Shown: positions 1 through 64,000 of the stretch, piece after piece
How positions within the stretch are numbered: the first letter of the stretch is position 1
Layout of the letters: the number at the start of each line of letters is the position of its first letter
Assembly (NCBI GenBank): GCA_009914755.4
Contig: CP086569.2
Coordinates: 35,872,001 to 35,936,000 of the forward strand
Direction: 5' to 3'
Length of the DNA: 64,000 nucleotides
From: the human T2T-CHM13v2.0 reference genome, Homo sapiens
Notes under the pieces: model-generated
Database searches by the model: none
What the model was told of the DNA's origin: nothing
Seen by the model: the letters and a program-made list of their open reading frames with translations, nothing else
Position numbers and translations under genes: made by a program

Positions 1-380
1 TCAAACGGAATGGAATGGACAGCCACGGAATGGAATGCACTCGAATGCAATGGAGTCGAAACTAATGGACTGGAATAGAATGGACTCGACTGGTACGGAC
101 TCCAATGGAATGGAATCGAAAGGAAGGGAATCGAACGGAATGGACTCGAAGGGAAAAGACTGCAATGGAAAGGTCTCGAATGGAATGGAAATTAATGGAA
201 TGGAATGGAATCGAATGAAATGGAGTCAAAAGGAATGGAATCGAATGGCAAGAAATCGAATGTAATGGAATCGCAAGGAATTGATGTGAACGGAACGGAA
301 TGGAATGGAATCCAAAGGAATGGAATAGAATGGAATGGAATCGAATGGAAAGGACTCGAATGGAAATCACTCGAATAGAA
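1..380 (+). repeat. Partial HOR unit (3' ~380 bp of a ~3.55 kb higher-order repeat). Unit phase is arbitrarily anchored on the motif TGCAATTTAATAAAATAGG.
   Basis: Bases 1-110 match the stretch starting at 3554 base for base, read directly (tcaaacggaatggaatggacagccacggaatggaatgcactcgaatgcaatggagtcgaaactaatggactgg...). The minus-strand ORF 62..385 is near-identical to ORF 3615..3938. Confidence 0.8.
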
Positions 381-3300
381 TGCAATTTAATAAAATAGGA
401 TCAAAAGAATGGAATGGAATGGAAAGGAATCGAAACGAAAGGAATGGAGACAGATGGAATGGAATGGAACAGAGAGCAATGGTATAGAATGGAATGGAAT
501 CATCTGGAATGGAATTGAATGGAATGGAATAACATGAAATGGAATGGAATGGAATGGAATGCCCTTGAATTAAATGGACTGGAATGGAATGGACTCGAAC
601 AGAGTGGAATGGAAAGTGTTGAAATAGAATGGAATGGACTCCTTTGGAATGGTCTAGTATGCAATGCAATCGACTGGCAGGGAATCAAAAGGAATGTAAT
701 CGAATGGATTGGACTGGAATGCAATGGACTCGAATAGATTGGAAACGGAATGCAAAGGAATGGAATGGAATAGTATGGAATGGAATGGAAAGGAATGGAG
801 TGGAATAGACTAGAGTGGAATGGAATGGACTGGAAAGCAATGGACTGGAATGGAACTTTCTTGAATGGACTGGAATCAAACGGAATGGAATGCAATGCAA
901 TCAAATGGCATGGAATCAAATGGAATGAAAGGGAATCAAATGGAATTGAATCGAATGGAATCGAATGGATTGGAAAGGAATAGAATGGAATGGAATGGAA
1001 TTGACTCAAATGGAATGTACTAGAATGGAATGGATTCGAATGGAAGGCAAAGGAATGGAATCTATTGGAATGGACTGTAATGGAATGGAATGGAAGGGAT
1101 TGGAATGGACTCGAATGGAATGGACTGCAATAGAAAGGATTCGAATGGAATGAAAAAGAATTGAATGGAATAGAACAGAATGGAATCAAATCGAATGAAA
1201 TGGAGTGGAATAGAAAGGAATGGAATGAAATGGAATGGAAAGGATTCGAATGGAATGCAATCGAATGGAATGGAATCGAATGGAATGGAATAAAGTGGAA
1301 GAAAACTGGCAAGAAATGGAATCGAAATGAATGGAGTGTTATGGAACGGACTCAAAAGGAATTGAATGTAATAGAATGGAGTGGAGTGGACTCGAATATA
1401 ATGGACTGGAATGGAATGAAATCACATGGAATGGGAACGAATGGAATGGAATGGAAAGGAATGGAATCGAATGGAAAGGAATCGAATGGAAGGGAATGAA
1501 ATTAAATCAACAGGAATGGAAGGGAATAGAATAGACGGTAATGGAATGGACTCGAATAGAATGGACACGAATGCTCAAATTGAATGGACTCGAATGGAAT
1601 GGAAACGAAAGGAATGTCATCGAATGGAATTGAATCGATTGGAATGAAATCGCATAGAATGGAGTGGAATCAAATGGAATTGAATCGAAAGGAAAGGAAG
1701 CGAATGGACTGAAATGAAATGGAATGGAATTGAATGGAAAGTAATGCAATGGAATAGAATGGAACGAAATTTCACGGAATGGAATCAAACTGAATGGAAT
1801 CAAATCAATGGAATCTAATCAAGTGGAAAGGAAAGGAATTGAATGGAGTAGATTGGATTGGATGGGATTGGAATGAAATGTACTGGAAAGGACTCGAGTT
1901 TCATGAAACGGAATGGAATGAATTGGAACGGAATGGACTCGAATGGAATGGAATGTCATGGAATGGCATCAAATGGAATGGCATCAAATGGAATGGAATC
2001 GAATGCAATGGAATGCTATGGAATGGAATTGAATGCATTGGAATGGAATGTCCTCTAATGGAATAGATTCGAGTGGAATGGAATCGAATATAATGGAGTC
2101 GAATGAAATGGAATTGAAAGGAATGGGATCGAATACAATGGAATATACTGGAATGTAATGTAATGAACTCGAATGTAATTGACTGGAATGGAATGTACAT
2201 GAATGGAATGTAATCGAATGGAAAGTAATCCAATGGAATAGAATCTAATGCAATAAAATCGACTCAGATAGAGTAGAATGTAATGGAATTGAGTGCAGTG
2301 CAATGGAATGGAATGGAATGGAATGCAATGGAATGGAATGGAATGGAAAGGAATGGAATGGAATGGGATGGAATGGTATGGAATGGATAGTAATGGACTG
2401 GAGTGAAATGGACTGGAAATGAATGGACTCAAATTGAAAGGGCTCGAAAGGAATGGAGTCAAAAGGAATGGTCTGGAATGGAATGAACACGAATGTAATG
2501 CAATCCAATAGAATGGAATCGAATGGCATGGAATATAAAGAAATGGAATCGAAGAGAATGGAAACAAATGGAATGGAATTGAATGGAATGGAATTGAATG
2601 GAATGGGAACGAATGGAGTGAAATTGTATGCAGTAGAAGAGAATAGAATGGAATGCAAGCGAAAGGAAAGGAATGGATTGGAATGGAATGGAATTCATTG
2701 GAATGGAAGGGAATGTAGTGTAATGGACAGGCCTGGAATAAAGTGGAATGCTACGGTCTCCAATGGAATAAAAATGTATGGAATGGAATGCAATGAAACG
2801 GAATCGAATGTCATAGAATATAATGGAATGCAAAAAAATGGAATCCAAAATCATTGACTGGAAAGGCTGTGTGTCGAAAGGAATTGACTCCAATGGAATG
2901 GAATCGAATGGAATGGAAGTGAATAGAATGGAACTAAATCGAATGGAATGGAATTGATAGGAACGGAATGGAAAGGAATGCAATGATTTGGCATGGAATG
3001 GAATCGAATGGCATCGAATGGAATGGAATGGAATGCAATGGAATGGAATGTATTAGAATGTAATGAACTTTAATGGAATGTACTCGAATGGATTCGACTG
3101 GAATGGAATGTTCTGGAAGTGAATGGACTCCAATGGAATGGATTCAAAAGGAATGGAGTCGTACGGAATGGAATCTAATGGAATGGAATTAAATGGAAAT
3201 GAATCAAATTGAATAGAACGGAATTGAATTGAATGGAATCGAATGCAATGGAATCTAATGAAACGGAAAGGAAAGGAATGGAATGGAATGGAATGGGCTG

Positions 3301-3933
3301 GAATGGAAAGGAATCGAAACGAATGGAATGGAATCGAACTGAAGAGACTGGAATGGAATGCACTGGAATGGAAGGGAGTGTAATGGAAGGTTCTCGAAAA
3401 AAATGGAATCGAATGGAATGGAATTGAGTGGAACGGAATAGAGTCGAATGGAATTGAATGGAATGGAATGGACTAGAGTGAAATGGAATCGAACCACAAG
3501 GAATGGACAGGAATAGAATGGTCTCGAATTGAATGGAATCGTATGGAATGGCATCAAACGGAATGGAATGGACAGCCACGGAATGGAATGCACTCGAATG
3601 CAATGGAGTCGAAACTAATGGACTGGAATAGAATGGACTCGACTGGTACGGACTCCAATGGAATGGAATCGAATGGAAGGGAATCGAACGGAATGGACTC
3701 GAAGGGAAAAGACTGCAATGGAAAGGTCTCGAATGGAATGGAAATTAATGGAATGGAACGGAATCGAATGAAATGGAGTCAAAAGGAATGGAATCGAATG
3801 GCAAGAAATCGAATGCAATGGAATCGCAAGGAATTGATGTGAACGGAACGGAATGGAATGGAATCCAAAGGAATGGAATAGAATGGAATGGAATCGAATG
3901 GAAAGGACTCGAATGGAAATCACTCGAACAGAA
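381..3933 (+). repeat. HOR unit 1, 3553 bp (~3.55 kb HSat3 higher-order repeat, tentatively DYZ1-type)
   Basis: Anchor motif tgcaatttaataaaatagg at 381 and again at 3934. One GGCC site at ~2730 (ggacaggcctggaataaagtggaatgctacggtctc). The hypervariable island triplet reads ggctgTGTgtcg at ~2866. Confidence 0.8.
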
Positions 3934-6900
3934 TGCAATTTAATAAAATAGGATCAAATGTAATGGAATGGAATGGAAAGGAATCGAAACGAAAGGAATG
4001 GAGACAGATGGAATGGAATGGAACAGAGAGCAAAGGTATAGAATGGAATGGAATCATCTGGAATGGAATTGAATGGAATGGAATAATATGAAATGGAATG
4101 GAATGGAATGGAATGCCCTTGAATTAAATGGACTGGAATGGAATGGACTCAAACAGAGTGGAATGGAAAGTGTGGATATAGAATGGAATGAACTCCTTTG
4201 GAATGGTCTAGTAGACAATGCAATCGACTGGCAGGGAATCAAAAGGAATGTAATCGAATGGATTGGACTGGAATGCAATGGACTCGAATAGATTGGAAAC
4301 GGAATGCAAAGGAATGGAATGGAATAGTATGGAATGGTATGGAAAGGAATGGAGTGGAATAGAATAGAGTGGAATGGAATGGACTGGAAAGCAATGGACT
4401 GGAATGGAACATTCTTGAATGGACTGGAATCAAACGGAATGGAATGCAATGCAATCAAATGGCATGGAATAAAATAGAATGAAAGAGAATCAAATGGAAT
4501 TGAATCGAATGGAATCGAATGGATTGGAAAGGAATAGAATGGAATGGAATGGAATTGACTCAAATGGAATGGACTAGAATGGAATGGATTCGAATGGAAG
4601 GCAAAGGAATGGAATCTATTGGAATGGACTGTAATGGAATGGAATGGAAGGGATTGGAATGGACTCGAATGGAATGGACTGCAATAGAAAGGATTCGAAT
4701 GGAATGAAAAAGAATTGAATGGAATAGAACAGAATGGAATCAAATCGAATGAAATGGAATGGAATAGAAAGGAATGGAATGAAATGGAATGGAAAGGATT
4801 CGAATGGAATGCAATCGAATGGAATGGAATCGAACGGAATGGAATAAAATGGAAGAAAACTGGCAAGAAATGGAATCGAAATGAATGGAGTGTTATGGAA
4901 CGGACTCAAAAGGAATTGAATGTAATAGAATGGAGTGGAGTGGACTCGAATATAATGGACTGGAATGGAATGAAATCACATGGAATGGGAACGAATGGAA
5001 TGGAATGGAAAGGAATGGAATCGAATGGAAAGGAATCGAATGGAAGGGAATGAAATTGAATCAACAGGAATGGAAGGGAATAGAATAGACGGTAATGGAA
5101 TGGACTCGAATAGAATGGACACGAATGCTCAAATTGAATGGACTCGAATGGAATGGAAACGAAAGGAATGTCATCGAATGGAATTGAATCGATTGGAATG
5201 AAATCGCATAGAATGGAGTGGAATCAAATGGAATTGAATCGAAAGGAAAGGAAGCGAATGGACTGAAATGAAATGGAATGGAATTGAATGGAAAGTAATG
5301 CAATGGAATAGAATGGAACGAAATTTCACGGAATAGAATCAAACTGAATGGAATCAAATCAATGGAATCTAATCAAATGGAATGGAAAGGAATTGAATGG
5401 AGTAGATTGGATTGGATGGGATTGGAATGAAATGTACTGGAAAGGACTCGAATTTCATGAAACGGAATGGAATGAATTGGAACGGAATGGACTCGAATGG
5501 AATGGAATGTCATGGAATGGCATCAAATGGAATGGCATCAAATGGAATGGAATCGAATGCAATGGAATGCTATGGAATGGAATTGAATGCATTGGAATGG
5601 AATGTCCTCTAATGGAATGGATTCGAGTGGAATGGAATCGAATATAATGGAGTCGATTGAAATGGAATTGAAAGGAATGGGATCGAATACAATGGAATAT
5701 ACTGGAATGTAATGTAATGAACTTGAATGTAATTGACTGGAATGTAATGTACATGAATGGAATGTAATCGAATGGAAAGTAATCCAATGGAATAGAATCT
5801 AATGCAATAAAATCGACTCAGATAGAGTAGAATGTAATGGAATGGAGTGCAGTGCAATGGAATGGAATGGAATGGAATGCAATGGAATGGAATGGAATGG
5901 AATGGAATGGAATGGTGTGGAATGGATAGTAATGGACTGGAGTGAAATGGACTGGAAATGAATGGACTCAAATTGAAAGGGCTCGAAAGGAATGGAGTCA
6001 AATGGAATGGTCTGGAATGGAATGAACACGAATGTAATGCAATCCAATAGAATGGAATCGAATGGCATGGAATATAAAGAAATGGAATCGAAGAGAATGG
6101 AAACAAATGGAATGGAATTGAATGGAATGGAATTGAATGGAATGGGAACGAATGGAGTGAAATTGTATGCAGTAGAAGAGAATAGAATGGAATGCAAGCG
6201 AAAGGAAAGGAATGGATTGGAATGGAATGGAATTCATTGGAATGGAAGGGAATGTAGTGTAATGGACAGGCCTGTAATAAAGTGGAATGCTACGGTCTCG
6301 AATGGAATAAAAATGTATGGAATGGAATGCAATGAAACGGAATCGAATGTCATAGAATGTAATGGAATGCAAAAAAATGGAATCCAAAATCATTGACTGG
6401 AAAGGCTGGATGTCGAAAGGAATTGACTCCAATGGAATGGAATCGAATGGAATGGAAGTGAATAGAATCGAACTAAATCGAATGGAATGGAATTGATAGG
6501 AACGGAATGGAAAGGAATGCAATGATTTGGCATGGAATGGAAACGAATGGTATCTAATGGAATGGAATGTAATGTAATGGAATGGAATGTATTAGAATGT
6601 AATGAACTTTAATGGAATGTACTCGAATGGATTCGACTGGAATGGAATGTTCTGGAAGTGAATGGACTCCAATGGAATGGATTCAAACGGAATGGAATCG
6701 TACGGAATGGAATCTAATGGAATGGAATTAAATGGAAATGAATCAAATTGAATAGCACGGAATTGAATTGAATGGAATGGAATGCAATGGAATCTAATGA
6801 AACGGAAAGGAAAGGAATGGAATGGAATGGAATGGGCTGGAATGGAAAGGAATCGAAACGAATGGAATGGAATCGAACTGAAGAGACTGGAATGGAATGC

Positions 6901-7472
6901 ACTGGAATGGAAGGGAGTGTAATGGAAGGTTCTCGAAAAAAATGGAATCGAATGGAATGGAATTGAATGGAACGGAATAGAGTCGAATGGAATTGAATGG
7001 AATGGAATGGACTAGAGTGAAATGGAATCGAACCACAAGGAATGGACAGGAATAGAATGGTCTCGAATTGAATGGAATCGTATGGAATGGCATCAAACGG
7101 AATGGAATGGACAGCCACGGAATGGAATGCACTCGAATGCAATGGAGTCGAAACTAATGGACTGGAATAGAATGGACTCGACTGGTACGGACTCCAATGG
7201 AATGGAATCGAATGGAAGGGAATCGAACGGAATGGACTCGAAGGGAAAAAACTGCAATGGAAAGGTCTCGAATGGAATGGAAATTAATGGAATGGAATGG
7301 AATCGAATGAAATGGAGTCAAAAGGAATGGAATCGAATGGCAAGAAATCGAATGTAATGGAATCGCAAGGAATTGATGTGAACGGAACGGAATGGAATGG
7401 AATCCAAAGGAATGGAATAGAATGGAATGGAATCGAATGGAAAGGACTCGAATGGAAATCACTCGAATAGAA
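3934..7472 (+). repeat. HOR unit 2, 3539 bp
   Basis: Anchor at 3934 and 7473. The ORF set is colinear with unit 1. GGCC at ~6270. Island triplet ggctgGATgtcg at ~6406. Confidence 0.8.
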
Positions 7473-10400
7473 TGCAATTTAATAAAATAGGGTCAAATGT
7501 AATGGAATGGAATGGAAAGGAATCGAAACGAAAGGAATGGAGACAGATGGAATGGAATGGAACAGAGAGCAATGGTATAGAATGGAATGGAATCATCTGG
7601 AATGGAATTGAATGGAATGGAATAATATGAAATGGAATGGAATGGAATGGAATGGAATGCCCTTGAATTAAATGGACTGGAATGGAATGGACTCGAACAG
7701 AGTGGAATGGAAAGTGTTGAGATAGAATGGAATGGACTCCTTTGGAATGGTGTAGTATGCAATGCAATCGACTGGCAGGGAATCAAAAGGAATGTAATGG
7801 AATGGATTGGACTGGAATGCAATGGACTCGAATAGATTGGAAACGGAATGCAAAGGAATGGAATGGAATAGTATGGAATGGAATGGAAAGGAATGGAGTG
7901 GAATAGACTAGAGTGGAATGGAATGGACTGGAAAGCAATGGACTGGAATGGAACTTTCTTGAATGGACTGGAATCAAACGGAATGGAATGCAATGCAATC
8001 AAATGGCATAGAATAAGATAGAATGAAAGAGAATCAAATGGAATTGAATGGAATGGAATCGAATGGATTGGAAAGGAATAGAATGGAATGGAATGGAATT
8101 GACTCAAATGGAATGGACTAGAATGGAATGGATTCGAATGGAAGGCAAAGGAATGGAATCTATTGGAATGGACTGTAATGGAATGCAATGGAAGGGATTG
8201 GAATGGACTCGAATGGAATGGACTGCAATAGAAAGGATACGAATGGAATGAAAAAGAATTGAATGGAATAGAACAGAATGGAAACAAATCGAATGAAATG
8301 GAATGGAATAGAAAGGAATGGAATGAAATGGAATGGAAAGGATTCGAATGGAATGCAAACGAATGGAATGGAATCGAACGGAATGGAATAAAATGGAAGA
8401 AAACTGGCAAGAAATGGAATCGAAATGAATGGAGTGTTATGGAAGGGACTCAAAAGGAATTGAATGTAATAGAATGGAGTGGAGTGGACTCGAATATAAT
8501 GGACTTGAATGGAATGAAATCACATGGAATGGGAACGAATGGAATGGAATGGAAAGGAATGGAATCGAATGGAAAGGAATCGAATGGAAGGGAATGAAAT
8601 TGAACCAACAGGAATGGAAGGGAATAGAATAGACGGTAATGGAATGGACTCGAATAGAATGGACACGAATGCTCAAATTGAATGGACTCGAATGGAATGG
8701 AAACGAAAGGAATGTCATCGAATGGAATTGAATCGATTGGAATGAAATCGCATAGAATGGAGTGGAATCAAATGGAATTGAATCGAAAGGAAAGGAAGCG
8801 AATGGACTGAAATGAAATGGAATGGAATTGAATGGAAAGTAATGCAATGGAATAGAATGGAACGAAATTTCACGGAATGGAATCAAACTGAATGGAATCA
8901 AATCAATGGAATCTAATCAAATGGAATGGAAAGGAATTGAATGGAGTAGATTGGATTGGATGGGATTGGAATGAAATGTACTGGAAAGGACTCGAATTTC
9001 ATGAAACGGAATGGAATGAATTGGAACGGAATGGACTCGAATGGAATGGAATGTCATGGAATGGCATCAAATGGAATGGCATCAAATGGAATGGAATCGA
9101 ATGCAATGGAATGCTATCGAATGGAATGGAATGCATTGGAATGGAATGTCCTCTAATGGAATGGATTCGAGTGGAATGGAATCGAATATAATGGAGTCGA
9201 ATGAAATGGAATTGAAAAGAATGGGATCGAATACAATGGAATATACTGGAATGTAATGTAATGAACTCGAATGTAATTGACTGGAATGGAATGTATATGA
9301 ATGGAATGTAATCGAATGGAAAGTAATCCAATGGAATAGAATCTAATGCAATAAAATCGACTCAGATAGAGTAGAATGTAATGGAATGGAGTGCAGTGCA
9401 ATGGAATGGAATGGAATGGAATGCAATGGAATGGAATGGAATGGGATGGAATGGTATGGAATGGATAGTAATGGACTGGAGTGAAATGGACTGGAAAGGA
9501 ATGGACTCAAATTGAAAGGGCTCGAAAGGAATGGAGACAAATGGTATGGTCTGGAATGGAATGAACACGAATGTAATGCAATCCAATAGAATAGAGTCGA
9601 ATGGCATGGAATATAAAGAAATGGAATCGAAGAGAATAGAAACAAATGGAATGGAATTGAATGGAATGGAATTGAGTGGAATGGGAACGAATGGAGTGAA
9701 ATTGTATGCAGTAGAAGAGAATAGAATGGAATGCAAGCGAAAGGAAAGGAATGGATTGGAATGGAATGGAATTCATTGGAATGGAAGGGAATGTAGTGTA
9801 ATGGACAGGCCTGGAATAAAGTGGAATGCTACGGTCTCGAGTGGAATAAAAATGTATGGATTGGAATGCAATGAAACGGAATCGAATGTCATAGAATGTA
9901 ATGGAATGCAAAAAAATGGAATCCGAAATCATTGACTGGAAAGGCTGGGTGTCGAAAGGAATTGACTCCAATGGAATGGAATCGAATGGAATGGAAGTGA
10001 ATAGAATCGAACTAAATCGAATGGAATGGAATTGATAGGAACGGAATGGAAAGGAATGCAATGATTTGGCATGGAATGGAATCGAATGGCATCGAATGGA
10101 ATGGAATGGAATGCAATGGAATGGAATGTATTAGAATGTAATGAACTTTAATGGAATGTACTCGAAAGGATTTGACTGGAATGGAATGTTCTGGAAGTGA
10201 ATGGACTCCAATGGAATGGATTCGAAAGGAATGGAATCGTACGGAATGGAATCTAATGGAATGGAATTAAATGGAAATGAATCAAATTGAATAGCACGGA
10301 ATTGAATTGAATGGAATGGAATGCAATGGAATCTAATGAAACGGAAAGGAAAGGAATGCAATGGAATGGAATGGGCTGGAATGGAAAGGAATCGAAACGA

Positions 10401-11011
10401 ATGGAATGGAATCGAACTGAAGAGACTGGAATGGAATGCACTGGAATGGAAGGGAGTGTAATGGAAGGTTCTCGAAAAAAATGGAATCGAATGGAATGGA
10501 ATTGAGTGGAACGGAATAGAGTCGAATGGAATTGAATGGAATGGAATGGACTAGAGTGAAATGGAATCGAACCACAAGGAATGGACAGGAATAGAATGGT
10601 CTCGAATTGAATGGAATCGTATGGAATGGCATCAAACGGAATGGAATGGACAGCCACGGAATGGAATGCACTCGAATGCAATGGAGTCGAAACTAATGGA
10701 CTGGAATAGAATGGACTCGACTGGTACGGACTCCAATGGAATGGAATCGAATGGAAGGGAATCGAACGGAATGGACTCAAAGGGAAAAGACTGCAATGGA
10801 ACGGTCTCGAATGGAATGGAAATTAATGGAATGGAATGGAATCGAATGAAATGGAGTCAAAAGGAATGGAATCGAATGGCAAGAAATCGAATGTAATGGA
10901 ATCGCAAGGAATTGATATGAACGGAACGGAATGGAATGGAATCCAAAGGAATGGAATAGAATGGAATGGAATCGAATGGAAAGGACTCGAATGGAAATCA
11001 CTCGAATAGAA
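7473..11011 (+). repeat. HOR unit 3, 3539 bp
   Basis: Anchor at 7473 and 11012. GGCC at ~9809. Island triplet ggctgGGTgtcg at ~9946. Confidence 0.8.
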
Positions 11012-14000
11012 TGCAATTTAATAAAATAGGATCAAATGTAATGGAATGGAATGGAAAGGAATCGAAACGAAAGGAATGGAGACAGATGGAATGGAATGGA
11101 ACAGATAGCAATGGTATACAATGGAATGGAATCATCTGGAATGGAATTGAATGGAATGCAATAATATGAAATGGAATGGAATGGAATGGAATGGAATGCC
11201 CTTGAATTAAATGGACTGGACTCGAACAGAGTGGAATGGAAAGTGTTGAGATAGAATGGAATGGACTCCTTTGGAATGGTCTAGTATGCAATGCAATCGA
11301 CTGGCAGGGAATCAAAAGGAATGTAATGGAATGGATTGGACTGGAATGCAATGGACTCGAATAGATTGGAAACGGAATGCAAAGGAATGGAATGGAATAG
11401 TATGGAATGGAATGGAAAGGAATGGAGTGGAATAGACTAGAGTGGAATGGAATGGACTGGAAAGCAATGGACTGGAATGAAACTTTCTTGAATGGACTGG
11501 AATCAAACGGAATGGAATGCAATGCAATCAAATGGCATGGAATAAGATAGAATGAAAGAGAATCAAATGGAATTGAATCGAATGGAATCGAACGGATTGG
11601 AAAGGAAGAGAATGGAATGGAATGGAATTGACTCAAATGGAATGGACTAGAATGGAATGGATTCGAATGGAAGGCAAAGGAATGGAATCTATTGGAATGG
11701 ACTGTAATGGAATGGAATGGAAGGGATTGGAATGGACTCGAATGGAATGGACTGCAATAGAAAGGATTCGAATGGAATGAAAAAGAATTGAATGGAATAG
11801 AACAGAATGGAATCAAATCGAATGAAATGGAATGGAATAGAAAGGAATGGAATGAAATGGAATGGAAAGGATTCGAATGGAATGTAATCGAATGGAATGG
11901 AATCGAACGGAATGGAATAAAATGGAAGAAAACTGGCAAGAAATGGAATCGAAATGAATGGAGTGTTATGGAACGGACTCAAAAGGAATTGAATGTAATA
12001 GAATGGAGTGGAGTGGACTCGAATATAATGGACTGGAATGGAATGAAATCACATGGAATGGGAACGAATGGAATGGAATGGAAAGGAATGGAATCGAATG
12101 GAAAGGAATCGAACGGAAGGGAATGAAATTGAATCAACAGGAATGGAAGGGAATAGAATAGACTGTAATGGAATGGACACGAATAGAATGGACACGAATG
12201 CTCAAATTGAATGGACTCGAATGGAATGGAAAGGAAAGGAAAGTCATCGAATGGAATTGAATCGATTGGAATGAAATCGCATAGAATGGAGTGGAATCAA
12301 ATGGAATTGAATCGAAAGGAAAGGAAGCGAATGGACTGAAATGAAATGGAATGGAATTGAATGGAAAGTAATGCAATGGAATAGAATGGAACGAAATTTC
12401 ACGGAATGGAATCAAACTGAATGGAATCAAATCAATGGAATATAATCAAATGGAATGGAAAGGAATTGAATGGAGTAGATTGGATTGGATGGGATTGGAA
12501 TGAAATGTACTGGAAAGGAATCGAATTTCATGAAACGGAATGGAATGAATTAGAACGGAATGGACTCGAATGGAATGGAATGTCATGGAATGGCATCAAA
12601 TGGAATGGAATCGAATGCGATGGAATGCTATGGAATGGAATGGAATGCATTGGAATGGAATGTCCTCTAATGGAATGTATTCGAGTGGAATGGAATCGAA
12701 TATAATGGAGTCTAATGAAATGGAATTGAAAGGAATGGGACCGAATACAATGGAATATACTGGAATGTAATGTAATGAACTCGAATGTAATTGACTGGAA
12801 TGGAATGTACATGAATGGAATGTAATCGAATGGAAAGCAATCCAATGGAATAGAATCTAATGCAATAAAATCGACTCAAATAGAGTAGAATGTAATGGAA
12901 TGGAGTGCAGTGCAATGGAATGGAATGGAATGGAATGCAATGGAATGGAATGGAATGGAATGGAATGGGATGGAATGGTATGGAATGGATAGTAATGGAC
13001 TGGAGTGAAATGGACTGGAAAAGAATGGACTCAAATTGAAAGGGCTCGAAAGGAATGGAGTCAAATGGAATGGTCTGGAATGGAATGAACACGAATGTAA
13101 TGCAATCCAATGGAATGGAATCGAATGGCATGGAATATAAAGAAATGGAATCGAAGAGAATGGAAACAAATGGAATGGAATTGAATGGAATGGAATTGAA
13201 TGGAATGGGAACGAATGGAGTGAAATTGTATGCAGTAGAAGAGAATAGAATGGAATGCAAGCGAAAGGAAAGGAATGGATTGGAATGGAATGGAATTCAT
13301 TGGAATGGAAGGGAATGTAGTGTAATGGACAGGCCTGGAATAAAGTGGAATGCTACGGTCTCGAATGGAATAAAAATGTATGGAATGGAATGCAATGAAA
13401 CGGAATCGAATGTCATAGAATGTAATGGAATGCAAAAAAATGGACTCCAAAATCATTGACTGGAAAGGCTGGGGGTCGAAAGGAATTGACTCCAATGGAA
13501 TGGAATCGAATGGAATGGAAGTGAATAGAATCGAACTAAATCGAATGGAATGGAATTGATAGGAACGGAATGGAAAGGAATGCAATGATTTGGCATGGAA
13601 TGGAATCGAATGGCATCGAATGGAATGGAATGGATTGCAATGGAATGGAATGTATTAGAATGTAATGAACTTTAATGGAATGTACTCGAATGGATTCGAC
13701 TGGAATGGAATGTTCTGGAAGTGAATGGACTCCAATGGAATGGATTCGAAAGGAATGGAATCTAATGGAATGGAATTAAATGGAAATGAATCAAATTGAA
13801 TAGAACGGAATTGAATTGAATGGAATCGAATGCAATGGAATCTAATGAAACGGAAAGGAAAGGAATGGAATGGATTGGAATGGAATGGGCTGGAATGGAA
13901 TGGAATCGAAACGAATGGAATGGAATCGAAATGAAGAGACTGGAATGGAATGCACTGGAATGGAAGGGAATGTAATGGAAGGTTCTCGAAAAAAATGGAA

Positions 14001-14545
14001 TCGAAAGGAATGGAATTGAATGGAACGGAATAGAGTCGAATGGAATTCAATGGAATGGAATGGACTAGAGTGAAATGGAATCGAACCACAAGGAATGGAC
14101 AGGAATAGAATGGTCTCGAATTGAATGGAATCGTATGGAATGGCATCAAACGGAATGGAATGGACAGCCACGGAATGGAATGGACACCCACGGAATGGAA
14201 TGCACTCGAATGCAATGGAGTCGACACTAATGGACTGGAATAGAATGGACTCGACTGGTACGGAGTCCAATGGAATGGAATCGAATGGAAGGGAATCGAA
14301 CGGAATGGACTCGAAGTGAAAAGACTGCAATGGAAAGGTCTCCAATGGAATGGAAATTAATGGAATGGAATGGAATCGAATGAAATGGAGTCAAAAGGAA
14401 TGGAATCGAATGGCAAGAAATCGAATGTAATGGAATCGCAAGGAATGGATGTGAACGGAACGGAATGGAATGGAATCCAAAGGAATGGAATAGAATGGAA
14501 TGGAATCGAATGGAAAGGACTTGAATGGAAATCACTCGAATAGAA
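11012..14545 (+). repeat. HOR unit 4, 3534 bp. Subtype carrying a 10-bp deletion and a 20-bp tandem duplication.
   Basis: Anchor at 11012 and 14546. 10-bp deletion at ~11219: atggactgga|ctcgaacag lacks the atggaatgga present at 7671-7690 in unit 3. 20-bp near-perfect tandem duplication at 14161-14200: tggacagccacggaatggaa followed by tggacacccacggaatggaa. Island triplet ggctgGGGgtcg at ~13467. Confidence 0.8.
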
Positions 14546-17500
14546 TGCAATTTAATAAAATAGGATCAAATGTAATGGAATGGAATGGAAAGGAATCGAA
14601 ATGAAAGGAATGGAGACAGATGGAATGGAATGGAACAGAGAGCAATGGTATAGAATGGAATGGAATCATCTGGAATGGAATTGAATGGAATGGAATAATA
14701 TGAAATGGAATGGAATGGAATGGAATGCCCTTGAATTAAATGGACTGGAATGGAATGGACTCGAACAGAGTGGAATGGAAAGTGTTGAAATAGAATGGAA
14801 TGGACTCGTTTGGAATGGTCTAGTATGCAATGCAATCGACTGGCAGGGAATCAAAAGGAATGTAATCGAATGGATTGGACTGGAATGCAATGGACTCGAA
14901 TAGATTGGAAACGGAAAGCAAAGGAATGGAATGGAATAGTATGGAATGGAATGGAAAGGAATGGAGTGGAATAGACTAGAGTGGAATGGAATGGACTCGA
15001 AAGCAATGGACTGGAATGGAACTTTCTTGAATGGACTGGAATCAAACGGAATGGAATGCAATGCAATCAAATGGCATGGAATAAAATAGAATGAAAGAGA
15101 ATCAAATGGAATTGAATCGAATGGAATCGAATGGATTGGAAAGGAATAGAATGGAATGGAATGGAATTGACTCAAATGGAATGGACTAGAATGGAATGGA
15201 TTCGAATGGAAGGCAAAGGAATGGAATCTATTGGAATGGACTGTAATGGAATGGAATGGAAGGGATTGGAATGGACTCGAATGGAATGGACTGCCATAGA
15301 AAGGATTCGAATGGAATGAAAAAGAATTGAATGGAATAGAACAGAATGGAATCAAATCGAATGAAATGGAATGGAATAGAAAGGAATGGAATGAAATGGA
15401 ATGGAAAGGATTCGAATGGAATGCAATCGAATGGAATGCAATCGAATGGAATGGAATCGAACGGAATGGAATAAAATGGAAGAAAACTGGCAAGAAATGG
15501 AATCGAAATGAATGGAGTGTTATGGAACGGACTCAAAAGGAATTGAATGTAATAGAATGGAGTGGAGTGGACTCGAATATAATGGACTGGAATGGAATGA
15601 AATCACATGGAATGGGAACGAATGGAATGGAATGGAAAGGAATGGAATCGAATGGAAAGGAATCGAATGGAAGGGAATGAAATTGAATCAACAGGAATGG
15701 AAGGGAGTAGAATAGACGGTAATGGAATGGACTCGAATAGAATGGACACGAATGCTCAAATTGAATGGACTCGAATGGAATGGAAACGAAAGGAATGTCA
15801 TCGAATGGAATTGAATCGATTGGAATGAAATCACATAGAATGGAGTGGAATCAAATGGAATTGAATCGAAAGGAAAGGAAGCGAATGGACTGAAATGAAA
15901 TGGAATGGAATTGAATGGAAATTAATGCAATGGAATAGAATGGAACGAAATTTCACGGAATGGAATCAAACTGAATGGAATCAAATCAATGGAATCTAAT
16001 CAAATGGAATGGAAAGGAATTGAATGGAGTAGATTGGATTGGATGGGATTGGAATGAAATGTACTGGAAAGGACTCGAATTTCATGAAACGGAATGGAAT
16101 GAATTAGAACGGAATGGACTCGAATGGAATGGAATGTCATGGAATGGCATCAAATGGAATGGAATCGAATGCGATGGAATGCTATGGAATGGAATGGAAT
16201 GCATTGGAATGGAATGTCCTCTAATGGAATGTATTCGAGTGGAATGGAATCGAATATAATGGAGTCTAATGAAAGGGAATTGAAAGGAATGGGACCGAAT
16301 ACAACGGAATATACTGGAATGTAATGTAATGAACTCGAATGTAATTGACTGGAATGGAATGTACATGAATGGAATGTAATCGAATGGAAAGCAATCCAAT
16401 GGAATAGAATCTAATGCAATAAAATCGACTCAAATAGAGTAGAATGTAATGGAATGGAGTGCAGTGCAATGGAATGGAATGGAATGGAATGCAATGGAAT
16501 GGAATGGAATGGAATGGAATGGGATGGAATGGTATGGAATGGATAGTAATGGACTGGAGTGAAATGGACTGGAAAAGAATGGACTCAAATTGAAAGGTCT
16601 CGAAAGGAATGGAGTCAAATGGAATGGTCTGGAATGGAATGAACACGAATGTAATGCAATCCAATAGAATGGAATCGAATGGCATGGAATATAAAGAAAT
16701 GGAATCGAAGAGAATGGAAACAAATGGAATGGAATTGAATGGAATGGAATTGAATGGAATGGGAACGAATGGAGTGAAATTGTATGCACTAGAAGAGAAT
16801 AGAATGGAATGCAAGCGAAAGGAAAGGAATGGATTGGAATGGAATGGAATTCATTGGAATGGAAGGGAATGTAGTGTAATGGACAGGCCTGGAATAAAGT
16901 GGAATGCTACGGTCTCGAATGGAATAAAAATGTATGGAATGGAATGCAATGAAACGGAATCGAATGTCATAGAATGTAATGGAATGCAAAAAAATGGACT
17001 CCAAAATCATTGACTGGAAAGGCTGGGTGTCGAAAGGAATTGACTCCAATGGAATGGAATCGAATGGAATGGAAGTGAATAGAATGGAACTAAATCGAAT
17101 GGAATGGAATTGATAGGAACGGAATGGAAAGGAATGCAATGATTTGGCATGGAATGGAATCGAATGGCATCGAATGGAATGGAATGGAATGCAATGGAAT
17201 GGAATGTATTAGAATGTAATGAACTTTAATGGAATATACTCGAATGGATTCGACTGGAATGGAATGTTCTTGAAGTGAATGGACTCCAATTGAATGGATT
17301 CGAAAGGAATGGAATCTAATGGAATGGAATTAAATGGAAATGAATCAAATTGAATAGAACGGAATTGAATTGAATGGAATCGAATGCAATGGAATCTAAT
17401 GAAACGGAAAGGAAAGGAATGGAATGGATTGGAATGGAATGGGCTGGAATGGAATGGAATCGAAACGAATGGAATGGAATCGAACTGAAGAGACTGGAAT

Positions 17501-18069
17501 GGAATGCACTGGAATGGAAGGGAATGTAATGGAAGGTTCTCGAAAAAAATGGAATCGAAAGGAATGGAATTGAATGGAACGGAATAGAGTCGAATGGAAT
17601 TCAATGGAATGGAATGGACTAGAGTGAAATGGAATCGAACCACAAGGAATGGACAGGAATAGAATGGTCTCGAACTGAATGGAATCGTATGGAATGGCAT
17701 CAAACGGAATGGAATGGACAGCAACGGAATGGAATGCACTCGAATGCAATGGAGTCGACACTAATGGACTGGAATAGAATGGACTCGACTGGTACGGACT
17801 CCAATGGAATGGAATCGAATGGAAGGGAATCGAACGGAATGGACTCGAAGGGAAAAGACTGCAATGGAAAGGTCTCGAATGGAATGGAAATTAATGGAAT
17901 GGAATGGAATCGAATGAAATGGAGTCAAAAGGAATGGAATCGAATGGCAAGAAATCGAATGTAATGGAATCGCAAGGAATTGATGTGAACGGAACGGAAT
18001 GGAATGGAATCGAAAGGGATGGAATGGAATCGAATGGAAAGGACTCGAATGGAAATCACTCGAATAGAA
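14546..18069 (+). repeat. HOR unit 5, 3524 bp
   Basis: Anchor at 14546 and 18070 (variant tgcaatttaatacaatagg at 18070). GGCC at ~16886. Confidence 0.8.
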
Positions 18070-21000
18070 TGCAATTTAATACAATAGGATCAAATGTAAT
18101 GGAATGGAATGGAAAGGAATCGAAACGAAAGGAATGGAGACAGATGGAATGGAATGGAACAGAGAGCAATGGTATAGAATGGAATGGAATCATCTGGAAT
18201 GGAATTGAATGGAATGGAATAAGATGAAATGGAATGGAATGGAATGGAATGCCCTTGAATTAAATGGACTGGAATGGAATGGACTCGAACAGAGTGGAAT
18301 GGAAAGTGTTGAAATAGAATGGAATGGACTCCTTTGGAATGGTCTAGTATGCAATGCAATCGACTGGCAGAGAATCAAGAGGAATGTAATCGAATGGAAA
18401 GGACTGGAATGCAATGGAATCGAATAGATTGGAAACGGAAAGCAAAGGAATGGAATGGAATAGTATGGAATGGAATGGAAAGGAATGGAGTGGAATAGAC
18501 TAGAGTGGAATGGAATGGACTCGAAAGCAATGGACTGGAATGGAACTTTCTTGAATGGACTGGAATCAAACGGAATGGAATGCAATGCAATCAAATGTCA
18601 TGGAATTAAATAGAATGAAAGAGAATCAAACGGAATTGAATCGAATGGAATCGAATGGATTGGAAAGGAATAGAATGGAATGGAATGGAATTGACTCAAA
18701 TGGAATGGACTGGAATGGAATGGATTCGAATGGAAGGCAAAGGAATGGAATCTATTGGAATGGACTGTAATGGAATGGAATGTAAGGGATTGGAATGGAC
18801 TCAAATGGAATGGACTGCAATAGAAAGGATTCGAATGGAATGAAAAAGAATTGAATGGAATAAAACAGAATGGAATCAAATCGAATGAAATGGAATGGAA
18901 TAGAAAGGAATGGAAAGGATTCGAATGGAATGCAATCGAATGGAATGCAATCGAATGGAATGGAATCGAACGGAATGTAATAAAATGGAAGAAAACTGGC
19001 AAGAAATGGAATCGAAATGAATGGAGTGTTATGGAACGGACTCAAAAGGAATTGAATGTAATAGAATGGAGTGGAGTGGACTCGAATATAATGGACTGGA
19101 ATGGAATGAAATCACATGGAATGGGAACGAATGGAATGGAATGGAAAGGAATGGAATCGAATGGAAAGGAATCGAATGGAAGGGACTGAAATTGAATCAA
19201 CAGGAATGGAAGGGAGTAGAATAGACGGTAATGGAATGGACTCGAATAGAATGGACACGAATGCTCAAATTGAATGGACTCGAATGGAATGGAAACGAAA
19301 GGAATGTCATCGAATGGAATTGAATCGATTGGAATGAAATCACATAGAATGGAGTGGAATCAAATGGAATTGAATCGAAAGGAAAGGAAGCGAATGGACT
19401 GAAATGAAATGGAATGGAATTGAATGGAAATTAATGCAATGGAATAGAATGGAACGAAATTTCACGGAATGGAATCAAACTGAATGGAATCAAATCAATG
19501 GAATATAATCAAATGGAATGGAAAGGAATTGAATGGAGTAGATTGGATTGGATGGGATTGGAATGAAATGCACTGGAAAGGACTCGAATTTCATGAAACG
19601 GAATGGAATGAATTGGAACGGAATGGACTCGAATGGAATGGAATGTCACGGAATGGCATCAAATGGAATGGCATCAAATGGAATGGAATAGAATGCAATG
19701 GAATGCTATGGAATGGAAAGGAATGCATTGGAATGGAATGTCCTCTAATGGAATGCATTCGAGTGGAATGGAATCGAATATAATGGAGTCGAATGAAATG
19801 GAATTGAAAGGAATGGGATCGAATACCATGTAATATACTGGAATGTAATGTAATGAACTCGAATGTAATTGACTGGAATGGAATGTACATGAATGGAATG
19901 TAATCGAATGGAAAGTAATCCAATGGAATAGAATCTAATGCAATAAAATCGACTCAAATAGAATAGAATGTAATGGAATGGAGTGCATTGCAATGGAATG
20001 GAATGGAATGGAATGCAATGGAATGGAATGGAATGGAATGGAATGGAATGGAATGGGATGGAATGGTATGGAATGGATAGTAATGGACTGGAGTGAAATG
20101 GACTGGAAAAGAATGGACTCAAATTGAAAGGGCTCGAAAGGAATGGAGTCAAATGGAATGGTCTGGAATGGAATGAATACGAATGTAATGCAATCCAATA
20201 GAATGGAATCGAATGGTATGGAATATAAAGAATTGGAATCGAAGAGAATGGAAACAAATGGAATGGAATTGAATGGAATGGAATTGAATGGAATGGGAAC
20301 GAATGGAGTGAAATTGTATGCAGTAGAAGAGAATAGAATGGAATGCAAGCGAAAGGAAAGGAATGGATTGGAATGGAATGGAATTCATTGGAATGGAAGG
20401 GAATGTAGTGTAATGGACAGGCCTGGAATAAAGTGGAATGCTACGGTCTCGAATGGAATAAAAATGTATGGAATAGAATGCAATGAAACGGAATCGAATG
20501 TCATAGAATGTAATGGAATGCAAAAAAATGGAATCCAAAATCATTGACTGGAAAGGCTGGGTGTCGAAAGGAATTGCCTCCAATGGAATGGAATCGAATG
20601 GAATGGAAGTGAATAGAATGGAACTAAATCGAATGGAATGGAATTGATAGGAACGGAATGGAAAGGAATGCAATGATTTGGCATGGAATGGAATCGAATG
20701 GCATCGAATGGAATGGAATGGAATGCAATTGAATGGAATGTATTAGAATGTAATGAACTTTAATGTAATGTACTCGAATGGATTCGACTGGAATGGAATG
20801 TTCTCGAAGTGAATGGACTCCAATGGAATGGATTCGAAAGGAATGGAATCTAATGGAATGGAATTAAATGGAAATGAATCAAATTGAATAGAACGGAATT
20901 GAATGGAATGGAATCGAATGCAATGGAATCTAATGAAACGGAAAGGAAAGGAATGGAATGGATTGGAATGGAATGTGCTGGAATTGAATGGAATCGAAAC

Positions 21001-21613
21001 GAATGGAATGGAGTCGAACTGAAGAGACTGAAATGGAATGCACTGGAATGGAAGGGAGTGTAATGGAAGGTTCTCGAAAAAAATGGAATCGAAAGGAATG
21101 GAATTGAATGGAACGGAATAGAGTCGAATGGAATTCAATGGAATGGAATGGACTAGAGTGAAATGGAATCGAACCACAAGGAATGGACAGGAACAGAATG
21201 GTCTCGAATTGAATGGAATCGAATGGAATGGCATCAAACGGCATGGAATGGACAGCAACGGAATGGAATGCACTCGAATGCAATGGAGTCGACACTAATG
21301 GACTGGAATAGAATGGACTCGACTGGTACGGACTCCATTGAAATGGAATTGAATGGAAGGGAATGGAACGGAATGGACTCGAAGGGAAAAGACTGCAATG
21401 TAAAGGTCTCGAATGGAATGGAAATTAATGGAATGGAATGGAATCGAATGAAATGGAGTCAAAAGGAATGGAATCGAATGGCAAGAAATCGAATGTAATG
21501 GAATCACAAGGAATTGATGTGAACGGAACGGAATCGAATGGAATCCAAAGGAATGGAATAGAATGGAATGGAATCGAATGGAAAGGACTCGAATGGAAAT
21601 CACTCGAATAGAA
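18070..21613 (+). repeat. HOR unit 6, 3544 bp
   Basis: Anchor at 18070 and 21614. ORFs colinear with other units. Marker variant gacagcAacgg at ~17711. Confidence 0.8.
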
Positions 21614-24600
21614 TGCAATTTAATAAAATAGGATCAAATGTAATGGAATGGAATGGAAAGGAATCGAAACGAAAGGAATGGAGACAGATGGAATGGAATG
21701 GAACAGAGAGCAATGGTATAGAATGGAATGGAATCATCTGGAATGGAATTGAATGGAATGGAATAATATGAAATGGAATGGAATGGAATGGAATGCCCTT
21801 GAATTAAATGGACTGGAATGGAATGGACTCAAACAGAGTGGAATGGAAAGTGTTGAAATAGAATGGAATGGACTCGTTTGGAATGGTCTAGTATGCAATG
21901 CAATCGACTGGCAGGGAATCAAGAGGAATGTAATCGAATGGATTGGACTGGAATGCAATGGACTCGAATAGATTGGAAACGGAATTCAAAGGAATGGAAT
22001 GGAATAGTATGGAATGGAATGGAAAGGAATGGAGTGGAATAGACTAGAGTGGAATGGAATGGACTCGAAAGCAATGGACTGGAATGGAACTTTCTTGAAT
22101 GGACTGGAATCAAACGGAATGGAATGCAATGCAATCAAATGGCATGGAATAAAATAGAATGAAAGAGAATCAAATGGAATTGAATCGAATGGAATCGAAT
22201 GGATTGGAAAGAAATAGAATGGAATGGAATGGAATTGACTCAAATGGAATGGACTAGAATGGAATGGATTCGAATGGAAGGCAAAGGAATGGAATCTATT
22301 GGAATGGACTGTAATGGAATGGAATGGAAGGGATTGGAATGGACTCGAATGGAATGGACTGCAATAGAAAAGATTCGAATGGAATGAAAAAGAATTGAAT
22401 GGAATAGAACAGAATGGAATCAAATCGAATGAAATGGAATGGAAGAGAAAGGAATGGAATGAAATGGAATGGAAAGGATTCGAATGGAATGCAATCGAAT
22501 GGAATGCAATCGAATGGAATGGAATCGAACGGAATGGAATAAAATGGAAGAAAACTGGCAAGAAATGGAATCGAAATGAATGGAGTGTTATGGAACGGAC
22601 TCAAAAGGAATTGAATGTAATAGAATGGAGTGGAGTGGACTCGAATATAATGGACTGGAATGGAATGAAATCACATGGAATGGGAACGAATGGAATGGAA
22701 TGGAAAGGAATGGAATGGAAAGGAATGGAATCGAATGGAAAGGAATCGAATGGAAGGGAATGAAATTGAATCAACAGGAATGGAAGGAAGTAGAATAGAC
22801 GGTAATGGAATGGACTCGAATAGAATGGACACGAATGCTCAAATTGAATGGACTCGAATGGAATGGAAACGAAAGGAATGTCGTCGAATGGAATTGAATC
22901 GATTGGAATGAAATCGCATAGAATGGAGTGGAATCAAATGGAATTGAATCGAAAGGAAAGGAAGCGAATGGTCTGAAATGAAATGGAATGGAATTGAATG
23001 GAAAGTAATGCAAGGGAATAGAATGGAACGAAATTTCACGGAATGGAATCAAACTGAATGGAATCAAATCAATGGAATATAATCAAATGGCATGGAAAGG
23101 AATTGAATGGAGTAGATTGGATTGGATGGGATTGGAATGAAATGTACTGGAAAGGACTCGAATTTCATGAAATGGAATGGAATGAACTGGAACGGAATGG
23201 ACTCGAATGGAATGGAATGTCATGGAATGGCATCAAATGGAATGGCATCAAATGGAATGGAATCGAATGCAATGGAATGCTATGGAATGGAATGGAATGC
23301 ATTGGAATGGAATGTCCCCTAATGGAATGGATTCGAGTGGAATGGAATCGAATATAATGGAGTCGAATGAAATGGAATTGAAAGGAAAGGGATCGAATAC
23401 AATGGAATATACTGGAATGTAATGTAATGAACTCGAATGTAATTGACTAGAATGGAATGTACATGAATGGAATGTAATCGAATGGAAAATAATCTCATGG
23501 AATAGAATCTAATGCAATAAAATCGACTCAAATAGAATAGAATGGAATGGAATGGAGTGCAGTGCAATGGAATGGAATGGAATGGAATGCAATGGAATGG
23601 AATGGAATGGAATGGAATGGAATGGAATGGGATGGAATGGTATGGAATGGATAGTAATGGACTGGAGTGAAATGGACTGGAAAAGAATGGACTCAAATTG
23701 AAAGGGCTCGAAAGGAATGGAGTCAAATGGAATGGTCTGGAATGGAATGAATACGAATGTAATGCAATCCAATAGAATGGAATCGAATGGTATGGAATAT
23801 AAAGAATTGGAATCGAAGAGAATGGAAACAAATGGAATGGAATTGAATGGAATGGAATTGAATGGAATGGGAACGAATGGAGTGAAATTGTATGCAGTAG
23901 AAGAGAATAGAATGGAATGCAAGCGAAAGGAAAGGAATGGATTGGAATGGAATGGAATTCATTGGAATGGAAGGGAATGTAGTGTAATGGACAGGCCTGG
24001 AATAAAGTGGAATGCTACGGTCTCGAATGGAATAAAAATGTATGGAATAGAATGCAATGAAACGGAATCGAATGTCATAGAATGTAATGGAATGCAAAAA
24101 AATGGAATCCAAAATCATTGACTGGAAAGGCTGGGTGTCGAAAGGAATTGCCTCCAATGGAATGGAATCGAATGGAATGGAAGTGAATAGAATGGAACTA
24201 AATCGAATGGAATGGAATTGATAGGAACGGAATGGAAAGGAATGCAATGATTTGGCATGGAATGGAATCGAATGGCATCGAATGGAATGGAATGGAATGC
24301 AATTGAATGGAATGTATTAGAATGTAATGAACTTTAATGTAATGTACTCGAATGGATTCGACTGGAATGGAATGTTCTCGAAGTGAATGGACTCCAATGG
24401 AATGGATTCGAAAGGAATGGAATCTAATGGAATGGAATTAAATGGAAATGAATCAAATTGAATAGAACGGAATTGAATGGAATGGAATCGAATGCAATGG
24501 AATCTAATGAAACGGAAAGGAAAGGAATGGAATGGATTGGAATGGAATGTGCTGGAATTGAATGGAATCGAAACGAATGGAATGGAGTCGAACTGAAGAG

Positions 24601-25187
24601 ACTGAAATGGAATGCACTGGAATGGAAGGGAGTGTAATGGAAGGTTCTCGAAAAAAATGGAATCGAAAGGAATGGAATTGAATGGAACGGAATAGAGTCG
24701 AATGGAATTCAATGGAATGGAATGGACTAGAGTGAAATGGAATCGAACCACAAGGAATGGACAGGAACAGAATGGTCTCGAATTGAATGGAATCGTATGG
24801 AATGGCATCAAACGGAATGGAATGGACAGCAACGGAATGGAATGCACTCGAATGCAATGGAGTCGACACTAATGGACTGGAATAGAAAGGACTCGACTGG
24901 TACGGACTCCATTGAAATGGAATTGAATGGAAGGGAATGGATCGGAATGGACTCGAAGGGAAAAGACTGCAATGGAAAGGTCTCGAATGGAATGGAAATT
25001 AATGGAATGGAATGGAATCGAATGAAATGGAGTCAAAAGGAATGGAATCGAATGGCAAGAAATCGAATGTAATGGAATCGCAAGGAATTGATGTGAACGG
25101 AACGGAATCGAATGGAATCCAAAGGAATGGAATAGAATGGAATGGAATCGAATGGAAAGGACTCGAATGGAAATCACTCGAATAGAA
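21614..25187 (+). repeat. HOR unit 7, 3574 bp (long variant)
   Basis: Anchor at 21614 and 25188. About 35 bp longer than the 3539-bp units because of 15-bp block expansions: ORF 22395..22763 has extra WNAIE and WKGME repeats, and ORF 22675..22911 has an extra NGKEW, compared with the cognate ORFs at 18851..19189 and 19116..19337 of unit 6. Confidence 0.8.
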
Positions 25188-28100
25188 TGCAATTTAATAA
25201 AATAGGATCAAATGTAATGGAATGGAATGGAAAGGAATCGAAACGAAAGGAATGGAGACAGATGGAATGGAATGGAACAGAGAGCAATGGTATAGAATGG
25301 AATGGAATCATCTGGAATGGAATTGAATGGAATGGAATAATATGAAATGGAATGGAATGGAATGGAATGCCCTTGAATTAAATGGACTGGAATGGAATGG
25401 ACTCAAACAGAGTGGAATGGAAAGTGTTGAAATAGAATGGAATGGACTCGTTTGGAATGGTCTAGTATGCAATGCAATCGACTGGCAGGGAATCAAGAGG
25501 AATGTAATCGAATGGATTGGACTGGAATGCAATGGACTCGAATAGATTGGAAACGGAATTCAAAGGAATGGAATGGAATAGTATGGAATGGAATGGAAAG
25601 GAATGGAGTGGAATAGACTAGAGTGGAATGGAATGGACTCGAAAGCAATGGACTGGAATGGAACTTTCTTGAATGGACTGGAATCAAACGGAATGGAATG
25701 CAATGCAATCAAATGGCATGGAATAAAATAGAATGAAAGAGAATCAAATGGAATTGAATCGAATGGAATCGAATGGATTGGAAAGGAATAGAATGGAATG
25801 GAATGGAATTGACTCAAATGGAATGGACTAGAATGGAATGGATTCGAATGGAAGGCAAAGGAATGGAATCTATTGGAATGGACTGTAATGGAATGGAATG
25901 GAAGGGATTGGAATGGACTCGAATGGAATGGACTGCAATAGAAAAGATTCGAATGGAATGAAAAAGAATTGAATGGAATAGAACAGAATGGAATCAAATC
26001 GAATGAAATGGAATGGAAGAGAAAGGAATGGAATGAAATGGAATGGAAAGGATTCGAATGGAATGCAATCGAATGGAATGCAATCGAATGGAATGGAATC
26101 GAACGGAATGGAATAAAATGGAAGAAAACTGGCAAGAAATGGAATCGAAATGAATGGAGTGTTATGGAACGGACTCAAAAGGAATTGAATGTAATAGAAT
26201 GGAGTGGAGTGGACTCGAATATAATGGACTGGAATGGAATGAAATCACATGGAATGGGAACGAATGGAATGGAATGGAAAGGAATGGAATGGAAAGGAAT
26301 GGAATCGAATGGAAAGGAATCGAATGGAAGGGAATGAAATTGAATCAACAGGAATGGAAGGAAGTAGAATAGACGGTAATGGAATGGACTCGAATAGAAT
26401 GGACACGAATGCTCATATTGAATGGACTCGAATGGAATGGAAACGAAAGGAATGTCGTCGAATGGAATTGAATCGATTGGAATGAAATCGCATAGAATGG
26501 AGTGGAATCAAATGGAATTGAATCGAAAGGAAAGGAAGCGAATGGTCTGAAATGAAATGGAATGGAATTGAATGGAAAGTAATGCAAGGGAATAGAATGG
26601 AACGAAATTTCACGGAATGGAATCAAACTGAATGGAATCAAATCAATGGAATATAATCAAATGGCATGGAAAGGAATTGAATGGAGTAGATTGGATTGGA
26701 TGGGATTGGAATGAAATGTACTGGAAAGGACTCGAATTTCATGAAATGGAATGGAATGAACTGGAACGGAATGGACTCGAATGGAATGGAATGTCATGGA
26801 ATGGCATCAAATGGAATGGCATCAAATGGAATGGAATCGAATGCAATGGAATGCTATGGAATGGAATGGAATGCATTGGAATGGAATGTCCCCTAATGGA
26901 ATGGATTCGAGTGGAATGGAATCGAATATAATGGAGTCGAATGAAATGGAATTGAAAGGAAAGGGATCGAATACAATGGAATATACTGGAATGTAATGTA
27001 ATGAACTCGAATGTAATTGACTAGAATGGAATGTACATGAATGGAATGTAATCGAATGGAAAATAATCTCATGGAATAGAATCTAATGCAATAAAATCGA
27101 CTCAAATAGAATAGAATGGAATGGAATGGAGTGCAGTGCAATGGAATGGAATGGAATGGAATGCAATGGAATGGAATGGAATGGAATGGAATGGAATGGA
27201 ATGGGATGGAATGGTATGGAATGGATAGTAATGGACTGGAGTGAAATGGACTGGAAAAGAATGGACTCAAATTGAAAGGGCTCGAAAGGAATGGAGTCAA
27301 ATGGAATGGTCTGGAATGGAATGAATACGAATGTAATGCAATCCAATAGAATGGAATCGAATGGTATGGAATATAAAGAATTGGAATCGAAGAGAATGGA
27401 AACAAATGGAATGGAATTGAATGGAATGGAATTGAATGGAATGGGAACGAATGGAGTGAAATTGTATGCAGTAGAAGAGAATAGAATGGAATGCAAGCGA
27501 AAGGAAAGGAATGGATTGGAATGGAATGGAATTCATTGGAATGGAAGGGAATGTAGTGTAATGGACAGGCCTGGAATAAAGTGGAATGCTACGGTCTCGA
27601 ATGGAATAAAAATGTATGGAATAGAATGCAATGAAACGGAATCGAATGTCATAGAATGTAATGGAATGCAAAAAAATGGAATCCAAAATCATTGACTGGA
27701 AAGGCTGGGTGTCGAAAGGAATTGCCTCCAATGGAATGGAATCGAATGGAATGGAAGTGAATAGAATGGAACTAAATCGAATGGAATGGAATTGATAGGA
27801 ACGGAATGGAAAGGAATGCAATGATTTGGCATGGAATGGAATCGAATGGCATCGAATGGAATGGAATGGAATGCAATTGAATGGAATGTATTAGAATGTA
27901 ATGAACTTTAATGTAATGTACTCGAATGGATTCGACTGGAATGGAATGTTCTCGAAGTGAATGGACTCCAATGGAATGGATTCGAAAGGAATGGAATCTA
28001 ATGGAATGGAATTAAATGGAAATGAATCAAATTGAATAGAACGGAATTGAATGGAATGGAATCGAATGCAATGGAATCTAATGAAACGGAAAGGAAAGGA

Positions 28101-28761
28101 ATGGAATGGATTGGAATGGAATGTGCTGGAATTGAATGGAATCGAAACGAATGGAATGGAGTCGAACTGAAGAGACTGAAATGGAATGCACTGGAATGGA
28201 AGGGAGTGTAATGGAAGGTTCTCGAAAAAAATGGAATCGAAAGGAATGGAATTGAATGGAACGGAATAGAGTCGAATGGAATTCAATGGAATGGAATGGA
28301 CTAGAGTGAAATGGAATCGAACCACAAGGAATGGACAGGAACAGAATGGTCTCGAATTGAATGGAATCGTATGGAATGGCATCAAACGGAATGGAATGGA
28401 CAGCAACGGAATGGAATGCACTCGAATGCAATGGAGTCGACACTAATGGACTGGAATAGAAAGGACTCGACTGGTACGGACTCCATTGAAATGGAATTGA
28501 ATGGAAGGGAATGGATCGGAATGGACTCGAAGGGAAAAGACTGCAATGGAAAGGTCTCGAATGGAATGGAAATTAATGGAATGGAATGGAATCGAATGAA
28601 ATGGAGTCAAAAGGAATGGAATCGAATGGCAAGAAATCGAATGTAATGGAATCGCAAGGAATTGATGTGAACGGAACGGAATCGAATGGAATCCAAAGGA
28701 ATGGAATAGAATGGAATGGAATCGAATGGAAAGGACTCGAATGGAAATCACTCGAATAGAA
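25188..28761 (+). repeat. HOR unit 8, 3574 bp. Its 3' two-thirds is indistinguishable from unit 9, and its 5' third from unit 7, in the ORF track.
   Basis: Anchor at 25188 and 28762. Every ORF in 23058-26931 has an identical-length, identical-sequence partner at +3574 (for example 23058..23357 = 26632..26931 = 30206..30505). Confidence 0.85.
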
Positions 28762-31700
28762 TGCAATTTAATAAAATAGGATCAAATGTAATGGAATGGA
28801 ATGGAAAGGAATCGAAACGAAAGGAATGGAGACAGATGGAATGGAATGGAACAGAGAGCAATGGTATAGAATGGAATGGAATCATCTGGAATGGAATTGA
28901 ATGGAATGGAATAATATGAAATGGAATGGAATGGAATGGAATGCCCTTGAATTAAATGGACTGGAATGGAATGGACTCAAACAGAGTGGAATGGAAAGTG
29001 TTGAAATAGAATGGAATGGACTCGTTTGGAATGGTCTAGTATGCAATGCAATCGACTGGCAGGGAATCAAGAGGAATGTAATCGAATGGATTGGACTGGA
29101 ATGCAATGGACTCGAATAGATTGGAAACGGAATTCAAAGGAATGGAATGGAATAGTATGGAATGGAATGGAAAGGAATGGAGTGGAATAGACTAGAGTGG
29201 AATGGAATGGACTCGAAAGCAATGGACTGGAATGGAACTTTCTTGAATGGACTGGAATCAAACGGAATGGAATGCAATGCAATCAAATGGCATGGAATAA
29301 AATAGAATGAAAGAGAATCAAATGGAATTGAATCGAATGGAATCGAATGGATTGGAAAGGAATAGAATGGAATGGAATGGAATTGACTCAAATGGAATGG
29401 ACTAGAATGGAATGGATTCGAATGGAAGGCAAAGGAATGGAATCTATTGGAATGGACTGTAATGGAATGGAATGGAAGGGATTGGAATGGACTCGAATGG
29501 AATGGACTGCAATAGAAAAGATTCGAATGGAATGAAAAAGAATTGAATGGAATAGAACAGAATGGAATCAAATCGAATGAAATGGAATGGAAGAGAAAGG
29601 AATGGAATGAAATGGAATGGAAAGGATTCGAATGGAATGCAATCGAATGGAATGCAATCGAATGGAATGGAATCGAACGGAATGGAATAAAATGGAAGAA
29701 AACTGGCAAGAAATGGAATCGAAATGAATGGAGTGTTATGGAACGGACTCAAAAGGAATTGAATGTAATAGAATGGAGTGGAGTGGACTCGAATATAATG
29801 GACTGGAATGGAATGAAATCACATGGAATGGGAACGAATGGAATGGAATGGAAAGGAATGGAATGGAAAGGAATGGAATCGAATGGAAAGGAATCGAATG
29901 GAAGGGAATGAAATTGAATCAACAGGAATGGAAGGAAGTAGAATAGACGGTAATGGAATGGACTCGAATAGAATGGACACGAATGCTCATATTGAATGGA
30001 CTCGAATGGAATGGAAACGAAAGGAATGTCGTCGAATGGAATTGAATCGATTGGAATGAAATCGCATAGAATGGAGTGGAATCAAATGGAATTGAATCGA
30101 AAGGAAAGGAAGCGAATGGTCTGAAATGAAATGGAATGGAATTGAATGGAAAGTAATGCAAGGGAATAGAATGGAACGAAATTTCACGGAATGGAATCAA
30201 ACTGAATGGAATCAAATCAATGGAATATAATCAAATGGCATGGAAAGGAATTGAATGGAGTAGATTGGATTGGATGGGATTGGAATGAAATGTACTGGAA
30301 AGGACTCGAATTTCATGAAATGGAATGGAATGAACTGGAACGGAATGGACTCGAATGGAATGGAATGTCATGGAATGGCATCAAATGGAATGGCATCAAA
30401 TGGAATGGAATCGAATGCAATGGAATGCTATGGAATGGAATGGAATGCATTGGAATGGAATGTCCCCTAATGGAATGGATTCGAGTGGAATGGAATCGAA
30501 TATAATGGAGTCGAATGAAATGGAATTGAAAGGAAAGGGATCGAATACAATGGAATATACTGGAATGTAATGTAATGAACTCGAATGTAATTGACTAGAA
30601 TGGAATGTACATGAATGGAATGTAATCGAATGGAAAATAATCTCATGGAATAGAATCTAATGCAATAAAATCGACTCAAATAGAATAGAATGGAATGGAA
30701 TGGAGTGCAGTGCAATGGAATGGAATGGAATGGAATGCAATGGAATGGAATGGAATGGGATGGAATGGTATGGGATGGATAGAAATGGACTGGAGTGAAA
30801 TGGACTGGAAAGTAATGCACTCAAATTGAAAGAGCTCGAAAGAATGGAGTCAAATGGAATGTTCTGGAATGGAATGAACACGAATGTAATGCAATCCAAT
30901 AGAATGGAATCGAATGGCATGGAATATAAAGAAATGGAATCGAAGAGAATGGAAACGAATGGAATGGAATTGAATGGAATGGGAACGAATGGAGTGAAAT
31001 TGTATGCAGTAGAAGAGAATAGAATGGAATGCAAGCGAAAGGAAAGGAATGGATTGGAATGGAATGGAATTCATTGGAATGGAAGGGAATGTAGTGTAAT
31101 GGACAGGCCTGGAATAAAGTGGAATGCTACGGTCTCGAATGGAATAAAAATGTATGGAATGGAATGCAATGAAACGGAATCGAATGTCATAGAATGTAAT
31201 GGAATGCAAAAAAATGGAATCCAAAATCATTGACTGGAAAGGCTGGATGTCGAAAGGAATTGACTCCAATGGAATGGAATCGAATGGAATGGAAGTGAAT
31301 AGAATGGAACTAAATCGAATGGAATGGAATTGATAGGAACGGAATGGAAAGGAATGCAATGATTTGGCATGGAATGGAAACGAATGGTATCTAATGGAAT
31401 GGAATGGAATGTAATGGAATGGAATGTATTAGAATGTAATGAACTTTAATGGAATGTACTCGAATGGATTCGACTGGAATGGAATGTTCTGGAAGTGAAT
31501 GGACTCCAATGGAATGGATTGAAACGGAATGGAATCGTACGGAATGGAATCTAATGGAATGGAATTAAATGGAAATGAATCAAATTGAATAGAACGGAAT
31601 TGAATTGAATGGAATGGAATGCAATGGAATCTAATGAAACGGAAAGGAAAGGAATGGAATGGAATGGAATGGGCTGGAATGGAAAGGAATCGAAACGAAT

Positions 31701-32308
31701 GGAATGGAATCGAACTGAAGAGACTGGAATGGAATGCACTGGAATGGAAGGGAGTGTAATGGAAGGTTCTCGAAAAAAATGGAATCGAATGGAATGGAAT
31801 TGAATGGAACGGAATAGAGTCGAATGGAATTGAATGGAATGGAATGGACTAGAGTGAAATGGAATCGAACCACAAGGAATGGACAGGAATAGAATGGTCT
31901 CGAATTGAATGGAATCATATGGAATGGCATCAAACGGAATGGAATGGACAGCCACGGAATGGAATGCACTCGAATGCAATGGAGTCGAAACTAATGGATG
32001 GAATAGAATGGACTTGACTGGTACGGACTCCAATGGAATGGAATCGAATGGAAGGGAATCGAACGGAATGGACTCGAAGGGAAAAGACTGCAATGGAAAG
32101 GTCTCCAATGGAATGGAAATTAATGGAATGGAATGGAATCGAATGAAATGGAGTCAAAAGGAATGGAATCGAATGGCAAGAAATCGAATGTAATGGAATC
32201 GCAAGGAATTGATGTGAACGGAACGGAATGGAATGGAATCCAAAGGAATGGAATAGAATGGAATGGAATCGAATGGAAAGGACACGAATGGAAATCACTC
32301 GAATAGAA
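28762..32308 (+). repeat. HOR unit 9, 3547 bp. Its 5' ~1.9 kb is identical to unit 8; it then switches to another subtype.
   Basis: Anchor at 28762 and 32309. Identity with the -3574 copy ends near 30.7 kb: ORF 30467..30820 versus 26893..27405 diverge at the N-terminal end. Island triplet ggctgGATgtcg at ~31244, the same state as unit 2. Confidence 0.8.
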
Positions 32309-35300
32309 TGCAATTTAATAAAATAGGATCAAATGTAATGGAATGCAATGGAAAGGAATCGAAACGAAAGGAATGGAGACAGATGGAATGGAATGGAACA
32401 GAGAGCAATGGTATAGAATGGAATGGAATCATCTGGAATGGAATTGAATGGAATGGAATAATATGAAATGGAATGGAATGGAATGGAATGGAATGCCCTT
32501 GAATTAAATGGACTGGAATGGAATGGACTCGAACAGAGTGGAATGGAAAGTGTTGAGATAGAATGGAATGGACTCCTTTGGAATGGTCTAGTATGCAATG
32601 CAATCGACTGGCAGGGAATCAAAAGGAATGTAATGGAATGGATTGGACTGGAATGCAATGGACTCGAATAGATTGGAAACGGAATGCAAAGGAATGGAAT
32701 GGAATAGTATGGAATGGAATGGAAAGGAATGGAGTGGAATAGACTAGAGTGGAATGGAATGGACTGGAAAGCAATGGACTGGAATGGAACTTTCTTGAAT
32801 GGACTGGAATCAAACGGAATGGAATGCAATGCAATCAAATGGCATAGAATAAGATAGAATGAAAGAGAATCAAATGGAATTGAATGGAATGGAATCGAAT
32901 GGATTGGAAAGGAATAGAATGGAATGGAATGGAATTGACTCAAATGGAATGGACTAGAATGGAATGGATTCGAATGGAAGGCAAAGGAATGGAATCTATT
33001 GGAATGGACTGTAATGGAATGCAATGGAAGGGATTGGAATGGACTCGAATGGAATGGACTGCAATAGAAAGGATACGAATGGAATGAAAAAGAATTGAAT
33101 GGAATAGAACAGAATGGAAACAAATCGAATGAAATGGAATGGAATAGAAAGGAATGGAATGAAATGGAATGGAAAGGATTCGAATGGAATGCAAACGAAT
33201 GGAATGGAATCGAACGGAATGGAATAAAATGGAAGAAAACTGGCAAGAAATGGAATCGAAATGAATGGAGTGTTATGGAAGGGACTCAAAAGGAATTGAA
33301 TGTAATAGAATGGAGTGGAGTGGACTCGAATATAATGGACTTGAATGGAATGAAATCACATGGAATGGGAACGAATGGAATGGAATGGAAAGGAATGGAA
33401 TCGAATGGAAAGGAATCGAATGGAAGGGAATGAAATTGAACCAACAGGAATGGAAGGGAATAGAATAGACGGTAGTGGAATGGACTCGAATAGAATGGAC
33501 ACGAATGCTCAAATTGAATGGACTCGAATGGAATGGAAACGAAAGGAATGTCATCGAATGGAATTGAATCGATTGGAATGAAATCGCATAGAATGGAGTG
33601 GAATCAAATGGAATTGAATCGAAAGGAAAGGAAGCGAATGGACTGAAATGAAATGGAATGGAATTGAATGGAAAGTAATGCAATGGAATAGAATGGAACG
33701 AAATTTCACGGAATGGAATCAAACTGAATGGAATCAAATCAATGGAATCTAATCAAATGGAATGGAAAGGAATTGAATGGAGTAGATTGGATTGGATGGG
33801 ATTGGAATGAAATGTACTGGAAAGGACTGGAATTTCATGAAACGGAATGGAATGAATTGGAACGGAATGGACTCGAATGGAATGGAATGTCATGGAATGG
33901 CATCAAATGGAATGGCATCAAATGGAATGGAATCGAATGCAATGGAATGCTATGGAATGGAATGGAATGCATTGGAATGGAATGTCCTCTAATGGAATGG
34001 ATTCGAGTGGAATGGAATCGAATATAATGGAGTCGAATGAAATGGAATTGAAAGGAATGGGATCGAATACAATGGAATATACTGGAATGTAATGTAATGA
34101 ACTCGAATGTAATTGACTGGAATGGAATGTATATGAATGGAATGTAATCGAATGGAAAGTAATCCAATGGAATAGAATCTAATGCAATAAAATCGACTCA
34201 GATAGAGTAGAATGTAATGGAATGGAGTGCAGTGCAATGGAATGGAATGGAATGGAATGCAATGGAATGGAATGGAATGGGATGGAATGGTATGGAATGG
34301 ATAGTAATGGACTGGAGTGAAATGGACTGGAAAGGAATGGACTCAAATTGAAAGGGCTCGAAAGGAATGGAGACAAATGGAATGGTCTGGAATGGAATGA
34401 ACACGAATGTAATGCAATCCAATAGAATAGAGTCGAATGGCATGGAATATAAAGAAATGGAATCGAAGAGAATAGAAACAAATGGAATGGAATTGAATGG
34501 AATGGAATTGAGTGGAATGGGAACGAATGGAGTGAAATTGTATGCAGTAGAAGAGAATAGAATGGAATGCAAGCGAAAGGAAAGGAATGGATTGGAATGG
34601 AATGGAATTCATTGGAATGGAAGGGAATGTAGTGTAATGGACAGGCCTGGAATAAAGTGGAATGCTACGGTCTCGAGTGGAATAAAAATGTATGGATTGG
34701 AATGCAATGAAACGGAATCGAATGTCATAGAATGTAATGGAATGCAAAAAAATGGAATCCGAAATCATTGACTGGAAAGGCTGGGTGTCGAAAGGAATTG
34801 ACTCCAATGGAATGGAATCGAATGGAATGGAAGTGAATAGAATCGAACTAAATCGAATGGAATGGAATTGATAGGAACGGAATGGAAAGGAATGCAATGA
34901 TTTGGCATGGAATGGAATCGAATGGCATCGAATGGAATGGAATGGAATGCAATGGAATGGAATGTATTAGAATGTAATGAACTTTAATGGAATGTACTCG
35001 AAAGGATTTGACTGGAATGGAATGTTCTGGAAGTGAATGGACTCCAATGGAATGGATTCGAAAGGAATGGAATCGTACGGAATGGAATCTAATGGAATGG
35101 AATTAAATGGAAATGAATCAAATTGAATAGCACGGAATTGAATTGAATGGAATGGAATGCAATGGAATCTAATGAAACGGAAAGGAAAGGAATGCAATGG
35201 AATGGAATGGGCTGGAATGGAAAGGAATCGAAACGAATGGAATGGAATCGAACTGAAGAGACTGGAATGGAATGCACTGGAATGGAAGGGAGTGTAATGG

Positions 35301-35847
35301 AAGGTTCTCGAAAAAAATGGAATCGAATGGAATGGAATTGAGTGGAACGGAATAGAGTCGAATGGAATTGAATGGAATGGAATGGACTAGAGTGAAATGG
35401 AATCGAACCACAAGGAATGGACAGGAATAGAATGGTCTCGAACTGAATGGAATCGTATGGAATGGCATCAAACGGAATGGAATGGACAGCCACGGAATGG
35501 AATGCACTCGAATGCAATGGAGTCGAAACTAATGGACTGGAATAGAATGGACTCGACTGGTACGGACTCCAATGGAATGGAATCGAATGGAAGGGAATCG
35601 AACGGAATGGACTCAAAGGGAAAAGACTGCAATGGAACGGTCTCGAATGGAATGGAAATTAATGGAATGGAATGGAATCGAATGAAATGGAGTCAAAAGG
35701 AATGGAATCGAATGGCAAGAAATCGAATGTAATGGAATCGCAAGGAATTGATATGAACGGAACGGAATGGAATGGAATCCAAAGGAATGGAATAGAATGG
35801 AATGGAATCGAATGGAAAGGACTCGAATGGAAATCACTCGAATAGAA
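32309..35847 (+). repeat. HOR unit 10, 3539 bp, near-identical to unit 3
   Basis: Anchor at 32309 and 35848. ORFs 32329..33246, 33273..33737, 34343..34897 and 35089..35616 match 7493..8410, 8437..8901, 9507..10061 and 10253..10780 at a constant offset of 24836. Confidence 0.85.
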
Positions 35848-38800
35848 TGCAATTTAATAAAATAGGATCAAATGTAATGGAATGGAATGGAAAGGAATCG
35901 AAACGAAAGGAATGGAGACAGATGGAATGGAATGGAACAGATAGCAATGGTATACAATGGAATGGAATCATCTGGAATGGAATTGAATGGAATGCAATAA
36001 TATGAAATGGAATGGAATGGAATGGAATGGAATGCCCTTGAATTAAATGGACTGGACTCGAACAGAGTGGAATGGAAAGTGTTGAGATAGAATGGAATGG
36101 ACTCCTTTGGAATGGTCTAGTATGCAATGCAATCGACTGGCAGGGAATCAAAAGGAATGTAATGGAATGGATTGGACTGGAATGCAATGGACTCGAATAG
36201 ATTGGAAACGGAATGCAAAGGAATGGAATGGAATAGTATGGAATGGAATGGAAAGGAATGGAGTGGAATAGACTAGAGTGGAATGGAATGGACTGGAAAG
36301 CAATGGACTGGAATGAAACTTTCTTGAATGGACTGGAATCAAACGGAATGGAATGCAATGCAATCAAATGGCATGGAATAAGATAGAATGAAAGAGAATC
36401 AAATGGAATTGAATCGAATGGAATCGAATGGATTGGAAAGGAATAGAATGGAATGGAATGGAATTGACTCAAATGGAATGGACTAGAATGGAATGGATTC
36501 CAATGGAAGGCAAAGGAATGGAATCTATTGGAATGGACTGTAATGGAATGGAATGGAAGGGATTGGAATGGACTCGAATGGAATGGACTGCAATAGAAAG
36601 GATTCGAATGGAATGAAAAAGAATTGAATGGAATAGAACAGAATGGAATCAAATCGAATGAAATGGAATGGAATAGAAAGGAATGGAATGAAATGGAATG
36701 GAAAGGATTCGAATGGAATGGAATCGAATGGAATGGAATCGAACGGAATGGAATAAAATGGAAGAAAACTGGCAAGAAATGGAATCGAAATGAATGGAGT
36801 GTTATGGAACGGACTCAAAAGGAATTGAATGTAATAGAATGGAGTGGAGTGGACTCGAATATAATGGACTGGAATGGAATGAAATCACATGGAATGGGAA
36901 CGAATGGAATGGAATGGAAAGGAATGGAATCGAATGGAAAGGAATCGAACGGAAGGGAATGAAATTGAATCAACAGGAATGGAAGGGAATAGAATAGACT
37001 GTAATGGAATGGACACGAATAGAATGGACACGAATGCTCAAATTGAATGGACTCGAATGGAATGGAAAGGAAAAGAAAGTCATCGAATGGAATTGAATCG
37101 ATTGGAATGAAATCGCATAGAATGGAGTGGAATCAAATGGAATTGAATCGAAAGGAAAGGAAGCGAATGGACTGAAATGAAATGGAATGGAATTGAATGG
37201 AAAGTAATGCAATGGAATAGAATGGAACGAAATTTCACGGAATGGAATCAAACTGAATGGAATCAAATCAATGGAATATAATCAAATGGAATGGAAAGGA
37301 ATTGAATGGAGTAGATTGGATTGGATGGGATTGGAATGAAATGTACTGGAAAGGACTCGAATTTCATGAAACGGAATGGAATGAATTAGAACGGAATGGA
37401 CTCGAATGGAATGGAATGTCATGGAATGGCATCAAATGGAATGGAATCGAATGCGATGGAATGCTATGGAATGGAATGGAATGCATTGGAATGGAATGTC
37501 CTCTAATGGAATGTATTCGAGTGGAATGGAATCGAATATAATGGAGTCTAATGAAATGGAATTGAAAGGAATGGGACCGAATACAATGGAATATACTGGA
37601 ATGTAATGTAATGAACTCGAATGTAATTGACTGGAATGGAATGTACATGAATGGAATGTAATCGAATGGAAAGCAATCCAATGGAATAGAATCTAATGCA
37701 ATAAAATCGACTCAAATAGAGTAGAATGTAATGGAATGGAGTGCAGTGCAATGGAATGGAATGGAATGGAATGCAATGGAATGGAATGGAATGGAATGGA
37801 ATGGGATGGAATGGTATGGAATGGATAGTAATGGACTGGAGTGAAATGGACTGGAAAAGAATGGACTCAAATTGAAAGGGCTCGAAAGGAATGGAGTCAA
37901 ATGGAATGGTCTGGAATGGAATGAACACGAATGTAATGCAATCCAATGGAATGGAATCGAATGGCATGGAATATAAAGAAATGGAATCGAAGAGAATGGA
38001 AACAAATGGAATGGAATTGAATGGAATGGAATTGAATGGAATGGGAACGAATGGAGTGAAATTGTATGCAGTAGAAGAGAATAGAATGGAATGCAAGCGA
38101 AAGGAAAGGAATGGATTGGAATGGAATGGAATTCATTGGAATGGAAGGGAATGTAGTGTAATGGACAGGCCTGGAATAAAGTGGAATGCTACGGTCTCGA
38201 ATGGAATAAAAATGTATGGAATGGAATGCAATGAAACGGAATCGAATGTCATAGAATGTAATGGAATGCAAAAAAATGGACTCCAAAATCATTGACTGGA
38301 AAGGCTGGGGGTCGAAAGGAATTGACTCCAATGGAATGGAATCGAATGGAATGGAAGTGAATAGAATCGAACTAAATCGAATGGAATGGAATTGATAGGA
38401 ACGGAATGGAAAGGAATGCAATGATTTGGCATGGAATGGAATCGAATGGCATCGAATGGAATGGAATGGATTGCAATGGAATGGAATGTATTAGAATGTA
38501 ATGAACTTTAATGGAATGTACTCGAATGGATTCGACTGGAATGGAATGTTCAGGAAGTGAATGGACTCCAATGGAATGGATTCGAAAGGAATGGAATCTA
38601 ATGGAATGGAATTAAATGGAAATGAATCAAATTGAATAGAACGGAATTGAATTGAATGGAATCGAATGCAATGGAATCTAATGAAACGGAAAGGAAAGGA
38701 ATGGAATGGATTGGAATGGAATGGGCTGGAATGGAATGGAATCGAAACGAATGGAATGGAATCGAACTGAAGAGACTGGAATGGAATGCACTGGAATGGA

Positions 38801-39381
38801 AGGGAATGTAATGGAAGGTTCTCGAAAAAAATGGAATCGAAAGGAATGGAATTGAATGGAACGGAATAGAGTCGAATGGAATTCAATGGAATGGAATGGA
38901 CTAGAGTGAAATGGAATCGAACCACAAGGAATGGACAGGAATAGAATGGTCTCGAATTGAATGGAATCGTATGGAATGGCATCAAACGGAATGGAATGGA
39001 CAGCCACGGAATGGAATGGACACCCACGGAATGGAATGCACTCGAATGCAATGGAGTCGACACTAATGGACTGGAATAGAATGGACTCGACTGGTACGGA
39101 GTCCAATGGAATGGAATCGAATGGAAGGGAATCGAACGGAATGGACTCGAAGTGAAAAGACTGCAATGGAAAGGTCTCCAATGGAATGGAAATTAATGGA
39201 ATGGAATGGAATCGAATGAAATGGAGTCAAAAGGAATGGAATCGAATGGCAAGAAATCGAATGTAATGGAATCGCAAGGAATGGATGTGAACGGAACGGA
39301 ATGGAATGGAATCCAAAGGAATGGAATAGAATGGAATGGAATCGAATGGAAAGGACTCGAATGGAAATCACTCGAATAGAA
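35848..39381 (+). repeat. HOR unit 11, 3534 bp, same subtype as unit 4
   Basis: Anchor at 35848 and 39382. Shares with unit 4 the 10-bp deletion (~36055, atggactggactcgaacag), the 20-bp tandem duplication (~38997-39036) and the island triplet GGG (~38295). The 313-aa ORF 35834..36775 corresponds to 10998..11939 at offset 24836. Confidence 0.85.
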
Positions 39382-42300
39382 TGCAATTTAATAAAATAGG
39401 ATCAAATGTAATGGAATGGAATGGAAAGGAATAGAAATGAAAGGAATGGAGACAGATGGAATGGAATGGAACAGAGAACAATGGTATAGAATGGAATGGA
39501 ATAATCTGGAATGGAATTGAATGGAATGGAATAATATGAAATGGAATGGAATGGAATGGAATGCCCTTGAATTAAATGGACTGGAATGGAATGGACTCGA
39601 ACAGAGTGGAATGGAAAGTGTTGAAATAGAATGGAATGGACTCGTTTGGAATGGTCTAGTATGCAATGCAATCGACTGGCAGGGAATCAAAAGGAATGTA
39701 ATCGAATGGATTGGACTGGAATGCAATGGACTCGAATAGATTGGAAACGGAAAGCAAAGGAATGGAATGGAATAGTATGGAATGGAATGGAAAGGAATGG
39801 AGTGGAATAGACTAGAGTGGAATGGAATGGACTCGAAAGCAATGGACTGGAATGGAACTTTCTTGAATGGACTGGAATCAAACGGAATGGAATGCAATGC
39901 AATCAAATGGCATGGAATAAAATAGAATGAAAGAGAATCAAATGGAATTGAATCGAATGGAATCGAATGGATTGGAAAGGAATAGAATGGAATGGAATGG
40001 AATTGACTCAAATGGAATGGACTAGAATGGAATGGATTCGAATGGAAGGCAAAGGAATGGAATCTATTGGAATGGACTGTAATGGAATGGAATGGAAGGG
40101 ATTGGAATGGACTCGAATGGAATGGACTGCCATAGAAAGGATTCGAATGGAATGAAAAAGAATTGAATGGAATAGAACAGAATGGAATCAAGTCGAATGA
40201 AATGGAATGGAATAGAAAGGAATGGAATGAAATGGAATGGAAAGGATTCGAATGGAATGCAATCGAATGGAATGCAATCGAATGGAATGGAATCGAACGG
40301 AATGGAATAAAATGGAAGAAAACTGGCAAGAAATGGAATCGAAATGAATGGAGTGTTATGGAACGGACTCAAAAGGAATTGAATGTAATAGAATGGAGTG
40401 GAGTGGACTCGAATATAATGGACTGGAATGGAATGAAATCACATGGAATGGGAACGAATGGAATGGAATGGAAAGGAATGGAATCGAATGGAAAGGAATC
40501 GAATGGAAGGGAATGAAATTGAATCAACAGGAATGGAAGGGAGTAGAATAGACGGTAATGGAATGGACTCGAATAGAATGGACACGAATGCTCAAATTGA
40601 ATGGACTCGAATGGAATGGAAACGAAAGGAATGTCATCGAATGGAATTGAATCGATTGGAATGAAATCACATAGAATGGAGTGGAATCAAATGGAATTGA
40701 ATCGAAAGGAAAGGAAGCGAATGGACTGAAATGAAATGGAATGGAATTGAATGGAAATTAATTCAATGGAATAGAATGGAACGAAATTTCACGGAATGGA
40801 ATCAAACTAAATGGAATCAAATCAATGGAATATAATCAAATGGAATGGAAAGGAATTGAATGGAGTAGATTGGATTGGATGGGATTGGAATGAAATGTAC
40901 TGGAAAGGACTCGAATTTCATGAAACGGAATGGAATGAATTAGAACGGAATGGACTCGAATGGAATGGAATGTCATGGAATGGCATCAAATGGAATGGAA
41001 TCGAATGCGATGGAATGCTATGGAATGGAATGGAATGCATTGGAATGGAATGTCCTCTAATGGAATGTATTCGAGTGGAATGGAATCGAATATAATGGAG
41101 TCTAATGAAAGGGAATTGAAAGGAATGGGACCGAATACAACGGAATATACTGGAATGTAATGTAATGAACTCGAATGTAATTGACTGGAATGGAATGTAC
41201 ATGAATGGAATGTAATCGAATGGAAAGCAATCCAATGGAATAGAATCTAATGCAATAAAATCGACTCAAATAGAGTAGAATGTAATGGAATGGAGTGCAG
41301 TGCAATGGAATGGAATGGAATGGAATGCAATGGAATGGAATGGAATGGAATGGAATGGGATGGAATGGTATGGAATGGATAGTAATGGACTGGAGTGAAA
41401 TGGACTGGAAAAGAATGGACTCAAATTGAAAGGTCTCGAAAGGAATGGAGTCAAATGGAATGGTCTGGAATGGAATGAACACGAATGTAATGCAATCCAA
41501 TAGAATGGAATCGAATGGCATGGAATATAAAGAAATGGAATCGAAGAGAATGGAAACAAATGGAATGGAATTGAATGGAATGGAATTGAATGGAATGGGA
41601 ACGAATGGAGTGAAATTGTATGCACTAGAAGAGAATAGAATGGAATGCAAGCGAAAGGAAAGGAATGGATTGGAATGGAATGGAATTCATTGGAATGGAA
41701 GGGAATGTAGTGTAATGGACAGGCCTGGAATAAAGTGGAATGCTACGGTCTCGAATGGAATAAAAATGTATGGAATGGAATGCAATGAAACGGAATCGAA
41801 TGTCATAGAATGTAATGGAATGCAAAAAAATGGACTCCAAAATCATTGACTGGAAAGGCTGGGTGTCGAAAGGAATTGACTCCAATGGAATGGAATCGAA
41901 TGGAATGGAAGTGAATAGAATGGAACTAAATCGAATGGAATGGAATTGATAGGAACGGAATGGAAAGGAATGCAATGATTTGGCATGGAATGGAATCGAA
42001 TGGCATCGAATGGAATGGAATGGAATGCAATGGAATGGAATGTATTAGAATGTAATGAACTTTAATGGAATATACTCGAATGGATTCGACTGGAATGGAA
42101 TGTTCTGGAAGTGAATGGACTCCAATTGAATGGATTCGAAAGGAATGGAATCTAATGGAATGGAATTAAATGGAAATGAATCAAATTGAATAGAACGGAA
42201 TTGAATTGAATGGAATCGAATGCAATGGAATCTAATGAAACGGAAAGGAAAGGAATGGAATGGATTGGAATGGAATGGGCTGGAATGGAATGGAATCGAA

Positions 42301-42905
42301 ACGAATGGAATGGAATCGAACTGAAGAGACTGGAATGGAATGCACTGGAATGGAAGGGAATGTAATGGAAGGTTCTCGAAAAAAATGGAATCGAAAGGAA
42401 TGGAATTGAATGGAACGGAATAGAGTCGAATGGAATTCAATGGAATGGAATGGACTAGAGTGAAATGGAATCGAACCACAAGGAATGGACAGGAATAGAA
42501 TGGTCTCGAATTGAATGGAATCGTATGGAATGGCATCAAACGGAATGGAATGGACAGCCACGGAATGGAATGCACTCGAATGCAATGGAGTCGACACTAA
42601 TGGACTGGAATAGAATGGACTCGACTGGTACGGACTCCAATGGAATGGAATCGAATGGAAGGGAATCGAACGGAATGGACTCGAAGGGAAAAGACTGCAA
42701 TGGAAAGGTCTCGAATGGAATGGAAATTAATGGAATGGAATGGAATCGAATGAAATGGAGTCAAAAGGAATGGAATCGAATGGCAAGAAATTGAATGTAA
42801 TGGAATCGCAAGGAATTGATGTGAACGGAACGGAATGGAATGGAATCGAAAGGGATGGAATGGAATCGAATGGAAAGGACTCGAATGGAAATCACTCGAA
42901 TAGAA
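39382..42905 (+). repeat. HOR unit 12, 3524 bp, near-identical to unit 5
   Basis: Anchor at 39382 and 42906. ORFs 41102..41650 and 42045..42575 match 16266..16814 and 17209..17739 at offset 24836. Confidence 0.85.
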
Positions 42906-45900
42906 TGCAATTTAATAAAATAGGATCAAATGTAATGGAATGGAATGGAAAGGAATCGAAACGAAAGGAATGGAGACAGATGGAATGGAATGGAACAGAG
43001 AGCAATGGTATAGAATGGAATGGAATCATCTGGAATGGAATTGAATGGAATGGAATAATATGAAATGGAATGGAATGGAATGGAATGCCCTTGAATTAAA
43101 TGGACTGGAATGGAATGGACTCAAACAGAGTGGAATGGAAAGTGTTGAAATAGAATGGAATGGACTCGTTTGGAATGGTCTAGTATGCAATGCAATCGAC
43201 TGGCAGGGAATCAAGAGGAATGTAATCGAATGGATTGGACTGGAATGCAATGGACTCGAATAGATTGGAAACGGAATTCAAAGGAATGGAATGGAATAGT
43301 ATGGAATGGAATGGAAAGGAATGGAGTGGAATAGACTAGAGTGGAATGGAATGGACTCGAAAGCAATGGACTGGAATGGAACTTTCTTGAATGGACTGGA
43401 ATCAAACGGAATGGAATGCAATGCAATCAAATGGCATGGAATAAAATAGAATGAAAGAGAATCAAATGGAATTGAATCGAATGGAATCGAATGGATTGGA
43501 AAGGAATAGAATGGAATGGAATGGAATTGACTCAAATGGAATGGACTAGAATGGAATGGATTCGAATGGAAGGCAAAGGAATGGAATCTATTGGAATGGA
43601 CTGTAATGGAATGGAATGGAAGGGATTGGAATGGACTCGAATGGAATGGACTGCAATAGAAAGGATTCGAATGGAATGAAAAAGAATTGAATGGAATAGA
43701 ACAGAATGGAATCAAATCGAATGAAATGGAATGGAATAGAAAGGAATGGAATGAAATGGAATGGAAAGGATTCGAATGGAATGCAATCGAATGGAATGGA
43801 ATCGAACGGAATGGAATAAAATGGAAGAAAACTGGCAAGAAATGGAATCGAAATGAATGGAGTGTTATGGAACGGACTCAAAAGGAATTGAATGTAATAG
43901 AATGGAGTGGAGTGGACTCGAATATAATGGACTGGAATGGAATGAAATCACATGGAATGGGAACGAATGGAATGGAATGGAAAGGAATAGAATCGAATGG
44001 AAAGGAATCGAATGGAAGGGAATGAAATTGAATCAACAGGAATGGAAGGGAATAGAATAGACGGTAATGGAATGGACTCGAATAGAATGGACACGAATGC
44101 TCAAATTGAATGGACTCGAATGGAATGGAAACGAAAGGAATGTCATCGAATGGAATTGAATCGATTGGAATGAAATCGCATAGAATGGAGTGGAATCAAA
44201 TGGAATTGAATCGAAAGGAAAGGAAGCCAATGGACTGAAATGAAATGGAATGGAATGGAATGGAAAGTAATGCAATGGAATAGAATGGAACGAAATTTCA
44301 CGGAATGGAATGAAACTGAATGGAATCAAATCAATGGAATCTAATCAAGTGGAATGGAAAGGAATTGAATGGAGTAGATTGGATTGGATGGGATTGGAAT
44401 GAAATGTACTGGAAAGGACTCGAATTTCATGAAACGGAATGGAATGAATTGGAACGGAATGGACTCGAATGGAATGGAATGTCATGGAATGGCATCAAAT
44501 GGAATGGCATCAAATGGAATGGAATCGAATGCAATTGAATGCTATGGAATGGAATGGAATGCATTGGAATGGAATGTTCTCTAATGGAATGGATTCGAGT
44601 GGAATGGAATCGAATATAATGGAGTCGAATGAAATGGAATTGAAAGGAATGGGATCGAATACAATGGAATATACTGGAATGTAATGTAATGAACTTGAAT
44701 GTAATTGACTGGAATGGAATGTACATGAATGGAATGTAATCGAATGGAAAGTAATCCAATGGAATAGAATCTAATGCAATAAAATCGACTCAGATAGAGT
44801 AGAATGTAATGGAATGGAGTGCAGTGCAATGGAATGGAATGGAATGGAATGCAATGGAATGGAATGGAATGGAATGGAATGGAATGGAATGGAATGGAAT
44901 GGTGTGGAATGGATACTAATGGACTGGAGTGAAATGGACTGGAAATGAATGGACTCAAATTGAAAGGGCTCGAAAGGAATGGAGTCAAATGGAATGGTCT
45001 GGAATGGAATGAACACGAATGTAATGCAATCCAATAGAATGGAATCGAATGGCATGGAATATAAAGAAATGGAATCGAAGAGAATGGAAATAAATGGAAT
45101 GGAATTGAATGGAATGGAATTGAATGGAATGGGAACGAATGGAGTGAAATTGTATGCAGTAGAAGAGAATAGAATGGAATGCAAGCCAAAGGAAAGGAAT
45201 GGATTGGAATGGAATGGAATTCATTGGAATGGAAGGGAATGTAGTGTAATGGACAGGCCTGGAATAAAGTGGAATGCTACGGTCTCGAATGGAATAAAAA
45301 TGTATGGAATGGAATGCAATGAAACGGAATCGAATGTCATAGAATGTAATGGAATGCAAAAAAATGGAATCCAAAATCATTGACTGGAAAGGCTGGATGT
45401 CGAAAGGAATTGACTCCAATGGAATGGAATCGAATGGAATGGAAGTGAATAGAATCGAACTAAATCGAATGGAATGGAATTGATAGGAACGGAATGGAAA
45501 GGAATGCAATGATTTGGCATGGAATGGAAACGAATGGTATCTAATGGAATGGAATGGAATGTAATGGAATGGAATGTATTAGAATGTAATGAACTTTAAT
45601 GGAATGTACTCGAATGGATTCGACTGGAATGGAATGTTCTGGAAGTGAATGGACTCCAATGGAATGGATTGAAACGGAATGGAATCGTACGGAATGGAAT
45701 CTAATGGAATGGAATTAAATGGAAATGAATCAAATTGAATAGAACGGAATTGAATTGAATGGAATGGAATGCAATGGAATCTAATGAAACGGAAAGGAAA
45801 GGAATGGAATGGAATGGAATGGGCTGGAATGGAAAGGAATCGAAACGAATGGAATGGAATCGAACTGAAGAGACTGGAATGGAATGCACTGGAATGGAAG

Positions 45901-46458
45901 GGAGTGTAATGGAAGGTTCTCGAAAAAAATGGAATCGAATGGAATGGAATTGAATGGAACGGAATAGAGTCGAATGGAATTGAATGGAATGGAATGGACT
46001 AGAGTGAAATGGAATCGAACCACAAGGAATGGACAGGAATAGAATGGTCTCGAATTGAATGGAATCGTATGGAATGGCATCAAACGGAATGGAATGGACA
46101 GCCACGGAATGGAATGCACTCGAATGCAATGGAGTCGAAACTAATGGATGGAATAGAATGGACTTGACTGGTACGGACTCCAATGGAATGGAATCGAATG
46201 GAACGGAATCGAACGGAATGGACTCGAAGGGAAAAGACTGCAATGGAAAGGTCTCCAATGGAATGGAAATTAATGGAATGGAATGGAATCGAATGAAATG
46301 GAGTCAAAAGGAATGGAATCGAATGGCAAGAAATCGAATGTAATGGAATCGCAAGGAATTGATGTGAACTGAACGGAATGGAATGGAATCCAAAGGAATG
46401 GAATAGAATGGAATGGAATCGGATGGAAAGGACTCGAATGGAAATCACTCGAATAGAA
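42906..46458 (+). repeat. HOR unit 13, 3553 bp
   Basis: Anchor at 42906 and 46459. Island triplet ggctgGATgtcg at ~45394. Still aligned to unit 6 at offset 24836, but with visibly lower identity. Confidence 0.8.
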
Positions 46459-49400
46459 TGCAATTTAATAAAATAGGATTAAATGTAATGGAATGGAATG
46501 GAAAGGAATCGAAGCGAAAGGAATGGAGACAGATGGAATGGAATGGAACAGAGAGCAATGGTATAGAATGGAATGGAATCATCTGGAATGGAATTGAATG
46601 GAATGGAATAATATGAAATGGAATGGAATGGAATGGAATGGAATGCCCTTGAATTAAATGGACTGGAATGGAATGGACTCGAACAGAGTGGAATGGAAAG
46701 TGTTGAGATAGAATGGAATGGACTCCTTCGGAATGGTGTAGTATGCAATGCAATCGACTGGCAGGGAATCAAAAGGAATGTAATGGAATGGATTGGACTG
46801 GAATGCAATGGACTCGAATAGATTGGAAACGGAATGCAAAGGAATGGAATGGAATAGTATGGAATGGAATGGAAAGGAATGGAGTGGAATAGACTAGAGT
46901 GGAATGGAATGGACTGGAAAGCAATGGACTGGAATGGAACTTTCTTGAATGGACTGGAATCAAACGGAATGGAATGCAATGCAATCAAATGGCATAGAAT
47001 AAGATAGAATGAAAGAGAATCAAATGGAATTGAATGGAATGGAATCAAATGGATTGGAAAGGAATAGAATGGAATGGAATGGAATTGACTCAAATGGAAT
47101 GGACTAGAATGGAATGGATTCGAATGGAAGGCAAAGGAATGGAATCTATTGGAATGTACTGTAATGGAATGCAATGGAAGGGATTGGAATGGACTCGAAT
47201 GGAATGGACTGCAATAGAAAGGATTCGAATGGAATGAAAAAGAATTGAATGGAATAGAACAGAATGGAATCAAATCGAATGAAATGGAATGGAATAGAAA
47301 GGAATGGAATGAAATGGAATGGAAAGGATTCGAATGGAATGCAAACGAATGGAATGGAATCGAACGGAATGGAATAAAATGGAAGAAAACTGGCAAGAAA
47401 TGGAATCGAAATGAATGGAGTGTTATGGAAGGGACTCAAAAGGAATTGAATGTAATAGAATGGAGTGGAGTGGACTCGAATATAATGGACTGGAATGGAA
47501 TGAAATCACATGGAATGGGAACGAATGGAATGGAATGGAAAGGAATGGAATCGAATGGAAAGGAATCGATTGGAAGGGAATGAAATTGAACCAACAGGAA
47601 TGGAAGGGATTAGAATAGACCGTAATGGAATGGACTCGAATAGAATGGACACGAATGCTCAAATTGAATGGACTCGAATGGAATGGAAACGAAAGGAATG
47701 TCATCGAATGGAATTGAATCGATTGGAATGAAATCGCATAGAATGGAGTGGAATCAAATGGAATTGAATCGAAAGGAAAGGAAGCGAATGGACTGAAATG
47801 AAATGGAATGGAATTGAATGGAAAGTAATGCAATGGAATAGAATGGAACGAAATTTCACGGAATGGAATCAAACTGAATGGAATCAAATCAATGGAATCA
47901 AATCAAATGGAATGGAAAGGAATTGAATGGAGTAGATTGGATTGGATGGGATTGGAATGAAATGTACTGGAAAGGACTCGAATTTCATGAAACGGAATGG
48001 AATGAATTGGAACGGAATGGACTCGAATGGAATGGAATGTCATGGAATGGCATCAAATGGAATGGCATCAAATGGAATGGAATCGAATGCAATGGAATGC
48101 TATGGAATGGAATGGAATGCATTGGAATGGAATGTCCTCTAATGGAATGGATTCGAGTGGAATGGAATCGAATATAATGGAGTCGAATGAAATGGAATTG
48201 AAAAGAATGGGATCGAATACAATGGAATATACTGGAATGTAATGTAATGAACACGAATGTAATTGTCTGGAATGGAATGTATATGAATGGAATGTAATCG
48301 AATGGAAAGTAATCCAATGGAATAGAATCTAATGCAATAAAATCGACTCAGATAGAGTAGAATGTAATGGAATGGAGTGCAGTGCAATGGAATGGAATGG
48401 AATGGAATGCAATGGAATGGAATGGAATGGAATGGAATGGGATGGAATGGTATGGAATGGATAGTAATGGACTGGAGTGAAATGGACTGGAAAGGAATGG
48501 ACTCAAATTGAAAGGGCTCGAAAGGAATGGAGACAAACGGAATGGTCTGGAATGGAATGAACACGAATGTAATGCAATCCAATAGAATGGAGTCGAATGG
48601 CATGGAATATAAAGAAATGGAATCGAAGAGAATAGAAACAAATGGAATGGAATTGAATGGAATGGAATTGAATGGAATGGGAACGAATGGAGTGAAATTG
48701 TATGCCCTAGAAGAGAATAGAATGGAATGCAAGTGAAAGGAAAGGAATGGATTGGAATGGAAAGGAATTCATTGGAATGGAAGGGAATGTAGTGTAATGG
48801 ACAGGCCTGGAATAAAGTGGAATGCTACGGTCTCGAGTGGAATAAAAATGTATGGATTGGAATGCAATGAAACGGAATCGAATGTCATAGAATGTAATGG
48901 AATGCAAAAAAATGGAATCCAAAATCATTGACTGGAAAGGCTGGGTGTCGAAAGGAATTGACTCCAATGGAATGGAATCGAATGGAATGGAAGTGAATAG
49001 AATCGAACTAAATCGAATGGAATGGAATTGATAGGAACGGAATGGAAAGGAATGCAATGATTTGGCATGGAATGGAATCGAATGGCATCGAATGGAATGG
49101 AATGGAATGCAATGGAATGGAATGTATTAGAATGTAATGAACTTTAATGGAATGTACTCGAAAGGATTTGACTGGAATGGAATGTTCTGGAAGTGAATGG
49201 ACTCCAATGGAATGGATTCGAAAGGAATGGAATCGTACGGAATGGAATCTAATGGAATGGAATTAAATGGAAATGAATCAAATTGAATAGCACGGAATTG
49301 AATTGAATGGAATGGAATGCAATGGAATCTAATGAAACGGAAAGGAAAGGAATGCAATGGAATGGAATGGGCTGGAATGGAAAGGAATCGAAACGAATGG

Positions 49401-50007
49401 AATGGAATCGAACTGAAGAGACTGGAATGGAATGCACTGGAATGGAAGGGAGTGTAATGGAATGTTCTCGAAAAAAATGGAATCGAATGGAATGGAATTG
49501 AGTGGAACGGAATAGAGTCGAATGGAATTGAATGGAATGGAATGGACTAGAGTGAAATGGAATCGAACCACAAGGAATGGACAGGAATAGAATGGTCTCG
49601 AATTGAATGGAATCGTATGGAATGGCATCAAACGGAATGGAATGGACAGCCACGGAATGGAATGCACTCGAATGCAATGGAGTCGAAACTAATGGACTGG
49701 AATAGAATGGACTCGACTGGTACGGACTCCAATGGAATGGAATCGAATGGAAGGGAATCGAACGGAATGGACTCGAAGGGAAAAGACTGCAATGGAACGG
49801 TCTCGAATGGAATGGAAATTAATGGAATGGAATGGAATCGAATGAAATGGAGTCAAAAGGAATGGAATCGAATGGCAAGAAATCGAATGTAATGGAATCG
49901 CAAGGAATTGATGTGAACGGAACGGAATGGAATGGAATCCAAAGGAATGGAATAGAATGGAATGGAATCGAATGGAAAGGACTCGAATGGAAATCACTCG
50001 AATAGAA
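46459..50007 (+). repeat. HOR unit 14, 3549 bp, close to units 3 and 10
   Basis: Anchor at 46459 and 50008. ORFs 46479..47396, 47423..47887 and 47985..48317 match 32329..33246, 33273..33737 and 33835..34167 at a constant offset of 14150. Confidence 0.8.
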
Positions 50008-53000
50008 TGCAATTTAATAAAATAGGATCAAATGTAATGGAATGGAATGGAAAGGAATCGAAACGAAAGGAATGGAGACAGATGGAATGGAATGGAACAG
50101 ATAGCAATGGTATACAATGGAATGGAATCATCTGGAATGGAATTGAATGGAATGGAATAATATGAAATGGAATGGAATGGAATGGAATGGAATGCCCTTG
50201 AATTAAATGGACTGGACTCGAACAGAGTGGAATGGAAAGTGTTGAGATAGAATGGAATGGACTCCTTTGGAATGGTCTAGTATGCAATGCAATCGACTGG
50301 CAGGGAATCAAAAGGAATGTAATGGAATTGATTGGACTGGAATGCAATGGACTCGAATAGATTGGAAACGGAATGCAAAGGAATGGAATGGAATAGTATG
50401 GAATGGAATGGAAAGGAATGGAGTGGAATAGACTAGAGTGGAATGGAATGGACTGGAAAGCAATGGACTGGAATGAAACTTTCTTGAATGGACTGGAATC
50501 AAACGTAATGGAATGCAATGCAATCAAATTTCATGGAATAAGATAGAATGAAAGAGAATCAAATGGAATTGAATCGAATGGAATCGAATGGATTGGAAAG
50601 GAAGAGAATGGAATGGAATGGAATTGACTCAAATGGAATGGACTAGAATGGAATGGATTCGAATGGAAGGCAAAGGAATGGAATCTATTGGAATGGACTG
50701 TAATGGAATGGAATGGAAGGGATTGGAATGGACTCGAATGGAATGGACTGCAATAGAAAGGATTCGAATGGAATGAAAAAGAATTGAATGGAATAGAACA
50801 GAATGGAATCAAATCGAATGAAATGGAATGGAATAGAAAGGAATGGAATGAAATGGAATGGAAAGGATTCGAATGGAATGCAATCGAATGGAATGGAATC
50901 GAACGGAATGGAATAAAATGGAAGAAAACTGGCAAGAAATGGAATCGAAATGAATGGAGTGTTATGGAACGGACTCAAAAGGAATTGAATGTAATAGAAT
51001 GGAGTGGAGTGGACTCGAATATAATGGACTGGAATGGAATGAAATCACATGGAATGGGAACGAATGGAATGGAAAGGAATGGAATCGAATGTAAAGGAAT
51101 CGAACGGAAGGGAATGAAATTGAATCAACAGGAATGGAAGGGAATAGAATAGACTGTAATGGAATGGACACGAATAGAATGGACACGAATGCTCAAATTG
51201 AATGGACTCGAATGGAATGGAAAGGAAAGGAAAGTCATCGAATGGAATTGAATCGATTGGAATGAAATCGCATAGAATGGAGTGGAATCAAATGGAATTG
51301 AATCGAAAGGAAAGGAAGCGAATGGACTGAAATGAAATGGAATGGAATTGAATGGAAAGTAATGCAATGGAATAGAATGGAACGAAATTTCACGGAATGG
51401 AATCAAACTGAATGGAATCAAATCAATGGAATCTAATCAAATGGAATGGAAAGGAATTGAATGGAGTATATTGGATTGGATGGGATTGGAATGAAATGTA
51501 CTGGAAAGGACTCGAATTTCATGAAACGGAATGGAATGAATTGGAACGGAATGGACTCGAATGGAATGGAATGACATGGAATGGCATCAAATGGAATGGC
51601 ATCAAATGGAATGGAATCGAATACAATGGAATGCTATGGAATGGAATGGAATGCATTGGAATGGAATGTCCTCTAATGGAATGGATTCGAGTGGAATGGA
51701 ATCGAATATAATGGAGTCGAATGAAATGGAATTGAAAGGAATGGGATCGAATAGAATGGAATATACTGGAATGTAATGTAATGAACTCGAATGTAATTGA
51801 CTGGAATGGAATGTACATGAATGGAATGTAATCGAATGGAAAGTAATCCAATGGAATAGAATCTAATGCAATAAAATCGACTCAGATAGAGTAGAATGTA
51901 ATGGAATGGAGTGCAGTGCAATGGAATGGAATGGAATGGAATGCAATGGAATGGAATGGAATGGAATGGAATGGAATGGAATGGGATGGAATGGGATGGA
52001 ATGGTATGGAATGGATAGTAATGGACTGGAGTGAAATGGACTGGAAAGGAATGGACTCAAATTGAAAGGGCTCGAAAGGAATGGAGACAAATGAAATGGT
52101 CTGGAATGGAATGAACACGAATGTAATGCAATCCAATAGAATGGAGTCGAATGGCATGGAATATAAAGAAATGGAATCGAAGAGAATGGAAACAAATGGA
52201 ATGGAATTGAATGGAATGGAATTGAATGGAATGGGAACGAATGGAGTGAAATTGTATGCAGTAGAAGAGAATAGAATGGAATTCAAGCGAAAGGAAAGGA
52301 ATGGATTGGAATGGAATAGAATTCATTGGAATGGAAGGGAATGTAGTGTAATGGACAGGCCTGGAATAAAGTGGAATGCTACGGTCTCGAATGGAATAAA
52401 AATGTATGGAATGGAATGCAATGAAACGGAATCGAATGTCATCGAATGTAATGGAATGCAAAAAAATGGACTCCAAAATCATTGACTGGAAAGGCTGGGT
52501 GTCGAAAGGAATTGACTCCAATGGAATGGAATCGAATGGAATGGAAGTGAATAGAATCAAACTAAATCGAATGGAATGGAATTGATAGGAACGGAATGGA
52601 AAGGAATGCAATGATTTGGCATGGAATGGAATCGAATGGCATCAAATGGAATGGAATGGAATGCAATGGAATGGAATGTATTAGAATATAATGAACTTTA
52701 ATGGAATGTACTCGAATGGATTCGACTGGAATGGAATGTTCTGGAAGTGAATGGACTCCAATGGAATGGATTCCAAAGGAATGGAATCGTACGGAATGGA
52801 ATCTAATGGAATGGAATTAAATGGAAATGAATCAAATTGAATAGCACGGAATTGAATTGAATGGAATGGAATGCAATGGAATCTAATGAAACGGAAAGGA
52901 AAGGAATGGAATGGAATGGAATGGGCTGGAATGGAAAGGAATCGAAACGAATGGAATGGAATCGAACTGAAGAGACTGGAATGGAAAGCACTGGAATGGA

Positions 53001-53561
53001 AGGGAGTGTAATGGAAGGTTCTCGAAAAAAATGGAATCGAATGGAATGCAATTGAATGGAACGGAATAGAGTCGAATGCAATTGAATGGAATGGAATGGA
53101 CTAGAGTGAAATGGAATCGAACCACAAGGAATGGACATGAATAGAATGGTCTCGAATTGAATGGAATCGTATGGAATGGCATCAAACGAAATGGAATGGA
53201 CAGCCACGGAATGGAATGCACTCGAATGCAATGGAGTCGAAACTAATGGACTGGAATAGAATGGACTCGACTGGTAAGGACTCCAATGGAATGGAATCGA
53301 ATGGAAGGGAAACGAACGGAATGGACTCGAAGGGAAAAGACTGCAATGGAAAGGTCTCGAATGGAATGGAAATTAATGGAATGGAATGGAATCCAATGAA
53401 ATGGAGTCAAAAGGAATGGAATCGAATGGCAAGAAATCGAATGTAATGGAATCGCAAGGAATTGATGTGAACGGAACGGAATGGAATGGAATCCAAAGGA
53501 ATGGAATAGAATGGAATGGAATCGAATGGAAAGGACTCGAATGGAAATCACTCGAATAGAA
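50008..53561 (+). repeat. HOR unit 15, 3554 bp. Mosaic: its 5' end resembles the unit-4/11 subtype.
   Basis: Anchor at 50008 and 53562. It carries the 10-bp deletion (~50216, atggactggactcgaacag). It lacks the 20-bp duplication near its 3' end, where ~53195 reads a single tggacagccacggaatggaatgcactcg. Confidence 0.75.
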
Positions 53562-56500
53562 TGCAATTTAATAAAATAGGATCAAATGTAATGGAATGGA
53601 ATGGAAAGGAATCGAAACGAAAGGAATGGAGACCGATGGAATGGAATGGAACAGAGAGCAATGGTATAGAATGGAATGGAATCATCTGGAATGGAATTGA
53701 ATGGAATGGAATAATATGAAATGGAATGGAATGGAATGGAATGGAATGCCCTTGAATTAAATGGACTGGAATGGAATGGACTCGAACAGAGTGGAATGGA
53801 AAGTGTTGAGATAGAATGGAATGGACTCCTTTGGAATGGTGTAGTATGCAATGTAATCGACTGGCAGGGAATCAAAAGGAATGTAATGGAATGGATTGGA
53901 CTGGAATGCAATGGACTCGAATAGATTGGAAACGGAATGCAAAGGAATGGAATGGAATAGTATGGAATGGAATGGAAAGGAATGGAGTGGAATAGACTAG
54001 AGTGGAATGGAATGGACTGGAAAGCAATGGACTGGAATGGAACTTTCTTGAATGGACTGGAATCAAACGGAATGGAATGCAATGCAATCAAATGGCATGG
54101 AATAAAATAGAATGAAAGAGAATCAAATGGAATTGAATCGAATGGAATCGAATGGATTGGAAAGGAATAGAATGGAATGGAATGGAATTGACTCAAATGG
54201 AATGGACTAGAATGGAATGGATTCGAATGGAAGGCAAAGGAATGGAATCTATTGGAATGGACTGTAATGGAATGGAATGGAAGGGATTGGAATGGACTCG
54301 AATGGAATGGACTGCAATAGAAAGGATTCGAATGGAATGAAAAAGAATTGAATGGAATAGAACAGAATGGAATCAAATCGAATGAAATGGAATGGAATAG
54401 AAAGGAATGGAATGAAATGGAATGGAAAGGATTCGAATGGAATGCAATCGAATGGAATGGAATCGAACGGAATGGAATAAAATGGAAGAAAACTGGCAAG
54501 AAATGGAATCGAAATGAATGGAGTGTTATGGAACGGACTCAAAAGGAATTGAATGTAATAGAATGGAGTGGAGTGGACTCGAATATAATGGACTGGAATG
54601 GAATGAAATCACATGGAATGGGAACGAATGGAATGGAATGGAAAGGAATGGAATGGAATGGAAAGGAATCGAATGGAAGGGAATGAAATTGAATCAACAG
54701 GAATGGAAGGGAATAGAATAGACGGTAATGGAATGGACTCGAATAGAATGGACACGAATGCTCAAATTGAATGGACTCGAAAGGAATGGAAAGGAAAGGA
54801 ATGTCATCGAATGGAATTGAATCGATTGGAATGAAATCGCATAGAATGGAGTGGAATCAAATGGAATTGAATCGAAAGGAAAGGAAGCGAATGGACTGAA
54901 ATGAAATGGAATGGAATTGAATGGAATGTAATGCAATGGAATAGAATGGAACGAAATTTCACGGAATGGAATCAAACTGAATGGAATCAAATCAATGGAA
55001 TCTAATCAAATGGAATGGAAAGGAATTGAATGGAGTAGATTGGATTGGATGGGATTGGAATGAAATGTACTGGAAAGGACTCGAATTTCATGAAACGGAA
55101 TGGAATGAATTGGAACGGAATGGACTCGAATGGAATGGAATGTCATCGAATGGCATCAAATGGAATGGCATCAAATGGAATGGAATCGAATGCAATGGAA
55201 TGCTATGGAATGGAATGGAATGCATTGGAATGGAATGTCCTCTAATGGAATGGATTCGAGTGGAATGGAATCGAATATAATGGAGTCGAATGAAATGGAA
55301 TTGAAAAGAATGGGATCGAATACAATGGAATATACTGGAATGTAATGTAATGAACTCGAATGTAATTGACTGGAATGGAATGTACATGAATGGAATGTAA
55401 TCGAATAGAAAGTAATCCAATGGAATAGAATGTAATGCAATAAAATCGACTCAGATAGAGTAGAATGTAATGGAATGGAGTGTAGTGCAATGGAATGGAA
55501 TGGAATGGAATGCAATGGAATGGAATGGAATGGAATGGAATGGGATGGAATGGTATGGAATGGATAGTAATGGACTGGAGTGAAATGGACTGGAAAGGAA
55601 TGGACTCAAATTGAAAGGGCTCGAAAGGAATGGAGACAAATGGAATGGTCTGGAATGGAATGAACACGAATGTAATGCAATCCAATAGAATGGAGTCGAA
55701 TGGCAGGGAATATAAAGAAATGGAATCGAAGAGAATGGAAACAAATGGAATGGAATTGAATGGAATGGAATTGAATGGAATGGGAACGAATGGAGTGAAA
55801 TTGTATGCAGTAGAAGAGAATAGAATGGAATGCAAGCGAAAGGAAAGGAATGGATTGGAATGGAATGGAATTCATTGGAATGGAAGGGAATGTAGTGTAA
55901 TGGACAGGCCTGGAATAAAGTGGAATGCTACGGTCTCGAATGGAATAAAAATGTATGGAATGGAATGCAATGAAACGGAATCGAATGTCATAGAATGTAA
56001 TGGAATGCAAAAAAATGGAATCCAAAATCATTGACTGGAAAGGCTGGGTGTCGAAAGGAATTGACTCCAATGGAATGGAATCGAATGGAATGGAAGTGAA
56101 TAGAATCAAACTAAATCGAATGGAATGGAATTGATAGGAACGGAATGGAAAGGAATGCAATGATTTGGCATGGAATGGAATCGAATGGCATCAAATGGAA
56201 TGGAATGGAATGCAATGGAATGGAATGTATTAGAATATAATGAACTTTAATGGAATGTACTCGAATGGATTCGACTGGAATGGAATGTTCTGGAAGTGAA
56301 TGGACTCCAATGGAATGGATTCCAAAGGAATGGAATCGTACGGAATGGAATCTAATGGAATGGAATTAAATGGAAATGAATCAAATTGAATAGCACGGAA
56401 TTGAATTGAATGGAATGGAATGCAATGGAATCTAATGAAACGGAAAGGAAAGGAATGCAATGGAATGGAATGGGCTGGAATGGAAAGGAATCGAAACAAA

Positions 56501-57110
56501 TGGAATGGAATCGAACTGAAGAGACTGGAATGGAAAGCACTGGAATGGAAGGGAGTGTAATGGAAGGTTCTCGAAAAAAATGGAATCGAATGGAATGCAA
56601 TTGAATGGAACGGAATAGAGTCGAATGCAATTGAATGGAATGGAATGGACTAGAGTGAAATGGAATCGAACCACAAGGAATGGACAGGAATAGAATGGTC
56701 TCGAATTGAATGGAATCGTATGGAATGGCATCAAACGAAATGGAATGGACAGCCACGGAATGGAATGCACTCGAATGCAATGGAGTCGAAACTAATGGAC
56801 TGGAATAGAATGGACTCGACTGGTAAGGACTCCAATGGAATGGAATCGAATGGAAGGGAAACGAACGGAATGGACTCGAAGGGAAAAGACTGCAATGGAA
56901 AGGTCTCGAATGGAATGGAAATTAATGGAATGGAATGGAATCCAATGAAATGGAGTCAAAAGGAATGGAATCGAATGGCAAGAAATCGAATGTAATGGAA
57001 TCGCAAGGAATTGATGTGAACGGAACGGAATGGAATGGAATCCAAAGGAATGGAATAGAATGGAATGGAATCGAATGGAAAGGACTCGAATGGAAATCAC
57101 TCAAATAGAA
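53562..57110 (+). repeat. HOR unit 16, 3549 bp
   Basis: Anchor at 53562 and 57111 (anchor variant tgaaatttaataaaatggg at 57111). ORF set colinear with other units. Confidence 0.8.
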
Positions 57111-60100
57111 TGAAATTTAATAAAATGGGATCAAATGTAATGGAATGGAATGGAAAGGAATCGAAACGAAAGGAATGGAGACAGATGGAATGGAATGGAA
57201 CTGAGAGCAATGGTATAGAATGGAATGGAATCATCTGGAATGGAATTGAATGGAATGGAATAATATGAAATGGAATGGAATGGAATGGAATGCCCTTGAA
57301 TTAAATGGGCTGGAATGGAATGGACTCCAACAGAGTGGAATGGAAAGTGTTGAGATAGCATGGAATGGACTCCTTTGGAATGGTCTAGTATGCAATGCAA
57401 TCGACTGGCAGGGAATCAAAAGGAATGTAATCGAATGGATTGGACTGGAATGCAATGGACTCGAATAGATTGGAAACGGAATGCAAAGGAATGGAATGGA
57501 ATAGTATGGAATGGAATGGAAAGGAATGGAGTGGAATAGACTAGAGTGGAATGGAATGGACTCGAAAGCAATGGACTGGAATGGAACTTTCTTGAATGGA
57601 CTGGAATCAAACGGAATGGAATGCAATGCAATCAAATGGCATGGAATAAGATAGAATGAAAGAGAATCAAATGGAATTGAATGGAATGGAATCGAATGGA
57701 TTGGAAAGGAATAGAATGGAATGGAATGGAATTGACTCAAATGGAATGGACTAGAATGGAATGGATTCGAATGGAAGGCAAAGGAATGGAATCTATTGGA
57801 ATGGACTGTAATGGAATGCAATGAAAGGGATTGGAATGGACTCGAATGGAATGGACTGCAATAGAAAGGATTCGAATGGAATGAAAAAGAATTGAATGGA
57901 ATAGAACAGAATGGAATCAAATCGAATGAAATGGAATGGAATAGAAAGGAATGGAATGAAATGGAATGGAAAGGATTCGAATGGAATGCAATCAAATGGA
58001 ATGGAATCGAACGGAATGGAATAAAATGGAAGAAAACTGGCAAGAAATGGAATCGAAATGAATGGAGTGTTATGGAATGGACTCAAAAGGAATTGAATGT
58101 AATAGAATGGAGTGGAGTGGACTCGAATATAATGGACTGGAATGGAATGAAATCACACGGAATGGGAACGAATGGAATGGAATGGAAAGGAATGGAATCG
58201 AATGGAAAGGAATCGAATGGAAGGGAATGAAATTGAATCAACAGGAATGGAAGGGAATAGAATAGACGGTAATGGAATGGACTCGAATAGAATGGACACG
58301 AATGCTCAAATTGAATGGACTCGAATGGAATGGAAAGGAAAGGAATGTCATCGAATGGAATTGAATCGATTGGAATGAAATCGCATAGAATGGAGTAGAA
58401 TCAAATGGAATTGAATCGAAAAGAAAGGAAGCGAATGGACTGAAATGAAATGGAATGGAATTGAATGGAAAGTAATGCAATGGAATAGAATGGAACGAAA
58501 TTTCACGGAATGGAATCAAACTGAATGGAATCAAGTCAATAGAATCAAATCAAATGGAATGGAAAGGAATTGAATGGAGTAGATTGGATTGGATGGGATT
58601 GGAATGAAATGTACTGGAAAGGACTCGAATTTCATGAAACGGAATGGAATGAATTGGAACGGAATGGACTCGAATGGAATGGAATGTCATGGAATGGAAT
58701 CAAATGGAATGGCATCAAATGGAATGGAATCGAATGCAATGGAATGCTATGGAATGGAATGGAATGCATTGGAATGGAATGTCCTCTAATGGAATGGATT
58801 CGAGTGGAATGGAATCGAATATAATGGAATCGAATGAAATGGAATTGAAAAGAATGGGATCGAATACAATGGAATATACTGGAATGTAATGTAATGAACT
58901 CGAATGTAATTGACTGGAATGGAATGTACATGAATGGAATGTAATCGAATGGAAAGTAATCCAATGGAATAGAATCTAATGCAATAAAATCGACTCAGAT
59001 AGAGTAGAATGTAATGGAATGGAGTGCAGTGCAATGGAATGGAATGCAATGGAATGGAATGGAATGGAATGGAATGGGATGGGATGGAATGGTATGGAAT
59101 GGATAGTAATGGACTGGAAAGGAATGGACTCAAATTGAAAGGGCTCGAAAGGAATGGAGACAAATGGAATGGTCTGGAATGGAATGAACACGAATGTAAT
59201 GCAATCCAATAGAATGGAGTCGAATGGCAGGGAATATAAAGAAATGGAATCGAAGAGAATGGAAACAAATGGAATGGAATTGAATGGAATGGAATTGAAT
59301 GGAATGGGAACGAATGGAGTGAAATTGTATGCAGTAGAAGAGAATAGAATGGAATGCAAGCGAAAGGAAAGGAATGGATTGGAATGGAATGGAATTCATT
59401 GGAATGGAAGGGAATGTAGTGTAATGGACAGGCCTGGAATAAAGTGGAATGCTACGGTCTTGAATGGAATAAAAATGTATGGAATGGAATGCAATGAAAC
59501 GGAATCGAATGTCATAGAATGTAATGCAATGCAAAAAAATGGAATCCAAAATCATTGACTGGAAAGTCTGGGTGTCGAAAGGAATTGACTCCAATGGAAT
59601 GGAATCGAATGGAATGGAAGTGAATAGAATCAAACTAAATCGAATGGAATGGAATTGATAGGAACGGAATGGAAAGGAATGCAATGATTTGGCATGGAAT
59701 GGAATCGAATGTCTTCAAATGGAATGGAATGGAATGCAATGGAATGGAATGTATTAGAATGTAATGAACTTTAATGGAATATACTCGAATGGATTCGACT
59801 GGAATGGAATGTTCTGGAAGTGAATGGACTCCAATGGAATGGATTCAAAAGGAATGGAATCGTACGGAATGGAATCTAATGGAATGGAATTAAATGGAAA
59901 TGAATCAAATTGAATAGCACGGAATTGAATTGAATGGAATGGAATGCAATGGAATCTAATGAAACGGAAAGGAAAGGAATGCAATGGAATGGAATGGGCT
60001 GGAATGGAAAGGAATCGAAACGAATGGAATGGAATCGAACTGAAGAGACTGGAATGGAAAGCACTGGAATGGAAGGGAGTGTAATGTAAGGTTCTCGAAA

Positions 60101-60634
60101 AAAATGGAATCGAATGGAATGCAATTGAATGGAACGGAATAGAGTCGAATGCAATTGAATGGAATGGAATGGACTAGAGTGAAATGGAATCGAACCACAA
60201 GGAATGGACAGGAATAGAATGGTCTCGAATTGAATGGAATCGTATGGAATGGCATCAAACGGAATGGAATGGACAGCCACGGAATGGAATGCACTCGAAT
60301 GCAATGGAGTCGAAACTAATGGACTGGAATAGAATAGACTCGACTGGTAAGGACTCCAATGGAATGGAATCGAATGGAAGGGAAACGAACGGAATGGACT
60401 CGAAGGGAAAAGACTGCAATGGAAAGGTCTCGAATGGAATGGAAATTAATGGAATGGAATGGAATCGAATGAAATGGAGGCAAAAGGAATGGAATCGAAT
60501 GGCAAGAAATCGAATGTAATGGAATCGCAAGGAATTGATGTGAACGGAACGGAATGGAATGGAATCCAAAGGAATGGAATAGAATGGAATGGAATCGAAA
60601 GGAAAGGACTCGAATGGAAATCACTCGAATAGAA
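57111..60634 (+). repeat. HOR unit 17, 3524 bp
   Basis: Anchor at 57111 and 60635 (variant tgaaatttaataaaatagg). The island region reads agtctgggtgtcg at ~59567. Confidence 0.8.
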
Positions 60635-63600
60635 TGAAATTTAATAAAATAGGATCAAATGTAATGGAATGGAATGGAAAGGAATCGAAACGAAAGGAAT
60701 GGAGACAGATGGAATGGAATGGAACACAGAGCAATGGTATAGAATGGAATGGAATCATCTGGAATGGAATTGAATGGAATGGAATAATATGAAATGGAAT
60801 GGAATGAAATGGAATGCCCTTGAATTAAATGGACTGGAATGGAATGGACTCCAACAGAGTGGAATGGAAAGTGTTGAGATAGAATGGAATGGACTCCTTT
60901 GGAATGGTCTAGTATGCAATGCAATCGACTGGCAGGGAATCAAAAGGAATGTAATCGAATGGATTGGACTGGAATGCAATGGACTCGAATAGATTGGAAA
61001 CGGAATGCAAAGGAATGGAATGGAATAGTATGGAATGGAATGGAAAGGAATGGAGTGGAATAGACTAGAGTGGAATGGAATGGACTCGAAAGCAATGGAC
61101 TGGAATGGAACTTTCTTGAATGGACTGGAATCAAACGGAATGGAATGCAATGCAATCAAATGACATGGAATAAGATAGAATGAAAGAGAATCAAATGGAA
61201 TTGAATCGAATGGAATCGAATGGATTGGAAAGGAATAGAATGGAATGGAATGGAATTGACTCAAATGGAATGGACTAGAATGGAATGGATTCGAATGGAA
61301 GGCAAAGGAATGGAATCTATTGGAATGGACTGTAATGGAATGCAATGGAAGGGATTGGAATGGACTCGAATGGAATGGACTGCAATAGAAAGGATTCGAA
61401 TGGAATGAAAAAGAATTGAATGGAATAGAACAGAATGGAATCGAATCGAATGAAATGGAATGGAATAGAAAGGAATGGAATGAAATGGAATGGAAAGGAT
61501 TCGAATGGAATGCAATCGAATGGAATGGAATCGAACGGAATGGAATAAAATGGAAGAAAACTGGCAAGAAATGGAATCGAAATGAATGGAGTGTTATGGA
61601 ACGGACTCAAAAGGAATTGAATGTAATAGAATGGAGTGGAGTGGACTCGAATATAATGGACTGGAATGGAATGAAATCACATGGAATGGGAACGAATGGA
61701 ATGGAATGGAAAGGAATGGAATCGAATGGAAAGGAATCGAATGGAAGGGAATGAAATTGAATCAACAGGAATGGAAGGGAATAGAATAGACGGTAATGGA
61801 ATGGACTCGAATAGAATGGACACGAATGCTCAAATTGAATGGACTCGAATGGAATGGAAACGAAAGGAATGTCATCGAATGGAATTGAATCGATTGGAAT
61901 GAAATCACATAGAATGGAGTGGAATCAAATGGAATTGAATCGAAAGGAAAGGAAGCGAATGGACTGAAATGAAATGGAATGGAATTGAATGGAAAGTAAT
62001 GCAATGGAATAGAATGGAACGAAATTTCACGGAACGGAATCAAACTGAATGGAATCAAATCAATGGATTCTAATCAAATGGAATGGAAAGGAATTGAAGG
62101 GAGTAGATTGGATTGGATGGGATTGGAATGAAATGTACTGGAAAGGACTCGAATTTCATGAAACGGAATGGAATGAATTGGAACGGAAGGGACTCGAATG
62201 GAATGGAATGTCATGGAATGGCATCAAATGGAATGGCATCAAATGGAATGGAATCGAATGCAATGGAATGTTATGGAATGGAATGGAATGCATTGGAATG
62301 GAATGTCCTCTAATGGAATGGATTCGAGTGGAATGGAATCGAATATAATGGAGTCGAATGAAATGGAATTGAAAAGAATGGGATCGAATACAATGGAATA
62401 TACTGGAATGAAATGTAATGAACTCGAATGTAATTGACTGGAATGGAATGTACATGAATGGAATGTAATCGAATGGAAAGTAATCCAATGGAATAGAATC
62501 TAATGCAATAAAATCGACTCAGATACAGTAGAATGTAATGGAATGGAGTGCAGTGCAATGGAATGGAATGGAATGGAATGCAATGGAATGGAATGGAATG
62601 GAATGGAATGGGATGGAATGGGATGGAATGGATAGTAATGGACTGGAGTGAAATGGACTGGAAAGGGATGGACTCAAATTGAAAGGGCTCGAAAGGAATG
62701 GAGACAAATGGAATGGTCTGGAATGGAATGAACACGAATGTAATGCAATCCAATAGAATGGAGTCGAATGGCAGGGAATATAAAGAAATGGAATCGAAGA
62801 GAATGGAAACAAATGGAATGGAATTGAATGGAATGGAATTGAATGGAATGGGAACGAATGGAGTGAAATTGTATGCAGTAGAAGAGAATAGAATGGAATG
62901 CAAGCGAAAGGAAAGGAATGGATTGGAATGGAATGGAATTCATTGGAATGGAAGGGAATGTAGTGTAATGGACAGGCCAGGAATAAAGTGGAATGCTACG
63001 GTCTCGAATGGAATAAAAATGTATGGAATGGAATGCAATGAAACGGAATCGAATGTCATAGAATGTAATGGAATGCAAAAAAATGGACTCCAAAATCATT
63101 GACTGGAAAGGCTGGGTGTCGAAAGGAATTGACTCCAATGGAATGGAATCGAATGGAATGGAAGTGAATAGAATCAAACTAAATCGAATGGAATGGAATT
63201 GATAGGAACGGAATGGAAAGGAATGCAATGATTTGGCATGGAATGGAACCGAATGGCATCGAATGGAATGGAATGGAATGCAATGGAATGGAATGTATTA
63301 GAATGTAATGAACTTTAATGGAATGTACTCGAATGGATTCGACTGGAATGGAATGTTCTGGAAGTGAATGGACTCCAATGGAATGGATTCAAAAGGAATG
63401 GAATTGTACGGAATGGAATCTAATGGAATGGAATTAAATGGAAATGAATCAAATTGAATAGCACGGAATTGAATTGAATGGAATGGAATGCAATGGAATC
63501 TAATGAAACGGAAAGGAAAGGAATGGAATGGAATGGAATGGGCTGGAATGGAAAGGAATCGAAACGAATGGAATGGAATCGAACTGAAGAGACTGGAATG

Positions 63601-64000
63601 GAATGCACTGGAATGGAAGGGAGTGTAATGGAAGGTTCTCGAAAAAAAAGGAATCGAATGGAATGGAATTGAATGGAACGGAATAGAGTCGAATGGAATT
63701 GAATGGAATGGAATGGACTAGAGTGAAATGGAATCGAACCACAAGGAATGGGCAGGAATAGAATGGTCTCGAATTGAATGGAATCGTATGGAATGGCATC
63801 AAACGGAATGGAATGGACAGCCCCGGAATGGAATGCACTCGAATGCAATGGAGTCGAAACTAATGGACTGGAATAGAATGGACTCGACTGGTACGGACTC
63901 CAATGGAATGGAATCGAATGGAAGGGAATCGAACGGAATGGACTCGAAGGGAAAAGACTGCAATGGAAAGGTCTCGAATGGAATGGAAATTAATGGAATG
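60635..64000 (+). repeat. HOR unit 18, partial (5' 3366 bp, truncated by the window end)
   Basis: Anchor at 60635. The sequence runs colinear with earlier units to the last base; 63961-64000 corresponds to ~161-200. Confidence 0.8.

What the first reader, a model, noticed from the sequence alone, without database searches (positions are those of the whole stretch)
381..60634. ~3.55 kb higher-order repeat with one HaeIII site per unit, tentatively DYZ1 (Yq12)
Anchor-motif spacing gives 17 successive units of 3553, 3539, 3539, 3534, 3524, 3544, 3574, 3574, 3547, 3539, 3534, 3524, 3553, 3549, 3554, 3549 and 3524 bp. Each unit has a single GGCC, always in the island ggacaggcc(t/a)g(g/t)aataaagtggaatgctacggtct. 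A HaeIII digest would therefore release ~3.5 kb monomers. Established knowledge: DYZ1 is the ~3.56 kb male-specific HaeIII repeat of Yq12, built of degenerate TTCCA/GGAAT pentamers and classified as HSat3. I did not find the 10-bp CAACCCGAGT-type motif typical of 9q12-type satellite III, or its complement, in any stretch I read. Autosomal HSat3 HORs generally have other periods, but I cannot exclude one from sequence alone.
Basis: partly seen in the sequence, partly recalled or inferred. Interest (0 to 1): 0.5.

Follow-up and report, generated by a model that had tools for sequence, protein, structure and literature searches.

The report
Human Y-chromosome DYZ1 satellite array

Summary
The window has 18 GGCC (HaeIII) sites spaced 3524-3574 bp apart, all in the same sequence island.

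The repeat fills the whole window (1-64000), about 18 units, not only 381-60634. Units are 96.9-99.8% identical to each other.

- Every unit aligns full-length, as reverse complement, at 98.1-99.2% to a published 3564-bp DYZ1 HaeIII unit.
- All eight published DYZ1 primers map in the published order and at the published positions.
- Of 14 published HSat2/3 subfamily-specific 24-mers, only the HSat3A6 (DYZ1) one occurs (24 times).
- GC content (38.6%) and CpG density (1 per 35.7 bp) match published DYZ1 values.
- The 9q12-type CAACCCGA(A/G)T motif is absent.

Inside the array there is a recent ~11 kb multi-unit duplication, a tandem run of three near-identical units, and length changes almost always in 5-bp steps. 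These are the expected traces of unequal exchange and pentamer slippage.

Physical location on Yq12 could not be tested, because no human assemblies were available and the window has no flanking sequence. Verdict: already known, low interest.

The parts
1..64000 (-). Uninterrupted DYZ1 (HSat3A6) tandem array, about 18.05 units. The published TTCCA orientation is on the minus strand; the plus strand is the GGAAT strand.
   Evidence: There are 4178 GGAAT against 3 ATTCC on the plus strand. The two end pieces and all 17 units align in a single multiple alignment of repeat units. No inverted matches were found. Units are 98.1-99.2% identical to the published DYZ1 unit.
1..2731 (-). Partial unit U0, cut by the window start
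   Evidence: Aligns to unit columns 827-3624 at 97.5-98.7% identity to the other units.
2732..6270 (-). Unit U1, 3539 bp (HaeIII GG^CC to GG^CC)
   Evidence: 99.21% identical to published DYZ1, the closest of all units.
6271..9809 (-). Unit U2, 3539 bp, type A
   Evidence: 99.5% identical to U9 and 99.0% to U13.
9810..13333 (-). Unit U3, 3524 bp, type B
   Evidence: 99.8% identical to U10 (7 substitutions, 0 gaps) and 99.1% to U14.
13334..16887 (-). Unit U4, 3554 bp, type C
   Evidence: 99.7% identical to U11 (10 substitutions, 0 gaps).
16888..20421 (-). Unit U5, 3534 bp, type D
   Evidence: Same length as U12 with no gap columns against it, but 61 substitutions.
20422..23995 (-). Unit U6, 3574 bp, type E
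   Evidence: 99.8% identical to U7.
23996..27569 (-). Unit U7, 3574 bp, type E
   Evidence: 99.8% identical to U6 and 99.7% to U8.
27570..31107 (-). Unit U8, 3538 bp, type E with a different final ~350 columns (a junction)
   Evidence: All 10 substitutions against U7 lie in alignment columns 3274-3435, together with 36 gap columns.
31108..34645 (-). Unit U9, 3538 bp, type A
34646..38169 (-). Unit U10, 3524 bp, type B
38170..41723 (-). Unit U11, 3554 bp, type C
41724..45257 (-). Unit U12, 3534 bp, D-like
45258..48805 (-). Unit U13, 3548 bp, A-like
   Evidence: 99.0-99.1% identical to U2 and U9.
48806..52359 (-). Unit U14, 3554 bp, B-like
   Evidence: 99.0-99.1% identical to U3 and U10.
52360..55908 (-). 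Unit U15, 3549 bp, type F
   Evidence: 98.6-98.8% identical to U16 and U17.
55909..59432 (-). Unit U16, 3524 bp, type F
59433..62976 (-). Unit U17, 3544 bp, type F
62977..64000 (-). Partial unit U18, cut by the window end
   Evidence: Aligns to unit columns 0-1049 at 96.6-98.4% identity.
2725..2767 (.). Representative HaeIII island GGACAGGCCTGGAATAAAGTGGAATGCTACGGTCT, holding the single GGCC of each unit. It recurs at all 18 GGCC sites.
   Evidence: It overlaps published primers DYZ1 H and DYZ1 A.
381..400 (.). There are 18 copies, from 381 to 60635.
   Evidence: It corresponds to TCCTA TTTTA TTAAA TTGCA at about 2343-2362 of the published unit.
7251..18223 (.). Copy 1 of a recent multi-unit duplication (most of U2 to the start of U5)
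   Evidence: About 99.65% identical, with no gaps, to 32087-43059 at an offset of 24,836 bp (7 units).
32087..43059 (.). Copy 2 of the multi-unit duplication (most of U9 to the start of U12)
19133..30833 (.). Run of three near-identical 3574-bp-type units (U6-U7-U8), produced by local tandem amplification
   Evidence: 19133-27194 matches 22707-30768 at 99.58% with no gaps. 21243-27279 matches 24817-30833 at 99.8%.

Best explanation
The window is about 18 consecutive units of DYZ1 (HSat3 subfamily A6). DYZ1 is the male-specific ~3.5 kb HaeIII satellite that alternates with DYZ2 to form the Yq12 heterochromatin of the human Y chromosome.

Each unit is about 710 degenerate TTCCA/GGAAT pentamers. 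They have diverged enough for the 3.5 kb unit, not the pentamer, to be the unit of homogenisation. It is non-coding satellite DNA.

Shown here:
- Sequence identity to a published DYZ1 unit, and the subfamily marker.
- The period and the single HaeIII site per unit.
- Strict strand asymmetry.
- Unit-length differences in multiples of 5 bp.
- A ~11 kb multi-unit duplication 7 units apart, and a run of three near-identical units.

Inferred:
- The array is maintained and resized by unequal sister-chromatid exchange and intra-array gene conversion, in registers of one or several whole units.
- Pentamer-phase replication slippage makes the 5/10/15/20-bp indels.
- In the cell it is packaged as methylated constitutive heterochromatin.
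- With 44.5 GGAATG cores per kb, it may act as a large binding platform for TEAD-type factors, as proposed for HSat3 in general.
For: Identity with published DYZ1:
- All 17 units align full-length at 98.1-99.2% to the published 3564-bp DYZ1 unit. Gaps are almost all 5, 10, 15, 20 or 25 bp.
- Eight published DYZ1 primers map with 0-1 errors at distances from the HaeIII site that match the published coordinates. B (763-782) is found at 740-776, E (861-880) at 838-884, C/F (1668-1686) at 1664-1725, D (2564-2583) at 2557-2617 and G (2637-2656) at 2615-2675.
- Pentamer-variant counts per unit match the published table: TTCCA 226 against 235, TTCGA 57 against 60, TTCCT 32 against 33, GTCCA 29 against 29.

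Subfamily and composition:
- The HSat3A6-specific 24-mer occurs 24 times. The 24-mers of the 13 other HSat2/3 subfamilies occur 0 times.
- GC is 38.6% and CpG density 1 per 35.7 bp, against published DYZ1 values of 38% and 1 per 35 bp.
- The period of 3524-3574 bp compares with a published ~3.5-3.6 kb, 3564 bp for the sequenced unit and a modal 3569 bp in assemblies.

Turnover traces:
- 7251-18223 matches 32087-43059 at 99.65%, and U6-U8 are 99.5-99.8% identical to each other.
- 95 of 98 alignment gap runs are multiples of 5.
- The literature reports unequal exchange, sister-chromatid exchange and gene conversion in Yq12.

Other:
- No Rfam family matches.
- Six 'bacterial' contigs carrying the island are 98.7-99.7% identical to DYZ1. 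This fits the reported Yq12 contamination of bacterial assemblies.
Against: - No human genome assembly could be searched, and the window has no non-satellite flank and no DYZ2 junction. Chromosomal position is therefore inferred from sequence identity plus the literature.
- Altemose 2014 lists the HSat3A6 localisation as 'Y, 7', so a minor non-Y site for the subfamily is on record.
- No unit has the reported modal length of 3564 or 3569 bp. Units here are mostly 10-45 bp shorter.
- Neighbouring units are often only 97-98% identical, at the low end of the published '>98%'.
- The functional statements (heterochromatin, methylation, TEAD platform) are not testable from sequence. The TEAD experiments described in the passages read used XX or Y-less lines.
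- The classical sexing primers Y1.1/Y1.2 match exactly and give a 154-bp product. I recalled them from memory and could not find them in the paper library.
Confidence: 0.93

Rival explanations
1. The window is a DYZ1/HSat3A6-type array that is not on Yq12. It could be the minor chromosome 7 site listed for HSat3A6, or Yq12 material carried on another chromosome in a particular individual.
For: Altemose 2014 Table 1 gives 'Y, 7' for HSat3A6. The window has no flanks. Unit lengths differ from the modal 3564/3569 bp.
Against: A recent HSat3 preprint and the T2T-Y preprint both call the subfamily Y-specific. DYZ1 occupies over 20 Mb on the Y, so the prior for a random 64-kb DYZ1 window is overwhelmingly Yq12. 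Every unit is 98-99% identical to a unit PCR-cloned from male DNA. Length variation in 5-bp steps is reported within DYZ1 itself.
Confidence: 0.04
2. The window is an autosomal HSat3 higher-order repeat of another subfamily, such as 9q12 HSat3B5 or acrocentric HSat3A4/A5, that happens to have a ~3.5 kb period.
For: It shares GGAAT pentamer composition with all HSat3.
Against: The subfamily-specific 24-mers for HSat3A1-A5, B1-B5 and HSat2A1/A2/B all have 0 hits. CAACCCGA(A/G)T has 0 hits at up to 1 mismatch, against 3.3 expected by chance. Full-length 98-99% identity to DYZ1 leaves no room for another subfamily.
Confidence: 0.01
3. The window is the DYZ1-derived 2.7 kb repeat, or the 3.1 kb repeat, of the DYZ18 subregion at the Yq11/Yq12 border.
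For: 77% of the 2.7 kb unit is 97% identical to DYZ1, so short matches could be confused.
Against: The period here is 3524-3574 bp, not 2.7 or 3.1 kb. Each unit aligns to the whole 3564-bp DYZ1 unit with only 15-96 gap columns.
Confidence: 0.005
4. The window is a DYZ1-like array from a non-human great ape Y chromosome.
For: AATGG-type satellites occur on ape Y chromosomes, and gorilla Yq is largely heterochromatic.
Against: Divergence from a human clone (0.8-1.9%) is no larger than divergence among units within the window (0.2-3.1%). Human primers match with 0-1 errors. Rapid satellite turnover between apes makes such conservation of a 3.5 kb unit unlikely.
Confidence: 0.015

Closest known systems
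DYZ1 / HSat3A6 (human Yq12; 3564-bp HaeIII unit, e.g. GenBank KF941192; Nakahori et al. 1986)
   Same: Period, single HaeIII site, the island sequence, pentamer-variant composition, GC and CpG density, the subfamily 24-mer, primer map, and 98.1-99.2% full-length identity.
   Different: Only unit-level variants differ. Lengths are 3524-3574 bp, against 3564 bp for the sequenced unit and a modal 3569 bp. Each unit carries 28-67 substitutions against that one clone.
HSat3B5, the 9q12 satellite III (heat-shock/HSF1-bound HSat3)
   Same: It derives from the same GGAAT/CATTC pentamer and forms megabase heterochromatic arrays.
   Different: The window lacks the CAACCCGA(A/G)T decamer and the B5-specific 24-mer.
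The 2.7 kb DYZ18-subregion repeat (Hallast et al.)
   Same: It is partly derived from DYZ1, with 97% identity over 77% of its unit.
   Different: The period is 2.7 kb and part of the unit derives from DYZ18. The window units are full 3.5 kb DYZ1 units.
HSat2A2, the chromosome 1 1.77 kb repeat
   Same: It has the same architecture: a kb-scale higher-order unit built from diverged (CATTC)n-derived short repeats, and it is chromosome-specific.
   Different: It belongs to a different family, with a different period and sequence. Its 24-mer is absent from the window.

Membership tests
DYZ1 / HSat3A6 | Tandem unit of about 3.5-3.6 kb released by HaeIII (one GGCC per unit) | tested here: met
   18 GGCC sites, 17 fragments of 3524-3574 bp. 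The published unit is 3564 bp, the modal length 3569 bp.
DYZ1 / HSat3A6 | Full-length sequence similarity to a published DYZ1 unit | tested here: met
   98.1-99.2% substitution identity for all 17 units, with 15-96 gap columns, against KF941192 as printed in PMC3925983 Additional file 1.
DYZ1 / HSat3A6 | Unit built of degenerate TTCCA pentamers with the published variant spectrum | tested here: met
   Per-unit medians of TTCCA 226, TTCGA 57, TTCCT 32, GTCCA 29 and TTCTA 27, against 235, 60, 33, 29 and 25 in the published unit. TRF finds a degenerate pentamer-multiple array.
DYZ1 / HSat3A6 | Published DYZ1 primer sites present, collinear and correctly spaced | tested here: met
   Eight of eight primers from PMC3925983 Table 5 map with 0-1 errors at the expected distances from the HaeIII site.
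DYZ1 / HSat3A6 | HSat3A6 subfamily-specific 24-mer present, and those of other subfamilies absent | tested here: met
   TCGTTTCGATTCCTTTCCATTCCA occurs 24 times (as reverse complement). The 13 other subfamily 24-mers occur 0 times. Only one 24-mer per subfamily was available.
DYZ1 / HSat3A6 | GC about 38% and about 1 CpG per 35 bp | tested here: met
   38.6% GC and 1 CpG per 35.7 bp.
DYZ1 / HSat3A6 | Male-specific, located in Yq12 | not testable with these tools
   No human assembly or XX/XY read sets are available, and the window has no flanks. This rests on the literature.
DYZ1 / HSat3A6 | Arrays alternate with DYZ2 (HSat1B) blocks | tested here: inconclusive
   There is no DYZ2, Alu or AT-rich block anywhere in 1-64000. 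However, published DYZ1 blocks are 50 kb to 3.6 Mb, so a 64-kb window need not reach a junction.
9q12-type satellite III (HSat3B5) | Pentamer runs punctuated by the CAACCCGA(A/G)T decamer, plus the B5-specific 24-mer | tested here: not met
   0 matches at up to 1 mismatch on both strands, and 0 matches for the B5 24-mer.

The most novel reading that the evidence does not exclude
The order of unit types in the window (A-B-C-D, E-E-E, A-B-C-D, A-B, F-F-F) might reflect a regular multi-unit 'super-repeat' of about 14-25 kb within this DYZ1 block. That would be a level of periodicity above the 3.5 kb unit that the papers read here do not describe explicitly, rather than a one-off segmental duplication. 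The window shows only two good copies and a weaker third partial copy, so this cannot be decided here.
Probability: 0.12. Interest if true: 0.2.

Novelty: already known. Interest (0 to 1): 0.07.

Why it matters
The practical value is correct labelling. The window should be labelled human DYZ1/HSat3A6 satellite (Yq12 heterochromatin), not flagged as a candidate for discovery. The long minus-strand ORFs should not be taken for genes. Matches in 'bacterial' assemblies should be read as human contamination. The succession of unit lengths and variants could be used to place the window in a particular DYZ1 block and Y lineage once complete Y assemblies are searched.

Tried and rejected
- Literature search for the classical DYZ1 sexing primers (TCCACTTTATTCCAGGCCTGTCC and TTGAATGGAATGGGAACGAATGG) found no paper. 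Their exact matches and 154-bp spacing in the window therefore rest on my memory only, and I give them no weight.
- Nakahori 1986 (PMC311781) is not held.
- Self-BLAST of the window to outline internal duplications mostly failed, because gapped extension swallowed the off-diagonal hits. I replaced it with a column-wise comparison on the unit alignment.
- Rfam found nothing.
- ORF listing gave 62 ORFs of at least 150 aa, all on the TTCCA strand with TTG/GTG starts and recurring once per unit. I rejected them as a composition artefact, since that strand is poor in stop codons.
- I looked for an excess of CpG transitions among unit variants as a methylation footprint. There were 24 of 333 variants, against 5.8% of bases lying in CpG, so there is no clear excess. 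Polarity of the changes is unknown.
- I considered and rejected 9q12-type HSat3, the other HSat2/3 subfamilies and the 2.7/3.1 kb DYZ18-region repeats.
Full report
**Observation**

The plus strand of the window is extremely GGAAT-rich: 4178 GGAAT against 3 ATTCC, and only 8.4% C. GGCC occurs 18 times, at 2730, 6269... 62975. Spacings are 3524-3574 bp, and every site lies in the island GGACAGGCC(T/A)G(G/T)AATAAAGTGGAATGCTACGGTCT.

Cutting at GG^CC gives 17 full units of 3524-3574 bp, a left piece of 2731 bp and a right piece of 1024 bp. Both end pieces align to the units at 96.6-98.7%. The array therefore fills the whole window, not only 381-60634.

The number of GGCC sites is not itself unusual: dinucleotide shuffles give 19.8 +/- 4.4. 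The non-random features are the spacing, the constant context and the 96.9-99.8% pairwise identity of the units. For comparison, ungapped self-identity at out-of-register lags that are multiples of 5 averages only 38%. No inverted matches exist.

**What it is**

A BMC Genetics paper on DYZ1 (PMC3925983) prints a full 3564-bp DYZ1 HaeIII unit (MZT1a blood, KF941192) in its Additional file 1, and eight DYZ1 primers in its Table 5.
- The reverse complement of that unit aligns end to end with each of the 17 window units. Substitution identity is 98.1-99.2%, with 15-96 gap columns, nearly all in runs of 5, 10, 15, 20 or 25.
- All eight primers map with 0-1 errors, in the published order. Their distances from the HaeIII site match the published coordinates.
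- Any-phase counts of the pentamer variants per unit match the published unit.

Altemose et al. 2014 (PMC4022460) equate DYZ1 with HSat3 subfamily A6 and list one diagnostic 24-mer for each of 14 HSat2/3 subfamilies. Only the A6 24-mer is in the window, 24 times on the reverse strand. The other 13 are absent. The 9q12-type decamer CAACCCGA(A/G)T is absent even with one mismatch.

GC content (38.6%) and CpG density (1 per 35.7 bp) equal the values Hallast et al. give for DYZ1, 38% and 1 per 35 bp. The window's plus strand is antisense to the published unit. That orientation is reported to be the dominant one for Yq12 repeat units in Y assemblies. This is only a weak consistency, since the window's orientation in its source is unknown.

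**Internal anatomy**

Clustering the units gives the order A-B-C-D, E-E-E, A-B-C-D', A'-B', F-F-F for U2 to U17.
- The segment 7251-18223 is about 99.65% identical, without a single gap, to 32087-43059, which lies 24,836 bp (7 units) away.
- U6, U7 and U8 form a tandem run at 99.5-99.8%. U8 switches type in its last ~350 alignment columns, which marks a junction.
- Of 98 gap runs in the 17-unit alignment, 95 are multiples of 5, and 16 of the 18 distinct indel spans are multiples of 5.
- Self-identity is higher at lag 15 (0.685) than at lag 5 (0.64). TRF reports a period of 15. Three-pentamer steps are thus favoured, in line with 15 bp being the commonest indel size.

**How it most likely works**

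Shown: the window is a non-coding, strictly one-stranded array in which a 3.5 kb unit, made of about 710 diverged pentamers, is the unit of repetition. Recent events copied whole units and blocks of several units. Small length changes are quantised in pentamers.

Inferred: the array evolves by unequal sister-chromatid exchange and intra-array gene conversion in whole-unit registers, and by pentamer-phase slippage. This mechanism is proposed for Yq12 from complete assemblies, Strand-seq and pedigrees.

Also inferred from the literature, and not testable here, are constitutive hypermethylated heterochromatin and possible service as a TEAD-type factor platform. The window has 2849 GGAATG cores, 44.5 per kb, all on one strand.

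No Rfam family matches. The 62 ORFs of at least 150 aa are all on the stop-poor TTCCA strand, start with TTG or GTG and recur once per unit, so they are artefacts.

**Membership and rivals**

Every sequence-level defining feature of DYZ1/HSat3A6 that could be tested was met. Two features remain open:
- Y-linkage could not be tested, because there are no human assemblies in these tools and the window has no flanks.
- Alternation with DYZ2 is not seen, but published DYZ1 blocks (50 kb to 3.6 Mb) are usually longer than the window.

Residual doubts are the 'Y, 7' localisation listed for HSat3A6, the lack of any unit at the 3564/3569-bp lengths, and neighbour identities at the low end of the published '>98%'. 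These may mean the window lies in a somewhat diverged sub-block.

Other HSat3 subfamilies, the 2.7/3.1 kb DYZ18-region repeats and a non-human ape origin are each very unlikely, for the reasons given under the rival explanations.

**Related sequences elsewhere**

A scan of one genome per bacterial or archaeal species for the 32-nt island found six short contigs (1.0-3.6 kb). They are filed under Actinomadura, Streptomyces (two contigs), Streptosporangium, Senimuribacter and a Polyangiaceae MAG. All six are 98.7-99.7% identical over their whole length to the published DYZ1 unit. This is human contamination of the kind the T2T-Y authors reported for HSat3 and HSat1B.

**Verdict**

This is an already known element, the DYZ1 satellite, and the finding is of low interest. 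I put confidence at about 0.93 that it is DYZ1 from Yq12. The rest is mostly the untestable chromosomal address.

Noticed in passing
L001-L006 (BMRF01000076.1, CALPCJ010000043.1, NZ_JBFAJD010000109.1, BNBB01000077.1, BMTN01000077.1, CAYVXY010000078.1): Six short contigs are filed under unrelated bacteria: Actinomadura, Senimuribacter, two Streptomyces, Streptosporangium and a Polyangiaceae MAG. All are 98.7-99.7% identical over their full length to the human DYZ1 unit, so they are human Y-satellite contamination in bacterial assemblies. This matches the T2T-Y report.
   Followed up: yes
window 7251-18223 and 32087-43059; 19133-30833: There is a multi-unit (~11 kb) duplication at a 7-unit offset, about 99.65% identical with no gaps, and a run of three near-identical 3574-bp-type units. 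The resulting unit-type order is ABCD-EEE-ABCD-AB-FFF. It is undecided whether this reflects a regular super-repeat or one-off events.
   Followed up: partly
whole window: Self-identity is higher at lag 15 (0.685) than at lag 5 (0.64). TRF calls a period of 15, and 15 bp is the commonest indel size between units. A three-pentamer sub-periodicity is therefore superimposed on the pentamer.
   Followed up: partly
whole window, minus strand (e.g. 10998-11939, 35834-36775, 39388-40329): There are 62 ORFs of at least 150 aa (up to 313 aa), all on the TTCCA strand, all starting with TTG or GTG, and recurring once per unit. They come from the stop-poor composition of that strand, and could be mis-annotated as proteins in contaminated assemblies.
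   Followed up: partly
units U1-U17 (2732-62976): No unit has the published 3564-bp length or the reported modal 3569-bp length. Lengths are 3524 (x3), 3534 (x2), 3538 (x2), 3539 (x2), 3544, 3548, 3549, 3554 (x3) and 3574 (x2). Many neighbouring units are only 97-98% identical. This may indicate a diverged or peripheral sub-block of a DYZ1 array.
   Followed up: no
whole window, plus strand: There are 2849 GGAATG (TEAD core) motifs on the plus strand and none on the minus strand, 44.5 per kb. There are also 51 perfect three-unit heat-shock-element-like matches, about 3 per unit. Their relevance to transcription-factor binding on the Y array was not tested.
   Followed up: no

What the first reader, a model, noticed from the sequence alone, without database searches (positions are those of the whole stretch)
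5900..45550. A 7-unit (~24,836 bp) super-repeat sits above the 3.55 kb HOR
Two blocks of ~14.8 kb, at 5.9-20.7 kb and 30.8-45.5 kb, are colinear at a constant offset of 24,836 bp with almost no indels. They share unit-subtype markers in the same order. Island triplet states: GAT (units 2 and 9), GGT (3 and 10), GGG plus 10-bp deletion plus 20-bp duplication (4 and 11), GGT (5 and 12), and so on. Cyclic unit-length pattern: 3539, 3534, 3524, 35xx. This shows that arrays of this satellite expand by unequal exchange of multi-unit blocks, with 7 units ≈ 24.8 kb, and not only by single-unit exchange. The graded identity, highest at 7.4-17.8 kb and lower toward 18-20.7 kb, indicates that the duplication boundary has been eroded by later conversion events.
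Basis: seen in the sequence. Interest (0 to 1): 0.55.

Follow-up and report, generated by a model that had tools for sequence, protein, structure and literature searches.

The report
One-off 12-kb copy inside Y satellite
This is human Y-chromosome DYZ1 satellite in which about 12 kb (3.4 repeat units) has been copied once to a spot now seven units away, which is an ordinary by-product of recombination inside satellite arrays and not a regular seven-unit super-repeat.

Summary
The window is 18 units of a 3.55-kb, (GGAAT)n-derived satellite. Every testable feature fits human DYZ1/HSat3A6 of Yq12.

The 24,836-bp offset is real and is the strongest single-offset k-mer peak.
- **Related by descent:** only ~5.9/6.0-18.0/18.1 kb and 30.8-42.9 kb (~12 kb, 3.4 units).
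- **Core:** 7,753-18,018 vs 32,589-42,854 differs at 26 of 10,266 sites (0.25%) with no indels. The background between units is about 2.1%.
- **Shoulder:** 6.0-7.75 kb is 0.7% diverged and belongs to an older three-copy layer.
- **Not related:** 18.1-20.8 kb is at background divergence (2.3-2.6%). It only shares length states.

Both ends of copy 2 are sharp recombinant junctions, at 30,771-30,878 and 42,855-42,917. The flanks of the two copies are unrelated. There is no third copy at +49.7 kb, and only 3.4 of the 7 units are shared.

The D-type units lying between the copies were amplified later (u7 vs u8: one difference). The original spacing was therefore probably 5-6 units.

Other registers (1, 4 and 11 units) also occur in the window. 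This is a two-copy intra-array duplication or conversion, a known kind of satellite turnover, and not a 7-unit higher-order repeat.

The parts
1..64000 (+). Uninterrupted head-to-tail array of 18 units (about 3,509-3,574 bp) of a GGAAT-derived satellite with the purine-rich strand on +. Identified as human DYZ1/HSat3A6.
   Evidence: TRF consensus (GGAAT)n. Unit anchors. One HaeIII site per unit. GC 38.6% and CpG 1 per 35.7 bp. No inverted repeats.
5918..18081 (+). Copy 1 of the duplicated block (outer limits), with unit types B-A-C-C'. Its end units are intact types, so it looks like the donor.
   Evidence: Mismatch lists and marker painting.
30771..42917 (+). Copy 2 of the duplicated block (outer limits). 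Its first and last units are hybrids: u9 is D then B, and u12 is C' then D then E.
7753..18018 (+). Young core of copy 1. Against 32,589-42,854 it has 26 substitutions and 0 indels in 10,266 bp (0.25%).
   Evidence: Ungapped fixed-offset comparison. 20 of the 26 differences are private singletons.
32589..42854 (+). Young core of copy 2.
6027..7752 (+). Left shoulder of copy 1 (pairs with 30,879-32,588). It is 0.70% diverged with two indel events. Here u2, u9 and u13 are equidistant, so this is the older layer.
   Evidence: 12, 16 and 12 substitutions for the three pairs..
30771..30878 (+). Left recombinant junction of copy 2. D-type markers (identical to u8) run up to 30,770 and B-type markers start at 30,879.
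   Evidence: Coordinates.
42855..42917 (+). Right recombinant junction of copy 2. The last C'-specific markers, including the private 10-bp deletion, end at 42,854. The first mismatch to copy 1 is at 42,918.
42855..43662 (+). 808-bp stretch in u12 exactly identical to D units u7 and u8. D-diagnostic markers run to 43,358 and E-type sequence starts at 43,663. It is either a remnant of a D-type recipient or a later short conversion patch.
   Evidence: Exact matches at offsets 17,718 and 14,144. Markers.
19989..30770 (+). Run of three D-type periods of 3,574 bp lying between the two copies. u7 vs u8 differ at 1 site. This run is younger than the block duplication.
4400..12500 (+). Older-layer block alpha (E-tail + B + A, approximate limits). 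It is 0.7-1% from block beta at 43.4-51.5 kb.
   Evidence: Offset-11 diagonal. Three-way counts. Painting.
43360..51500 (+). Older-layer block beta (E-tail + B + A, approximate limits). It also pairs with u9-u10 at a 4-unit offset.

Best explanation
The window is human Yq12 DYZ1 (HSat3A6) satellite. A segment of about 12 kb (3.4 units, types B-A-C-C') is present twice in it, now 24,836 bp (7 units) apart.

What the sequence shows directly:
- Copy 2 is bounded by two sharp hybrid junctions that keep the unit phase.
- The sequences flanking the two copies are unrelated.
- The inner 10.3 kb is 0.25% diverged, mostly by private point changes in both copies.

What is inferred:
- The copy arose by homologous recombination between sister chromatids, or within one chromatid, misaligned by a whole number of units.
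- Most likely this was a non-reciprocal long-tract transfer (gene conversion or double exchange) from the B-A-C-C' run. The recipient stretch lay next to D-type units and already carried an older B-A paralogue.
- Later, the D unit between the copies was amplified in single-unit steps, and short conversion patches were laid down.

The array therefore turns over by exchanges in many registers (1, 4, 7 and 11 units here). Seven is an incidental spacing, not a period. The satellite has no known coding or RNA function, and none is implied here.
For: Identity as DYZ1:
- Pentamer consensus.
- 3.52-3.57-kb HaeIII fragments, one site per unit.
- GC 38.6% and 1 CpG per 35.7 bp. Hallast et al. report 38% and 1 per 35 bp for DYZ1.
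- DYZ1 sexing primers recalled from memory hit once per unit and give a 154-bp product.
- The same satellite at 97-99% identity occurs in 33 metagenome contigs, one of them labelled human gut.

Two-copy block:
- Identity matrix, fixed-offset scan and difference lists.
- Rank tests against all 136 unit pairs.
- Exact 400-mer matches.

Sharp junctions and hybrid end units.

Not periodic and not tandem:
- u6-u8 vs u13-u15 are 97.1-97.3%, and u3/u17 and u10/u17 are 98.2%.
- The diagonal map shows one run at offset 7 only.

Layering:
- For A units the relation is ((u3,u10),u14): 9 vs 24 and 26 differences.
- The B shoulder is star-like: 12, 16 and 12 differences.
- The shoulder is denser in differences than the core (P=0.002).

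Later D amplification: u7/u8 differ at 1 site where 9 are expected (P=0.0012).

Literature:
- Unequal exchange and sister-chromatid exchange in Yq12 (Rhie et al.).
- A high de novo mutation rate in Yq12, with 29% of changes conversion-like, and whole-unit de novo structural variants (Porubsky et al., PMC12240836).
Against: - A 12-kb non-reciprocal tract is long for classical gene conversion. The data fit a tandem unequal exchange followed by deletions or overwriting about as well.
- The D-type flanks of copy 2 are identical to u7/u8 (0 differences in about 1.6 kb). They cannot simply be old remnants of a recipient array and need later homogenisation.
- The polarity (copy 1 as donor) rests only on which copy has hybrid end units.
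- Sequence upstream of the window is unseen, so a further copy at -24.8 kb cannot be excluded.
- The species and locus assignment could not be tested against a reference sequence.
Confidence: 0.8

Rival explanations
1. This is a tandem duplication by a single unequal sister-chromatid exchange (or out-of-register break-induced replication) in a 5-7-unit misregister. Later deletions and conversions removed or overwrote the other 40-50% of the duplicated segment.
For: - The D-to-B junction at 30,771-30,878 is the kind of single in-phase hybrid junction an unequal exchange makes.
- Unequal exchange and sister-chromatid exchanges are documented for Yq12.
- Whole-unit de novo gains and losses occur about once per transmission in DYZ2.
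Against: - After copy 2 the model predicts a copy of the u5 tail, u6 and D units. What is found is an 808-bp D stretch, then E-tail, B, A, E, E, E.
- u6-u8 vs u13-u15 are the most divergent pairs in the window.
- At least two further in-phase events are needed to reach the observed state.
- The two-step left boundary needs yet another event.
Confidence: 0.3
2. This is a genuine 7-unit (24.8-kb) second-order higher-order repeat of DYZ1 that continues outside the window. The window shows two partly eroded periods of it.
For: - 24,836 is the largest single-offset peak.
- The older layer and the young core both link u2-u3 with u9-u10. The same register may therefore have been used twice.
Against: - Only 3.4 of 7 units are shared.
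- There is no third copy downstream: u10/u17 are 98.2%.
- The type string E B A C C' D D D B A C C' B A E E E has equally good partial matches at lags 4 and 11.
- The spacing was changed by the later D amplification.
- Published descriptions give 3.5-3.6 kb as the DYZ1 unit and predominant repeat; no 24.8-kb period was found in the passages read.
Confidence: 0.05
3. This is an assembly artefact: a false duplication or mis-join in a hard-to-assemble satellite.
For: - Yq12 is among the hardest regions to assemble.
- u7/u8 are nearly identical.
Against: - The two copies differ at 26 well-spread sites, private changes occur in both, and each has its own distinct flanks. A false duplication would be identical.
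- The junctions keep the unit phase exactly.
Confidence: 0.03

Closest known systems
DYZ1 / HSat3A6, the 3.5-3.6-kb HaeIII satellite of human Yq12 (Nakahori 1986 from memory; Hallast 2023 and Rhie 2023; Warburton 2008)
   Same: It is derived from the pentamer CATTC/GGAAT. Units are about 3.55 kb with one HaeIII site each. GC is 38% and CpG density is 1 per 35 bp. Units are about 98% identical. The array is head-to-tail in one orientation.
   Different: Nothing differs at the family level. The window simply shows the fine-scale subtype mosaic that the papers read here do not describe unit by unit.
Recent iterative tandem duplications in Yq12 attributed to unequal exchange (Rhie et al. 2023, Extended Data Fig. 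8)
   Same: Multi-unit blocks of satellite are duplicated within the same chromosome. They are seen as off-diagonal lines in exact-match dot plots.
   Different: Those events reach 5 Mb, span whole DYZ1/DYZ2 blocks and are tandem or iterative. This one is 12 kb, has two copies, and is not a simple tandem duplicate because its flanks are unrelated.
Interlocus gene conversion within DYZ1/DYZ2 (Porubsky et al. 2025, PMC12240836; 2026 preprint PMC13252187)
   Same: Sequence is transferred non-reciprocally between non-orthologous units of the same array. Of the 26 differences in the core, 6 carry states seen in other units, against 29% of de novo changes reported as conversion-like.
   Different: The reported events are single variants or short clusters. 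The transfer proposed here would be 10-12 kb.
Short-range homogenisation domains and multi-HOR variant blocks in alpha-satellite arrays, and Smith's unequal-crossover model (from memory; Smith 1976 is listed in the reference list seen)
   Same: Neighbouring repeat units are more alike than distant ones. Blocks of several units are duplicated locally. Hybrid units mark the exchange points.
   Different: The satellite family is different (HSat3, not alpha satellite), the chromosome is haploid and non-recombining, and there is no centromere function.

Membership tests
Human DYZ1 / HSat3A6 satellite | Built from diverged tandem pentamers (CATTC)n = (GGAAT)n | tested here: met
   TRF consensus units are GGAAT multiples across the tested 12 kb. 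Base composition is A 40%, G 30%, T 21%, C 8%.
Human DYZ1 / HSat3A6 satellite | Nested repeat unit of about 3.5-3.6 kb released by HaeIII (one GGCC per unit) | tested here: met
   There are 18 GGCC sites and 17 fragments of 3,524-3,574 bp. Hallast et al. use the same digest, with a modal fragment of 3,569 bp.
Human DYZ1 / HSat3A6 satellite | GC about 38% and about 1 CpG per 35 bp | tested here: met
   38.6% GC and 1 CpG per 35.7 bp, against the published values.
Human DYZ1 / HSat3A6 satellite | Sequence match to a published DYZ1 consensus or reference | not testable with these tools
   No human reference is held. Indirect support: sexing primers recalled from memory match once per unit with a 154-bp product, but no paper holding them was found. 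33 metagenome contigs, one labelled human gut, match at up to 99%.
Human DYZ1 / HSat3A6 satellite | Location on Yq12 and male specificity | not testable with these tools
   The origin of the window is not given.
Second-order higher-order repeat (7-unit super-HOR) | Three or more successive copies at a constant period | tested here: not met
   Two copies only. u3/u17 and u10/u17 are 98.2%, which is background. There is one run on the offset-7 diagonal and none at offset 14. Upstream sequence is unseen.
Second-order higher-order repeat (7-unit super-HOR) | The whole period is conserved between copies | tested here: not met
   Only 3.4 of 7 units are shared. u6-u8 vs u13-u15 are 97.1-97.3%.
Second-order higher-order repeat (7-unit super-HOR) | Identity between periods exceeds identity between units within a period | tested here: inconclusive
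   True for u3/u10 and u4/u11 (99.75% vs about 97.9%). Within the 'period', however, u7/u8 are 99.97%.
Simple tandem duplication from one unequal crossover | Duplicated length equals the spacing, with a single hybrid junction | tested here: not met
   The duplicate is about 12 kb and the spacing is 24.8 kb. There are two junctions, and the flanks are unrelated.
Non-reciprocal transfer (long-tract conversion or double exchange) | A patch bounded by two in-phase junctions, with the recipient's flanks unrelated to the donor's flanks | tested here: met
   The junctions are at 30,771-30,878 and 42,855-42,917. The flanks are D-type on both sides of copy 2, against E/B-type and C'-type around copy 1.
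Non-reciprocal transfer (long-tract conversion or double exchange) | No change in array length; the ancestral recipient allele has the same number of units | not testable with these tools
   This needs orthologous arrays from other Y haplotypes.

The most novel reading that the evidence does not exclude
The same 7-unit register may have been used twice. An older duplication placed B-A paralogues at u2-u3 and u9-u10. A younger 10.3-kb conversion then re-homogenised the same two places. If paralogy in this register now biases further mispairing, the window would show the birth of a second-order periodicity in DYZ1, which is the step by which higher-order repeats are thought to arise.
Probability: 0.06. 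Interest if true: 0.4.

Novelty: already known. Interest (0 to 1): 0.15.

Why it matters
It matters little beyond description. The window is a clean small-scale example of how a satellite on a non-recombining chromosome turns over: block copying with in-phase hybrid junctions, later single-unit amplification, and short conversion patches.

The two junctions and the private markers could serve as tags. These markers are the GAT and GGG islands, the 20-bp insertion and the 10-bp deletion. With them, this event could be dated and polarised across the Y phylogeny in population assemblies.

The main value of this check is negative. A sharp single-offset k-mer peak in a satellite largely reflects shared indel states. 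It should not be read as a new level of periodicity without a unit-by-unit identity matrix.

Tried and rejected
- **The repeat finder (after two parameter errors):** swamped by pentamer-level similarity. It gave thousands of 300-nt 'copies' at 60-70% and was useless for block structure. It did report zero inverted repeats.
- **Self-megablast:** each diagonal extends as one ~97.8% alignment and is filtered out, so it could not delimit the block.
- **Literature search for the DYZ1 primer sequences:** no paper held contains them. The primer match therefore stays a recollection.
- **Nakahori 1986 (PMC311781):** not held.
- **Metagenome scan:** it returned DYZ1 pieces of 12 kb or less. Three source contigs are 52-55 kb but are only partly held.
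- **Extension of the duplicate to 20.7 kb:** considered and rejected. That stretch is at background divergence.
- **Reading the 46,089 and 49,633 offset peaks as further block copies:** considered and rejected. They come from indel-free alignment of ordinary E-type units at 98.0-98.3%.
- **Dating with a euchromatic mutation rate:** it gives more than 1 Myr. The published Yq12-specific rate was preferred.


Full report
**What the sequence is**

The whole window is one uninterrupted tandem array.
- Tandem Repeats Finder gives GGAAT-multiple consensus units over the 12 kb tested.
- The + strand is strongly purine-rich: A 40%, G 30%, T 21%, C 8%.
- A unit-specific anchor recurs 18 times at 3,509-3,574-bp spacing.
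- GGCC (HaeIII) occurs exactly once per unit and gives fragments of 3,524-3,574 bp.
- GC is 38.6% and there is one CpG per 35.7 bp.

These figures match the published description of human DYZ1/HSat3A6: a unit of about 3.5 kb, pentamer-derived, a HaeIII digest with a modal fragment of 3,569 bp, 38% GC and 1 CpG per 35 bp (Hallast et al.; Rhie et al.; Warburton et al.).

Two further points support the identification.
- Two DYZ1 sexing primers that I recall from memory each hit once per unit and bracket 154 bp. I could not find them in the held literature.
- A 26-mer from the unit is present in 33 metagenome contigs, one labelled human gut. These align to the window at up to 99%.

I could not compare the window with a human reference, so the assignment is very likely but indirect.

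**Checking the observation**

An exact 20-mer offset histogram puts 24,836 bp first: 11,932 matches against 7,481 for 3,574 bp. The total k-mer sharing at 7 units is only about 10% above the other multiples of the unit. The peak therefore reflects, to a large extent, one long stretch with an identical indel pattern.

I cut the array into 17 full units (u1-u17) and aligned them.
- Background identity is 97.0-98.4%.
- u3/u10 are 99.74% and u4/u11 are 99.75%.
- u5/u12 are 99.0% and u2/u9 are 98.7%.
- u7/u8 are 99.97% and u6/u7 are 99.16%.
- u3/u14 are 99.3%, u10/u14 are 99.3% and u2/u13 are 99.0%.

An ungapped scan at the fixed offset and the difference lists show four zones:

| Zone (copy 1 coordinates) | Divergence from the 7-unit partner | Reading |
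|---|---|---|
| 5,105-6,010 | 3.3% | unrelated |
| 6,011-7,752 | 0.70%, plus a 15-bp and a 1-bp indel | older layer ("shoulder") |
| 7,753-18,018 | 26 substitutions, no indel, in 10,266 bp (0.25%) | young core |
| 17,956-20,839 | 2.3-2.6%, no indels | unrelated, colinear only |

The last zone ranks 92 and 112 of 136 unit pairs over the same columns, so it is background or worse. Only 6 of 120 comparable pairs are indel-free there.

With exact matches of 400 bp or more, only three offsets matter:
- 24,836 bp, with 7.65 kb of matches, all within 7,753-17,674.
- 3,574 bp, with 6.9 kb of matches.
- 7,148 bp, with 3.3 kb of matches.

- The island reads GCTG[GAT]GTCG in u2 and u9, but also in u13.
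- It reads GGG only in u4 and u11.
- A 20-bp insertion is private to u4/u11.
- The 10-bp deletion is in u5/u12, not in u4/u11.

**Anatomy of the duplicate**

Marker painting sorts the units into types: E, B, A, C, C', D, D, D, D/B, A, C, C'/D/E, B, A, E, E, E.

Copy 2 has hybrid units at both ends.
- u9 carries every D-type marker (identical to u8) up to 30,770 and B-type markers from 30,879.
- u12 follows u5, including u5's otherwise private 10-bp deletion, up to 42,854.
- u12 is then exactly identical to D units u7 and u8 for 808 bp (42,855-43,662). It is E-like from 43,663.

Copy 1 has intact units at both ends. Both junctions keep the unit phase. The sequences outside the two copies are unrelated on both sides.

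**Why this is not a 7-unit super-repeat**

- Only 3.4 of the 7 units are shared.
- The remaining pairs at this offset (u6-u8 vs u13-u15) are the least similar in the window, at 97.1-97.3%.
- There is no third copy one period further on: u3/u17 and u10/u17 are 98.2%. The diagonal map shows a single run at offset 7 and nothing at offset 14.
- Other registers are present. A three-period run of D units at 3,574 bp lies at 19,989-30,770. An older block (E-tail + B + A) is present at u1-u3 and at u12-u14, and in part at u9-u10, giving spacings of 11, 4 and 7 units at 0.7-1% divergence.
- The spacing itself has changed since the event. u7 and u8 differ at 1 site, where about 9 are expected at the block's divergence (P=0.0012). 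Apart from a 6-difference cluster, u6's D part is equally young. One or two D units were therefore added between the copies after the block was copied, and the original spacing was probably 5-6 units.

**How it most likely arose**

A single unequal sister-chromatid exchange duplicates a length equal to the misregister and leaves one junction. Here the duplicate is half the spacing, has two junctions, and has unrelated flanks. That model needs at least two more in-phase events.

A non-reciprocal transfer (long-tract conversion, or two exchanges in one event) from the B-A-C-C' run needs one event for the core.

The two-step left boundary fits a layered history.
- In the shoulder, u2, u9 and u13 are equidistant: 12, 16 and 12 differences.
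- Further right the relations are ((u2,u9),u13) and ((u3,u10),u14).
- The place of copy 2 therefore already held an older B-A paralogue. The young event re-homogenised 10.3 kb of it.

I put about 0.5 on non-reciprocal transfer and 0.3 on unequal exchange plus later trimming. The rest goes to mixtures of the two. The data in the window cannot separate them.

The 808-bp D stretch at the right end has two possible readings. It is either what is left of a D-type recipient or a later short conversion from u7/u8.

**Post-duplication change**

- Of the 26 core differences, 20 are private to one copy (12 in copy 2, 7 in copy 1, and 1 where both are private). The other 6 carry states seen in other units. 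This is close to the 29% of de novo Yq12 changes reported as conversion-like.
- Seven of the 26 lie at CpG positions, which make up 5.8% of sites (P=5e-4). Transitions to transversions are 11:15.
- With the published Yq12 rate of 3.86e-7 per bp per generation, 0.25% corresponds to roughly 3,300 generations, about 0.1 Myr. The single u7/u8 difference corresponds to a few hundred generations. These are rough inferences that assume a uniform clock.

**Comparison with what is known**

DYZ1 itself, its 3.5-3.6-kb unit, unit identity of about 98%, evolution by unequal exchange, sister-chromatid exchange in Yq12, interlocus conversion and whole-unit de novo changes are all published. Local multi-unit duplicates with hybrid junction units are the expected small-scale footprint of those processes. 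Nothing here lies outside that picture. The finding is a correct sighting of a real local duplicate that was over-interpreted as a new level of periodicity.

Noticed in passing
window 19,989-30,770: There are three consecutive D-type periods of exactly 3,574 bp. u7 and u8 differ at one base (22,842 / 26,416), and the head of u9 is identical to that of u8. This single-unit tandem amplification is younger than the 24.8-kb pair and explains the 3,574 and 7,148 offset peaks.
   Followed up: yes
window ~4,400-12,500, ~43,360-51,500 and 30,879-37,013: An older layer is present in three places: E-tail + B + A at u1-u3 and at u12-u14, and B + A at u9-u10. The copies are 0.7-1% diverged, giving offsets of about 38,972-38,996 and about 14,150. 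The GAT island marker is shared by u2, u9 and u13.
   Followed up: partly
window 21,222-21,506: Six of the seven differences between the D parts of u6 and u7 fall within 285 bp. The rest of about 2.5 kb is nearly identical. This looks like a short conversion patch and not like clock-like mutation.
   Followed up: no
whole window (unit alignment columns listed): Nearly all length differences between units are multiples of 5 bp (5, 10, 15 or 20), as expected from pentamer slippage. The few 1-bp indels are in u9, u13 and u14.
   Followed up: partly
window 7,753-18,018 vs 32,589-42,854: Differences accumulated since the duplication are enriched about five-fold at CpG positions (7 of 26 against 5.8% of sites). 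They have a low transition:transversion ratio (11:15).
   Followed up: partly
window 19,988-20,000 and 30,771-30,878: Two independent type switches lie right next to the longest pure (GGAAT)n run of the unit (alignment columns about 750-950). One is non-D to D in u6 and the other is D to B in u9. That run is also the most length-variable spot. It may be a preferred exchange point, but there are only two cases.
   Followed up: no
window 30,812-30,956: u9 carries three private changes just inside the left junction: a substitution at 30,812, a 1-bp deletion at 30,841 and a 15-bp deletion after 30,956. These may be scars of the recombination event, or chance.
   Followed up: no
loci L001-L033 (e.g. 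L004/L005 from BNJT01001888.1, 55 kb; L033 labelled human gut metagenome): Public metagenome assemblies contain DYZ1 as host contamination, including contigs of 52-55 kb. The 20-bp C-type insertion occurs in two of them (L002, L022). The GAT and GGG island states and the 10-bp deletion occur in none.
   Followed up: partly

What the first reader, a model, noticed from the sequence alone, without database searches (positions are those of the whole stretch)
20100..30700. Three consecutive near-identical 3,574-bp units; the last two are apparently 100% identical over ~7 kb
Over ~23.7-30.7 kb every translated ORF has an exact twin at +3574 bp, and I could not find a single difference. The preceding copy differs by only ~15 substitutions. 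These units are also the longest subtype, because they carry extra 15-bp blocks. Two explanations are possible. One is a very recent local amplification, since recent unequal sister-chromatid exchange is expected in Yq12-type satellites. The other is an assembly or polishing artefact, meaning a collapsed or over-polished repeat. Either way it is the youngest event visible in the window.
Basis: partly seen in the sequence, partly recalled or inferred. Interest (0 to 1): 0.55.

Follow-up and report, generated by a model that had tools for sequence, protein, structure and literature searches.

The report
Recent unit duplication in Y-chromosome satellite
Three neighbouring copies of the 3.57-kb repeat unit of the human Y-chromosome satellite DYZ1 are nearly or completely identical, which is the footprint of two recent one-unit tandem duplications: real in the sequence, but an ordinary and already described way for this satellite to change.

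Summary
At offset 3,574 bp, 22843-27184 equals 26417-30758 exactly (4,342 bp, no mismatch). So 22843-30758 (7,916 bp, 2.2 units) is perfectly periodic. The next longest exact repeat in the window is 1,274 bp. Cut in the family's own phase, the copies are A 19989-23562, B 23563-27136 and C 27137-30710. A differs from B and C by 8 substitutions (not ~15) and no indels; B equals C. All other unit pairs differ by 8-97 substitutions (median 69).

The window is human Yq12 DYZ1 (HSat3A6): a published 3,564-bp DYZ1 unit is 98.1-99.2% identical to every unit here.

The three copies share 39 substitutions and a 15-bp duplication found in no other unit. B and C share 3 derived changes that A lacks. That gives a nested history: A split from B/C, then B/C duplicated.

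Best explanation: two successive one-unit unequal sister-chromatid exchanges. At the published Yq12 mutation rate, the younger is under ~30-40 thousand years old and the older ~84 thousand years.

An assembly artefact (a repeat loop walked twice with one consensus) cannot be excluded without reads, but nothing in the sequence requires it.

Novelty is low.

The parts
19989..23562 (+). Copy A of the 3,574-bp family (oldest of the three). It differs from B and C at 8 sites, 5 of them private to A.
   Evidence: Offset-3,574 mismatch list; allele table; family-phase distance matrix, A-B = A-C = 8 substitutions and 0 indels.
23563..27136 (+). Copy B, identical to copy C.
   Evidence: 0 substitutions, 0 indels.
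27137..30758 (+). Copy C plus the 48-bp overhang that ends the periodic tract inside the pure (GGAAT)n run.
   Evidence: The exact match ends at 30758/27184, where the next unit has a (GGAAT)n run 20 bp shorter.
22843..30758 (+). Perfectly periodic tract (period 3,574 bp, 2.21 periods). 22843-27184 is identical to 26417-30758.
   Evidence: Longest exact repeat in the window, 4,342 bp at offset 3,574. The flanking mismatches are at 22842 and 27185.
22843..23610 (+). Interval (also at +3,574 and +7,148) in which the exchange that produced B and C must have happened. This is the 768-bp excess of the periodic tract over two periods.
   Evidence: Inference from the geometry of a one-unit unequal exchange, applied to the coordinates.
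19989..20036 (+). 48-bp interval (modulo 3,574) for the older A | B/C exchange. It lies in the unit's pure, length-variable (GGAAT)n run.
   Evidence: The triplet is 3 x 3,574 + 48 bp long. Ordinary neighbour divergence starts immediately outside both ends. This is an inference.
22688..22702 (+). Family-private 15-bp tandem duplication GGAATGGAATGGAAA (also at 26262-26276 and 29836-29850). It marks the three copies as one lineage.
   Evidence: Unit alignment. It is absent from the other 15 units, and an exact-pattern scan of metagenome and genome collections found nothing.
30774..30862 (+). Private hyper-divergent patch just past the right junction: 6 substitutions and a 1-bp deletion in 89 bp. 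A private 15-bp deletion follows near 30957.
   Evidence: No donor was found in the window or in the 52 independent DYZ1 contigs. It belongs to the junction region; its cause is unknown.
18082..19988 (+). Left flank: an unusually divergent part of the preceding unit, with 24 singleton substitutions and a private 15-bp deletion at 18907.
   Evidence: Singleton list; 25 mismatches in 856 bp against the family at offset 3,574.

Best explanation
The window is a stretch of the human Y-chromosome long-arm satellite DYZ1 (HSat3A6), an array of ~3.5-kb units built from diverged GGAAT pentamers.

Within it, one divergent unit type (3,574 bp) was copied twice in tandem by unequal exchange between sister chromatids misaligned by exactly one unit.

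The first exchange, in or next to the unit's pure (GGAAT)n run, turned one copy into two: A and the ancestor of B/C. These accumulated 5 and 3 substitutions respectively. The second exchange, somewhere in the 768-bp interval 22843-23610 (modulo the period), turned two copies into three. It left B and C identical because no mutation has hit either since.

Shown: the coordinates, the identities, the nested sharing of variants, and DYZ1 membership. Inferred: the mechanism (exchange rather than replication slippage or repair), the order of events and the ages.

The element has no coding or known RNA function. This is satellite turnover, not a functional device.
For: Exact 4,342-bp twin at offset 3,574, against a next-best exact repeat of 1,274 bp.

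In the family's phase, A-B = A-C = 8 substitutions and B-C = 0, with no indels. The nearest non-family unit is 60 substitutions away and the median over all pairs is 69.

All 8 A-versus-B/C differences are singletons against the other 15 units: 5 are private to A and 3 are shared by B and C. This gives the tree (A,(B,C)).

39 substitutions and a 15-bp duplication occur in exactly these three copies and nowhere else in the window. Almost none occur in the 52 independent DYZ1 contigs: only two of the 25-mers centred on these alleles (at 27953 and 28053) hit those contigs, once each.

The triplet is 3 periods + 48 bp long and the exact tract is 2 periods + 768 bp. This is the geometry expected of one-unit unequal exchanges.

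The triplet sits between two copies of a 4-unit higher-order block. Those two copies are 7 units apart, whereas the next copy follows after 4 units, so there are extra units here rather than a mere overwriting.

DYZ1 identity is supported.

Literature. [quoted passage not shown] Localized expansions and contractions of DYZ1 and DYZ2 units are reported (10.1101/2022.12.01.518658). About one de novo whole-unit structural change occurs per Y transmission in Yq12, and the SNV rate is 3.86e-7 per bp per generation (PMC12240836).

With that rate, B|C is under ~1,100-1,340 generations old and A|B/C is ~2,900 generations old (95% interval 1,250-5,700).
Against: No reads are available, so the copy number and the identity of B and C are not independently verified.

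The five de novo whole-unit changes seen in the pedigree were all in DYZ2, not DYZ1.

Six of the 8 A-versus-B/C differences are transversions, and six lie within 285 bp (21222-21506). This looks more like patchy sequence exchange than clock-like point mutation, so the ages are rough.

The flanks of the triplet are unusually divergent (18082-19988 and 30774-30862). A plain sister-chromatid exchange does not predict this.

The sequence cannot separate unequal crossover from replication-based duplication.
Confidence: 0.8

Rival explanations
1. Assembly artefact. The true locus has two family copies (or three that differ slightly). The assembler walked a repeat loop once too often, or gave each passage the same consensus, or polishing with ambiguously mapped reads erased real differences.
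For: Exact multi-kb tandem identity is what a loop node traversed twice would yield. A 2026 population-scale Y assembly preprint lists mis-walked loops in tandem repeats as a recurrent Verkko/Rukki problem in heterochromatin (10.64898/2026.06.03.729890). A singleton 1-bp deletion and a cluster of private changes lie 16-104 bp beyond the end of the exact tract, which could be local consensus trouble.
Against: The loop errors described there are loops left unwalked, meaning too few copies, not too many.

The exact tract is only 7.9 kb and is bounded by distinguishing variants at 22842 and 30759. Ordinary 15-20-kb HiFi reads would span it and fix the copy number (inference; the source assembly is unknown).

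Other very similar pairs in the same window kept their differences: A vs B 8, U4 vs U11 8, U3 vs U10 13. So there is no general over-homogenisation.

At the published Yq12 rates, an identical adjacent pair is not surprising. One difference is expected per ~360 generations for a duplicated unit.
Confidence: 0.1
2. Gene conversion without any copy-number change. B and C were already separate, diverged units, and a long non-crossover conversion tract (at least 4.3 kb) overwrote one with the other.
For: Interlocus gene conversion is reported as a major source of new variants in Yq12: 29% of de novo SNVs match non-orthologous sites, and 6 of 35 events were classed as conversion. The units in this window are visibly mosaic.
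Against: The required tract exceeds a whole unit. The conversion tracts measured on the Y are short: a median of 542 bp in palindromes, and single or clustered SNVs in Yq12.

The locus has three units more than the paralogous junction of the 4-unit block. That points to gain of copies.

The whole 3,574-bp length variant, including all its indels, is shared without a single mosaic break.
Confidence: 0.06
3. Replication- or repair-based duplication, meaning template switching or break-induced replication within one chromatid rather than a reciprocal unequal crossover.
For: The hyper-divergent 89-bp patch, the 15-bp deletion and the altered (GGAAT)n length just beyond the right junction resemble the mutation clusters that error-prone break repair leaves near junctions (general knowledge, not tested).
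Against: The patch lies at the outer edge of the older triplet, not at the B/C junction, which is scar-free. Similar singleton clusters occur elsewhere in the window, for example 4174-4215. The product is indistinguishable from that of an unequal exchange.
Confidence: 0.04

Closest known systems
DYZ1 / HSat3A6 satellite of human Yq12 (the ~3.5-3.6-kb HaeIII repeat)
   Same: The unit length here is 3,509-3,574 bp. There is one HaeIII site per unit. The units are built from diverged GGAAT/TTCCA pentamers. Identity to a published cloned unit is 98.1-99.2%. Published primers match once per unit.
   Different: Nothing of substance. The three family units are the most divergent from the published clone (63-65 substitutions for the two full-family HaeIII fragments, against 30-51 for the fragments outside the family region). 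At 3,574 bp they are 5 bp longer than the reported modal fragment of 3,569 bp.
Recent iterative tandem duplications in Yq12 described for T2T-Y (exact 2,000-mer dot-plot patterns) and the localized DYZ unit expansions in 43 Y assemblies
   Same: The signature is the same (multi-kb exact identity between tandem neighbours) and so is the proposed mechanism (unequal exchange).
   Different: The published examples emphasise very large events, up to 5 Mb and spanning whole DYZ1/DYZ2 blocks. This one is the smallest possible step, a single 3.57-kb unit, taken twice.
De novo whole-unit gains and losses in Yq12 seen in a four-generation pedigree (PMC12240836)
   Same: Those are changes of 2,416-4,839 bp that add or remove entire repeat units, about once per Y transmission. 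The event here is of the same size class and the same kind.
   Different: The observed de novo events were all in DYZ2. The event here is in DYZ1 and is inferred from one chromosome, not observed in transmission.
Higher-order repeat turnover in alpha-satellite centromeres
   Same: Both are tandem arrays homogenised by local unequal exchange, with a young, near-identical core and older diverged copies. The window also shows a 4-unit higher-order periodicity.
   Different: The satellite family and the unit structure are different, and there is no kinetochore association.

Membership tests
DYZ1 (HSat3A6), human Yq12 | Tandem unit of ~3.4-3.6 kb released by HaeIII (one GGCC per unit) | tested here: met
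   There are 18 GGCC sites, one per unit. The fragments are 3,524-3,574 bp. Published values are 3.56 kb / 3,564 bp and a modal 3,569 bp.
DYZ1 (HSat3A6), human Yq12 | Unit built from diverged copies of the pentamer TTCCA/GGAAT | tested here: met
   Self-identity peaks at offsets of 5, 10, 15... bp. The sequence reads as GGAAT variants. G+C is 0.38-0.39, matching the 38% reported for DYZ1.
DYZ1 (HSat3A6), human Yq12 | High sequence identity to a sequenced DYZ1 unit | tested here: met
   The 3,564-bp MZT1a clone (PMC3925983, Additional file 1), reverse-complemented, is 98.07-99.15% identical to all 17 HaeIII units of the window.
DYZ1 (HSat3A6), human Yq12 | Published DYZ1 PCR primers anneal once per unit | tested here: met
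   Primers C, D, E and F of PMC3925983 match exactly in 14-18 units and once per unit. Primers B and G match with up to 2 mismatches in all units. Primer A matches only 13 units and only with 2 mismatches, and primer H gave no match at up to 2 mismatches. A 154-bp primer pair recalled from memory also hits once per unit, but I could not find a source for it.
DYZ1 (HSat3A6), human Yq12 | Location on the Y long arm, in blocks alternating with DYZ2 (HSat1B) | not testable with these tools
   The 64-kb window is DYZ1 throughout and contains no DYZ2. No human genome is available to place it. 52 near-identical contigs occur as contaminants in metagenomes (one is titled 'human gut metagenome') and in bacterial assemblies. 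This fits a human origin only indirectly.
Tandem duplication by one-unit unequal exchange | The periodic tract is an integer number of periods plus a short overhang, and both ends fall at the same phase of the unit | tested here: met
   The triplet is 3 x 3,574 + 48 bp and the exact tract is 2 x 3,574 + 768 bp. Both outer ends map to alignment columns ~2309-2351, in the (GGAAT)n run.
Tandem duplication by one-unit unequal exchange | The copies form a nested genealogy with shared derived variants | tested here: met
   39 substitutions and a 15-bp duplication are shared by A, B and C only. Three substitutions are shared by B and C only, and 5 are private to A.
Tandem duplication by one-unit unequal exchange | Copy number confirmed in the underlying DNA (spanning reads or transmission) | not testable with these tools
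   No reads, no second assembly and no pedigree are available for this locus.

The most novel reading that the evidence does not exclude
Three rearrangement boundaries fall in or next to the same pure, length-variable (GGAAT)n run of the unit (alignment columns ~2309-2366). They are the older A|B/C exchange (a 48-bp interval), the left edge of the neighbouring 12-kb, 99.65%-identical duplicate, and, permissively, the B|C exchange (a 768-bp interval that includes the run). The junction also carries a private cluster of 7 changes in 89 bp. The most novel reading is that this run is a preferred breakage and exchange site within DYZ1 units, and that repair there is locally mutagenic. If so, DYZ1 turnover would be phase-locked rather than random along the unit.
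Probability: 0.15. Interest if true: 0.4.

Novelty: already known. Interest (0 to 1): 0.15.

Why it matters
It matters little beyond bookkeeping. It is a clean, datable example of the smallest step of satellite turnover in Yq12: one 3.57-kb unit gained, twice in succession at the same spot. The nested genealogy gives a relative time scale. It agrees with published evidence that Yq12 evolves by unequal exchange and gains or loses whole units about once per transmission.

Practically, exact tandem twins like this are the places where assembly copy number should be checked against reads. The family's private 15-bp duplication and its 39 private substitutions could also serve as markers for tracing this locus among related Y chromosomes.

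Tried and rejected
(1) The repeat finder on 18-33 kb was swamped by the pentamer background (hundreds of 60-69% 'copies') and added nothing. Direct offset comparison in Python was used instead.

(2) A BLAST self-comparison merged everything into window-long alignments. It was replaced by a unit-by-unit alignment.

(3) Coding reading. All ORFs are pentamer artefacts. Pfam gave only sub-threshold 'Pentapeptide' and 'Extensin' matches, caused by the 15-bp (5-amino-acid) periodicity. Rfam gave nothing.

(4) Exact look-ups of two family ORF products in the public gene-position collection found nothing on record.

(5) Scans of metagenome and prokaryote-genome collections for the family-specific 15-bp duplication gave 0 hits. 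A general DYZ1 anchor gave 52 contaminant contigs. None matched the family best, and essentially none carried family-private alleles: two of the 25-mers centred on those alleles had one hit each. These short-read contigs are consensus-like, so their silence says little.

(6) A literature search for the remembered 154-bp primer pair failed, so published primers and a published clone were used instead.

(7) I tried to reconstruct the full history of the surrounding 4-unit and 7-unit higher-order pattern as simple tandem duplications. The periodic tracts are shorter than two periods, so no single simple model fits. This is left unresolved.

(8) A donor search for the 8 A-versus-B/C variants and for the junction patch found no non-orthologous donor in the window, apart from trivially short pentamer contexts.


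Full report
WHAT THE WINDOW IS

The whole 64-kb window is a strand-asymmetric, purine-rich tandem repeat (A 25,950, G 19,327, T 13,323, C 5,400; G+C 0.38-0.39 throughout). Self-identity peaks at multiples of 5 bp and again at ~3.51-3.57 kb, and the sequence reads as diverged GGAAT pentamers. Anchors that occur once per unit give 18 full units with spacings of 3,509-3,574 bp.

I tested membership in the human Y-chromosome satellite DYZ1 (HSat3A6) directly:
- There is exactly one HaeIII site (GGCC) per unit, and the fragments are 3,524-3,574 bp.
- Published DYZ1 primers C, D, E and F (PMC3925983, Table 5) match exactly and once per unit. Primers B and G match with up to 2 mismatches in all units. 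Primer A matches only 13 units with 2 mismatches, and primer H gave no match at up to 2 mismatches.
- The published 3,564-bp cloned unit (Additional file 1 of that paper), reverse-complemented, is 98.07-99.15% identical to each of the 17 HaeIII units.
- A DYZ1 anchor also recovered 52 contaminant contigs from metagenomes (one titled 'human gut metagenome') and bacterial assemblies. They are up to 99.4% identical to units here.

Chromosomal position cannot be tested with these tools.

CHECKING THE OBSERVATION

At offset 3,574 bp the sequence is in register from 19133 to 30758. The mismatches are distributed as follows:

| Interval | Mismatches | Length |
|---|---|---|
| 19133-19988 | 25 | 856 bp |
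| 19989-22842 | 8 | 2,854 bp |
| 22843-27184 | 0 | 4,342 bp |

So 22843-27184 is identical to 26417-30758, and 22843-30758 (7,916 bp, 2.21 periods) is perfectly periodic. This is by far the longest exact repeat in the window. The next is 1,274 bp at offset 24,836.

I recut all units in the family's own phase. The copies are A = 19989-23562, B = 23563-27136 and C = 27137-30710:
- A-B = A-C = 8 substitutions and B-C = 0, with no indels among the three.
- The nearest non-family unit is 60 substitutions away.
- The immediate neighbours are 83-90 substitutions away.
- The median of all unit pairs is 69 (~1.9%).

The '~7 kb' is the periodic tract, while the twinned stretch is 4.3 kb. The stated coordinates are within about 100 bp of the true ends.

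The claim about 15-bp blocks is correct within the window. The family has a private tandem duplication of GGAATGGAATGGAAA at 22688, a 15-bp block at 22480 shared only with U5, U6 and U12, and a long form of the pure (GGAAT)n run. However, Hallast et al. report 3,569 bp as the most abundant DYZ1 HaeIII fragment in six of seven genomes. So 3,574 bp is only locally 'the longest'.

Pfam returns only sub-threshold pentapeptide-type matches, and Rfam returns nothing.

GENEALOGY OF THE THREE COPIES

Relative to the other units, the family carries 39 private substitutions plus the 15-bp duplication. Each of the corresponding 25-mers occurs exactly three times in the window, or twice for the B/C-only alleles. 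Only two of these 25-mers hit the 52 independent contigs, once each. Those contigs otherwise carry the consensus alleles.

All 8 A-versus-B/C differences are singletons against the rest of the window. Five are private to A (21222, 21242, 21401, 21506, 22212). At the other three, B and C share the derived base (A-copy positions 21314, 21368, 22842). The tree is therefore (A,(B,C)) on a long private branch. A single divergent unit became two, the two diverged slightly, and then one more copy was added.

GEOMETRY AND MECHANISM

A one-unit unequal exchange at position x duplicates a period-long segment that starts at x. The resulting periodic tract is n periods plus whatever identity already existed at the ends, and both ends lie at the same phase of the unit.

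Here the triplet is 3 x 3,574 + 48 bp. Ordinary divergence starts immediately outside both ends. This places the older exchange in a 48-bp interval (19989-20036, modulo the period), inside the unit's pure and most length-variable (GGAAT)n run.

The exact tract is 2 x 3,574 + 768 bp. This places the younger exchange in 22843-23610 (modulo the period), an interval that includes the same run but is too wide to be informative.

These steps are inference. The sequence shows the product, not the process.

The mechanism is the one already proposed for this region:
- Hallast et al. report localized expansions and contractions of DYZ1 and DYZ2 units.
- A four-generation pedigree shows about one de novo structural change of one or two whole units per Y transmission. 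All five observed were in DYZ2.

AGES

The pedigree-based Yq12 rate is 3.86e-7 substitutions per bp per generation (PMC12240836). At that rate a duplicated 3,574-bp unit (7,148 bp at risk) gains one difference about every 360 generations. The estimates are:

| Event | Differences | Age at the Yq12 rate |
|---|---|---|
| B|C split | 0 | under ~1,090 generations (one-sided 95%) or under ~1,340 (two-sided), about 31-39 thousand years |
| A|B/C split | 8 | ~2,900 generations, about 84 thousand years (95% interval 36-166) |
| Family's private branch | 39 | ~0.8 million years |

At the euchromatic Y rate these figures would be roughly 13 times larger (under 0.5 million years for B|C). 'Very recent' is therefore relative.

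The clock is rough. Six of the 8 differences are transversions, and six lie within 285 bp. A sizeable share of new Yq12 variants is attributed to interlocus gene conversion.

REAL OR ARTEFACT?

The sequence alone cannot decide, because a loop walked twice with one consensus looks exactly like a young duplication. Several arguments lean towards a real event:
- The exact tract (7.9 kb) is bounded by distinguishing variants. It is shorter than typical HiFi reads, so single reads should fix the copy number (inference; the source assembly is unknown).
- Other very similar pairs in the window kept their 8-13 differences, so there is no general over-homogenisation.
- The loop errors reported for Verkko/Rukki are unwalked loops, which give too few copies.
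- At published rates, an identical adjacent pair in an 18-unit window is unremarkable.

I put the artefact at about 10%.

A long non-crossover conversion (at least 4.3 kb) is less likely still. Tracts measured on the Y are short, with a median of 542 bp in palindromes. The locus also contains extra units compared with its paralogue, as described below.

CONTEXT

In the family's phase, the window reads as a 4-unit higher-order block repeated: V02-V05 | A B C | V09-V12 | V13-V16 and onward.
- V02 resembles V09 (26 substitutions), V03 resembles V10 (8), and V04 resembles V11 (10).
- The next block is less similar: V09-V13 differ by 37 substitutions and V10-V14 by 34.
- Measured directly, 6150-18250 and 30990-43090 differ by 42 substitutions and one 1-bp indel (0.35%).

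The first two blocks are 7 units apart, but the second and third are 4 units apart. The family triplet is thus three extra units sitting exactly at the joint between two block copies.

The flanks of the triplet are odd. The left flank, 18082-19988, has 24 singleton substitutions and a private 15-bp deletion. On the right, 16 bp beyond the end of the exact tract, lies a patch of 6 substitutions plus a 1-bp deletion within 89 bp (30774-30862), followed by a private 15-bp deletion. No donor for these was found in the window or in the 52 contigs. Similar singleton clusters exist elsewhere, for example at 4174-4215. The patch may therefore be a conversion from a donor outside the window. I could not fit the whole block history to simple tandem duplications and leave it open.

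VERDICT

It is an ordinary instance of a known process in a known satellite. The classification is 'already known' and interest is low (0.15).

The only mildly novel thread is the coincidence of several junctions with the pure (GGAAT)n run, together with the mutation cluster beside it. That thread would need a chromosome-wide tabulation to mean anything.

Noticed in passing
window 6150-18250 and 30990-43090: There is a ~12-kb direct duplicate at 99.65% identity (42 substitutions and one 1-bp indel), 24,836 bp apart (7 units). It is part of a 4-unit (~14.15-kb) higher-order periodicity of DYZ1 units: V02-V05, V09-V12, V13-V16. The third block is more diverged (~0.9%).
   Followed up: partly
window 30774-30862 and ~30957: A private cluster of 6 substitutions plus a 1-bp deletion lies within 89 bp, starting 16 bp after the end of the exact repeat tract. 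A private 15-bp deletion follows. No donor sequence was found in the window or in the 52 independent DYZ1 contigs.
   Followed up: partly
window 18082-19988: The part of the unit just left of the family is unusually divergent: 24 singleton substitutions and a private 15-bp deletion at 18907. The first ~600 columns of the same unit are nearly identical to unit U13.
   Followed up: partly
window 21222-21506: Six of the 8 differences between copy A and copies B/C fall within 285 bp. Five of those six are transversions, and alleles private to A are interleaved with alleles private to B/C. This pattern is not what independent point mutations would give.
   Followed up: partly
window 42562-46105 (unit U13): U13 is a fine-scale mosaic. 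Columns 1-300 match U6 (1 difference). Columns 301-900 match the 3,574-bp family (0-2 differences). Columns 901-2100 match U2. Columns 2700-3600 match the tail of U9. This is evidence of patchy exchange among units.
   Followed up: partly
window 21320, 24894, 28468: Published DYZ1 primer G (CGACTGGTACGGACTCCAT, PMC3925983) matches exactly only at the three family copies. Every other unit has 1-2 mismatches. At least one 'family-private' allele therefore probably exists in DYZ1 units elsewhere on the Y.
   Followed up: no
loci L042-L052 (genome contigs) and L001-L041 (metagenome contigs): Human DYZ1 satellite is present as contamination in public bacterial and archaeal genome assemblies (several Streptomyces and JCM strains, and some MAGs) and in many metagenome assemblies. 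Identity to this window is up to 99.4%, and several contigs are ~3.6 kb long, that is, one collapsed unit.
   Followed up: partly
window 4174-4215; 59047-59078: Other tight clusters of singleton substitutions occur: 5 within 42 bp in U2 and 3 within 32 bp in U17. They are similar in kind to the patch at the family's right junction.
   Followed up: no
window 32015 and 46165 regions (units U10, U14); 408 (U1); 30842 (U9): Single-base deletions break the 5-bp register. One is shared by U10 and U14, so it was inherited through duplication. The others are singletons.
   Followed up: no
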